DNA of 64,000 bases from Moniliella sp. 'wahieum' (GCA_003971905.1 RSEE01000003.1:806001-870000); one strand, 5' to 3'; counted from the stretch's first letter, positions 1 to 64,000 are shown. The notes: generated by a model not told the origin, from the sequence alone. Numbers and translations: made by a program.

Positions 1-1444
1 TTCTCGGTGATATATCATGCATCATACACATCATGCAACCATGCATCATGCGACATAGCATGCACAGGATGCATGATGAATGATCGACAGGGACTGTCAC
101 AGTTTGGCTGAATCAGCGGGAGCTCTCAGACTGAGCTCTCCGACCCCGGAGCTCCCACTTCCACTTCCTGTCTCGAGCGCCTGGCTCTTTTCCTGTTATT
201 CTGCTTCGCGCCGTGTCCTCGGCGCTCGCTTCTTCCCCACGAACGCTTGCTACATTCCCTTCCCTTGTCTCGGCTCTCGTCCCCCTCGTTTAGAGCTCGC
301 GTAGCGCTGAGCCCCGACTGTGACAGGTATAGATGACCATCGATGAGGTGGAACACCGGCGCTTGGCCAGCCACCCTTATCAGTGATGTCTGGCCATGAT
401 CGGTGAAGCCAAGACCAATAGAGACTGTGCTCTTGCCAGGAATATGGCGAATGCGGGGAAGGGAGATTCCGACACTGCCTCCAAGCCGGGTGGGTTAGCG
501 GCATGGAACACACTTCCCCTGTGCACATAGCCAGACACACTCGGTCCCCATTACTCAGTCTTCAAGCTTCACCTCAGTCCTTAGGTCTTATTAGGTCTTC
601 ATACTCGCTGTGTGTTGGAGGGTACCCTGGAGAGGAACAGTATGACATTCCGATGCGCCTGAAAAAACCAATCCACACGCAGTACAGTATAGGTGAACCC
701 TACGGATGAAGAGCGATTCTCGGCAACGAGATGCGGTTCTCCTTAATGGACCTTGAAGCTTGAACTCATTACGCGCACATGTTTCTCGCAAATGATATAG
801 ATGGCTCCCTTAGGCATGTGCATGATGACTTGGATGTGATTGATCTGCATGGTGGATACCGAGGTAATCTTACGCTGCCGCCTCACTCAGGGAGAGTCGG
901 GACAGCTGCACTTGAGCCATACCAGATACCAGGGCATACCATTGGGACACCAAGGAGAGGAGAGAACAATCGTATCCTTTCCCATCATGCATCATCTGCA
1001 TCACATATCACACAAAATGCCAAGCCTCAGCAGGACTGTTTTTACAAGGCATGACTGTGCCTGCCCTCGATCATCCTCGGCCCGAGGGAACTACCTCGTA
1101 CCTAACACGTAACAACAGAGCACTTCGTTAAGCCCACAGGATCACAAGATATAGAGATGAATCATTAATCATCATAATATGCCAACTACATCCATAGTGC
1201 TCTTTCTTGTTCCGAAAGCACATCCGACGAGGAGCTACAGAGAGAGACGCAGTTATATATATAATGCTCTCCCTTGCCGTGTAAGTTCGGTTATACCCGC
1301 GCCCTCTTCCTTTCTTGTCCACCTCTTTTGAACAACCCCACTTTACCCTTCTCCCAACACACTCTCTTTCCTGCTTCGCTGGAAGCACCGTACCCGCACA
1401 CTCTTTTCCCTACACGCTCTTTGACACGCATACACGTTTTCTCT

Positions 1445-3000
1445 ATGCGCGCTTTTCTCTCCTCCCGTTGCTTGCGGGCGTGATTCTATCATCACTGGGC
1501 TTCGCGGATGCATCCTCCATGACCAAGAGAGGTGTGTCGCGCGCAAATCGGCACAATTTCCTAAACCCACGGGATGATTACCCTCCACCACTGCAAGACC
1601 CCTTCTATCATCGCCCGCACAACCTGAGCCAGTACCATCCCGGTGACGTTATTCGTTCCCGCAAGATCATTCCCACCATGATGGGGATTGAAGGTAAGGT
1701 CGGAGACACCTACCAGATCTTTTACCGTACCACCAACGCCGACGGTCACCCGTCTTCGACGGTCACTACCGTTATCCGCCCCAAGCAAGGCGGGCCTCCC
1801 AAGATGCTGTCTTACCATCTTTGGGAGGATGCTGCTCAACGCGACTGTGCCCCTTCCTACACTGTTCTCAAAGGAAACGCCTCCCCAACGTGAAGGTTGT
1901 CGGTATGTTCTTCTTCCCAGGCCCTTAAATTTAACCTGCTCTTATTCGATTCTGACCTCGACCAAACACGGTTCGTTTACGCATCAACAGGGGATGACGT
2001 GCCCATTTGGTTCCAGTTCCTGCTTTCGCATGGGATCTCGGTAGTAGTGCCCGACTACGAAGGTCCCAAATCAGCTCTCTTCGGAGGATTCACAGCAGGC
2101 TATGCCATTCTCGACTCGGCCCGTGCTGTGCGCAACTTACTCAACTGGCCCGTCGATGCCGAGGTGGCCATGACCGGCTACTCTGAGGGCGCTCATGTCA
2201 CAGCATGGGCGGCGAACTTGGCGCCGAGTTATGCTTCCGACGTGAACATTGTCGGTGTCACCCATGGTGGCACTCCGATCGACATGGAGCTCACCCTACG
2301 CCACTTTGACGGCACCTCCTTCTCGGGCTTTACCGTTGGTGGCATTCATGGCATGATGGCCGCATACAAGAAATTCAAGAACGCCATCAACCGTGTAGCT
2401 CAGCCGGAGCTTCTCGACGACCTCAACGCCATCACCCATCCCCCTGTTTGCCACGCTATCCTTCGTGGCCCCCTTTACTCTAACAAGCCCTACATGTCGA
2501 TGCTCAACATTCCGGACGGTAAATCGCCGTATGAATGGGGACCAATCCGCCACGTTCTTAACCGTGAAACTCTTTGGAACAACAAATCCTCCGTCGGAGT
2601 TGGCTACCCAACTTTTCCTCGCATGATTTACCATGGCGACCGAGACGACGTGATCAACTTTGATGCGGTCAAGGCCTACGTCGAACAACAGTGTGCTCAC
2701 GGTGCCAACATTCAATTCAACGTGTACAGCGCCAACGCTCATACGGCGCCCCAGCTGGTGATCGGCGGCGACTTGAATGCCATGCGCTTTGTTCTTGAAG
2801 TCTTCCAAATCAACGGACACAAGTTCAAAAAGGGTGTCTGTGGCTTCCCTTCCCCGACTCTTCTTAATTTGGGTACCTGGGCGGTCGACGCCATCTTGGG
2901 AGGCGACATTGTCCAAGCATTTGCTGGACTTTCTGGTCAACTCTCTTCCTTCCGGAATATTGGATTTGGCGCGCACGTCAACAAGACCAACCAAGTTTAA
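1445..3000 (+). CDS. Secretory lipase (LIP family, Candida antarctica lipase A-like), 1 intron
   Basis: Signal-peptide-like N-terminus (SLLPLLAGVILSSLGFADA); family motifs DPFY, QIFYRTT, WEDAAQRDCAPSY, VVVPDYEG, nucleophile elbow GYSEG, YHGDRDDV (Asp) and AHT (His). Intron 1903-1990 (GTATGT...CTGAC...CAG). Needs 1-bp corrections near 1452 and 1885 to read ...GNASPNVKVVG|DDVPIWF. Confidence 0.9.
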
Positions 3001-3362
3001 GTTTAGGTCGAGTGCATCTACGTTTTCCCTTTTCTCTTCATCTTTTTGTTAGAAGTGCCACACTCTGTGGTATGAGCTATTGGTATATGCTCAGTATTTG
3101 CTTTTTTGCTGTTGGTGTGGCTCTTCCCTCGTCAAGGGTCGCCTCTGATTACTTGTTAACCCCTGGCGGGTTGTGCATATGAGTAGTAATAAGCATGTGT
3201 CTTACATATAATGGTGTTTTTACATACAGCATTCTCGTTCTCCTTTCTCACTTCATCAGCTTCATCCGACGTGAGTAGTTAGGCGCACCAGATACTACAG
3301 ATCGGAGATGCCTACGAAAGAAATACCAAATCCAAGTCTAAGTATGCTTACAGAAGCTCGAA

Positions 3363-3445
3363 GGTTCCATATTGTAGTTGGTTAGCAAGTAGGATTCTGA
3401 CTCTGTCGTATTCCTGAAACCTGGGTTCGAATCCCAGTGGGACCT
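3363..3445 (+). tRNA. tRNA-Gln(CTG) with 10-nt intron (3401-3410)
   Basis: Acceptor stem GGTTCCA/TGGGACC, anticodon stem TAGGA/TCCTG with loop TT-CTG-A, T-arm CTGGG-TTCGAAT-CCCAG, followed by a T-run Pol III terminator. Confidence 0.93.
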
Positions 3446-3617
3446 ATCATTTTGTTTTTTTCCAAGAACGGCCATCTGCGACTCGACCCTGTATTGACAT
3501 CAATCAGTGCCTTTTTCCACAGTTGGCTCGCGTTTCTACATCGAGTTCAGAGCTCAGAGAGCAATTAGCACACTCTGCTGCCCACCATACACCCCAAGGC
3601 TTGTAGAGCAACTGCAA

Positions 3618-5165
3618 TTAGCACCAACAAAGGGCAAGGTTACAGGCCAAATCCAATCCCCTTCTCAGCCCACAGCTTGTCCAGGAGCACCAACCTCGCA
3701 GGCACTTCCTGCAGTGTAGCCAGATCGACATTGGCCACCGAAAAGCGAAGACGATCCTTTGGGTCGTCTTCAGTCCAGTCCTTACGCGGTGTGGGCTTAC
3801 CCACCAGAGTGGGAGCCTCGACTGCCGTGGGGGCATGAAGAATGCACCCGGAAGGGTCTTGACACCCACCAAGGTAGCCAAAGCCCTCGCGACCGATTCC
3901 GAGTCAAGGAACTTGGCCCAGGGATGGCGCACGTAGGCATAGTATCCGCCCGATGACTCTACCCCGCCCATTTTCCGGGGGTCGAGTGAACCTCCAACTC
4001 CTCCAGGGCACGCGCGAAAGTTTCTCGTCGCACCTGGATCGCCGCTGCCTCCTCAGCCCGCCATCGGATCAGCTCTGCATCCGCTAACGCCCAGGCCACC
4101 ACATCTTGTGTCGACCCGACAGGCGGACAGATCTGAAGATCATCCACCACCTTGGCCACGGGGCCGTAGGTGAGGATAGTGGATTGCTGGTCGGGGGAGA
4201 GAATATCCTTGGTAGGGTCAATTGGGCGATCAACGGTGGCCATGAGAGATGGGTGGGCTACCAGTGCACCCAACCGATGACCAGGAATGGCAAATGACTT
4301 GCTAAAGGAGATCAGTTGTACCACAGCTGTAGGTCCTGGGTTAGTAGGGAACACGCGACAAAAAACAGTAGACGTACTCTCTCGCCAATCCCATTCGTCT
4401 GAGCCTTGGCCAGGAAGCGTGTCTTGAAAGAGAGTGTGTGGCGTAGCACGGTGCCGCTGTCCCTCTCCCACTTGAGGGGCAAGAAGGAAATCCTTGTAGG
4501 TCTCATCCAGGATGAGGGCAATGCTTCCTCTCGTGCCAATAGAGCCAGCTGGGCGAGGAGCGAAGCAGAGTACACCGCGCCTGTGGGGTTGTTGGGTGTA
4601 ACAATCACCAACGCTTTAGGTGCTGTGCCCTCTGCGCGGGCGGTAGCCAGGGCCTGCTTCACGGCAGCAGGGTCGACCTCGAACCCTGGAGCGTGTGTGG
4701 CAACGGGGATGGCGGCGATGCCCAAAGCGGTTAGAGTCATGTAGTGGTTGAAGTACCAGGGTGGGGCAGCAGGATGCCATCGCCGCGCGCAGCCAGAACC
4801 TGGGCAATCGTGGCAAACGCCAAGTTGGAGCCAGCAGTGATGCAAATGTCCTCGACCTTGATGGCTTGCTTGGCATCGACGACGGAGTGCGGGCGGTAGA
4901 CGTGGTTCAGGTCGCGTGCCAAAGCTTGTCGCAAGAGGGGGGCACCAAAGTTGTCGCCATACCCCCAGTCAATAGGCTGCCGCTGAAGGCGGGCAACAAA
5001 GGAGGCAGGCGGGGCGACACCAGGCACGCCTTGGCTGAGGTTAATGAGCGGGCGGTGGGGCTGGGGCGCGGCAGGGCGGGGATAGGCCCAACTGCGCGCG
5101 ACGCTCACCGGCGGCTCGATCGTGCCGTCTACAACGAGCGGGTTGAGGGCGTAGCGGGGCGGCAT
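3618..5165 (-). CDS. PLP-dependent aminotransferase class I/II (frameshifted in assembly)
   Basis: Consecutive frames give INLSQGVPG, YGDNFGAPLLRQALA, ITAGSNLAF, PWYFNH, VTPNNPTGAVY, SFSKSFAIPGHRLG (PLP lysine) and GGYYAYVRHP. No intron seen. The 3' end is approximate. Confidence 0.88.
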
Positions 5166-5407
5166 CCTGGCAATTGATCGGTGGCGATAAGGGTTGAACT
5201 TCAACACTCCCTGCAAGCTGAACGTTCAGGCTGAACGCCGGCCGGACCCAACGAAGAGATGGTGTGATGGCGATCGTTGAGCGTTCCAAATCACTGCTCT
5301 GTCCAGGTGCACAACACGCTGGCCAACGATAGGCCAGCCGAGACGGATAAGAATTTGATTACGGAATTAACTTGGCCAACCAATTGACTAGCTGACTCGA
5401 GGCGGCG

Positions 5408-8386
5408 ATGTCGTCCGTTCGTACCGCCATCTTTGACCTGCCCGACTCGACCGCCATGGCACTTGTCCATTCGATTGGCCACAGCAGCTCTTCGGTCCTG
5501 TCGCTCGCTGTCGATGCGTCGCTTGGCCGCGTCTTTACCGGCACGCAGGCCCATTGCATCTTTGTCTGGCGCCTCGGCACATACGAGCTGATCGCCCGTC
5601 TTCATGGTCACACGGCCGCCGTACTTGCGCTTGCCTCGTCCGAGCCCGCCAGCAGAGTTGAGGACAGTGCGCCTGTGGCAGCCTCAGCTCCAGCATCCTC
5701 TTCATCCGCACGCCATTGGCTTTTCAGTTCGAGCGGGGACAACACAGTGCGGATCTGGTGCGCACGCACCCTCGTCCCGCTCTATGTCGTGCACCCCTGC
5801 GACGACAATGTGGGCGATATCTACGCGCTGCGCTGGTGTGAACCAATGGAGATGCTTTTTCTCGGATGCCAAAATACGTCGATCCACTGGATCCAATTCC
5901 AGGGCGTGCACAAACAACTTGACCGCACCGCGTCTGCCACTGAGCCCCACGGGCCCATCAAGGAGGAAGAGCTGGCACTCTCCCAGCCCCGTGCGGGCAG
6001 CCCTTCGCCCAACGTGGGTCTTCCTGAACGCCGTCCGAACAAGTTCTTCGATTCCCAACCCCCTTCGCCTCCTGTACATCCGGTCGCGTCTCCAAATGCA
6101 CCTGCTCCCCAAGCGTTGCGCCTCGCCCATGAATCTATGATCCCCGCCGCTCACATGGGGTACATCTACACTCTCGACCTCATTCGTCGGGCGAGGGGGA
6201 CTGGATTCTGGTCTCTGGTTCTGGCGACGAGCAAGTTAAGCTTTGGGCGGTCTTGCCACCCACGCCGGCTCACCCTTGGGGCGGGCTGGAGTACCTACAC
6301 ACCCTGTTTGTGCCTGCTCAGCCCCCAGAGGATGACCGGGCAGTACTAGCCTTGGCTTCGTGGACACCTGCACCCGATCCAACCGGCAAGCAGAGTGGGA
6401 CAACAACTCTCTTTGCTGCTCGTCAAGGTGGGAAAGTGGACGTTTGGGATCTCGAGACGCGTACCTTGATTCGTTCTTTGCCTGCCGGCGCCAATGGAAG
6501 CGACGTACTTGCTCTCACCGCTGCACCCCCGGGTGTGGAGCATACGCCAAGTACAGCCGCTGCCGCTGGGGTTTATGCCGCTTCAGCAGACGGATGGGTG
6601 CGGCATTTGACCCCCGCTTCCGGTTGGTGGGAGCATGGAAGGCGCACGAAGGCACCGTACTTTGCGCGGATCTGGTCCTGCCCACTGGCCACATTCCCCC
6701 ACTCCTTCTGACGGGAGGAGACGATTCTCTTTTGAAAGTCTGGCTTCCCGTCAGTCCCATAGCAGCCGAGGGGGAGCGGCCCCGTGTTTGGAAGCCCGAC
6801 ATGCCTCTTGCTGCCGAGCAAGACAGCCAGGAGTACCGTGACCTCCAGCTGACACACTCGCTAGCGGCGTTTGTTGCCTTCCCTCCGTGTCACATGGAGC
6901 GACTCACCATGGTACTTGCGTCGGCGGGGAGGACAAGGCGTCAAGTCCTTCGTCGGCCCCAGGGGACTCGACTGAAGCGTGCCGCCAAGCTGCCTTGTGG
7001 CTCAAGTCGCTCCTCGCTGACTTGGGGGCAAGCGGCGCCCGTCTTGTCTCTGCCGGGAGGGGCAGGAACCCTGTGGTGCTCGCCATCTTCCGAGCCAACA
7101 AGCCTGGCATTGCTAATCCACGCCGCATCCTCTACTATGGACACTACGATGTCATCTCGGCGCCGCACCGTGGCGCCGGAGGCTGGAGTTCCGATCCGTT
7201 CCAATTGCGTGGGGCTGATGGATACTTCTACGCCCGTGGAGCCAGCGACAACAAAGGTCCCATCTTGGCCACCATCTACGCCGCAGCAGCCATGGTCGCC
7301 ACCAAGTCTCTTCCCGTCGATGTGGTAGTCTGTGTGGAGGGCGAGGAGGAACGTGGTTCTCCGGGGCTGCAGGAAGCCGTCCGGTCCGTTAAAGACCAAG
7401 TGGGCCAAATCGTATGTCCCTCTTTTCATATCGGTTGACCGCCGCTGACCCATTTTCAAAGGACGTGATCTTGCTCGCCAATTCGTATTGGCTTGGGGAG
7501 GATTTACCCTGCCTTACGGTCGGCTTGCGTGGCGTGATCCAGGCCAGTCTTTGCATAGAAGGCCGCCGGCCGGACGTACACTCAGGTGTCGAGGGGGTGC
7601 CGTGCGGGAACCCATGATCGACATGATCAGTCTTTTGGCCAAGACGACCTCAGGTTCAGAGGTGGCCGTGCCCGGGTTTTACGACCACGTTCGTCCTGTA
7701 AGCAAGGAAGAAGCAGCGCACTACGCCTCGATTGCTGCGTTGGTCCGTGCCTCTACGCCCGCTGCACCACAGCCTCTCCCGATCCTTCGCATGAACCTCA
7801 ACCGCGCCGCGCTACCGCCCACAACGTGGTAGCTAGCGACCTGGTTGCGCGCTGGCGTTCGCCCACGCTCTCAGTCCACTCCCTCACTGCCTCCGGGCCT
7901 AACAACAACACTGTCATCCCCAACCGTGTACGGGCGAGTGTGTCAGTCCGTCTTGTTCCGGACCAATCGCTGCCTAAGATTGTCGAGGCCTTGACGCAGT
8001 TCTGGCATGACCAGTTTCTCGCACTCCATTCTCCCAACCACCTGGCCATCCAGGTGGACCACACGGCCGATTGGTGGGATGCCCAAACCGATTCGCCTTA
8101 CTTTGTTGCGCTTCGACAGGCGGTGGGAGACGTATGGCACCCTGCGAAACAAGCCGATGGTCTGTCGGTGCCCGTGGCCATTCGCGAGGGTGGCTCGATC
8201 CCGGCCATTGCGATGTTGGAGAACGAGTTGGGAGCAACGGCGGTTCATCTTCCCATGGGCCAAGCTTCCGATGCTGCCCACCTAGCCGACGAGCGCATCC
8301 GCATCCTCAACCTATTCAATGGCCGCGAGTGGTGGCGCGCTTCTTTGACTTGGCCTCTGCGCAGTAATTCTCATCAGGCTCTTTAA
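5408..8386 (+). CDS. DUG2: WD40 repeats plus M20 peptidase domain, glutathione degradation protein Dug2
   Basis: N-terminal WD40 repeats (LHGHTAAVLAL, LFSSSGDNTVRIW, LLTGGDDSLLKVW), then M20 motifs YYGHYDV, YARGASDNKGP, VEGEEERGS, DVHSGVEGG, IREGGSIP, HLPMGQASDAAHLADER. Intron 7412-7461. The WD40-M20 fusion is the established Dug2 architecture. Confidence 0.9.
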
Positions 8387-8880
8387 AGTGACCTCCAAAA
8401 GTACATTCTGTTGTGCCTTTTCCTCTTCATCTTCCATTTCTACTTGACCAATAACATATGTTACGTTCCACAAGTCTGTGGGGCCCGGTGACGCAGTGAC
8501 GGGATCTAGGATAGTGGATCATGCAGGCCATAGTGTGAATGTATTTGAGTATTGAAGCTGTATAGGCACTGATAGAGACAGAGTCGATGAAACTGGAAGC
8601 TTGAAGCGCGAACATGTGGGCTTGGGCATGGGAGAGCCAAAGGCGTTTACTCACCAATTGCGAGCATGCGCAATAGCTGTCGTGCATTCTACAGCACGTC
8701 CTGTGGTGGAGGCTAGTATGGCGGAGACTGGCGTTCAGCTTGCTCAGTGGCAGTGTTGCGGATTTTCATCTGTTTCCTTTGGGCCATGGAATATGAACTG
8801 CCCATTCTTCTTTACGGCTTTGATAAGGAGATGATGAATACCGCGCGGGGATATACATGCAACGCTACCTCATGCCTTCA

Positions 8881-9840
8881 TTACCTTCCGCGGTTAAAGT
8901 TGATGGAATACCCGCCACCTTCCTAAGGACAAATCAGTGAGGGTCAGTACTCAGTACCGCGCGCACAAACAGCGTTTCCGTCCTGAGAGTAGTAGGTACC
9001 TGTTGCTCAAAGCCAAAGTCCTTGGTAGAAAAGCCAAAAGGGTTGAGGAACGCATTGGCGGTATCACTCAGTGCTTGCAAGCCCAGCTTTTTCATTCGCT
9101 CCGTCTCCTCTTGCAACGCTTTTTGGGCGCGTGCATCAACTTGTTGCTTAGCTGCCTGCCATTGCACCTTGCTGGCAGGTGTGACCAAAGGCGGGTCATC
9201 GGGCAAAGAACACAGTTTTTCGTAATCTGCATGAGCATCCATATTGGGTCAGAACAAAGCTAGCCAGACCAGACCGAATCAGGCGATCATACCGGCTCGA
9301 GCCTCGTTCAGTTCGGTTAAGCCACCAATTTGCTCGCACGCAGTCGCCCGTCGGTAGAGCGCCTTGACATACAGCGGCTTGTCCTGTAAAGCTGTAGGTG
9401 GCCCCATCCCACCATCGTCAGTCAATATTCAATGACCACGAAAGAGGAGAAGGGATAGTTACCATTCGTGGCAGCCTCTCTCGCCTCGACCCACTGCTTG
9501 GCACCCGAGCTGCAGCAGCCATGTTGGCATACAACGTGGCCCGGAGGTCGCGCGTCGCAGCATCATCGCTCTCTGACCGCACAGGGAGAGCCGCAATCGC
9601 ATCCAAGTACTCCGATTGAGCTTCCGAGTAGAGGCGTTTCTTGAACAGAGAATCAGCGCGTTGTTTGTGTTGCTGGGACTGGGATTGGGATTGGGATTGG
9701 GGTTGGGCGTCAGTGGCGCTGGCGGGCGGCTCGGGGGCAGCGGGGGAGAGGGAGGTGTCTGTGGGCTGGTGGACTTGGGCTGAAACGGGAGGGCGGGGAC
9801 TGGGCTCTGCGTTTGCAGGCGGAGAGGGGGCAGACGCCAT
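8881..9840 (-). CDS. Tetratricopeptide repeat protein, TTC1/TPR1-like
   Basis: TPR helices (HKQRADSLFKKRLYSEAQSEY; LYANMAAA; YVKALYRRA) and the TTC1-type C-terminus ANAFLNPFGFSTKDFGFEQQ|EGGGYSINFNRGR*. Last intron 8923-8999; further introns likely near 9245-9290 and 9390-9460. A (GGGATT)n repeat at about 9675-9705 encodes a QS tract. Confidence 0.8.
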
Positions 9841-10197
9841 GGCGACAGGCCGGACGGTGGCGTAAGGATGAAAAGCGGTGGCGGTGGCGGAGAGGCTGAG
9901 GAGGGCGCTGTGCGCTGCGATGCTGGAGACGATGGGATGGCCCGCCAGGCTAATTTAAGCTGGTTCGCTGCGTGTTCGAGCAGCTTCCCTCCTGCCAGGC
10001 GGAATCATTAATCAAGCGCCGCCGGCTGCCGACAGCAATTTCAACTTTCATGCCCCGCTTTGGTCCGCAACGCTAGTCTTGCTGCTTTCCCTCCAGTGGG
10101 GCAGGTGGGAACGCTGCCTCATCCATAGCCATTGGCACCCCCTCTCTATCCAGTTCGTTGATGCCCCTTCTCCCAGGCAAGAAGCCCCTGCCTCAGT

Positions 10198-10650
10198 GCT
10201 GAAAGAGCACCTACGCCTTCACTGGCCCGCCTATGCTGCTGTGGCCGGCTGTGTGACCTTAGCAGGTCTCTATCGTGAGACCCTACTCCCAAACAGAGGG
10301 GGCCCGGGGGCTTGCCACTTCATCCCCAGCCACCTCAGTACGTTCCAAGGTGCAGGGGGGTGGGCACAAGATTGTCACCGCCCTCGCATCCGATGAGGTG
10401 GACAGTGTGCTGCGTGCCCATGAGCGGTTACATTGAATAAAAGCAAGGGCACAATGCCCGTCCCCCGCGGCCAAAGCCAACAGATTTGTTTTACTTTGCC
10501 GACGACAACCTGTCGACGCATCTGATTGGCAATGCGTTGGGAGGTGCACAGCGGGTTCGGGTGGCCGGGCTGCTGGCCATTCTGTCCCCCGAGTCGTGCC
10601 GGTACCGGGACGATATGACGGTCAACGTCATTCTTCTCCATGACGAGCTC
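10198..10650 (+). pseudogene. Internally deleted relic of mitochondrial PP2C pyruvate dehydrogenase phosphatase (PTC5/PDP-like)
   Basis: N-terminal-type segment KIVTALASDEVDSVLRAHE (10368-10424) lies about 75 bp from the C-terminal signature DDNLSTHLIGNALGG...LLAILSPESCRYRDDMTVNVIL (10501-10638). The PP2C core is absent and there is an in-frame stop at 10434. Confidence 0.7.
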
Positions 10651-12253
10651 CTTGCCCTGCCGGGGCGGCAGACGCCTGAGCTGAAGCATAACCCCAGCTT
10701 GAAGTGCTGTAATTCTACTCTGCTGGTGTTTTGGTCCGCTGCCAATCAGTCACACACCGCAACCGGTCGCCCATGGCCAGGGCGATGGAATGGCTGTCGG
10801 TGGGGCGCCGCTGGCGGCCCCATACGCATGCGTCGATCTAGGTCGATCTTTCTGTTTCTGGTAATTGGAGCCAAGCGTTTCGCATCGCTTTGATGGCTGC
10901 AGGAAGCTTGAGCGTTTGGTTTATCAGCTGGCTCGACTGTTCCATGCTCTTGGTTCCCTATCTTACTGCTTACTAGTAGTAGTTAGTGTGGGTACCGGGT
11001 ACCGCTGCGGGTGTTGAGATGCGTGTGTGACGTGTGAGACGTGTGAGCTGCTGACGCACTGATGCAGCATGGACGGGATGGGTGGCCGGTGGTTGGGTGG
11101 GGTGGTGTGGAGGAGTGGCCAGTGTGCACCAACAAGCTCACGCCAGCTGTGTGTCGTGTTCAACGCGTCAACGTTCAACCCACGCACTGGTCGACCTAGG
11201 AGAATATCGATAGCCTCTGCTCTCCAGAACTCCGATTGCGGACGAAGTACAATGTGCTTGTGCTACTTTTCTATCTGCGCTCTCTCAGCTCTATCTCGGA
11301 AGGGGGGTTCGCACCCGCTCGCACTCGTTGGGAGCGTGTGAGATGTAGGACCTGGATATGCTCCCGACGGGCCCTGGAAGCTGAGTGCTTCAGCACGGTC
11401 CTCCTACTCCTCCGCAGCTGGCAGCAACCTTTCGTGGGACTCAGCCGGACCACGAAGAGTCACGTGACATGTGACGGGCAGCCGCGGCACATCTACTCGA
11501 GCGGGTGACACAGGTGACGTTCCACCTGTCACCATGTCACACGTCACCGGAAGGCGTGGTGCGGGTCATCAAACATCGACCATCTGGATCATCGACCAGA
11601 TGAGGATGGGCACCAGGAATGCCAGGCTGGCATCAGAGCGCACAGGAATGGAAGATGGAGAGACCAGGTGGTTTGAATGGGGCTTTGCGGGCGGTGCTGA
11701 GACGGTGTGGTGCTGGCTTGGCAGTGCGCGCCAGACGAGGGCAGACGGGAGAGAGAAAAAGGTCGCGGGCAGGCTGCGATCTCGGACTGAGATGTGTTTG
11801 GAATTGCAGAGGAGGCTGGCTGTTCTTCGCCTGGTCACGCATGGCACGTTAGGCGCATTACGCAGTGCGCGCGTGTGCCTGGCTGCCGCAGGCGCCGGCC
11901 CGTCGGGGAGTGTGCGACGGCGATTGCACATAGCCCCAGCGTTGGCCGCCAGCCACAGGCGCGAGGCAGCAGCACCGCACCCGTCTGCTCGCCCCGGCGT
12001 CTGCCGAGCCAAGCACGCAGGCAGTCGCAGTGGCCGGTGACGACGGGATTGTCGGCGACTGGTGGGCGCCTGGTGGGCACGGCCCAGTCGCGGTGTGCTA
12101 CGGCGAAGATGCAATGTTCAAATGCTGCATCATGCATCAGCCCGTCGCTGCACGCGAGTCACTAAAAAAAGGACAGCGTCGCCTGCACTCACGCTGTGCT
12201 CACCTCACCCTCACGCCCAGCTGAGCACTCACCAGCACCAGCTGCCTCTCGTC

Positions 12254-12322
12254 CACTCCACTCCACTCCACTCCACTCCACGCCGCCTCCTCCTCCTCTT
12301 CCTCTCCTCCTCTTCCTCCTCC

Positions 12323-12353
<31 letters not shown>

Positions 12354-12398
12354 CTCTCTCCTCCTCCTCCTCCCCCCCCTCCCCCCCCCTTCCCTCCC
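12254..12398. repeat. Polypyrimidine microsatellite tract (CTCCA)n / (CTC)n
   Basis: Directly visible; lies immediately upstream of the ATG at 12430. Confidence 0.9.
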
Positions 12399-12429
12399 AG
12401 ACGATGACGCGGCGCATATCCTAGCTGCC

Positions 12430-15400
12430 ATGCCACCCCCGCCGCCCCGCCGCCCTCCTCCGCGGCCCCAGTCCGTCTCCGCCTCCTCCGACTCGGACGA
12501 CGACCCCGACCCGCCCCCCAATCCCGAGCCCCCGCCCGCCCCCGCCGCCCCCGCGCCACCCGCCCCGACCTCACTGCCCTCCGCGCCCAGTTCAAGCAGA
12601 AGCTGCGCCGCCAAGACGAGCATGAGGAGCGCCGCCGCCAGCGCGCCGCCCTTCCCCCCACCCTGATCCCCACGCTCTCTCCCCGATCCCGCTCCCCCCT
12701 CAGCCACAGCCTCCCAGGCCGATTCCGCCTCCGACTCGGACTCCACCTCCTCTTCCTCGGACGACGAGGCTTCCGCCGCCATCGAGCTCGACGGCCGACG
12801 TGTGGAGCCAAGCCTTTTGCTGTGTCTGTGAGCGTGAGATCCCCCCAGGCACGGGCGTGCCTGCCAGTGGCGCGCCGTTGGCCTGTGAGGCTCCCGACCC
12901 TTCGCGCTCCCACCCTCGCCCCCCTGCTGAGGCCGCCACACCACCCCCAGTCGCCAGCTCTCCCCTCAGTCCCTCTGCCGATGCTGCTCCTCTCGGCCCC
13001 AATCCCCTGCCGTTATGGAAGAAGCAGCCCCGCGGCCCCGTCCTTCCCGCCATGCGCCCAGCTCTTCACGCGAGTCCAGTGCGTCTCGTCAGTACGTTGC
13101 TGGCACCGGCGTTGGCCAGCCTTGGCTCGTGCGCCCTCGGCTCAGTCCTTTATGTCCAGCTCCGTCGACGGGCGTTGGAGGCAGCATTGGCCCACGTTGG
13201 GACAGCAGCGCACTTGCTTCGCAAAGTGGGAATGGGACGCGGTGGCGTCAGAGCGTCATAGGAAATGGCGCTCCACCCCAACGTTCGTCTTCTCGTCCCA
13301 CTCCGCCTTTTGGTCCGCTCCACGTCCGCTCCCCTCTTCCCACCCCAGGCGGAGCGACGTCGGCTTCGGGATCTCATTCGGTCCGTCGTGCCATGGCCCA
13401 CGACATGAAGCGCGCCGCGGCTCAATCGCATCGCGTAGCCCCTCATTTCCGAGGCATGTCGGGACGAGGAGGTACGTGGGTCGCAAAACTTTGACCGGCT
13501 GGGGGCCTGTACTCGGGTGCGCCCACTCCTGGGTACGGTGGGCCGAATGGATCGCATGCTTACTTGCCCTGGTCGGACACTGCCTCAACGTCAGCGGTGC
13601 CCTACACCTACCAGTCCTACCATCCACCTGCCACCCCTGGCTACAACCAAGCCTACAGCTACTCTGGCCATCAAGGCACGCCCGCTACCGGTAGCTGGAC
13701 CTACTCTGCCCCGCCCTCTGCGGGGCTGTATGGCCACGCTACGCCGGGTACCCCCAGCCTCTTGCGACTGGTGCGCCCAAGAACCTCTCCTCCCCCTCCC
13801 GCTCTGATGGCGCCGGGAGCACCACGTCGGCCCACTTGGGCTCGGGGGAACAACCAAGCTTGTCCCCCCTTCTTACCGTCTGCAGCCCGGGTCCCGGACA
13901 CGGACCAACTCGGGCAGAGTCTTCTCCCTGGCCCTGTACCTGCGCAAGTGGCAACAGATTACTTTGACCGTGCTGCTCCTGGCAATGTGCGTCCTCCGTC
14001 GGCACCGATGAGCGGACGGATCGGTCCATTTGCCACTACTGGACCATGTCCGCTCGTTCCCCGTCTTCGGCGCGATCTAGCATCTCGCTCTGTTCTGCTG
14101 CTGCCTCCCCTTCCCGATCCCGCCCCTCTCGTCCTCCATCTGTCACGGGTAGCATGTTACGCACTCGATCGGATGAGGAGTCTGCAGAGGCCGACGCGGT
14201 ACGCGCGCGGCCAGACGTCGCTAACACTGGCCCAGGGTGGGAATGTGAGTTGCCTACCCCGCAGGGAGGTACAGATCCACCTTCTCGCCCCTGGGCCAAC
14301 TCGTGGGAGGACACGATGCAAGCCGCGACGAGCGAGTCGGACCTTCCTCCTGTGAAAGTCCGACAGCCTGGGCAGAGCAGTAGCGGAGCAGGTCGCGGTA
14401 CTGCACCCCTTGGTCACAGCCCCAGTCAACCACGTACGGCCTCGGGCCCTCTGGGTGTGGGCACAGCCACCAGTGCGCGTGTGGCACCTCCAAGTACCAG
14501 TTTGTCTACTGCTTGCGCGTCCTCCTTTTCGCGCACGCTCGTTGCGCCCCTGTCTCACTCTCCCGGGCTGCCCGGGCGGTGGGCTCGGGCGGACGATCAT
14601 CGAATGCGGGTCTGGGAACCAGTTGGGGCGCTTCGCAGTCCCTCTCTCGGTCGCTTTCCTGTTCGTTGGGATGTTCAGGCGAGTCAGACCACCAAACGGT
14701 GCTGGGGGCACAGGCGCCTCCCCAATTGTCCTTGTCCCCACCACGCTCTTCGACTGGGCAAGACCGATCCGTATCCCCGCTTCCTCTACTAGTGTCCCTT
14801 CCGCACGCTCCCTCTCTGGCCCTAGCATGAGCACGAGCCAGATCAAGTTGATTCACCCGTCTGGACGTTCAGCCCATCTTTCCCCTCTTCCCGAGTCGGC
14901 ACGGGCCCCAGGCGCGACGCGCAGCCTTCGTGGTACAGGCGGGTACGCTACGCGTTCGTCCAGTGTTCCTTTGGGTCCTGGGCCGTCCTTATCGTGCTCC
15001 CGTGCTCCGCTCGCCTCCTTCTCGGAGCACGCGGAAGATTTGGTGCCGAATGAGAGCGATGGTTCACCGGTCGAGGTGGCACGGGTACCCTTTCCTGCTC
15101 TTCCCTCGCACTCGTCTCCATCACCTTCTCCGTCGCCCGTCGGTCCACGCCCCAGTCCTCCCCCACAACCACACACCATGTCGGCGCTCGAAACGCTTCG
15201 CCAGACCCACCGGCGTGCCTCTTCAGCCCCCCCAGTTCGATCCAGACTGGATTGAGCGGATTGAGTGTAGTCTCGCCGCGGGCGCGGCCGCTGTCGACGC
15301 CGCGTGATGCGCCGACCAGTTCAGTCGAGACGGACCAGTCGGGCGGGTGGTGGCGCGCATTTGTTCCGGGTCATTGGGCCAGTCGGCCCGAGTCACTAGC

Positions 15401-16962
15401 GAGCGGCACTAGTGGTCGCTTGTTTGCCCCTTCGCCCCCTCCGAGTGGGAGCATACCTAGTGTCCACCTCTCGGCGCGTACCGCCGGTGCGGGGGGCTCT
15501 GCCGGGCCCTCGGTTCACCGCTCTACCCGTTCGCTGCAAAGCTTGGCCTCGGACTCGGCATCGTCGCTCGTCAGTACGGATACCTCACCTCCGCCGCCTG
15601 AACAGGACCGAAGGCTAGGTGGTGCGGAGCCTGCGCCGGCCCCGGCTAAGGGCCGGACAGGGCCCATGACGAGTCTGGTGCGTCCGCATGGGACGCGGGC
15701 GGTGCCTGCGTACGCGACTGCGACTGGGTTGGGCGCGGGCATTCCCGGGGTAGGAGAGGAAGGGATGGATGGTGGACACTTGCACCCGTTAGGCCCTGGG
15801 GAAGGGGTAGATGCAATGCAACTTTGGCGCCGACTACAGCGACGGTCCTGGGCCGAGCCCGCTCGTCTCCCTCCCGTCGGTACCGCACATCGGTCGGCCG
15901 AAGTGAGCGGGAACACGACGCCGCACCATCCTGGCTCACGCTCCACCACGCCCGGCCCAGGTCCGGCCCCTTGGCACGACGGAATCAGTTTACGACGTAC
16001 CTTGACCCCAGGCGTGATGGACAATCATAGTCGACGTACCTCGGTCGTGGTATCAGGTGACCAAGTTACCTCGCGTCCTCCGTCCCGCCCACCGTCCCGA
16101 CCAGCCTCGCGGGGCGCCTCGCGTCCCCCCCCCGCGCTGGCTCGGTCGTCACAGGCTTCCACCCTGGCTCGTACGGACAAGCCGGGCAACTAGCCACTTC
16201 GCTCCCTCGTCGCCCAGGCCTGGGATGGGGCCCTCCACGGTCCTATGTTCCCCCCCAGCCGGCCGCGCCGGGGTACGGGCATGGTGCTTGGACGGGCGAA
16301 CGGTCGCCTTATCCGCCTGCCCCTTGCCCTCCTCCCTCATGGGGCTGGGATGGCGTGGCAACCCCAACCCTGGCCGGAAAGGGAGGCGTCGTCCTCGCCC
16401 CCCTCCCCCGCCCGGTCCCGAACCGATGGAGACCAAGCCGCCGTTGCATCCCCATGCCCATGCCCATGCTCATGCCCATCCCCATGCCCATGCGCACTCC
16501 CATTCGCAGTCACATTCGCAGTCACATTCGCATTCGCGCTCGCTCCCTGTGCACGACGTGTACGATGATGCGTGGACCGCAGCGCTGGGCCTGGATGGCA
16601 AGAAGGAGCCACGGGTACGTCGGGCATCGGAAACCCCCCGTTCTCCACCTACGTTTGCTCGGAAGCAAGGTGCTTTGGCGCCCACCCCCCCGCATCCGCA
16701 TCCGCATCCCCATCCCCACCCGCACCCGCACAAGGCTATCACCATCATTGGCGGGTTTGACCAACTTACCGAGCACCCTGCCGAGGAGGCGCAGGAGATT
16801 CGACGTGATAATCCCCCCCCCCCCTCCTATTTCCCCCTACCCTCTGTCCCTTTTATCCCTTCTTCCCTCCCCTTCTTCCCTTGCCTTCTTCCCCTCTGCA
16901 CCTCTGCCCCTCTGCCTCTACCCCCCTCTGTTCACATTGGTGCGCCCCCTCCTCCTTGTTAG
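12430..16962 (+). CDS. Large Pro/Ser-rich low-complexity hypothetical protein (many frameshifts; boundaries uncertain)
   Basis: gccATGc start after a CT-rich leader; a chain of overlapping + ORFs with consistent S/P/A-rich composition; acidic tracts, an FCCVCEREI CxxC motif at about 12815-12840, and HA/HP repeats near 16450 and 16690. Confidence 0.5.
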
Positions 16963-18117
16963 GACATTGGACTTCCTTGTTTGCATCTCATCCCCGGTTT
17001 CCCTCTTCTCCATGCACCCCCGTCACTTGTTCCCCGGCAAAAAAATGTACTTCACGCGCATTGGCAGGCTACACGCGCCGTCGTGGTCCCTACGGTTGTA
17101 GCCACTTTTTTTCCTGAGCACCAGCCAGGCTTGGCGAGGCGAGGCGAGGTGCATGAAGCCTGAGGCTTGAGGTGGTAAGCGGCTTGCCTCCGTTTTGGAA
17201 GGGTTGGGCACCTTGACGAACTTATGGACGCGTTCTTGAACGTTGCACGGTGAACGTTGATGGTTGTACGGTGACGCGCGCAGGATCGATGCCATGCACA
17301 TTACACGCAGCACTGTACGGCGGCGATGGATTTAATGATTGGGGTCATGATCATGACCCGACCCAACCTCGTAGCCGGTTGGGGGATTCGGCCTCGGGCG
17401 GGGGGCGGCCAGTTGAACACGTTGAACGCTCCTCCCCTACTTGACGTTGGACGTGTGATGCGGCATGTCGCATGGACAGGCTGCAGGCTAGGGTTGAAAG
17501 GATGCGTGTTGGGGGACAGACGATGTATAGGCTAGCTGCATGCTTTCTCCTCCTACGGGCTGTGGAGGAACAGTATAGTAATACTATGCGCCAGTGAATA
17601 ACTGTTACCCTATGTTATCTGCATGTTGGAGCGAGAGATAGCGTGGACGGTGGACCGGTGGACAGCGTGGACGATGGAACGATGGACCAGCGGACGAGCG
17701 GAGAAGTATGATATATGAGCCGGTGGATGTGGGGGGAAAGATGATACCCCTGGACCGTCGCCATCAGCACGAGGACAGGCTGTGGGGCGGAGGGCGAAGT
17801 GGTGATGCTGAAAGGGAGGTGCGATTCATTTTCAGGCGCTGCGCTGCGCTGCCTTGTGCACTCGGCCCGACCCGGCTACGGCACTGGGCAGCAGGGTCAC
17901 GCGTCTAGTGCTGCATGTGATTCCGAGCCCCTGACCGGCTGCGTTGGAATCGGGCATCCTGCCACTCTGCGGCCGGCAGGACGAGCGAGCAGGACAGGCC
18001 CGTCATGCAATGTGGGGTTTTTGCCAAGCCACGCTATATGCCCCGTCCCACCTCGCCCTTCTCTCTGCCACACGACCAACACCTTCTCTCCCGCCTCTTC
18101 CGCCCCTCCCGCGCTTG

Positions 18118-19905
18118 ATGGTCACCAGCTTCGTGCTCTACCGATATCTTTCTGTCGGTGCGCTCTGGTTCCTATGGGCCGCGTCCCACGCCTGTCGTGC
18201 GCTGGGCCATCTATCCCAAGTCGGACATCCTCCCACCGATCGCGATCCATCTACGCCTTTCCAGCCAACCTCTCTCTAGCTACGCCGAGGGTCAGATCAT
18301 CCGCACACGCCCAGTAAGCTATGGCAGGTTTATCCGCCATGCGGGCTCGGTAAGCCAAGTGCTGTATCGCACCAACAATACACAGCACGAAGTACGTCGT
18401 TTTCTTACCCCTCTCTTATCTGCCCTGCTCCCTTCTCCTCTCCTCTCCTCTCCTCTCTCTCCTCTCCTCTCCTCTCCTCTCCTCTCCTCTCCTCTCGGCT
18501 CGCTCGGCTCACCTCCTCTTCGTTCCTCAGCCTTCGGCTACAGTTACCACCATCTTCTCGCCCAAAATCGCCCCGCCTCCGTCCCGCCGCCCAATGTGAT
18601 TAGCTTCCAGGCATGTCTCTCTCCTTTGCTGCTCTTTCTGTCGGCGGTCTCCCAAGGTTGCCGCCACACTGACATAAGTCTACACCTGTCTCCTAAACGT
18701 TTAGATTTGGCAAGACTCAGCTTCACTTAACTGTGCTCCGAGCTACACACTGCTAAGGGGAATTCGAGCGCCTAACGTCTTCACCTACCTCTTGGATACC
18801 CCGCTGATCATAAACATGGCACTTTCCCGTGGCTGGTACGTTATCATCATTAGTGCATCTCATGATGCAGATCCTACCCCGGGACATCGACCATCTTGGC
18901 TCACTAGCACTCTGCTTATCTGCATCCAGGTCTGTTCTTGTTCCCGACCACCAAGGTCCCCGATCCGCCTTTATGGCCGGGTTCGAAGAAGGGTATGCTA
19001 CGTTGGATGGTGTACGTGCCGGCCTTGACTACCTTGCTCTCCCTTCGGATCACGGGGTTGGGCTGATCGGCTACAGCGGCGGAGGCCATGCGACCGCATG
19101 GGCTTCGCACCTAGCAGCGTCGTATGCCCCGGATCTGACGATCATCGCGTCGGCGTACGGGTGTGCCGGTTGACCTCAATGCGATGCTCCACTTCCTCAA
19201 CACGGAACCCTTCTCGGGCTTTGCTGCCGCTGGTCTTGCAGGGGCCCTGGCGGCGTACCCTCAAATGCGCTCCGTCTTCGAAGAATACTTTGATCCCGAG
19301 GTGCTGCAAGCTGTGGACCACGTTCGCTCCAAGGACTTTTGTGTTCTCAACGTTGTTTTCTCAGCATTCTCGGTTCGATTGGATGCCGTTGTTCCAAGTG
19401 CCGCGTCTGAACCAGTCGATCTTTACGTTTGAACCGATTCAACGACTAATGGCCAGAGAGACCCTTCTGAAGAACAACAGGTGCGTCCGCTTTCCTCCGC
19501 CTCTGCCTTGCCAGGTTCCATCATCCTAGCGACTAACTGGCTGATAGCTTGGGCATGACCGTGCCCAAGTTCCCACGATACATTTGGCAAGCCGGTAGCG
19601 ACGAGATGGTCGCCCACGCTTCCGCCCTGCAATATGCCGAGGAGCAATGCGAAGGAGGTGGGGACATTGTCGAGGTGACCTACTTCCCGCACCTCGAACA
19701 CCTGGCTGCCATGCTCCTCGGTGCGCCCAAAGCCGTCTCGTTCCTGGAAAAGGCCTTTGCCGGCGAGTTGCACTCGCCCCGCCGACCCGGGCCTTCGTTC
19801 AACGGTAGCACGCATGATTGTGGGCGCTTGATCAACTACTTTTCCGAACCTTCCTTGATCGCTTCCCTCCCCCGTATCGAGTCATCTATGCATGGTGACT
19901 TGTAA
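18118..19905 (+). CDS. Second secretory lipase (LIP family), 4 introns
   Basis: Motifs QVLYRTNN, SATVTTIF, SFQ|IWQDSASLNCAPSY, SVLVPDHQGP, GYSGGGHATAW, WQAGSDEMV, HLEHL. Introns 18392-18530, 18611-18704 (GC-AG), 18836-18929 and 19481-19547. Confidence 0.9.
18433..18505. repeat. (CTCTC)n microsatellite inside intron 1 of lipase 2
   Basis: Directly visible tandem CTCTC/CTCCT units. Confidence 0.9.
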
Positions 19906-20670
19906 GGTCTGTGCCCCCTCTTCTTTACACCCCCCCACTTGTGCACCCACCTATTCGCACCCACCCAACCCGTTCATTCGTATAATACGCCCATACCTAC
20001 CGCTTCTTGGCCGTTGGTATGCCTCGAATCGACGGCCTTGTGTCGTCTCCCGATGGCAGGCCTGTTTCGATCGCGATTGCGCAATGACGGTGGCAAATGT
20101 GCAGCATTTTTTATGTGATCACGGTCTCTCTGTTGATGCTGATGTCTCGTGCGCGGTACACGCACCACCCACCCCCCACAGCTCCACCCCACCGAGCACA
20201 ACTTCCCACGACCCGACACGATATATCACCGCGATCTATTTTGCCCACTCCCTCCCACCGTTGGCGTTACCCAGCAATAGATCCCCCTTCCCTCGTGTGA
20301 TGCATGGGAAGCATAGTAGCAAACTCGAAGCGCACTTGGCGCGTAACCTTTCCACCCAACATGGTGTGGCCTTGCAGCAGGCACAATGCGTCAGGGTGTT
20401 AGTTGGACCAAGTGTTTTTCGACGCGCCAGCATTCAACCTGCAAAACAAATGGTTGAAGTGAAGGAGTCAATGACTACTGAACTACTTTTTGTCTACTTG
20501 AGGGCAACACAGGAAAAGAGTGCATCTCACACGTGGTTGTGCATTTTGTACATGTGCATCTAGCACGCTAATAGGGCACGCTAGTCCAAGAGAGGGGGGG
20601 GGGATGTCATGCAAGGGCAGGAGGGGGAGACATAACAGGTGAAGGGAAAGAGCATTCCCGAATAAAACCC

Positions 20671-22683
20671 TTAGTCGACCTCCTCGACCGAGGGACCGTC
20701 GTCGCCGCCAGCGCCGGGGGCAGCACCGCCAGGGAAGCCGCCGGGAGCAGCACCGCCGGGGGCACCCCCAGCGTACAGCTTCTGCATGACGGGGTTGGCG
20801 ATACCCTCGAGCTCCTTCTGCTTGTCCTCGTACTCGTCCTTGGAGGCCTCCTGGGAAGCGTCGAGCCACTCGATGGTCTCAGAAATGGCCTTGTCGAGCT
20901 TCTCCTTGTCGGCGGCGTCGAGCTTCTCCGACACCCTGCTCGTTGAGCGAGTTACGCAGGTTGTAGGCGTACGACTCGAGGCCGTTCTTGGCGCTGATGC
21001 GGGAAGCAGCCTCCTCGTCCTCGGCCTTGTACTTCTCGGCATCCGAGACCATGCGCTCGATGTCCTCCTTCGAGAGACGGCCCTTGTCGTTGGTGATGGT
21101 GATCTTCTGCGACTTGCCCGACGACTTGTCGGCGGCCGAGACGTTGAGGATAGAGTTGGCGTCCACGTCGAACGTCACCTCAATCTGGGGCACACCACGA
21201 GGAGCAGGGGGGATGCCCGACAGCTCGAACTTGCCGAGCAAGTTGTTGTCCTTGGTGCGGGCACGCTCACCCTCGTACACTTGGATCAGCACACCAGGCT
21301 GGTTGTCGGCGTAGGTCGAGAAGATCTCCGACTTCTTGGTAGGCACAGTGGTGTTGCGCTTGATGAGGGGCGTGAAGACACCGCCGGCCGTCTCGATACC
21401 CATCGAAAGAGGGGCAACGTCGAGCAGAAGCAGGTCCTGGGTCTTCTCCGAGGTGTCACCGGAGAGAATGGCGGCCTGAACGGCAGCACCGTAGGCAACA
21501 GCCTCGTCGGGTTGATCGACTTGTTGAGCTCACGGCCGTTGAAGAAGTCCGAAAGGAGCTTCTGCACACGGGGGATACGAGTAGAACCACCGACAAGGAC
21601 GATGTCGTTGACCTGGCCCTTGTCGCACTTGGCGTCACGGAGGACCTTCTCGACGGGGTCGATGGTGTGGCTGAACAGGTCACCGCACAGCTCCTCGAAG
21701 CGGGCACGGGTGATCGAGGTGTAGAAGTCGATACCCTCGTAGAGAGAGTCAATCTCGACCGTGGTCTGGGCGGCCGAAGAGAGAGTGCGCTTAGCGCGCT
21801 CGCAGGCAGTGCGGAGACGGCGGAGGGCACGCGCGTTGGAGGTGAGGTCCTTCTTGTTCTTGCGCTTGAACTCCTGGACGAAGTGGTTGACAAGACGGTT
21901 GTCGAAGTCCTCACCACCCAGGTGAGTGTCACCAGCGGTGGCCTTGACCTCGAAGATGCCCTCCTCGATGGTCAGGAGCGACACATCGAAGGTACCACCA
22001 CCAAGGTCAAAGATGAGAACGTTGCGCTCGCCCTCAGTCTTCTTGTCGAGACCGTAGGCAATGGCAGCAGCAGTGGGCTCGTTGATGATGCGCATCACGT
22101 TGAGGCCGGCGATGACACCAGCGTCCTTAGTGGCCTGACGCTGCGAGTCGTTGAAGTAGGCGGGCACAGTAACCACACCGTCCTTGACAGCGCCACCAAG
22201 GTAGGCCTCGGCGGTCTCACGCATCTTGAGGAGCACCATCGACGAGATCTCTTCAGGGGTGAACTTCTTGGTCTCGCCCTTGTACTCGACTTGGATGACC
22301 GGCTTGCCGCCAACGTCGACGACCTTGAAGGGCCAGTGCTTCATGTCGGACTGGACTTCAGAGTCAGAAAACTTGCGGCCGATGAGACGCTTGGCGTCGA
22401 AGACGGTGTTGTGGGGGTTCATGGCCGTCTGGTTCTTGGCGGCATCACCAATGAGACGCTCCGAGTCGGTGAAAGCGACGTAGGAGGGGGTAGTGCGGTT
22501 ACCCTGGTCGTTGGCAATGACCTCAACGCGGTCGTTCTGCCATACGGCAACGCAGGAGTAGGTGGTGCCCAGGTCGATACCAACAGCCTGAAGGAAGATG
22601 GGGTCAGAGACGAGGTCGAGGGGGAAGGGAGGCGGGCAGAGAGGGAGAAGGAGGAGAGGGCGCTGGGCACATACCTTCGTCAT
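20671..22683 (-). CDS. HSP70: Cytosolic Hsp70 chaperone (Ssa-type)
   Basis: [40 protein letters not shown] and C-terminal GPSVEEVD*. Exon 1 codes 9 nt; intron 22588-22674. Apparent 1-bp indels near 21510 and 20930. Confidence 0.98.
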
Positions 22684-22750
22684 GATGAGTACTAGTTGCT
22701 TAGTCCAGTCAGGATGGTGGAAGAGGGCAGGCGTAGGCTGGATGCGAAGC

Positions 22751-22758
22751 TTTTTATA
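22751..22758 (-). promoter_or_regulatory. TATA box of HSP70
   Basis: TATAAAAA on the minus strand about 70 bp upstream of the HSP70 ATG, in a GC-rich context. Confidence 0.65.
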
Positions 22759-23399
22759 GAGCGTATGCCCGTGCGCCGGGACAGAGTACGAACGCGGAGC
22801 AGAGTGCACGCCTGCCGCGGGGCAGCTGGCTGGGCTGCGTGGCAGCAGGGCAGTGTCGGCCCGTGTGCTGGATGCAGATGGCCCACAGCACGAATGGAGG
22901 GGAAGCCAGCCGAAGCGCCGCATGCGTGCAGTGTGGGCACGCTGCTGCCCGCACTGGCACTGGCCTCATGCCCCACCTTCTCGCACCCTTTCGAAGCCGC
23001 GACGTCATTCGCCACGTTCTAACTCTACGCGGACCTCTTGAAATGTTCACCCGTGTGGTTCTGCGCGGCCCATCTGTCTGAGCTGCTGCATGCCAAATTT
23101 CAGACCCATGCACATTAGGGTTGTGCGTCGAACACCTTCCTGTCCGTCACGCGTCACATGTCGCACCAGCATCGACCAAATGATCGTCAAGCCAACGAGC
23201 AATCCTTCGTGCGTTTCTCGATATCCCAGTTACCCCATTGCTACCGCTGGGGACCTTATCATAGGGCACGCTTCGAAAAAAGCGTTACATTGTGGAAGCG
23301 CCAAGGATAGGCGCCGCCGGTTTGTGGGGAATCATCATTGATAGCAGTGAAAAGCAGCCTACGACGAGCGCCAACCGATATGCGAGAGGATGGTATAAT

Positions 23400-24532
23400 A
23401 GCACGAGAGGGACGCGAACGGCTCGGCTGAAGCATAGAAATCGTCCAATTCGCACTGTCGTACAAAAAGCGTAGCAGAAGGAAGAAGAGGCAAGAGGCAA
23501 AGAAGCAAGAATGAAGAGATGGCAATGCCCACACGGGTGTGGAGGTGAGTGCAGCATGCTCTACTATATGGCTTGAATTGGTTACTACAAGAATGCACTG
23601 CAGTATTATTACTGGGATTGCCGTTATAGTAGACGTTGAGCTTCTTCCTCCTTCTCGAGCTCTGTTGAACGGTTCTTTTGACGGGTACCGCACTAGGTGG
23701 GCAGAGGCTGGAAGGACAAGGGCACGTCTGAGACGTTCCAAGTCCAACCGATCAGGCGTGTCGCATTGAACGGCAGACGAGAGGGCACGCTGAGAAGCGT
23801 CACAGGTAGCGTGAGTGTAGACACCATCCTTGTTGATGGCATGCGCCACACCCATTCCTCTTCTGCACCGTTGTACACAGACTTGAACAGTTCCTTACAG
23901 ATCGCAGATGGAAGCGCAGCTACCACCGGGTCCGACGGGTGGGGACGAAAATTCGACGTAGCTCTGACTCGTTTCTCAGCAATAAGCCGATTCAACTCTG
24001 CCTCTCCCATCTCATACTGTGATCCAACTTCATTGTCGTCTGCACCTCCTGTGATAAAGTCGACCAGACCTGGGAACCAAAGCCGTCACTGCCCACGCAT
24101 AACCAACTCTTTCACCGCCTTGTTCTGTCGAAAATGCCAATAAAGATGCAGTTGCAGACTCTCTTGTCCGTCTGGTCCATTCCATGGTTGGCGCATGAGG
24201 GCACCAATAACCAGCTACACCATACTGTGTCCACTTCTGTGAGGCTCACAGACTGCGCAAGATACCCATACATCACAGTACTAGACGATGTGGTGCAGTA
24301 TAGGCTGTGCGGTAATGAAGGAAAGAAGGAAGCTACTTGCCGGCTGTAAGTGGCGACAGAGATTCCGCAATGGGGGCGACGCGGGGATAGAGAGAAGACA
24401 CTGGAGTGCAACGAGCTCGACTCACGGAGGCGCAAGGAAAGGCGATGGGGAGAGGTCGGTATAAACGACGCAGGTAAAAAAGGGTTTCTGATCGAACAGT
24501 AGGGCACTTTTCAGGCAGAAATCAGGAGTCAT
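23400..24532 (-). CDS. Possible spliced hypothetical protein, divergent from SND2
   Basis: ATG at 24532, GTGAGT donor at 24425, and a protein-like stretch WFPGLVDFITGGADDNEVGSQYEMGEAELNRLIAEKRV (about 23960-24080). No family recognised; boundaries are guesses. Confidence 0.3.
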
Positions 24533-24797
24533 TTGTCTCCGCGATGCGGCAGATGGTGATGGCAAAGGGGGAAACCGTCGTCTTGAGTCTGAACAGATCT
24601 ATAAACGTCTCAGTTCACTCGCAGAGCGGAATGGGCAACGCGTTGGCTCCGCCCCCACTCAACGAAGCTTGCAACGTTTATTTTTGAAACTGTACCTAAG
24701 GCCCTGAGGTGGTTGATGCATTGATGGTTGATGCATGGCCACCTGCATCGGTTCCACTATACCAGCACCACCAACTATTGCTCAATTCGGCACGGCC

Positions 24798-25413
24798 ATG
24801 GTATGTGAATAACAACGCCGGTGATGATGTCCTAACTTACTCTATCAGGCACGAGCATCAGCCAAACGCATATCTTACCAAAATACAGCGGCGATTAAGC
24901 GCCTGCTGATCGGCTCGTTGGCACGGGCATACTACATGTGGTGATCAAGGCTCTGTGGCCGGGGACCCACGCCATACGTACACGGGATTGGGTCTTGTTC
25001 GGCCTATCGGCCTTGTTTGAACAGATGCTTGGAATGGTGCTCTTCCGCATGGCTCGAGCCGGCGAAGACCTGGCCCAGCCGGGGTTGACCCAAGTCATGT
25101 GGGACGCTGTCTACCTTGTTTGGTTTGTTCATGTGACCACTGCCCTGATTAGCACCAAGTTCTGGCTTCTTCTTTTGCTTCTGCCTTGTTACTGCATCTT
25201 TCTTGTCTATCGCAAGGTCATTGTCCCGTTTTTTTGGGTGGAAACGACCCAATCGGATCCCTCTGGTCTGCGAAAACTGGGAAGGGCACTACTACCCCTG
25301 CACCACCAGTCCAAGAACCGGATGAACAACTTTCGAAGCGCCAACAAAAGCTGAAGAAACGCGCTGAGCGGGGAGATCCACGCGTACAGATGCAACAGCG
25401 CCAGCGTTTCTAA
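24798..25413 (+). CDS. SND2: SRP-independent targeting protein Snd2 / TMEM208
   Basis: ATG, then intron 24801-24848 (GTATGT...CTAAC...CAG), then ARASAKRISYQNTAAIKRL; motifs AGEDLAQPGLTQVMWDAVY and FWLLLLLLP; C-terminal LSKRQQKLKKRAERGDPR. Confidence 0.88.
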
Positions 25414-25583
25414 TTGGATGAACATTCCCAAATGTATATGAACTCATCTGCACTACTGATACCACAGCAGTAAAGCAATCATATCCGGCAGGGCGTCAAA
25501 GATGGGCAAGCAAAGACAGCCTCATGCGACAAAATGTATGCCAGAATTGGTATTGACTCAGGGTGTGATTCCCTTTGTCAATT

Positions 25584-25681
25584 GTTCCATTAGCTCAGTT
25601 GGCTAGAGCGTCCGACTGTTACACAGACGGCCTGTGCCCTTTGGCATCGGGAGGTCGTTGGTTCGAGCCCAACATGGAACG
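25584..25681 (+). tRNA. tRNA-Asn(GTT) with 24-nt intron (25622-25645)
   Basis: Acceptor GTTCCAT/ATGGAAC, A-box TAGCTCAGTTGG, anticodon arm TCCGA-CT-GTT-A...TCGGG, T-arm GTTGG-TTCGAGC-CCAAC, T9 terminator. Confidence 0.93.
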
Positions 25682-27205
25682 TTTTTTTTTCGAACCCTCC
25701 GCATCCCTCGTAGCCTTAACCACTGGGACAAGGACTGGAAAAGGATCCCCCGCTGACAAGCAACCTCTCCCCCCGACGAAAGGTGATCTTTAAGCTGAAG
25801 GATCGTTGATGCACAACGGTTGTTTTGTGTTTCTTTTTGTCACTGCATCACCCACAGCCTATATAGTCCGTCGGTACCACCAACAGAATGGTTCGGAAAC
25901 CTGTCTTTTCTGCAGTTCAGCCTTCTGAGACCGGCAGAGAGACGTCATGGGGGCGCGGTCATCACCATTATGAACACCGTTTCCACAATTTTGGTTCGGC
26001 TTGTTATGTGTATGATGATACAACCGCAGCTGTTGTTGTGGGCTACTATGGCTTCACCCTGGGCGTTTCCTATACAGCGCACGCAGAGACAGACGCACCA
26101 TGCCGGGGTGAGGGCTACCGTATCGAAGAGGAGGCATGTAGGCCTACTCGTCAAACAGGGGCAAAAAATACCACACGTACAACTTTTGTGTGGAGAGAAA
26201 ACTGTGGCAAAATGGATGCAACAGCCCAGCCTAAAATACTGAGGTGTTGTGGTTAAACTGGCGCTCTCCATTTCATCATCTCTATGGATGAGAAATGGGG
26301 GTAGATGGATGGCGTGAGGGAGATGTGCAGTTGACATTCGGTAGCGCCAAGTTGAAAGGGATATGAACTCGTTTCTTCGCCTTTGGTGGGGCACAGAACG
26401 TGCCTTGTGGCGGGTCATACCGGCATACGGGCTCACAACCTGTTATTATGAGAGGTGGTTCTCTGCTGTCATGCTTTTCACATCATGCATGATGCATGAT
26501 GAACACAACAATACCCAGTGTACTGAGAGGGCTAGTCACGCGAGCGAGTCACGAGACACTGCGCTCACTGTTTGCCGCTTGCTTTATTTGCACCAAGTAC
26601 GGAGTACTTCTACTCAGTGGCATCGCGGCAATACCTGCTAGCTACTGGAAGCATCGAGCATCATTAGTAGACGCCTCAGCCCGAGGCTCAGGCTGGCTCA
26701 AGCGCTGAGGCCAGAGGCCAGATGCCGGATGCTTTTAGGTCTTATTTGGCCTTACTGGCTGGGTCTTTGAGGCCTTGGGCCTTGGGCCTAACCTTAGCCT
26801 CCAGGGGGTCGTGTGCTTTTTGAGGGGTAGGGTTAGGGGGGTCTCTTGGACGGGATCATATCATCGATCGCCTGGTTACGTCAGAGAGCAGGAAGCGTGC
26901 CAGTGTCCGCGGGGGGCTCCGCTGACCCCCGCCGTGGAAAGCATGGTGCATGGGCGCGCGTGGTGACCTCACTCACTGGTGACTGGCTCGAGTGACTAGT
27001 GACTGGCCCAAGCTCTGCAACACCATCTCCTTCCTGTGCGATCCGATCGGCAGGCCCCTTCCCGCTCACCACCGAGGCCGACCGCTACGACCTCCACCTT
27101 CTTCTCGTCGCCGCCACTGCGCCCGCGTGTGCTTCCCCGCCGCTCTACCCCCTCCACCGTTCCGACCCCGATCGCCCGGTTGCCCGTCCCTGCGTGCCAC
27201 TGACC

Positions 27206-28287
27206 ATGTGGGGATCCTGGTCTCGCTCCGCCACCCCTGTTCCACCCACCCCGCCTGCTCCTCAAACTGGCCGGCCCGGTAAGTTGACCCCGGGCCAGCA
27301 GCACCTTCTCACCAAGTTCCGCCAAGAGCTTGAGGCGCGCGGATTGTATGTGCCGGAACGGATGGACGATGCCTACTGTGAGTGGTGCGCTGACCTAGGC
27401 GTGGGAAACTGGTGAGAGGTGGGTGAGAGGCTGACTGTGTCCTGACGACCAAAGTGTGTCGGTTTCTGCGTGCACGCAAGTGGGACCTGGAGGCGACAAT
27501 GGCCATGTTTGTTGAGGCTGAGGAATGGAGAACGTCATTTGGCGTGGATGAGCTGTACAAGAACTTTGATTATCCGGAGGCCAAGCAGGTGGACAAGTAC
27601 TATCCGCAGTACTACCACAATACCGATAAGGATGGTCGTCCGATCTATGTTGAACAGCTGGGCAAGTTGGATCTGAACGCACTGTATCAGGTGACCACGC
27701 CAGAGCGGCAATTGCAGCGCTTGGTGGTCGAGTACGAGCGGATGCGTGTCGAACGGCTTCCGGTTTGCTCGGCCGAGAAGGGAGAGCTGATCGAGACGAG
27801 CTGCACGATTATGGACTTGAAAAATGTGGGCGTGTCCCAGTTTTGGAAAGTGTCGGGGTACGTGCAGCAGGCCAGCAAGATTGGTCAGAGTTACTATCCC
27901 GAGACGATGGGCAAGTTTTATATCGTCAATGCGCCTTACATTTTCACCACAGTTTGGTCTGTCGTTCGCGGCTGGCTCGACCCCGTCACTGTTGACAAGA
28001 TCAAGATTTTGGGGAGCGGATACGAGGAGGAACTTCGCCAGCAGATTCCAGCGGAGAACTTGCCGGCCGCCTTGGGCGGCACATGCTTCTGTCCCGGAGG
28101 GTGCTCATTGTCCAATGCTGGCCCGTGGCAAACGGACACAGGCAAGCAAATCATTGCTCATGCTCAACAGGCCGCCTCGCAGCGCCAAGAAGAACATCTC
28201 CGCCGCGTCTCTTCCTCTGCGCAGGCACACACGCCCAACGGCACGGAGAGTCAACTTGCTTCCCCACCGGAGAGCAAGCAAGCTTGA
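27206..28287 (+). CDS. SEC14: Phosphatidylinositol/phosphatidylcholine transfer protein (CRAL-TRIO)
   Basis: RMDDAY|LCRFLRARKWD, YYPQYYHNTDKDGRPIY, IETSCTIMDL, YYPETMGKFYIVNAP, WLDPVTVDKI. Intron 27378-27454. Confidence 0.95.
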
Positions 28288-29245
28288 CCACACCACCCCT
28301 TTCTCTGTTGCCGCTATCCTTCTTTCGCCTCTTTGGCAGCTACGAATCCAACCTTTCCACTTTCCCGTCCTACCCATCTTCCCTTTCCTATGCCACTGGC
28401 TAGCAGCATGATCTACCCTCGCGAGGTCGGTCGTGGGGCTGAACGCTGTCCGAGGCACAACAATGGGTCCCGAGGGCGGGGTGAGCGTCTTGCATCATTG
28501 GCATCCATCTCCCCATCACGGCCGCTCTGTTTCTCTCTTCTCATTCCCCTTCCCTTTCCCTGATGCAAAGAACGGGAGTAATATAAAAAAACAGTTTGTG
28601 GCTGCGTAGGCCAGGCCATGGTAGCGGCAGAGGGAAAGGTACCGTTCCCCCACTCAAAGGGTTAGGGGAGCAGAACATGAGTGCTATTGATTCCCTTCAT
28701 TAACGAGAGTGCATGCTGTGCTCCGTTGCGCGGGTAGTAGCAAGATATCCATAACAATGAGAACACGTCCCGGAACGCCGCACTGGGAACCCCACAGCGC
28801 CACACGCCCACGGAGGCAAGCGTAACCGAGGACAGAATACTAAAGGGAGGCAAGAAGCTAGGGGCTGCTCTTACCCGGGAGAAGGGGAGAGAAGCAGGGC
28901 CAGAAAGGGGGGGTGGGGGGGGGCAGGGGGGGCAGCCTAGTGGAAAGGGGAAGTACTAATAGCCATCATGAGACAAAACCCATCCATATACGGATGAGTA
29001 ACAGGAAGGTGTCCGCCACCCGAATTGGGTCTCTTAACACGGGAACAGGAGGAAGCGAAGCACGAGGGAGGCGGGAGCATAGATGAGTCGGAGTAAAAAT
29101 GAATCAATGGGGACGTGAAGCTAGCTTGAATGGTGTCAGACAGGGATAACGATGAGTACTGAGTGTCATCGGGTCAGCGCGTTGAGGAAGGCAGGGGACG
29201 TTGATAAAGCAGGGATTTTGGAGGGAGGCTGTGTGCTTGGAGAAG

Positions 29246-31496
29246 TCACCTGCGTCGGAGAAGGTAGATGCAGATCTCAAACTCGATCCGGTGCAGCGGG
29301 ACATCAGGCGAGTCGAGACGGGTTTGGAGCACGTCGTAAATCGAGTCGAGGGTAAACGCGATTGCTCCCTTGCTAAGACGCCGCGTAGCCAACAAGTTTC
29401 GCCAATGCGCCTCGTACAAGTTTTTGATCAGGGCCACCACATGCTCTGCATACGCCACCCGCGACAAGGCCCCCGCATCGTACGAGACCCAGGCTGGATG
29501 TGGCACACGCAGCGGTTCAGGTTCGCTTATAGGGCGAGGCAGCGTGTGTGGGGGAAGAAGGCGGGCACCCAGCCACAATACCCCCGGGCGCAAGAGAGCA
29601 GGCAGGCGTTGCAGACTCAGACTCGAATGCAGAGCACTCACTCGAGTGGAGCAAACCGGGGCCACCTCATTGGGGTAGTCGCCCAACCCGCATGCCCAAT
29701 CGACCTGCCACAACTCCTTCAGGCGCGCAACGTGGCGACCGACTGAGCTGTTGTGCGTGGGTAAAGCGGTAGAGTAAGCATAAAGCGGGCCACGTCGGCT
29801 TGCAGCATGTCACAAGATACGAGCCGTTGGATGCTTGGGGCCAGCAAGCCGCTGAGGACCGCCCAACATCTGTCGTGGACGCTGGGCGATCCAGGTGGTC
29901 TGGGCCAGGGATGGTGGTAGACTGCCGCCGCGAGAGGAGGGAAGTAGGATGCGATGAACTCTCGCCTCGGGCAATGTAGGCAACCACCAAGTAGGCCCCT
30001 TTTCTCAACTCGGTCGCGCGTGCTTGAAGGAACTGAGTGAGTTCAGAATCGGCAAGAAGGGCATTGGCTCGGTCCGAAGCAGAGGGCGGGGCAGGCAGAT
30101 TGTGACCCCAGTGGAGGTCCAGCATCGACACACCAAAGTCGATACTGGATCTGGGCGCGACACGCACTCCAAAAGGACGATCGGAAAAGGAGTGGCACCC
30201 CTTCGGACGAAACCCCCCGTGTCCGCGCAGCCCAGCCAGGAGCCAAGTAGGAGTCCGGGTCGGACTCGAGGGCGGTCATCAAGCTGCGGAAATCGGCGCC
30301 GGGCGCATCGCAGTGCAGGACCCAAAAGTCCGTGTCCGTACCACCCTCGACGGGGTGACCTTCGGCGTCGGCGTCGGCGTTGGCAGAGGTAGAAGGAGAC
30401 GAATGCGGCTGTTGCGCCATCGCCCCCGCCAAGCGGGCGATGATGGCTTGGATCAACGGATAGCCACGTCCATGAACCGCGCCATACTCGGCTACCTGCA
30501 CGATCTGCCTTGGTTCCCGCGGCGGCAAACGGCCGTCTTGAATCAGCACATCCAGCGTGCTAGCCACTTTGCTGCGCACTGCCGCGCCCAGCTGGGTCCC
30601 ACCTCCTAGCCTATGAAGGCCAGGGGCATCATGACAGCCACCGACGTGGGCGCCTAGCGTATCAGCCGCTTCGCCCGTTGCGGTCTGGGATCCCTCTCGT
30701 ATGACTCCAGTTCTGGAAGCGAACGAGGCGGCAGAAGAGATAGAAGAGCGGGGGGGGTCTTGGAGGTCGGAGGCGCTATGGAGCGAAAGGGACCGGGGCA
30801 TGATATCAGAGGGGGAGTGGGACAGAGACATGTTGGTGGAGCAGGAAGATGTCCTGCGCTGCACACTGCCTTTGGCGGCGCCTGAGGCCGAGGGGATGAC
30901 ACGCCGCCTCGGCTGGGGGTGCGAACTGTCACGTCCATCTCTGGTGATAGGGACCGGGACGAGGAGCGTGGCAAGCCGCGCAGTGCGGTAGGCCATGGCG
31001 AGGTGGGGGACGGGCAGGCTTGGGCAGCGGCCGGCTGGGATACGGGGGGGAGACGAAGGAAGGGGAGACAGGTAGGTGGCGCGAGGCGGTGCGCGGGCGG
31101 TATTGGCCGAGCTGGCTGGAGTGGAGGGCTGCGGGGCGGACGAAGCGGAGGTCGGGTGGTGTTTGCGTCGGATGGGGGCGGCCGAGGCCAAGGTGGAGGC
31201 CGGTGGCGAAGGCAGGGCTGAGATGCGGGAGGGAAAAGTAGTCTGCGTGGAGCGTAGGGGAGCGGGCCGGGTAGGAGCCAGACACAGATTGCTGCGAGGA
31301 GGGTGGGCGGGGCGGGCGGGTAACGGGGCGGGAAGCGGAGGCGGCGGGGGAGTGGGGCAGGATAGGTGCAGTTGCGGGGCCGTAAGCACGAAGGGCGGAG
31401 GCAGAGGCAGAGGTGGTGGCGGGCGGCGGGGCAGCTGGATCCGGCGTGGACGTGGATGCGACCGATCGGGAGGGCTGAGGGGCGCTGGCCACTCAT
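29246..31496 (-). CDS. SAM-dependent carboxyl methyltransferase-like protein (SABATH / Methyltransf_7-like) with long disordered N-terminus
   Basis: Ordered motifs QVAEYGAVHGR, VLHCDAPGADF, PRSSIDFGVSMLDLHW and ELTQFLQARATELRKGAYLV parallel the SABATH motifs IADxGC, DLPxNDF, PxxSxxxxxSxxxLHW and DxxxFLxxRxxELxxGGxxV. Start uncertain (31496 or 30996). Confidence 0.68.
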
Positions 31497-31564
31497 CTTC
31501 GGCCCATCAGCATTGTCCCCATGCGCAGGCGAGGGCAGGGGAGGGAGGGAGGGAAGGAGAGAGG

Positions 31565-31673
31565 GATGGACGCGATGGATGGATGGACGGATAGATGGAC
31601 GGATGGATAGACGGATGGATGGATGGATGGATGATGATGGATGGATGGATGGATGGTACGTGATGGACGGATG
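31565..31673. repeat. (GGAT)n-type microsatellite
   Basis: Directly visible imperfect GGAT/GGAC tandem upstream of the methyltransferase-like gene. Confidence 0.9.
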
Positions 31674-32960
31674 AGAGTGATATGCATGACGGCTATACAT
31701 GGGTTGGTCCGACGCCTGGGAGTGGGGAGTTTGAGTTTGGGGGCGTCAAAGCTTCAGGACTGAAGCTTCACGTTGAAGCTTGGAGCCTGAAAAGCGCAAG
31801 TAGACTGTTCCCCTTTTCATCTATACTCTCAGTACTCGGTATTAGCCGCCAGGTACACGTACCGAGAAGTGCCAATCAAAAAAGGAATACTGCGCATACA
31901 GCATCTCTACACGTACTCCTATTACACTACACCTGACCTGCCACAAACGTACCTACTAGCCTCCGAAACCCTCAGTGATAGTGATAATCGATAACTGGTA
32001 GCCGGTAGCCGCCAACCCCGCCATGTACCCTAGCCAATGCTGGCCTATGTGGTGGATTGATCGCGATCATCGCGCTGCTCGATGAGATCGATCGGCCGAT
32101 CGACTGATCCCTCCTGAGCCGCCCCAATGTTCAACACGTTTAACACCCCACAACACCCAAGTCCAGGAGCCACCTCGCTACCTCGCCATCCTGCCTACTG
32201 CGCCAGCTCGCGGTGGCGCACACCCTTCGCCTACACCCTCACCCACCTGTCGCACAACCTCGTACTCGCGTGCATCACGCGTCCGCAACACTAGAGTACT
32301 CGCTACTGTGTGATGTCACGGGCCAGTACAGCGCCTAGTCGCTACCAGCCCCTGTCGACTACGACCATCGACTATCGTCCTGTCCGGGCACACGAGTTGC
32401 GTAAGCGCTAAGCAGTCTTGGTGGCCAACAACATTTCAACGCAACTGGCCGCATGTACCCGCTGGGGGGGCTAGGCGCTAGCGCAAGCCGCTGCGGTTCG
32501 TGGGGGGCTACGTCATGGCGTCATCTCCAAGTGCCATGCAAATGTAATTCCGCCCCGCCGGGGACTACTCCCGCATCTGAGATCTGATGAACGATCGGCG
32601 GCGATGCGACAGGCGCCTGGTCTCTGCAGGGCGCCGCGCAGTTAGCCACGCCTGCGCACCTGCCCAGCCTCCAGCCTCCCGTCCCAACTTCCTTCACGTT
32701 TCAATTGGTACAGAGTGCTCCAGTGGCCCGGCTGACCAGTGACCCTCATCCAACCGGGCCGTGCGCACTAGCACTGGTCAATCCCAGTTGGCTGCGATAC
32801 GACAGCCGGCGGCCGCCTGGAGCGTCGCGCAACCCTAACCCCGCCCAGCCGCCCGGTTCGATAACACATGCTCTCCTTTCGCCTGGGGCGATAGCTCAGC
32901 TCAGCCGGCCCGCCACCCGCACCGCCACCACCACCGTCTCTCCTCCCACCCCCTGTCTCC

Positions 32961-34415
<1,455 letters not shown>

Positions 34416-35070
34416 TGAAGCCACGAGTTCGTCAAGTGATGTAGAACCGAGGTTCCGTTTATATCCATAGGGCCCCCCCAGGCGACAGAGAGAATGCAGT
34501 GACTTTTTCGGGGCGATGAATGAATGACGATGAATGGCAATGAATAAGGGGTGTAGCTGACAATAGTGCTACTGATCCTGGGGAGCATCCTCTGTACGTT
34601 CTCCAGTCGTCCGCCGTTGAGCTCGCTGAGACGAACCGGGCTCAGCACAATTGGGCATGATGCATGATGCATAGCATGTGACGGGTGATGGTTACAGTCC
34701 GCTGAGCCTGGCAACGTCCTCGACGTTCCCAAGCTGGAAGAACAAAAAAAATTACCACGCGTTCAACGTTCACGTTCACTTGACTACCATCCGCCGTGAG
34801 CGCTGAGCCCCCCCTTCCGTGGCCCGCCCTTGCCCTTTGCTCTTACGGCTTGCGTCAACTAGCGCGGTGGGCCCTAGCACAGCAGCTAGTGGGCCCGCTT
34901 CCCGTGTGACTTTTCCGCCATTTTCGCGCTTCGTACGCTCGCGCGCGCACGCCCGGGCCGTGTCTGGCCGGCTGGGTCGGGTCCGAGGGAGCGAGGCTGC
35001 GTCTCCCCCCTCTGCGTGCGGCACGTGCGGCTCGTGTCGCTGCCCCTGTAGCGCCATCGGTGTGCGCAAC

Positions 35071-35760
35071 CTGAGTACCCAAACTGTCCATGAAGCCTTG
35101 GCCAAGGCCGCTGACCAAATCGACAACAGCACCCCGTTTGACGCGGCGCGGGTGACGGTTGTGTTTGTCCTGGGCGGACCGGGGGGGGGCAAGGGCACGC
35201 AAAGTGAAAAGTTGGTGCGGGACTATGGCTTTGTGCACTATCTGCTGGGGACTTGCTTCGGCGGAGCAGAGTCGCGTAGGCAGTCTGTACGGTGGTCTGA
35301 TTGCGGATTGTATCAAGAATGGGACATTGTGCCGCAGCAAGTAACGATTGCTCTGTTGCGCAATGCGATCCAAGCGGCGTTGGATCGGGCAGCGGAGCAA
35401 GCTTGTCCGCCTACGGGGTGGCGCGGAGGTCAAGGCCGTTCTTGGTCGATGGCTTCCGCGTAAGTTGGACCAAGGCCAGACGTTTGATGCCAAAGTGTGT
35501 TCTTCGGCATTTGTCTTGTTCTTGGCCGCGACCGAGGAGGTGATGCTGAACCGCCTGTTGGATCGTGGCAAAACCTCCGGAAGAGCCGATGACAATCTCG
35601 ACTCGATCAAGAAACGTTTTCGTACGTTCGAGCAGACCTCGATGCCGGTCGTCGAGTACTATCGCAGCCAAGGTAAGGTGGTACAGTCGAGGCGCTCAAA
35701 TCCCCCGATGAAGTCTACAACGACATTCGCGCCGCGATGGATAAGCACTTTACTCGCTAA
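35071..35760 (+). CDS. URA6: UMP-CMP kinase (adenylate kinase family); start codon uncertain
   Basis: VVFVLGGPGxGKGTQ, YGFVH, FLVDGF, RLLDRGKTSGRADDNLDSIKKRF, TSMPVVEYY. Several indels; no in-frame ATG upstream (see findings). Confidence 0.92.
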
Positions 35761-35920
35761 TTGGTAATTGGGCTATGCCCTTCTAAAAAAAGAAAGACGG
35801 GAGGCGGGGGGCCGTTAAATGTGTTTTTTTTTTTCTTCTTCTTGGACCCAAGCGGGGGCGCGGTGGCACAACGTAGACCAGAGTGTAGCTGAACCAAGTG
35901 CGACCAGGGCTGCTTGGCGC

Positions 35921-37166
<1,246 letters not shown>

Positions 37167-38272
37167 GGGGGTGGTGGGGCGGGCCGGCTGGATAGCACAC
37201 GGGTGCGTTGGTCGAGTGGAAGATTGGGTGGGCTGAGGTAAGCAGCTGGGCCAGCGGGAGGACGGATGGGCGAAAGAGCGGATCGACTGATCAGGCATCG
37301 ATCGCAGCTGGCAGGCATCAACGTTGAACGTTCGTTGAACGTTCAACCCATGTCTCCCTCGGCATTGCGGCTGCGGGTGGGCCTGCGCTTCCGGCCGCGT
37401 GTGGGATGCGCAATGCTTAATGCGGCCCGCTGAGCGCTGCTCTCACGTGCGCCCGTACGTGGCTTCAACTTTCAGATCTCAGCACACGGGTGCCATTTGA
37501 AATGTAAGGCGGCACGCGACATGTGGCATGCGTGTGGACAGGCTCTCTGCGCCGTCCGAGGCGGATAGGACGGCCAAGGCCAAGCCACCGCCTGCCACGG
37601 CAAGCCTCTACGCCGAGTCCGATCGATTCAGCTGGTGCGCACTGGTCCACCTCGTCCCGCTTGCCTCTCCCCTCTCCCCTCTCAGTACTCGCTTGGCCGT
37701 GGCATTGTGGGCTGGATTGAGCATGGACATGGACATGGACATTGGGCACACGTACTCAGTACTCAGTTGGCAGTTGCTAGCTGCTAGTCATCTAGTCAGT
37801 CACTCACAGCGCCAGGCTGAGCGCCCGAGCAGCTCAGCCCCTGGCCTACGCTGACGATTAGATCTCAATTGATTCGCTCGGACGATGCGGCGCGGGTGGG
37901 CGCTCAGCCGCTCAGCGGTCAGGCTGAGCCTCAGCAATGATGAATGAGTGGCTAGCGTATATAGGCGTGAGGAAAGCGTGACAGCCATGCTGAGTCGCAG
38001 TGCGCTCAGTCCACCCCGCCAGAGACTCGGTCTGAGTCCTTCCCGCCCTGCCCGATTGTGCAGTGGAGCTGGCGTTGGCCTGAGCAGCCTCATCTGCGCC
38101 CGTATCCTTCTGCCTCCCCACCCCCCACACCGGCCGCCGTTGGCCAGCTGCTGCATGTGAGCGTGTGAGTGCTGGTCACGAGCTTCAAACGCGAGCTTCA
38201 ACGTGAGCTTCAAGTTGCGCTTGTCCTGGACGGTCTTGAGAGCCTACTCGTGTGTGTAGACCTGTACGCACC

Positions 38273-40315
38273 ATGCTCATCCACCCCACGCCCGCTGTCC
38301 AGCACCCCGCTCCCCCCGACTCGGCCGCGCCAGCCTCTCCATCGGTGTCTGCCGTCGCCCCTTCTGCGTCGCGTCGGACGGTCTCTCTCGACTGGACTGG
38401 TGCGTGGGTCGATCCAGAGGCGCCAGCGCATGCGGTCCATCTCTCGTCCCCCAGGCGCCGTCGCCGTGGTCGAGGCAGTGGATGCAGCGGGGATCGCCGA
38501 TCCCGACCCTGGCACTGCCAGTGTTCCCCGTTTCCCTGCCCCTCGTCCCACCCGCCTGGTTCATCCCATCGCCCACCGTGCGTCGCAGGATTCCTTCTCC
38601 CCATCCGACGCTCGCATCCAACCTCCTTCCTCCAGGCACACCCACGCTCACCCTCGCAGTGCGTCCCTCCGGCCCCTGTCCCTTGCCTCTACGCCCATCC
38701 CTTCCCCCTCTTCGCCCATGCTCAGCAGCTCGGCCACCACTCCCTCTGTTGCCGTTGAGCGCGCCCGCCTTCACCGCCACCGCTCGCGCCGCTCCTTTAA
38801 GCGCACCGGGCGCCCTCATACGCCGTGGGCGCGTCTGCAACGTCACTGGGTCGTAGTCATCATCTGCCTCGCCTCGCTCGCATGGAACTGGACGCTGTAC
38901 CGGTTCGCCCAGCTTGGAAGCTAGATGTCCGCGCTGCTTCCCTCCCCGTCTCGGCCGCTCGTACCTTACGCCTCCTGCCTGCTCTGCACCAACCCCGACC
39001 CCCCTGGTCTTCCCAAAGGGTCCAGATACCCCCGGATTCGTTTCAACGGCCGGCATGAACCGCCCGCGTCAGTCATCCCCTCCTCTGGCAGACCCTTACC
39101 GGCTGATGCACAGTCCGCTTCTTCCGCACCCAGCATTTGGCCCTTGGATCGCCTTTGGCCGTGGGGCTCGCCGGCAGGTGCCGGGCCGGACGCATCGACT
39201 GGCACTGTTGGTACCCCTGCGTTTCCCAGTACTCCCCCTTCTGGACCGTCTGGTTCCAACCAGGCCAAGCATCACCTTTCCCATACAGAAAGAGCACCCC
39301 TTTTCACCCAGCGCCTTCGCGTGGTCCGAGCCACTAGAGCAGAAAAACGAAGCCGACGCGGGCGTACGTAAGGATACATCGACCCTATGGCCAAACTTAT
39401 TGCGCATGTACGCTCTTACCGGTGTCGCCTGTTCGGTGGCGGGCTTGTTGGGCGTACTCAAACGACGAGTGGCGACTGTTTTTGGTCTATGTGGTACAAC
39501 AAACTGCCGACTTTGCATTGGTCATGGTTGTCGCCGTCATCCTGGCTGTCTCGCTGTACCACCCGGCGATGCAACTGTACGTCTGCTACCTCTTCTCCCC
39601 CTCGGGCTCATCTCCCTTTGGAGCGGACAAACCCACGCCCACGGTGGCAGTGCCCCCCCTGTCTGTGCCGCCCAGCATGCCCAGTCTTCCGCTTGGCCCC
39701 GCTTCGTCAACATCAACATCAACATCAACATCAACAGGAACATCCGCGACAACATCCCCGTCAGCAGCCTCGTTGGGCCTAGGTTTGCTGTCGGAACTGA
39801 CGAGTTTGGACTACGCGTCGGCAGAATGTGCACGCAAGGTGCGTCATCGGTTCCTCCCACCGCTCTGGCTGGCCATCGTGATCTCATTGGCACTACGTTC
39901 TGTGGTGGTGGTGCAGACGGTGCGGTACCTACGCCATGCGCGGTGGCGGACCAAACGGCGAAAGGCGCATGCCCACTCTGCTCTCCTCCTAGAAGATTCA
40001 GATGACGCGCCTGATTCGGTGCATGTTGCGCCCATCCCTGTTCACGCAGCTGGCTTGGACCACACGGAGAGCGCCGCCACTTTGCCTCATCTGCTTCCAA
40101 CGTCAATGGCGACGCAGGCGACGATGCCAGTTGCTGTGGCTGCCAAAGTATCCGATACGACTGCTTCCCCAGCTTCGTTCCCATCTACCGTACCGATCGC
40201 CTCCACCTCCTCCCCGTTCCTCCTCGATCCGCTCCAGAGCCCCGCCCCGCCCCACCTGGACCTCGAAGCTGAACTGCTAGAGTTGGCTTGGCAAGAAGGC
40301 GACATGGTACCTTGA
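38273..40315 (+). CDS. Hypothetical membrane protein with about 4 transmembrane helices and Pro/Ser-rich termini
   Basis: Hydrophobic segments HWVVVIICLASLAWNW, YALTGVACSVAGLLGVL, ADFALVMVVAVILAVSL and LWLAIVISLALRSVVVV across frameshifted ORFs; two Cys flank the last loop. Confidence 0.55.
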
Positions 40316-40805
40316 CGTTAGCCATCTCCTGTGGATGGCGGGAGAGGATGAGACGAAGGGGAGATCAAAGCTACATCATTGACTTGGCCAACTGATGGAC
40401 CAAGAATGATGTGGACAGCCAGGGGCCCACGTGCTTTCCCTCCCCCCTCCCCCGCCTCCAAACTCAGCTTAGGCTTGTTCCGGTTGCGATTCTGCGAAGG
40501 GGCCCTGGGTTCTCTTCTCGCACTTTCCTCCTTCCCCGAAACGGTAAGCTGTCCCCAAGTGTCATGTTACATGTTAAGTATCAGGTTAGCATCCAAGTTA
40601 CCAGGGGCAACGCACGAGAATGAACTGAAAAAAGCAGGGTCAGGCTACAGGCTCTCTGGATCTGTATTTTTAATGGGCAGGATATGGGGTCCTTGCGACC
40701 CGTACTGGCATTGTCTTCGTGGTTCCAGGCAGGCAAGCGCAGCAGCTCACATGGCGAGCAAAAAATGGACAGGCAATTCGCTCAGATAAGCCCCCCAGAA
40801 AAGGA

Positions 40806-40896
40806 TGACGAGAGTGGGATTCGAACCCACGCCCCGGAGGACTGCGGTACAGACAGAAACCTGAACACAGCGCGTTAACCACTTCGCTATCTCGCC
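40806..40896 (-). tRNA. tRNA-Leu(CAG) with about 12-nt intron
   Basis: Reverse complement: acceptor GGCGAGA/TCTCGTC, discriminator A, anticodon arm CTGTG-TT-CAG-G...CGCAG, extended variable arm, T-arm GTGGG-TTCGAAT-CCCAC. Confidence 0.9.
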
Positions 40897-41118
40897 TGGA
40901 TGGCAGGCCGGCGGCTTCAACAAAATCCATCTGTACAGAGGGCAAAAGTGCAAATGCCAGCTGCCCCATTCTTCCTACGTGCTGCTATAATAACTCAGGA
41001 GTGCTAGAACCATGCTTTTCATAACCTGTCCAAGGGAGCTGTGTGTTGGGGTTGAAGAAGTTAAGCTTTAGCCACGTTGAGCTGGGTTGAGCAAGAAAGA
41101 ACCTTTTCCTGGGTAAGG

Positions 41119-42187
41119 TCACCACTGCTGAACAGTGGACAAGGACATGGCGCCCAAAGTGAGGGCGCCGGTATTGGCACTTTGCTGCCGCAGAACGTCG
41201 CCCGACGTGGGCGCTTCGAAGAGAAAGAGGGAAAAGGGCACCAGGACCAAAACCAACTCATCTGCCCCAGGCGCAAAACGCACCATCATCGTAGGCTCGG
41301 GCTGGGTGTAGTCGAACCCACCTTCGGCGACCCAGTCGCCTAGCGCCACCCCGGACTCATCCACAGGGGTCACCGTCCACCTTCGCGTAGCCATCTGCCG
41401 ACGGAACCGGTAATATACCTCCGCTTTCGATCCTTGCTCACCAGGCGGCGAGGAGATCAGACGCATATCGCTCGCACCCCAATGCACTCGATCGGGAATG
41501 GGACTGACGAGCCGAACGCTGCCCTGTCCATGGGCGAGGGTGGCACTGATCAACTCGGACTCTGCCTGCTTCGTGGTCCTCGACGCCTTTTGTCGATCGG
41601 AAGGTGAGGCCACCGTAGCCCAGAGCACTGTCTCGTCCTGGCCATCGAGCAAGACATGCGTCGAGCCAGGCACGACCGTCGACTCCTGGGACTGCTGGCC
41701 TTTGGAACGAGAAATGCATGCTTGGCTTTGCCCATCGTCTCTTTGATACTCAGGGACCGAATGGTGAATTGTGCTTCCCGCGAGATTGGGTCCTGCACCA
41801 CAGCGAGGAATCAGTCAGTGATGCAACAAACCGGATTTCCTTCTGTTCCTTCAGTCAGAGACGAACGGCAACCCACTTGCTCTGTGCGCCTAGCAAGCCC
41901 TTGGCTTGGGAAATCTCGAGCGACCTTGCTTCCGAGGATACGAAGCGCGGATCGAGCGGCACGAGCGGCGCGAGCTGAAGGGGCGATTGATGCTTGACAT
42001 CCCCTCGCGCCCCAGCGGCAGCGGCGGCATATGCTGCGGGATCCACGGGCGCGTGGGAGGTGGAGGCGTCAAAGGAAGGGGGCGCATTTTCTGCGCCTGG
42101 CGCCAAGTACGGCGGCAGAGTGTCTCGCTCGTGGGCGGTGTCGACGGCACTGGCGCTGGGTGGTGTGCTTTTCTTGAGGATGGTCAT
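41119..42187 (-). CDS. Tandem family copy 1: PY-motif, Tubby-C/LURP1/scramblase-like hypothetical protein
   Basis: MTILKK...LPPY...PPSF...KWVAV|DPISREAQF...MVRFAPGADELVLVLVPFSLFLFE...QW*. The intron donor near 41863 lacks 3 nt relative to copy 2 (probable sequencing error). Fold assignment is inference. Confidence 0.75.
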
Positions 42188-45100
42188 GGTGGGCGGGTAG
42201 GATGATCGAGAGGGAGCGCACCACGACGGATTAAGAGGGGCAAAGCAAGTAATGAGGCGGGCTCAGAGGGACGATGCACATGCACAGGGGAGGACACTGT
42301 GACTGGATGGGGACAGGTGCGTGTAGGGTGGTGCGGCGCGAAGTTGGGTTGCGCGTTTGACTGCGCGGCACGCTTGGTGGGACTGGGCTGGTGATGGTTG
42401 CGATGGATTAACCTGCCCGATACAGATCCACATGGATAGCCAGCCGCACCCTGACGCACCTGGATCGAGCATCCCATCTGTCCGGTGCAGAGGGGCAGCG
42501 CCCAACACGCCAAGTTCTGCCGTCCCACGCGTCACGCAGGGGCGTTGTGGATGATGTCATGCAGAGATCGTCGTCGCTGCAAGATACATGATGGATGATG
42601 CATGACGCGTGACGAGTGATGCCTGAGTTACGTCGACCCAAAGTCGGCAGGTGCAGACGACTGCGACTGGGATACAACAGTACCGGGTACCCCGGCTAAA
42701 CCAAGTCTCTCAATCTCAAAGATAAGAAAGATCTATGGAACAAAAGGTCATCTACACATCCAGTGGGTACGCGTGTGTGACCCATAACTCCCACCCGTCG
42801 ATTGGAGCCTTGGGTCTCGACATGGCCGAGAGGCCATCGGCGAGGCTCCTCCCATCGATCCAATGGGTCCGGTGGAAGGGGGGAAAGGAAGGGCGACTGA
42901 CACCTGCCAAAAACCGTTTTGATCTCATTAGAACCCTTGTTACCGGTTACCTGTTACCCCTTATACCAGTGGCATGAGACAGCCCTTCATGTAATGGGCT
43001 AGATAGCATAGATTTGAGGATAGTAAGGTCTTTAGCATCAGCGAAACCAAGGGTATCGTGGAAATCAGTGGAATTAGAAAAAGGGGATCCATGTCGATAG
43101 TTCCATCTCCGTTTGAGCCTCCTTTCTCGCTCCTCGTGGGGTCAATGGATTCACCACTGGGCATTAGATAAGGTCAAGGAAGTAAGGGTGAACACAGGGC
43201 CAGGATTGGGATTTTCTTGGCGCAGAACGTCGCGCGATGTTGGCCCTTCGAAGATAAAGAGGAAAAAGGGCACTAGAACCAAAATCAACTCATCCGCCCC
43301 AGGCGCAAAACGCACCATCATCGTGCGCTCCGGTTGGGTGTAGTCAAACCCACCTTCGGCTACCCATCGCCTAGCACCACCCCGGACTCATCCACAGGAG
43401 TCACCGTCCACCGTCGCGTAGCGTTTGCCGACGGAACCGATAATATACCTCATCCTTCGTAGACCCTGGGCCCTCCTCCGGGATCCCAGAGGGCGAGCAT
43501 ATCAGACGCATATCGCTCGCACCCCAATGCACTCGATCGGGAATAGGACTGACAAACCGAATGCTGCCCTGTCCATGGGCGAGGGTGGCACTGATCAACT
43601 CGGACTCTGCCTGCTTCGTGGTCCTCGACGCCTTTTGTCGATCGGAAGGTGAGGCCACCGTAGCCCAGAGCACTGTCTCGTCCTGGCCATCGAGCAAGAC
43701 ATGCGTCGAGCCAGGCACGACCGTCGACTCCTGGGACTGCTGGCCTTTGGAACGAGAAAATGCATGCTTGGCTTTGCCCATCGTCTCTTTGATACTCAGG
43801 GACCGAATGGTGAATTGTGCTTCCCGCGAGATTGGGTCCTGCACCACAGCGAGGAATCAGTCAGTGATGCCAACAAAACCGGATTTCCTTCTGTTCCTTC
43901 AGTCAGAGACGTACAACGGCAACCCACTTGCTCTGTGCGCCTAGCAAGCCCTTGGCTTGGGAAATCTCGAGCGACCTTGCTTCCGAGGATACGAAGCGCG
44001 GATCGAGCGGCACGAGCGGCGCGAGCTGAAGGGGCGATTGATGCTTGACATCCCTCGCGCCCCAGCGGCAGCGGCGGCATATGCTGCTGCGGGATCCACG
44101 GGCGCGTGGGAGGTGGAGGCGTCAAAGGAAGGGGGCGCATTTTCTGCGCCTGGCGCCAAGTACGGCGGCAGAGTGTCTCGCTCGTGGGCGGTGTCGACGG
44201 CACTGGCGCTGGGTGGTGTGCTTTTCTTGAGGATGGTCATGGTGGGCGGGTAGGATGATCGAGAGGGAGCGCACCACGACGGATTAAGAGGGGCAAAGCA
44301 AGTAATGAGGCGGGCTCAGAGGGACGATGCACATGCACAGGGGAGGACACTGTGACTGGATGGGGACAGGTGCGTGTAGGGTGGTGCGGCGCGAAGTTGG
44401 GTTGCGCGTTTGACTGCGCGGCACGCTTGGTGGGACTGGGCTGGTGATGGTTGCGATGGATTAACCTGCCCGATACAGATCCACATGGAGCCAGCCGCAC
44501 CCTGACGCACCTGGATCGAGCATCCCATCTGTCCGGTGCAGAGGGGCAGCGCCCAACACGCCAAGTTCTGCCGTCCCACGCGTCACGCAGGGGCGTTGTG
44601 GATGATGTCATGCAGAGATCGTCGTCGCTGCAAGATACATGATGGATGATGCATGACGCGTGACGAGTGATGCCTGAGTTACGTCGACCCAAAGTCGGCA
44701 GGTGCAGACGACTGCGACTGGGATACAACAGTACGGGTACCCCGGCTAAACCAAGTCTCTCAATCTCAAAGATAAGAAAGATCTATGGAACAAAAGGTCA
44801 TCTACACATCCAGTGGGTACGCGTGTGTGACCCATAACTCCCACCCGTCGATTGGAGCCTTGGGGTCTCGACATGGCCGAGAGGCCATCGGCGAGGCTCC
44901 TCCCATCGATCCAATGGGTCCGGTGGAAGGGGGAAAGGAAGGGCGACTGACACCTGCCAAAAACCGTTTTGATCTCATTAGAACCCTTGTTACCGGTTAC
45001 CTGTTACCCCTTATACCAGTGGCATGAGACAGCCCTTCATGTAATGGGCTAGATAGCATAGATTTGAGGATAGTAAGGTCTTTAGCATCAGCGAAACCAA

Positions 45101-45663
45101 GGGTATCGTGGAAATCAGTGGAATTAGAAAAAGGGGATCCATGTCGATAGTTCCATCTCCGTTGAGCCTCCTTTCTCGCTCTCGTGGGTCAATGGATTCA
45201 CCACTGGGCATTAGATAAGGTCAAGGAAGTAAGGGTGAACACAGGGCCAGGATTGGGATTTTCTTGGCGCAGAACGTCGCGCGATGTTGGCCCTTCGAAG
45301 ATAAAGAGGAAAAAGGGCACTAGAACCAAAATCAACTCATCCGCCCAGGCGCAAAACGCACCATCATCGTGCGCTCCGGTTGGGGTAGTCAAACCCACCT
45401 TCGGCTACCCAGTCGCCTAGCCCACCCCGGACTCATCCACAGGAGTCACCGTCCACCGTCGCGTAGCAGTTTGCCGACGGAACCGATAATATACCTCATC
45501 CTTCGTAGACCCTGGGCCCTCCTCCGGGATCCCAGAGGGCGAGCATATCAGACGCATATCGCTCGCACCCCAATGCACTCGATCGGGAATAGGACTGACA
45601 AACCGAATGCTGCCCTGTCCATGGGCGAGGGTGGCACTGATCAACTCGGACTCTGCCTGCTTC
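41518..45663. repeat. Near-identical direct tandem duplication, unit about 2045 bp
   Basis: About 41518-43562 matches about 43563-45608, including the intergenic spacer (e.g. 42190-43150 vs 44243-45197). Visible differences are almost all small indels. Confidence 0.92.
43151..44240 (-). CDS. Tandem family copy 2 (chimera: 5' part as copy 1, 3' part as copy 3)
   Basis: Same protein; intron 43839-43914 (GTACGT...CTGAC...CAG); ends NAQW* like copy 3. Confidence 0.75.
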
Positions 45664-46269
45664 ATGGTCCTCGACACCTTTTGTCGATCGAAAGGCGAGG
45701 CCACCGTAGCCCAGAGCACTGCCTCGTCCTGGCCATCGAGCAAGACGTGCGTCGAACCAGGCAGACAGTCGACCCCTGGGGCTGCTTGCCTTTGGAACGG
45801 GAAAATGCATGCTTGGCTTTGCCCATCGTCTCTTTGATACTACGGGACCGAATGGTGAATTGCGCTTCCCGCGAAATTGGATCCTGCACCACAGCGAGAA
45901 ATCAGTTAGTGGCACAACAACCGGATTTCCTTCTAAGCCGTCCAGTCAAGACGTACAACGGCAACCCCTTGCTCAGTGCGCCTAACAAGCCCTTGGCTTG
46001 GGAAATCTCGAGTGAGCGTGCCTCCGAGGATACGAAGCGCGGATCGAGCGGCGCGAGCTGAACGGCCGGATGATGCTTGACATCCCCCGCGCCCCAGCGG
46101 CGGCGGCGGCATCTGCTGCTGCGGGATGCACGGGCGCGTGGGAGGTGGAGGCGTCAAAGGATGGGGGGGCGTCTTCTGTGCCTGGCGCCAAGTACGGCGG
46201 CAGAGCGTCTGGCTCGTGAGGGGTCGTGACACTGGCGCTGGGTGATGTGCTTTTCTTGAGGATGGTCAT
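45198..46269 (-). CDS. Tandem family copy 3
   Basis: Diverged paralogue MTILKKSTSPS...; intron 45884-45956; ends NAQW*. Confidence 0.75.
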
Positions 46270-47448
46270 GGTGGGCGGGTGGGATGACCGAGAGGGAGCG
46301 CACCACGACGGGTTAAGAGGGGCAGAGCAAGTGATGAGGTGGGCTCGGAGGGACGATGTACATGCAGTGGGGGCCCTGAGGGACTGCGACTGGGTTGGAA
46401 CAGGGGCGCGTATAGTCGTGTAGCGCGAGTTCGTTTTCGTGTTGACTGCGCGGCGCGCTTAGCGGGGATGGGACGTTTGATGGTGGTGCGATGGATTAAT
46501 CTGCCCGATACAGCTCCATATGGACAGCCGGTCGCACCCTTGCCCTGCCGCACCCGGATCCCATCTCTCCAGTGCAGAGGACTCCGCAGCGGACAAGATG
46601 CCTTGTTCCGCCGTCTCACACAGGGGCGTCGTGCATCGTGGATGATGTCATGGAGAGATCGTCGTCGCTGCACGATGCATGATGCATGACGAGTGATGTC
46701 TGAGTTGACCCAAAGTCGGCAGGTGCAGACGACTGCAACTGGGATGCAAACGTACCCCGGCTAAACCACGTCTGTCACTCTCAAGGATGTCATCCATCAT
46801 ACATCATGCATCATGCTGCTCCGACAAGGCCTTCTTTCTTTGGCTCCAGTGGGCGACAGGGATGGCAGGTGTGCGAACAGGGGATGGGTTCCGCTCTCTC
46901 CTTCGTCCGTCCGCGTCAAGCTTGAACGGGAAAACACACGTATTGGACGCGCCTGGCCAAACACCGCTCCGTGCCGCCGGCATGCATCCAGCAGAGCTGT
47001 TGGTGGGATGTGCGCCGCGCATTCGTACTGTTGACACCTGAAGGTTGTTCCGCCAGAAAGGGTTAGCGTATATTGCTCTGGATATCGATGGATTCTTCAT
47101 TCAGGTTGTATGTGGGATAGTGCCTTATACTATACCAGAGGGAAAAGCAATAACCATTCATCACACCCTTTACAACACGCGAGATGAGAGATAGACAAGT
47201 GCAAGAAGATATCTTATGTTGTGTATTAGAACTAGAGGACCACCGAGCCTATGGCCCGGTCAGCTGGGGCTTCAACCCAGCTTGGTGCTTGGTCGCCACC
47301 GTAGCCAGCGTTCCACAGTGCATCACCGAATTCGAGGGTATCGCTGTGGTGTCGATCAGTGAAATACCTGGAGGTCAGAACGAGGACCGTGGTGATAGTT
47401 GCATTGGGTCGAGCGGTCTTTCCCGCTCGGAGTGGGGTAACGGTGTGG

Positions 47449-48540
47449 TCACCATTGGGGATCAGGTAAGGTTCTCATTGCAGGAAACATAATAGCGCCA
47501 GAATTGTGGCTTCGCTGGCGAAGAAGTTCACGGGGCGTGGGCACTTCGAAGAGTAAGAGGAAAAAGGGCACCAGGACCATAACCAGTTCATCCGCCCCGG
47601 AGCCAAACGCACCATCATTGTGGATTCCGGTTGGGTGTAGTCGAACCCACCTTCGGCGACCCAGTCGCCTAGCGCCACCCCGGACTCATCCACAGGGGTC
47701 ACCGTCCACCGTCGCGTAGCAATCTGCCGACGGAACCGATAATATACCTCATCCCTCGTAGACCCTGGGCCCTTCTCCGGGCTCCCAGAGGGCGAGCAGG
47801 TTAGGCGCATATCGCTCGCACCCCAACGAACTCGATCGGGAATGGGACTGACCAGTCGTGCTCTTCCTTGTCCATAGGCCAGCGTGGCATTGAGGAGCTC
47901 GGTCTCTTTGTTTAGCATGTTCCGCGAGGACTTTTGTCGATCTAAAGGCGAGGCCACCGTAGCCCAGAGCACTGTCTCGTCCTGGCCATCGAGCAAGACA
48001 TGCGTCGAGCCGGGTTGCCACAGTCGACCCCTGGGGCTGCTTGCCTTTAGAACGGGAAAAGGCTTGCTTGGCTTTGCCCATCGTCTCTTTGATACTGAGG
48101 GACCGAATGGTAAATTGCGCTTCCCGCGAGATTGGGTCCTGCATCGCCGTGAATAGAAGTACAAGGTGGTCGTCGTCAGTGATGCACAACCAGCCGGATT
48201 TCCTTCTTTCCTTCAGTCAGATACGTACAACAGCAACCCACTTGTTAAGTGCGCCTAACAAGCCCTTGGCTTGGGAAATCTCGAGCGAGCGTGCTTCTGA
48301 GGAGACAAAGTGGGGGTCGAGCGGCACGAGCGGCGAATGATGCTTGACGTCCCCCCGCGTCCCGGCGGCGGCGGCAGCTGCTGCTCCCGCGGGATCCAAG
48401 GGCGCGTGGGAGGTCGAGGCGTCAAAGGATGGGGGGACGTCTTGTGTGCCTGGCGCCAAGTACGGCGGCAGAGCGTCTGGCTCGTGGGCCGTCTCAGCGA
48501 TACTGGCGCTGGGTGGTATGCTTTTCTTGAGGATGCTCAT
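47449..48540 (-). CDS. Tandem family copy 4 (most diverged)
   Basis: MSILKKSIPPS...; intron 48139-48228; ends DPQW* after one frame correction. Confidence 0.75.
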
Positions 48541-49423
48541 GGTGGGCGGGTAGGATGGCCGAGGGAGCGCGCCATGAAGGACTAAAATAAGTAGAGCAAG
48601 TGGTGAGGTGGGCTCACAGGGACGAACATGCACTGGGGGCCCTGAGGGGTGCAACTGGTGCGTTGGAACGGGGGCGCGTATAGTCGTGTAGCGCGAGTTC
48701 GTTTTCGTGTTTGACTGCGCCGCGCGCTTAGCGGGGCTGGGACGTTTGATGGTGTTAGTGAAGTCTGCCCGATATCTGCAGAGATCCACATGGTGGGCAG
48801 CCGCTTCCGGACTCCACATCTCCAGTGCAGCGGGGCAACGAGCATCGCCTTGCTCTATCGTACCAGGCACAGGGGCTGTGGATGATGTCATGATGACGAT
48901 CGTCGTCGCTCCACATTCCTGTGCATCAGAATTGATGCAAAAAGTTGGCAGGTGCGGACGACTAACTGGACTGACTGGGTATGTATAAGTAACCCGGCTA
49001 AACCAAGTCTCTCAATGTGCATCTCATGCATGAGAGGGGCCTATCTCCTTGGCCCCGGCTGGCGAGACGGATGGTAGATTGCGCGGACAGGGCATAGATT
49101 CCGCTCTCCCTTTCATTTTCAGATCGCAACGATAGTGAACGTTGAACGTTGAACATTCAACGTAACGTTCAACTTCAACGTTCAAGCTAATGTCCAGTTG
49201 AAGCTTCGAGCTTCACAGCTTCACCGGTCACGATCACCCATTGGCACCGCCTGGGCGCCACCCCATTGATTGCTTAGCGCTTATTGGGTGGTGATGGATA
49301 TCTCCCACATCGTCCCTGTGTATTTCCTCGCCTTCTGCCCCTCCTCCCAACCACGCTCACTAGTCATTGGCCAATCGCGCCTTCAGCGCTGCCATGAACA
49401 CCGTCATTCCCTGTTGAGGCATC

Positions 49424-51388
49424 ATGTCCCAGCCACCTGCGCCCGCCCTCCCCCGCCTCGACCTCCGGCGCCGTCGCGCCCCTCTCCCGCCGACCGAGCC
49501 TGGTGGCTTTGATTCACTCCATGACTTGCTGGCCGAGGCTGGGTACAAAGAGACACGCATCGTCACCCCCACCGCATCTACTCTGCGTGCAGATCCTGGT
49601 AGCCCTCCTGTCCAGGACGAGCCTTGCAACATCACCAACAACAATGAAGATCACGAGCCCAACGAGGCTACCACTTGCATCGATACCTCTACCATGTCAG
49701 CCAAAGTCACCTCTGATACGCATTGCCCATTGGCCGAACACTGTTCCCGTCCGGCCTTTGGTGTGATCGATGACAACCCCCCGGGGCTGGGCCGTCGCCT
49801 ATCCGAGTGGTGGCGGCGCAAATCTCTCGACCCTATCGCTGCGCCGCTCAGCACACTTCGCCCGCGCCCTGGTATGAATATGACGCAAAGAGGAGATTCG
49901 GACCACCCCGACCGTTGAGTGCGGGAGGTGCTGGCTTGGACCCAGTACCGGGATCTAGCAGCCTCAGGCCGCAATGCTCCGCGACCACAAAACACGTCTG
50001 AAAGTTTATCGTTCTCTCGTCGTCTCCGCTGCTACCCAGACTGCCTCGCGCAGTATCGCGGAAGGCAGGCGCAAGCGCGGGTCGCTGCATGAGGAGGATC
50101 TCTGGTGCCCTGATAATAGTCCCGGTCAAGCGAGTCTTCCCTCGCCTGCACCCTCTGATGGAAACCCACGACCAGCGCCCCCCTTTCCCGCGCCCCCGGC
50201 AGAGTGCCTCGCTTGCGTCATTCCATCAGTCCCAAAGCCAGACGGTCTGCATCCTATGATCCTTCCTCTCCCCCTAGTTGGAACCCACACCGCGTCTCGG
50301 CCCCAGTCTTGACCGATGAAGCCCTGTTTGGACTTGGAACACTCGAATTTTCCTCATCCCCGGCCCCAGCGCCGCGGGAGCAAAAACAACTTGTGGCGTG
50401 CCAGTGTGGTGCTGCACGAAGACCAAGAAGGCATTCCTCCATTGCTGGGAAAAGGGCCCGTGGATGTGCTGAGCCACGCGTCAGCCAACCATCAGCCCCG
50501 ACCTGTCAGTGACAGCGCCAAGCCCATACCCCCAGGTGGAACCCAAGCCATGCCGTCCAATGCACCTTCGTCGGCCCGCTCAGCGGGGAACAGACGCGGA
50601 TCCATTCCCTTCTCTCCTCGCCTGCGGCTGACCCTGTGCTCAGTCCCCAAGAGGCCGTCGCCTTACGCAACAGCTCCTGCCTATTCCCCACCCATTTGCG
50701 CAAGTACCACTCGGTCGAAGTCCTCCGTGCCGCTTTGGCCAACTGGTCCCCCGAGGGCTCGCTTACCAACGAAGAGAGCGAGCATGCCCTCCCCATTACA
50801 GTGCAAAACGAGTCCACAGCTCAACCGAGGCCAATTTCAGCTCGTCAAAACCGTCCTACCCCGCCTTCCCTCGTCCTCTCCTCGCCCACCTCGACCGACC
50901 CACGACCTTTGGTCCTCGAAGGTGCCGAGTTTGAACCGCACAGTGTTTCCCTGTTCCCAGCTAGACGCACATCCTTCATCTCCCTTCGTTTAGGGCTGGC
51001 CAAGCCCGCCCTCGCCCCGGGACGTGCGCGCGCTTCCTCCTCGCCACGACATGCCCAATCGTCTCATGGGTCGCAGCCGCCGTCCCGACCTTCACATTCG
51101 CCCCAGGTGACAAAACGGCACGACGTGGAACCTACATCAGCCCTGCTGCGCTCTTTCTCGGACAACATGCATTCCCTTGCCATTGCTACTACCCGACCCA
51201 ACCCCTGCGAACAGAGCCAGAAGTTCTACGGTCTCCCTTGGCTTTCTCTTCTGCAGCCGCGGAGATGTTGGTTGCGACCTGCATCCCTGCCCCTACAGCG
51301 TGCCCGAAATGGAGGAAGGGAGCAACGTGTGCCTCGTCTTCCCCATTCCCCCCTCTGGCGCTCCCCCTGGGTGCCCCTCGTCCCGTGA
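49424..51388 (+). CDS. Pro/Ser-rich hypothetical protein
   Basis: atcATG start; N-terminal motif SLHDLLAEAGYKETRIVTP resembles one I recall from uncharacterised basidiomycete proteins; continues through frameshifted ORFs. The 3' end is uncertain. Confidence 0.55.
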
Positions 51389-51964
51389 ACGTGGATGTTT
51401 GCCATACCAAGGTGCCTGCTCATCCCTTTCTACCGTACCGCCAGGATGGTCACGCGGGACCATCCTTTCGCTTTGCCTTGACTTCTGTCATTACTTTCTG
51501 CGTATTGCTCTTTTTTCTGGTATCATTCCCTTTGTATACCTCTCGAAGGCCCGGGGCGGCACGATGCCTATTTTTTGTGGGGATTCACTAGTGACTAGTG
51601 ACTAGTGACTGGTGTGCGCTGCGTAAAGACGTTTGTGCTTGCGCTATTTACGCTTCCCCCAGCTCAGCTTTGTGCTTGCTCCTTCCCATCCATCACCACC
51701 ACCACCTGCTACGATATATACCTCACTTGCCTCATCACCTCTTCTCTCTTGCTTATGGTTTGTTCCCGTTACATATGCTTTTCTGCTGCTGTTGATGTGC
51801 TTATCCTTATCTGTGTTTGCATGCCCTTGGGGCGAAATTTGCCTTGCTCTCCCCTCCGGCACGTTCTATCTGTAGCAAATGGGTGCATAGACGTAGGCAT
51901 AACCTAACAGTAGGCCTTGGAAGGGGTGAATCACCTGTGTGGGGATATCAAGGGGGACAAAAAA

Positions 51965-52052
51965 CGAATCCTGCCGGGGTCGAACCGACGACCATTACCA
52001 TGACTCTCAGGCGAAGCCGGAAAGTAACACTCTACCACTGAGCTAAGGATCC
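51965..52052 (-). tRNA. tRNA-Arg(CCG) with 16-nt intron
   Basis: Reverse complement: acceptor GGATCCT/AGGATTC, A-box TAGCTCAGTGGTAGAG, anticodon arm TTACT-TT-CCG-G...GGTAA, T-arm GTCGG-TTCGACC-CCGGC, T6 terminator. Confidence 0.9.
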
Positions 52053-55000
52053 TTGTGCCGGTTTCACGGGCCGTGGTAACCCAGTACATTACGTGGCCAT
52101 TATGTGAAAACAGTGAGAACAGTGCTGCTGTCAATTGGGGGGAAAAGCGAGCTGTTCCACTTCTCTTTTCCGTCTCGCCTCTCCATTTATCTCTGTGTTT
52201 CTTACTCCCGACTTGTTCCCATGATTACTACTGGTATAGTATACTGTGGATTATAATAGTTCGAGGAGAAGAGGATGCGCATGCGCCAGGGCACGGGTTG
52301 CTCGGCTACACCTGGCAACGCCAGCAAGCCCGTAGTTTTATACACCCACAACATAAGGGATGCATACCGAGATGGACAAATCAATAACCGAGAGATATAA
52401 GGTGTGCAAGTCGTCGTGAAAGTTGTCGTGCTGTGGAAAGAAAGTGGCAAACAAAAGGTGTAGTGTGTGGATGGACGACTTCTCATGGCGTCTTGACTGA
52501 GCCAGCCACATAGGCCATACACCACCCGTCATTTTGTACTTGATGTTCTCCGGTCATTACGATAGGAGGGCAATAGCAAACCGGGCTAACGCCCTTGCGT
52601 CTTCCACCACGTATTCGCCCGAGTTGCCTGAGGCTGAAAACGTGACGCCTCGTACCATCTTCATTTGTACCACGTTGTCTGCCCATTCGAGTGAGCGAGT
52701 GGGTACGGCAGCCGCTTGACGCTGACTCACGATCCAAACTTGAACATGGACCACGTTGCTCATGTTAGGGAAAGGGGATATATAGCTGCACTCGGTGACA
52801 AAAGAAACGTCCGGGAGGGGATATAGAGGCGAATATGCACCCACCAACAGAAATGGCTCCAGTGAGGGGCAAATAGCAAAAATCTGCAAGCTGCTATATT
52901 ACCAGCAGTAACTCTCCAGGTGGTGTGCGGAAAATCGTGCCCAGCAAGCAAAGGAAGGGTAGTGGCCGGTGACGCGAGATGCGGAAGCGTATATCTGCTG
53001 CCTGAAAAGAACAGGGTCAATGTGGTTAGTAGGATCAAATCAGGAGTAAATACAGCAAAGAGGTGGGGGAGGGGAGAGCTTACGAAGAGCGGGAGCGCGT
53101 CAGAAGCGCGATGGTGGAGGCACGGGAAGAAGAGGCTACTGCTGCATGGGGCAGAGAGAGGGGAGGACGACCGGGATGTGGTGAAACTGATGAGAAGTAG
53201 AGGGTGAGCTATTAATTAGTGGATGTCGACCATGGAATTCGGTATAGGATGGGAGTGTTGGGGATATAAGCGTTCTTCTTGTATGATGGCATATGCAAGT
53301 AACAGGTACTAATGGTAAGTAAAGGCGCATTATACGTGTGGCCTGTGCTGTGTTGCCGCACCATACGTCTCGCCTTCAGGCACACATGGAGGAGTGTTGC
53401 GGCGAAGGTACTATAGTCTCAAAAAAGCGTGCGATGATCGTTGATCGATGATCGATGATATGAGCGTGAGCTATATGCAAAACGGAAGAGACACACGGGT
53501 CCAAGACGTTCTTTGTACAGAGAGTGTATATATACACCACATAACGATGCCGCCCAGCCGATGTCGTCACATGTCATTGCACTCGACTAAGAGATCTGCT
53601 AGGTATTCCGTAGAGACTAGACACCTCGTTATATCCCTCTTTGCCATACCAGGAGACGGATGCTGAAGTGTGTGTGGATGCCATACTTATCACATGCGGA
53701 TGTGTAAGAAGATGAGAGCATGCCACAGAATCGCATAGACCCGTGATTAATTTGCCACACAAAAATGTAATTTTGGTTAGTATGGTACTAGCCCTGCCCG
53801 GTGCGGTGTGACCCGGTTTGCTCTCTCATATCAGATCTCATATGCAAGGCAGTGGATAAGGATGAGAACGCCTGAAACTTGTCTCGTTCAGGCCCGCTCA
53901 CAGGCACGCAACGACCCGCATGTGTGCGGCGCAGGCACGCGTTAGTCTCGGCAACCTTGCCAACAGCATAAAACAGTATTATATGTTGCCCCTACTAGCA
54001 ATTAGTAACTACGATATAGTAGTGGCATATAGTACCGTGTGGTGTGTAGAAAAGATATGGAAAAGCACCCTAGTACATGTGGCCATATCATGCATCATGT
54101 ATCAATGACCACTGTTGCGAGTGGTGCGTCTCGGACGTTTCGGCCGTTTGCGACGTTTCCATATACCCTGCCCTGCCCTGTCCCCTTCGCCCCCTCCCCC
54201 CCCATCGTGGGCAGCTTAAATACTGAATCACTCACCCTTTTTGGTCTCTGATGTTTGAAAGGGCACACTTCGTTTGCAACCAGGGACCATCGATGAACAA
54301 CAATGTATCATGGGATGTGGATGCATCAATGATGCACCCGCCTTTCCATCACCGCGGACAGTATACGAGAATGTGCCGGCGCTACTGCCCCCACACCTTG
54401 ACTCAAATCATTCTCTCTTTGACATGTTTGACAGGCGCCACACAGGGTGGCATGGTGACATGTGACACCTGTCACTGTGACATCGTGACAGGTGCCAAAA
54501 TCTGAAAGCCGGTCCAAGCGATAAACTACTTTTATTCATAGAGCTTAAGTAGGGCTGTGGATCAAAGAAACTAGAGAAAGCCGAGCGCAGCTCCCTCGTC
54601 CACACACACGCTTACGAATATTCACACAGCGGAGAAAGGGCGAAGAAGTAAGTCAAGCTCCTGTTGCGCATATCAAAAGACTTTATGCCTATAACCCTTT
54701 TTGCAGAGGTCAAGAGGCTGATATACTTTGAGAAGAACATCTCAGATCTCTCGGTCAGGGAGGTTATGGTCACCGGCCGCCTGTCCGTCTTCGAAACAGG
54801 AGAGGATCGAGACCCATGTAAGATCTGACCGGCAACTTGGCCTAAAAGAACCATTATGTTCGATCCGGCTTTACCCCTATTATATGTTCTGACCCTGGCG
54901 GGCTCCCCTCTCTTGGAATGGATCCATCATCTTATTATCCCTTGCTTGGCCCAACACGTTATATGTTACGCGTTACAAGAGGATTACCGACGCCTTTACC

Positions 55001-55869
55001 GCTTGCCGCGTATACCTGTTATACTACCAGGCTTTACTTCTGATCCGTTAAGAGGCCGAAGGAGACTCTGTGGAGAGAGATCTCGATCACATTGTACTCT
55101 TAGTGTTGGGACCCGTTTTGGCATTGAACACCGGGGTCTCTTCGGCGCAATACAGGCTATGCATTTGGTTTTTTGCCGGCTATATACCAGCTGTTCTAAG
55201 ATATAACCCCAATAACGTCCAGACCTACTTCGTTTGAAGCTTGAAGCTTGAAGCTTGACTGCGCGCCGGCAGGGCAGTGCAGCTGAGAGATGTCGTGTAC
55301 AGGGGGGGCACCAGCCACCGGGGACCGTATAGGGAGGAGGCCGGATAGGGCGTGGTATGCTCGCAGTTCCCGTGCCCGGCAATCAAGTGTTACGGTGATT
55401 ACGGTGACCGGTTCGGTAACCGGGTCGACATCTAATTCTATTGTGGGGCCGAGGCCCTGAGGCCGGAAAGACAGGGAAAGACCCTGCCGTCGCACCCTGT
55501 AACCGGTGACCCATACGCCACATGTCGCATGTCACATGTCACATGTCACACGTCATGCACCATGCATCGTGGTCACCTAGCCACTAGTCACTGGTCATGC
55601 GGACATGCAATAAAAAGGTCATGCTGATGCAGCTGATGGTAAGGGGTTTTATGTCGCCGCGGTGTGGAGGACGAGAGAAAAATGATTAAAATGAGGAAGA
55701 GAGAGATGGTTGGTGTACTAGTATTCCAAAAGGATTAGTATTCCAAGATGACATGTGACATGTGACAGGAGATGGAGATATGGGGCAAAGGATGCAGATC
55801 ATATTTGTGAGACGAGGCGAAAGGAGGCGAGATTGAGGTATATATATGCCTCGGAGAGAAGAGACCTAG

Positions 55870-56320
55870 TCACCTTCTGGAGTAAGAAAGGGGGCATATA
55901 CAAAGGGGAAACAGGGCCTAAAACAAATCAAAGGGTCCCGCCAACCTGGCGACTGCGCGTGTGGTCAGATCCCCACCCAAGAAGAAGAGTCTCAACGGAG
56001 AGAAAGAAGAATACAGAGGGGAGAGAGCCGGACAAGAATGCATGATTACGAAATTCTGGCATATGCTGGTGGGAACAAGTGGGTTACTCTGGGCAGTGAT
56101 TTTCCATTGGATGATGAGCGCTGAGCAGAGGCCACTCACGGTTTATCGAGCTTGGGCGCTATTGACGCATCTTCCGAACGGAGAGGCAGTGGCGAGGTGT
56201 GAGGCCTCTTAATATTGGGGGCGTCGGCTCGCGTGGCAAGGTGTTGTGCATGCACCGGAACGAGCTGGAATATAGGCTCAGAACCTGAACGGTTGGTTGG
56301 AAAGTTGTCGCAGGAAAAGA
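55870..56320 (+). mobile_element. Degenerate Ty1/copia-like gag-protease remnant
   Basis: Colinear broken motifs: TFWSKKGHIQ (decayed CCHC knuckle), WV..SG (WxxDSGA-like, about 56080), LPNGEAV, QGVVHAPE, QNL and VGKLSQ, compared with the copia pattern VLHVPxLxxNLxSVxKL. Confidence 0.42.
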
Positions 56321-57891
56321 CATGATGGGACAGGTCCTACACAGAGCAACTCAACTAACTGGATATCAACGACAACAACGGATGGCCGCTCGAAATGATA
56401 CTGGAAAAAGACCACAAGAAGTGGTCGCTGGAAGCTGGCCTCTGTGGAACTCTACAGTGATGTGGTGAACTAAGAGTAACGCGGTGTGCTGGTGGGGTGG
56501 GGTAAGGATGGATTGGCAAAAGATAAGGCGAAACAGGAAAAGAAGACGAACCGACCCGCTAGAGGGGGAAAGGGGACATGAATCAAGGGTCATACAAGAA
56601 GGACCTATATAAGGAAAGGCAGGAACGCAACGAAGAAGAAAGGGGAAGAGATAAGTCAGTGGCCCTCGTCAGACTCACACGTCGTGCTAGGCGGGGGCTT
56701 GACCCACTATTAGGCCGCGGATTGGCACCATATGGTGGCGTGGGATCCTATCAGGTTAATATACTGTGGTGTCCACTCTGGACTGTGCCCCTCCCTTATC
56801 GGCCGTACGACAGTGATTCGAGATCCTATAGGTGCAAAGATCCATGGGACTGAGGATGCTCCGTTTAGACGCAATGAAGAGTGCATGTGTTCGCTCACCG
56901 TTCAGACAAGTCAGCGTAGTCTTCTATCGATGTAGACCTATAGCCCATTCAGGTAAGGAAGACAAAAAGGGGACAGGAGGCTCGGACTACGGGGTGGTCA
57001 CCCGCCGTCGCCCGCCCTTGACAGTCACACCTATAGGGGGCCAAATAAAAGCTTGCGAACCGAACCGCATCGGGAATAATTAATGACACGGATATACATA
57101 TAGTGCACCTACCCATATAGTACGAAGTTGATCGAGGAAACGGACCATTATATATCTCAGTGGACAGCCATTACTGCATTCAGTCAGCTCATTTTACATC
57201 CCCTTTGTCGCGGGAAACGTTGGGGTCTGGCGGTAGTTCGGTGGTAGTTAATACGGCGTTTTCCGGATTGAATCTGTATGAATCCCCCCCTTCCTTTGTT
57301 GCTTTCGTGGCTGCTGTCGCCGTGGCATGCGCGTCAGCTCCGAAGCTCTCAGCGCCAGGGAAAGCGCATCATCCTCTTCCGCGGATGCTACGGCGTGTGG
57401 CAGGCGGACTGGATGGTCGGGTGCTGAGGTGCATTGATTGAGGGAGGAGGCCTGCGGGTGGCTGGACCAGGTGGAGAAGTTGGTCCGGCGTGCATTTGGG
57501 GCTGGTGATGGTGATGTGGAGAGGGACGAAACGGGTTGTGGCATCAAGCTACCAAAGTTAAAGTGGCCCTTGAAGACATTGAAATTGCAATGGGCGTGTG
57601 GAGGGGCGGGACGGCTGAGGTAAGCGCTGCGCCGACGCGCGCAAGGGGGGGGGGAGCCAGTGGGGCAGGGGTGGCGCAGGCAGGCAGTGGTTGCGGTGGG
57701 TGGGTGTGGTTAGGTGGTAGCGGCGCTGGTAGAGCTAGGGAGGGCAGCGCCGCGCCTCGCTTCGATCTGCGGAGGCGGTGGCTGAGCGCGGATCGGGCGG
57801 CGGAGCGCTGATCGCTGGTCGCTGATCGGTGGGGTGGTCGGTGGGCGGGTATAGCGTCCGAGGCAGACGAGAGGCACAGCCAGGATCCGCA

Positions 57892-60800
57892 ATGCGAGAT
57901 CGAGCATGCTGGGCAACCAGCGCAGGCTGCTGGCTGCTGGCCGACCGACTAGCTCCACCCACAGCCCCCCCGCAGACCCACGCGACTTGCTCGGCGGCGC
58001 TCGCTGCACCCACACCCACCACCCTCCACATCCCCTCCATGCGCCGTCTGTGGCGCGCATCAGCGGGCCCTCGGACAAGCACCACGACAAGCCCCCCGCC
58101 AGGCCGCCCGACAGCCCCCCTGCCCCCGCCCCGCCCCGCGCGCTAGCGTTGACCAGCCGCTGCCGGGCGCGTGGACGGCATCTCCCCCTCCTACCCACCC
58201 GCAGCCAGCGGCTGCCCCCCCGCCCCCCGCCTTGCCACCCCCGTCGTCGCGCGCTGCAGCAGCACCCGATCCACCCCCCACCGTCCTCCTCCTCCCTCTG
58301 CGCCCTCTGGCGCCCCTCCTGCCTCGGCCGCTCCCCGTGCTGAGGGCAAGCGCTCCGCCTCCGCCTCCGCCTCTGCCTCCGCCTCTGCCTCCGTCCCTCC
58401 ACCTGCACCTTCGCATGCACGCGCGAAGCAAGCCAACGGCACCAGCACCGTCCCTTTTGTCGCCTCCGCGCCGTCTTATTCCCCCCCGCCCCTCTCCCCG
58501 CCGCGTCCCATCCCGGAGCCGCCAACCGCCCTATCCACTCCCCACCTGCCCCCGCCCCCACCCGAAGAAGGCTCTCCACCCCCAGCCATGCCCAGATACC
58601 TCCCAATGCGGGGCCGCATTCATCCGCCAGCGCGGGGCTTGGCGGCCTGCCCAGTGCTCGCCGCAGCGCATCCAGTTTGGTCGGTTCTTTGGCACCCAGC
58701 ACCACCATTGGCCACCACCACCACCTCTTCCCCCCCTTGGCTCTCCGATACGCGTGCTCCCTTTGGGTGCTACTTGGGCCAACATTACCAACGCCGAGCT
58801 TGTCATGAACATTGGCACGCGCGAACGAACACGCCAAGAAGTCCTTTGGGAAATTGTTGCGAGTGAACAACGGTATGTGTCCCGCTCCTGCCCTGTTCCG
58901 CCCTCTATAGGCTCAATCCGATGTGCTGACTAAGTCGACTTACGATTGTGGGCATCAGGCATATTGATGAGCTTCTTCGTGCCCAGGACTTGTATATTCT
59001 CTTTCTGCTTCATCCTCGTCGCTTCACCCAACTTTCCCGTCCTTCTCCTTCCCCCAAGCAGCCTCATCCCCAGTCCTTGTCCACGACCATATCAGCCCCG
59101 GGTGGGAAACGCCTCTTTGGTCGAAGATCAGCAGGATCTGCACGGGTAGCGATAAGACTGAACCCAAGAAACCAGCCGGGCGCTCGTCCCAAGCGCGAAC
59201 ACCCAAGGACCCATTCGAACTGGGCATTTCTGTGCCCCTCCCATCTGCAGTGCGTTCGGTACTGGAAGCCATCTCCGGACCGGACGGACTCGTCGCTGTG
59301 CACACCTCTCTTGCCACGGCTTTGCGACAACGGTACGAAGCGCAGTACCCTCTTGTTCGTTCTTTGGCCGATGTGTTCACCTCGCATGCACGCCCCCTAT
59401 TGGACGCCTACACTGCCTACGCTGTCTCCCTTGGCCTTGCCTTGACCCAGCTAGACGAAGCACGGCTAATGGCACGTGCGTTGCGCGGCAAAACTCTCCG
59501 CAAGGAAGCGCAGGCTCTGACGGACACTGTCTTATTGGGTCGGGCGGTGGCTAAACTCGAAGCTGCTGCAGCGGGCCAGCGGCGATCCGCGGCCCCTGGT
59601 AGTCCTAACGGTATCTCTACTACCGCACCTAGTCTTTCTGTTGCACTAGCTCGGCCATTGCAACGCTTGCTCAAATACCCTCTTTTGGCTCAAAATTTGC
59701 TTTTTCAAACGGATCCAAGCACTGCCGAGTTTGAAGCAACAGTCGACATGGTGACTGATATCGAGGCCTTGGTACGCGCCAAGTCCAAGCCCAAAAAGTT
59801 TCGGCTGATGCGTTAGATGCCACATTGGATGCCATGGCCCGAATCGAAGGGATCACGGACCGGAAACTGCTCAAACCCTCGGACACTAGGACCTTAGTTA
59901 CCGAGACCCCTGTTTATCACTCTCCCTCGGGCTGAATCGACGGGTTCCTCAACCCCCGTCATCCCTCCCCGGAATGACTCCAAACAAGTTCCATCTCCCT
60001 CCAGCTCCAATTCAGCTACAAGCAGCTTACAAACCCAATTACGTTCCACCATCAAGACCAAGCGCTCCTTCCGCCGCTTGTCTGATCTGCTCGATCATCC
60101 TGCTCCTGTTGCTTTGCGTCAAAGGGAAGATAGCCTACCCGGTCCCGCTGCACCCATTCAAGTGGCGGTGGCGTTCTCTCCCGCCTTAGGCCAAGGCCTT
60201 CTGGGCGCGTTTTTGACGACGGAGAGTGGGGCGGGAAAGACACCCACCTTGGGTAGCAAACGGGACATTTGGAGCGTCAAGTTCTCCGATGTGGAGCTAC
60301 GCTGCCAACGCATCGGAGTCACAACATTACCAATGGCCAGCTCAGTTGCCCTTCGTCCCCTGGCTCAGAGTCCATGGGGGCCGAATCTGCAACGCGACGC
60401 GCCAAGGAGAGCAAGGATCGCCTCAAGGCTTTGCGCACCGAGACGCTGCGTACCCCCTCGCGCAACTTGTACAAGTTTATTGGGTAGTGGCGTGGCACAA
60501 GTCACCTGCTTCGGCTCCTCCGGCGCCGGCGACCGAGATGGAGGAAGCAGCGACGCGTTCAGCTCTGCTCGCCGGTGCTGCTTGGCCATGGGACTTGCAT
60601 GACGCGCTGGAGGAGGAAGAGAATGGGATGAGTCGGTGGATGGGGGGTCGGAAGGGTCAGACCTAGACGACATCGAGTCGGATGCTGATCTCGGTCCTAT
60701 CCTCCCGCGCGGGCTGGAGACTCACTCCTCCTCCGTCCCGAATCGGAGGAAGATGTGAGCGAGGTGCTGGCTACGTCGGACCCCGCCCCTGGCGGCTCGG

Positions 60801-61066
60801 ACCCAACATTAACGACCTGGCCCGCGATCCGCGATATCGATGAAGAACTGATCCCTCCCTCTCGTCATGCCCCACGGACTTTCTCTACTACGACGACTTG
60901 CAGTGCTGCGCCTTCTACATCGAGTACGGTAGCCAATCAGGAGATGGATATGCAAGCAGTCGCCATGCGACTGCAGCTCAAAGCTCGGGCCAAGTTTGCG
61001 AATCGGCTGCGGGAGCACCCCCAACCTGGCTCCCACCAGAATCCGACCCAAGCTTCGCGCGTTTAA
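57892..61066 (+). CDS. Dbl-homology (RhoGEF) domain protein
   Basis: ERTRQEVLWEIVASEQR|HIDEL, YEAQYPLVRSLADVF and LARPLQRLLKYPLLAQNLLFQTDPSTAEFE are DH-domain conserved regions; a PH-like segment (IWSVKFSDVELRCQRIG) follows. Intron 58873-58958. Start approximate. Confidence 0.85.
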
Positions 61067-62774
61067 CTTCTGCTTTATAGGTCTTCCTGTTCCTGCCGTG
61101 CCAGGTACCGGTTAGCCTGCTTTGCCTTTACCCTGTTTTTACCCTCCCTTACCCTGCTGTGTTCCCCCTGCTCCTCCCTGTCCAACCCACCCCTGTGCGC
61201 TCTGATACCTCTGTTTTCATTATCGCCTCCGGGAACTGAGCTTACCCGTTCGTTCTGGCTGTCCTGCCCTTGTCTCGGGCGGCAGCGCAGCTTGTGTGTG
61301 TCTACTGGTAGGTAGGGTGTCTGTCGTTGCCCGCTCTGTCTGAGCACGATCTCATCGTTCCTCCTTTGGCACCGTATGGATGCGTTCTATGGACAGAAAC
61401 CCCACACGTCAGTAGTACCCATGACATAGATGTTTGGAGGGTGCGTATCGTTGTCCCGAGTGTTTGTTGGACGGGGGAAGGGCGGTCAGTATGGGCCATG
61501 GGCCATGGGCCATGCGTCATGCACCATGGTATGCACGATGTAGTAACACAGGGCCTCGCGTGCCGGACCAAGGTCGGCAGGTACCAGGTTCACAGGGAAC
61601 ACATGCTCCAACGTTCTTTTTTGTAGCGTGGGTCCTCCAGCCACGTTCGAATCTAGTCCCGACCCAGTTCCAGCTGTAGCAGTTTGGTTCTTCGCTTCCA
61701 CGCACCCAGTCTCTGTGAGCCCGAAGGCTTCAGACGCGTTACTACGGCCCCCGGTGCGGGCAGCCTTGCGGCCTTCGCAGTCCCAGCTGAGGCCGCTCCT
61801 TGTCCCTAGTTCCGCTCCGATCCACCAACTGGAAGCAGTTGACGGGCGAGATTTGGAACTCTATAAGGGATTGTACCCCTAACCCCCCGGCTGGGTCGAA
61901 GCAGTTGACAGGGCCCTCCCATGACGCAAACGGATTAACGCGGGCATGATACCCAGATAGGTAGAGAATGGCTCTCGTCTTGAGAGAGATCCACATACGT
62001 TGTAATGATCCAGGCCGAAGGCAAGGGTCCCCGCTCCACACGTTCGTTTTGCCTGGGATTCACTGCGGCGAGTCAGAAGAGCAGGCCCTCGTAGTATGAG
62101 CCTCTAAATAGACTATACGGAGATTTACATTGTGCGCACCTTCCTCCTCGGTTCCGCAGTGGCAGGTGCCTACGAAAGGCGTGTGCTGAATGAGGTGGAG
62201 AATAGGGAATGTGGTACTGAGGAGAGGTACAGGCTATGAGAAGGGTGGGGCCTTATATTGCCAATGAGGGTACCGGGGAACAGAAGAACGACTGGGGTGC
62301 AGTGATAAGAGATGTGTGTCTAATAGATATTATCACGCAGGATGTGGCGTTTTGGGGTCATCGCCGCAACAGCCCACCAGGACTGGGTAGGGACGAGGCG
62401 AAGAAGAAGAATGGGCACCAGCAGGGATGCCGTGGTCCGAGCAGAGTGTAACCCAGTCTTCATTCCTGGATCAACTTCTTTCTCTTCTCTCGCGCTTTTC
62501 CCTTTTGCCATATATGTGGTCTGTGTTTGTCCGCCCCCGGAACAATCATGTGCAGAAAGACCGTAAACAGTAAATGTCTAGAAGTACATCTGCATGTATA
62601 GTCTCACACCACTGCTACAATTGAAAACAAATACGGCAGAAGCCTCTACAACCACTTAAGTGCTTGTCTTTTAAGCATGTCCTGTGTGACATGTGACGTT
62701 CGGTTCTATATGGTGCGAACAGGGCCAAGGAATGAGGCTTACGTTTAAGCTGTTTAAAAACCCTAAGACTCCCT

Positions 62775-62829
62775 ACTAAGTACTAAGGCCTAAGGGGCCT
62801 AAGGCCTAAGGGGCCTAAGGCCTAAGGCC
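62775..62829. repeat. (CCTAAGG)n palindromic heptamer array
   Basis: Five CCTAAGG units, two separated by GG, preceded by ACTAAGT and ACTAAGG. Confidence 0.9.
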
Positions 62830-64000
62830 CGATGCTGATTTGAGGAGAAACGGCAGATTGTGGCAAAATTGTGGTTCGCGCGGGGATAAAGGAGAGAGAG
62901 AAACCTTAATTGAGACATGTATACCCGGAATGAAGTCAAAGTGGAAGAGCGAGAAGCGGAAGGCACGAAGCGCGAGGCGCAGATGACTGTGTTGGAGTGT
63001 TGGAGGAAGGATGCAGCGAGGACGGGTTCAGATAAGGGAAAATGCCATGCAGAAGTGGGCGGGGAAACCATCAAGTGAGTCATGCGTGACGCGTATGACA
63101 TGGGAGCCAACTTCAAAGTCTGTGTGGTTCCAATAAGGAAAGTTCAACATGCCACCAGAGTTGGACAACATTCCTCTGATAGCGCTTCTCCTCAGGGGCC
63201 TCAGGGCCTTAGGCCTCTTCACTACACACACAACCCCCCAAAAAGTTGTTTCAATCTTAGCATGTTGTATCCGTTCAAAAAAGAACTTTGTGAAGATCTT
63301 TTTAGAAGCGCGAGAAAATAGAAAAGAGCATTGAGGAGACTGTGTTCGTCATATGGCCGTCGGTGATCGATGACGGTCACTAGGTCACTGACCGCCACAG
63401 TTCCATACACGCACAACCTCATATATGTCAGTGTTACTCTCTAGGTCTCTCTCAGAGTTTAGACGTCTCCGTCACTAGCTTCACTCCATAATCGGCACAC
63501 GCGGAACTTACGCACCGTGTCCGCCAAAAGTACATACATCTTTTGTGTTGTGTCCCGTGAGATTTTAGGCCTTAGATATGTGGAAGGTCGGCTGCCCTCT
63601 GTTGTGTTATGAGCGCAGAGCATGACATTGTTGTCGTTTTACCTGCCTGCCACTGCACAATTGAACAGGCGAGGCAGGTGGCACACTGCCCCCGTGCGAA
63701 GGTGGCGGAGCACGGGCAAATGCGTGATTATATAACAAGCAAGAAATAGTCTTGTCTCGTTATTTTCGCTTTATATATATTCCAGCGGTCCGCACGGACA
63801 TTGCTGTGGTTGCCGCCCCCCACCCCCCCGTGCAGCAGACCACCGCTGGTGTTGATGCGAACACCACTGCGCTCAACATGTCAACTGCCACCATCGCCAC
63901 CGCCCCCTACTCGCCCAGTTCCCTCACCCCCACGGCGGCCTCGTCCCTCCAACACCGTCGACTAGTAGTACTAGTACACCTGCCGGTACACCCAACCCTG

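Follow-up and report, generated by a model that had tools for sequence, protein, structure and literature searches.

The window, the whole 64-kb stretch of DNA analysed here, carries fungal genes, among them those for an Hsp70, a PEP4-like protease and a Sec14 protein, and its non-coding DNA is strewn with one small structure, a palindromic tetramer between two T-N-A trinucleotides. We counted 68 loci of this kind: 57 isolated 10-mers scattered through non-coding DNA (562 to 63574) and 11 longer arrays. This corresponds to about one structure per kilobase of non-coding DNA and an excess of about 40-fold. Coding DNA was defined by Pfam-supported open reading frames (ORFs); a map based on GC3 was too noisy for use. 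While these ORFs make up 17.8% of the window, they contain only 1 of the 68 loci (P = 2.6e-5); the first-pass annotation had placed the arrays in intergenic DNA.

That annotation had described arrays of 7-bp odd palindromes sharing the rule XY-TNA-Y'X'. All the arrays it listed were recovered, in place or a few bases off, by TRF, in the marked-up sequence or as exact runs (coordinates are given without strand). At the start of the window lies a TGA-TATA-TCA-TGCA-TCA chain (8–24), with more CATCATG/CATGATG units to about position 100. Exact runs comprise (TCA GTAC)x2 (8944–8957), (TGCA TCA)x2 (12126–12139), AGTGACT x2 (26991–27004), CATGATG x2.6 (34655–34672), ACTCAGT x2 (37752–37767), (CATG TTA)x2 (40563–40576), TCA-CTAG-(TGA-CTAG)x2-TGA, which equals AGTGACT x3 (51585–51610), a GATGATC array of TGA-TCGA units (53435–53459) and CTTGAAG x3.6, built from TGA-AGCT units (55234–55258). 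Two arrays were found both by TRF and as exact runs: one of GTTGAAC/GTTCAAC that decays toward its 3' side (49136–49186) and one of ACTAAGT / CCTAAGG units (TAA with GTAC and GGCC spacers, 62774–62829), some of them 9 bp apart. Spacing is irregular in GCTCAGC c GCTCAGC ... GCTGAGC (37902–37929) and CCTCAGG gg CCTCAGG g CCTTAGG (63190–63213), both read from the marked-up sequence. Others stand next to recognizable genes: CATCATG CATGATG CATGATG (TCA-TGCA-TGA-TGCA-TGA, 26481–26501) lies upstream of the Sec14-like gene, two more 10-mers (34763 and 34797) directly precede an adenylate kinase ORF, and GTTGAAC / GTTCAAC units that make up two ACGT 10-mers (37318–37347) adjoin the upstream side of a minus-strand COQ5-like gene.

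Several arrays have paralogous or inverted counterparts within the window. Six TGA at period 7 (spacers TGGA, TGCA, CGCG, CGAG and TGCC, 42589–42633) recur in an identical paralogous copy (44640–44684), and four TTA at period 7 (CCGG, CCTG and CCCC, 42938–42965) have a paralogous copy at 44988–45015. Paralogue comparison further identified a TGA array (46674–46703) that corresponds to the one at 42589 minus two units; its inverted partner is a TCA array (46790–46816), the arms lying 93 nt apart. TGTCACA x3 plus one degenerate unit (55528–55556, an exact run) is paired in the same manner with TGTGACA x2.7 (55749–55767), at an arm distance of about 200 nt. Unit number changes between paralogous loci: at the same position, paralogous spacers of the window carry 4 versus 2 units.

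We then quantified the palindromic rule. Exact period-7 tandem runs of at least 14 bp numbered 36, and 20 of these had an odd-palindromic unit in some rotation, compared to a chance share of about 11% according to our own count of rotation classes. The share climbed with run length, to 10/13 for runs of at least 17 bp and 4/4 for those of at least 21 bp; at other periods it was 29/101 (period 5, about chance), 0/8 (period 9) and 0/1 (period 11). Eighteen of the 20 odd-palindromic runs were centred on TNA and none on ANT, the exceptions being GGGTACC x2.1 (CNG, 10990–11004) and ATGGGCC x3.4 (GNC, 61491–61514), both exact runs. The rule of a TNA centre with free but symmetric flanks holds, and is stronger than first described. 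Single TNA-centred palindromic heptamers were enriched against Markov models (242 versus 160–186 expected), and in the same comparison within the window heptamers centred on ANT, CNG or GNC were not. Chains of TNA at period 7 were far above expectation (28 versus 3.1 with at least 3 units, 11 versus 0.1 with at least 4), while chains at periods 5, 6, 8, 9 and 10 stayed at background level. The arrays are short, with at most six units each, and their units vary from array to array. A manual tally of run boundaries against unit phase in the exact runs revealed no clear phase of the kind left by target duplication.

The arrays are real, but they are a minority, the elementary unit being the 10-mer rather than the array. 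Exact TNA-palindromic runs of at least 14 bp consist of head-to-tail units with at least two full copies; 57 of the 68 loci are isolated 10-mers with about 1.4–1.7 copies. Two TNA with the same middle base flanking a palindromic tetramer occurred 66 times in the 64-kb window (1.6–1.9 expected). With control flanks around the tetramer there was no excess for ANT (2 versus 1.3–1.7 expected) or CNG (4 versus 5.2–5.5), and we read the count for GNC (10 versus 6.1–6.4) in the same way. Nor was there an excess of palindromic spacers of 2, 6 or 8 bp between TNA copies in the window. A palindrome-TNA-palindrome arrangement without outer TNA was found only twice; TNA is the outer, duplicated part, and we rejected on this count a duplicated 4-bp palindromic target with an element-derived TNA. 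The middle base was the same in 66 of 81 neighbouring TNA pairs, complementary in 11 and other in 4, and the duplication of TNA is therefore direct. Contrary to the earlier proposal, neighbouring units are thus not inverted copies as a general rule, and mixed TGA/TCA centres are exceptional. The middle base itself follows background usage (77% G/C in the 10-mers versus 71% in background TNA), all 16 palindromic tetramers are represented among the spacers, and the flanks of the 10-mers in the window hold no conserved position. Since every tetramer is used and the flanks are unconserved, the filler is sequence-agnostic, as expected of a base-pairing step. No base-specific recognition sequence of the kind that defines a transcription-factor array is shared by the loci. 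The first-pass view that neither ordinary slippage nor a single transcription factor suffices finds support in the TNA specificity and the use of all 16 spacers.

Where the filler comes from can be read from the isolated 10-mers with the same middle base (n = 45). Identity at a lag of 7 bp reached at least 2 nt past the TNA leftwards in 21 of them and rightwards in 17, compared to about 7% by chance according to our own estimate. The commonest (left, right) extensions were (0,2), (2,0), (2,1) and (1,2); in 13 of the 45, with less than 2 nt on each side, no clear relation of filler to flank was seen. Total extension had its mode at 2–3 and reached at least 4, the full 7-base identity required for a plain 7-bp duplication, in only 10 of the 45. 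We therefore rejected a plain 7-bp tandem duplication, the lag-7 identity being too short, and likewise a 7-bp duplication at palindromic targets, for which the (2,2) form is too rare. Viewed from the repeat, two direct copies of a 5-mer TNAab set 2 bp apart occurred 81 times in the window (3.0 expected; 5–28 cases for each other spacing), and in 64 of the 81 the spacer was the reverse complement of ab. The filler is thus usually built from the two bases adjoining one TNA and their reverse complement, which suggests that repair passes through a fold-back or hairpin.

Taken together, the loci are best read as mutational scars and not as a binding motif. We infer a break, a fold-back repair and a kind of enzyme as follows. 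A recurrent event would strike T-N-A trinucleotides in non-coding DNA and add 7 bp. A staggered cut of 3 nt, once filled in, would duplicate TNA directly, and a fold-back or hairpin during repair would leave a perfect 4-bp palindrome between the copies, usually made of the two bases beside one TNA copy and their reverse complement. Every event would leave two TNA sites 7 bp apart and therefore allow repeat events, together with ordinary slippage, to grow arrays of XY-TNA-Y'X' heptamers. A candidate enzyme would be a PIF/Harbinger-like nuclease, active or domesticated, whose gene lies elsewhere in the genome; a transposase domain was found in none of the 327 ORFs of at least 90 aa in the 64-kb window, and elements with terminal inverted repeats (TIRs) flanked by matching TNA gave 2 weak matches there, against 1, 9 and 14 for control flank types. 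We could derive no known repair pathway with exactly a 5-bp direct repeat and a 2-nt inverted copy as its product; of several hairpin, snap-back and template-switch schemes drawn on paper, none yielded it with matching middle bases unless ad hoc steps were added. A symmetry-making step at TNA sites, as first suggested, is needed. TNA is directly duplicated, in the manner of a 3-bp target-site duplication, and the filler is often templated from the two adjacent bases, but literal excision footprints fit badly. For this one 64-kb window, we consider scars of a TNA-directed staggered break by a PIF/Harbinger-type nuclease, followed by fold-back repair and then by reiteration or slippage, a plausible reading that we adopt tentatively. 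We are more doubtful about the wider proposal of an undescribed endogenous insertional process, in which a nuclease specific for TNA, such as a PIF/Harbinger-type transposase that is either active or domesticated, would repeatedly break non-coding DNA and leave 7-bp symmetric scars that seed and enlarge palindromic heptamer arrays in promoters.

Hairpin-assisted replication slippage alone would require no site-specific break: a 6-bp palindrome plus one base would fold in a flap or nascent strand, evade removal of the flap and expand. Repeats able to form hairpins are in general more prone to expansion, and both the rise of the palindromic share with run length and the different unit numbers at paralogous loci speak for such a course. 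However, slippage leaves unexplained why TNA is so completely preferred over ANT (18 versus 0 arrays, 66 versus 2 ten-mers). Predicted single-strand fold energies of three-unit arrays were -3.2 kcal/mol for TNA, -3.4 for ANT, -5.2 for CNG and -5.6 for GNC; hairpin stability thus does not favour TNA, whose predicted folds equal those of ANT and are weaker than those of CNG and GNC. The missing excess of 2, 6 and 8 bp palindromic spacers argues in the same direction, and most loci are 10–12-mers with lag-7 identity below one unit, so that they are not whole-unit duplications. In addition, we scanned metagenomes with array seeds and obtained 121 loci, whose three seed spacers were all palindromic in 65, all non-palindromic in 46 and mixed in 10. 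In the 49 loci that were at least 4 kb long, flanks contained 0–3 palindromic spacers each, versus 36/71 in the window. The metagenome contigs seeded with similar arrays thus lack such an excess in their flanks, and we rejected the pattern as a universal property of heptamer arrays. Slippage alone is therefore an unlikely origin.

Selected cis-elements, that is promoter or UTR signals that bind proteins or act through their structure (for example symmetric dimer sites, initiator-like YA steps or stop codons independent of frame), seem improbable to us. Many loci are indeed found a short way upstream of start codons (34763 and 34797 before adenylate kinase, 37318 and 37336 before COQ5, 23147 before HSP70, 26483 and 26993 before Sec14), identical heptamers return at several loci, and some arrays pair as inverted copies 93–200 nt apart. 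But the genome is compact, so that nearly all non-coding DNA is close to some gene start, and inspection of the locus list revealed no consistent orientation relative to nearby genes. No single protein could read all 16 spacers with a background-like middle base and unconserved flanks, and the correlation of the filler with adjacent bases is a signature of origin by copying rather than of a motif. A further reading takes the loci as classical footprints left on excision by MITEs or transposons that duplicate TNA (PIF/Harbinger or CACTA), the 4 bp being what remains of the inverted repeats, two terminal bases from each. Such footprints would account for a short palindromic remnant bounded by a direct duplication of TNA, the classic Harbinger duplication (PMC12477816), but are very improbable, since they would need at least 13–16 element families with differing terminal dinucleotides to supply any of the 16 fillers, the filler tracks the host flank and not a constant element end, neither a transposase nor a TIR element was found in the window, and Harbinger-type excision is reported as precise (PMC4561436).

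Signatures as clean as this, with a single exact structure at roughly 40 times its expected frequency, usually lead to one enzyme and one repair route. If the loci are mutational scars, they would represent a new sequence-specific indel signature for fungi and the birth of short tandem repeats from single-copy DNA without slippage, and they would report directly on how active a TNA-cutting nuclease, possibly a domesticated transposase, has been. The wider nuclease process, if true, would amount to an intrinsic source of tandem repeats in promoters. If selected instead, the loci would form an unusual promoter element defined by structure. TNA-centred palindromic heptamers or the 10-mer were not found described in the literature searched, including the accessible parts of PMC8120014 and PMC4824034 and 12 of the 15 supplementary files of PMC4081816.

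Compared to known systems, the arrays resemble promoter tandem repeats and microsatellites in their short promoter tandem units and in a copy number that varies between homologous, here paralogous, loci. They differ in the strict symmetry rule for their units, in that most loci have less than two copies, and in that birth by whole-unit duplication would fit only 10/45. Tc1/mariner excision leaves TA, 3 element-derived bases and TA. Such a footprint is likewise a 7-bp odd palindrome with symmetric ends at the break and a middle base of either of two complementary values, but its outer TA is constant and duplicated and its centre comes from the element, whereas here the TNA centre is duplicated and the outer bases are variable and locally templated.

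PIF/Harbinger elements come closer. Their target-site duplication is the 3-bp TNA (PMC12477816), and for mPing PMC4561436 describes a free middle base of the duplication and cleavage with 3-nt 5' overhangs. Direct T-N-A duplication, free middle base, polarity of TNA over ANT, symmetric context and the 3-nt staggered cleavage proposed here are shared features. In contrast to such elements, only a 4-bp palindrome lies between the TNA copies here, the window contains neither element nor transposase, and in the accessible part of PMC4561436 excision is precise and matching duplications are never seen both left behind, so that a footprint of this kind is not documented there. P-nucleotide additions, which stem from hairpin opening, occur at the breaks of hAT, Mutator and Transib transposons and of V(D)J recombination, which these transposon classes resemble according to the title of PMC5499845. 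Like our fillers, the additions are zero-loop palindromes of two terminal flank bases and their reverse complement, but their junctions are heterogeneous, with 5–9-bp duplications and no TNA rule, while here one outcome dominates. Bacterial heptanucleotide arrays (for example Rehm et al. 2015, PMC4692102) share period 7, intergenic position and sometimes inverted pairs. They are long, repeat a single G-rich unit that is not palindromic and follow no TNA rule, whereas ours are short, of many units and set among fungal genes. Finally, the 10-bp repeats of Ustilago maydis are, according to a 2012 study as cited in PMC4081816, numerous, intergenic and read as putative transposon footprints. They are alike in length (about 10 bp), number, position and the footprint reading, and protein similarity places the genome analysed here in the same fungal subphylum. 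The TNA-palindrome-TNA scars may be the same as these unexplained repeats, and a TNA-directed break with fold-back repair may then account for these numerous repeats in U. maydis.

All arrays listed in the first-pass annotation, which had described intergenic repeats of 7-bp odd palindromes centred on TNA, were present in the window. Among 36 exact period-7 runs of at least 14 bp, 20 contained an odd-palindrome rotation, against about 11% expected by chance (our own count of rotation classes), and this share grew with run length (10 of 13 runs of at least 17 bp, 4 of 4 of at least 21 bp). The centre was TNA in 18 of the 20, CNG in one (10990), GNC in one (61491) and ANT in none. Exact runs of other odd periods in the window showed nothing similar (29 of 101 for period 5, 0 of 8 for period 9, 0 of 1 for period 11). 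The refutation test proposed in the annotation, comparing TNA with other odd palindromes against a Markov background, came out in favour of its rule: with first- to third-order models, TNA-centred palindromic heptamers were enriched (242 observed versus 160–186 expected), while those centred on ANT, CNG or GNC were at or under expectation in the window. Outside period-7 runs the TNA excess was weak (192 versus 152). Chains of TNA at period 7 were far above expectation (28 versus 3.1 for at least three units, 11 versus 0.1 for at least four), those at periods 5, 6, 8, 9 and 10 were at background level in the window, and palindromic tetramers made up 36 of the 71 spacers in the period-7 chains, where one in sixteen is expected. 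In the non-TNA heptamer runs, palindromic tetramers occurred at chance level overall (hand count of the exact period-7 runs of the window). Between two TNA arrays upstream of a Sec14-like gene lie non-TNA period-7 runs of AGA+GGCC and TTG+GGCC (26707–26789). A variant of the rule, TGA-AGCC-TGA-GGCT-TGA, was seen at 17154–17170; its spacers are mutually reverse complementary, so that the central TGA sits within an odd palindrome of 11 bp.

After re-phasing the unit, what is constant is a TNA every 7 bp and four palindromic bases in between. This 10-mer, a palindromic tetramer between two identical TNA, occurred 66 times (1.6–1.9 expected), while analogous 10-mers in the window were close to expectation for ANT (2 versus 1.3–1.7), CNG (4 versus 5.2–5.5) and GNC (10 versus 6.1–6.4). 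Palindromic spacers of other lengths between TNA showed no excess either (2 bp, 8 versus 6.5; 6 bp, 0 versus 0.4; 8 bp, 1 versus 0.0). Since 57 of the 68 maximal loci in the window are isolated 10-mers (nine have three TNA, two have four), the annotated arrays are the visible tip of a far more numerous class. Each of the 16 possible palindromic tetramers is represented among the 68 loci, and no conservation outside the 10-mer was found in 44 oriented instances. G or C occupied the middle position N in 77% of 10-mers (71% of background TNA). The earlier proposal that neighbouring units are inverted copies fits only a minority, because N was the same in 66 of 81 neighbouring TNA pairs, complementary in 11 and otherwise different in 4.

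A single TNA flanked on each side by a palindromic tetramer, with no further outer TNA, was found only twice, compared to 45 isolated TNA-tetramer-TNA cases with the same N; TNA is therefore the outer direct repeat and the palindrome the filler. In layout, the 10-mer resembles a short insert flanked by a 3-bp target-site duplication. In 21 of these 45 cases, lag-7 identity reached at least 2 nt past TNA on the left side, and in 17 it did so on the right (about 7% expected by our estimate), the commonest (left, right) states being (0,2) and (0,0) with six each, (2,0) and (2,1) with five each and (1,2) with four; (2,2) occurred once. The typical locus is thus a 12-mer such as CT-TCA-AG-CT-TCA, a 5-bp direct repeat whose 2-base gap is the reverse complement of the adjoining two bases. 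The 5-mer TNAab was repeated across a 2-bp spacer 81 times (3.0 expected; 5–28 at other spacings), and in 64 of these the spacer was the reverse complement of ab. What is added beside a TNA site is a perfect odd palindrome, made of TNA and two bases from one side. Plain 7-bp tandem duplication was rejected as the origin, since it requires lag identity over seven bases, reached by only 10 of the 45, and decay of longer arrays could not leave so regular a shortfall with the inner ten bases perfect.

As a control, metagenome contigs were scanned for four T(G/C)A triplets parted by three W-G-C-W tetramers, which gave at least 121 loci. Among the matches listed, all three seed spacers were palindromic in 65, none in 46, and 10 were mixed; since by chance each spacer has even odds of holding a palindromic or a non-palindromic tetramer, this is only a slight excess. 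Among the matches listed, 49 loci were at least 4 kb long, and their flanks held 0–3 palindromic spacers each; the window had 36 among 71. Arrays of heptamers are in themselves common, whereas the TNA-palindrome rule characterizes this genome or lineage rather than DNA at large. Long arrays of non-palindromic heptamers, for example TGATGCT, were seen on unrelated metagenome contigs (loci L002, L036, L064, L066 and L074), and some contigs with such arrays hold many more period-7 runs, resembling the bacterial heptamer-repeat phenomenon.

All pattern results are based on one 64-kb window and the controls. Its G+C content is 50–67%, short tandem repeats are numerous, and its ORFs encode eukaryotic proteins: Hsp70, a PEP4-like aspartyl protease, Sec14/CRAL-TRIO, adenylate kinase, COQ5 methyltransferase, an M20 peptidase, a class I/II aminotransferase, a WD40 protein, TMEM208, RhoGEF and, by family match, two LIP secretory lipases 16 kb apart on the plus strand (1285–2997 and 18814–19902). 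Among named taxa, the aspartyl protease is closest to proteins from Tilletiaria, Tilletia, Sympodiomycopsis, Microstroma, Ceraceosorus and Exobasidium (73–78% identity; other matches reach 95%), and on this ground we regard the DNA as coming from a Ustilaginomycotina basidiomycete, probably an exobasidiomycete. The Hsp70 domain spans two overlapping minus-strand ORFs in different frames (20882–22965; profile positions 1–360 and 359–549), which suggests an intron or frameshift near 21300–21500. Strong plus-strand Pfam matches to NAD-specific glutamate dehydrogenase (PF10712) antisense to it (20675–22692) presumably reflect the known spurious antisense-of-Hsp70 family and no real gene. At 3362–3446 (plus strand), 40806–40896 and 51965–52052 (both minus strand) we also located tRNA-Gln(CTG) and tRNA-Leu(CAG), each of intron-compatible length, and an unusual ARAGORN call in which the anticodon loop is read with 4 bases. 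Long low-complexity repeats, namely (TCCAC)6, (CCT)33, hexamer and 12-mer arrays, (TCTCC)13 and (GGAT)27, lie at 12252–12744, 16447–16924, 18434–18519 and 31525–31673; some fall within long Pfam-less ORFs, which may encode repetitive proteins.

Only one of the 68 loci lies inside a Pfam-supported ORF, although such ORFs cover 17.8% of the window (binomial P = 2.6e-5) and contain 354 of all 2,434 TNA sites. Several loci immediately precede the start codon of a gene, namely adenylate kinase (34763, 34797), COQ5 (37318, 37336), Hsp70 (23147) and Sec14 (26483, 26993). Two array pairs are inverted, with arms 93–200 nt apart (46661/46790 and 55525/55749). Four tandem paralogous gene copies without Pfam match, each of about 2.05–2.25 kb, occupy 41107–49000 on the minus strand; copies 1 and 2 differ very little from each other, spacers included, while 3 and 4 have diverged. 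At one homologous spacer, four heptamer units are present in copies 1 and 2 but two in copy 3 (copy 4 retains only a short related stretch, where the alignment is weak). The loci therefore shift in 7-bp steps, microsatellite-like.

From the anatomy, specificity, distribution and 7-bp dynamics observed here, we infer a break, an enzyme and a repair route, and tentatively favour a mutational scar. A staggered break at TNA, as made by PIF/Harbinger-type DDE nucleases, would be filled in, duplicating TNA; fold-back or a hairpin would add two bases and their complement; and the regenerated TNA sites might be hit again, which together with slippage would yield arrays. We could not derive the exact scar product from any one known repair pathway. 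Hairpin-assisted slippage alone is an unlikely source of the arrays: it accounts neither for the polarity (18 TNA versus no ANT) nor for the exclusive 4-bp spacer, nor for loci under two units long. It also fails on the TNA preference, because predicted folding of a 3-unit array (DNA nearest-neighbour parameters) is equal for TNA (−3.2 kcal/mol) and ANT (−3.4 kcal/mol) and stronger with CNG (−5.2 kcal/mol) or GNC centres (−5.6 kcal/mol). Classical transposon excision footprints, suggested in the annotation, match in specificity and polarity, as for mPing the N of the duplication is free and the proposed cleavage leaves 3-nt 5′ overhangs (PMC4561436). However, we consider them very improbable: the same paper describes PIF/Harbinger excision as precise, both duplications never being left when matching; the filler tracks the host flank rather than a constant element end; its diversity demands more than a dozen element families; and in the window no transposase domain was found among 327 ORFs of at least 90 aa, while TNA-flanked inverted-repeat elements did not exceed chance. 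A transcription-factor site as a single motif is excluded, since the loci use all palindromic tetramers and all values of N, with unconstrained flanks. The annotation had likewise held that neither simple slippage nor a single transcription factor would suffice.

The TNA-palindrome signature is genuine and highly specific but has yet to be explained, and there is a fair chance that it reflects a new endogenous mutational process. We found no description of the rule in the literature searched, which covered only a minority of subscription papers. Among known kinds of events, it falls with break-repair footprints and tandem-repeat birth. Harbinger target duplications share the TNA rule, but no element lies between the copies in the window. 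Tc1/mariner footprints are likewise 7-bp odd palindromes, but there centre and flanks exchange roles. Where transposons or V(D)J recombination form hairpins at breaks, P-nucleotide additions share the zero-loop two-base palindromes, but their outcomes are heterogeneous, unlike the loci described here. The numerous 10-bp repeats of Ustilago maydis, putative transposon footprints cited in PMC4081816, may be related. Promoter microsatellites are also among the nearest known systems, whereas bacterial heptamer arrays, such as those of PMC4692102, have only the period in common with the loci of the window.
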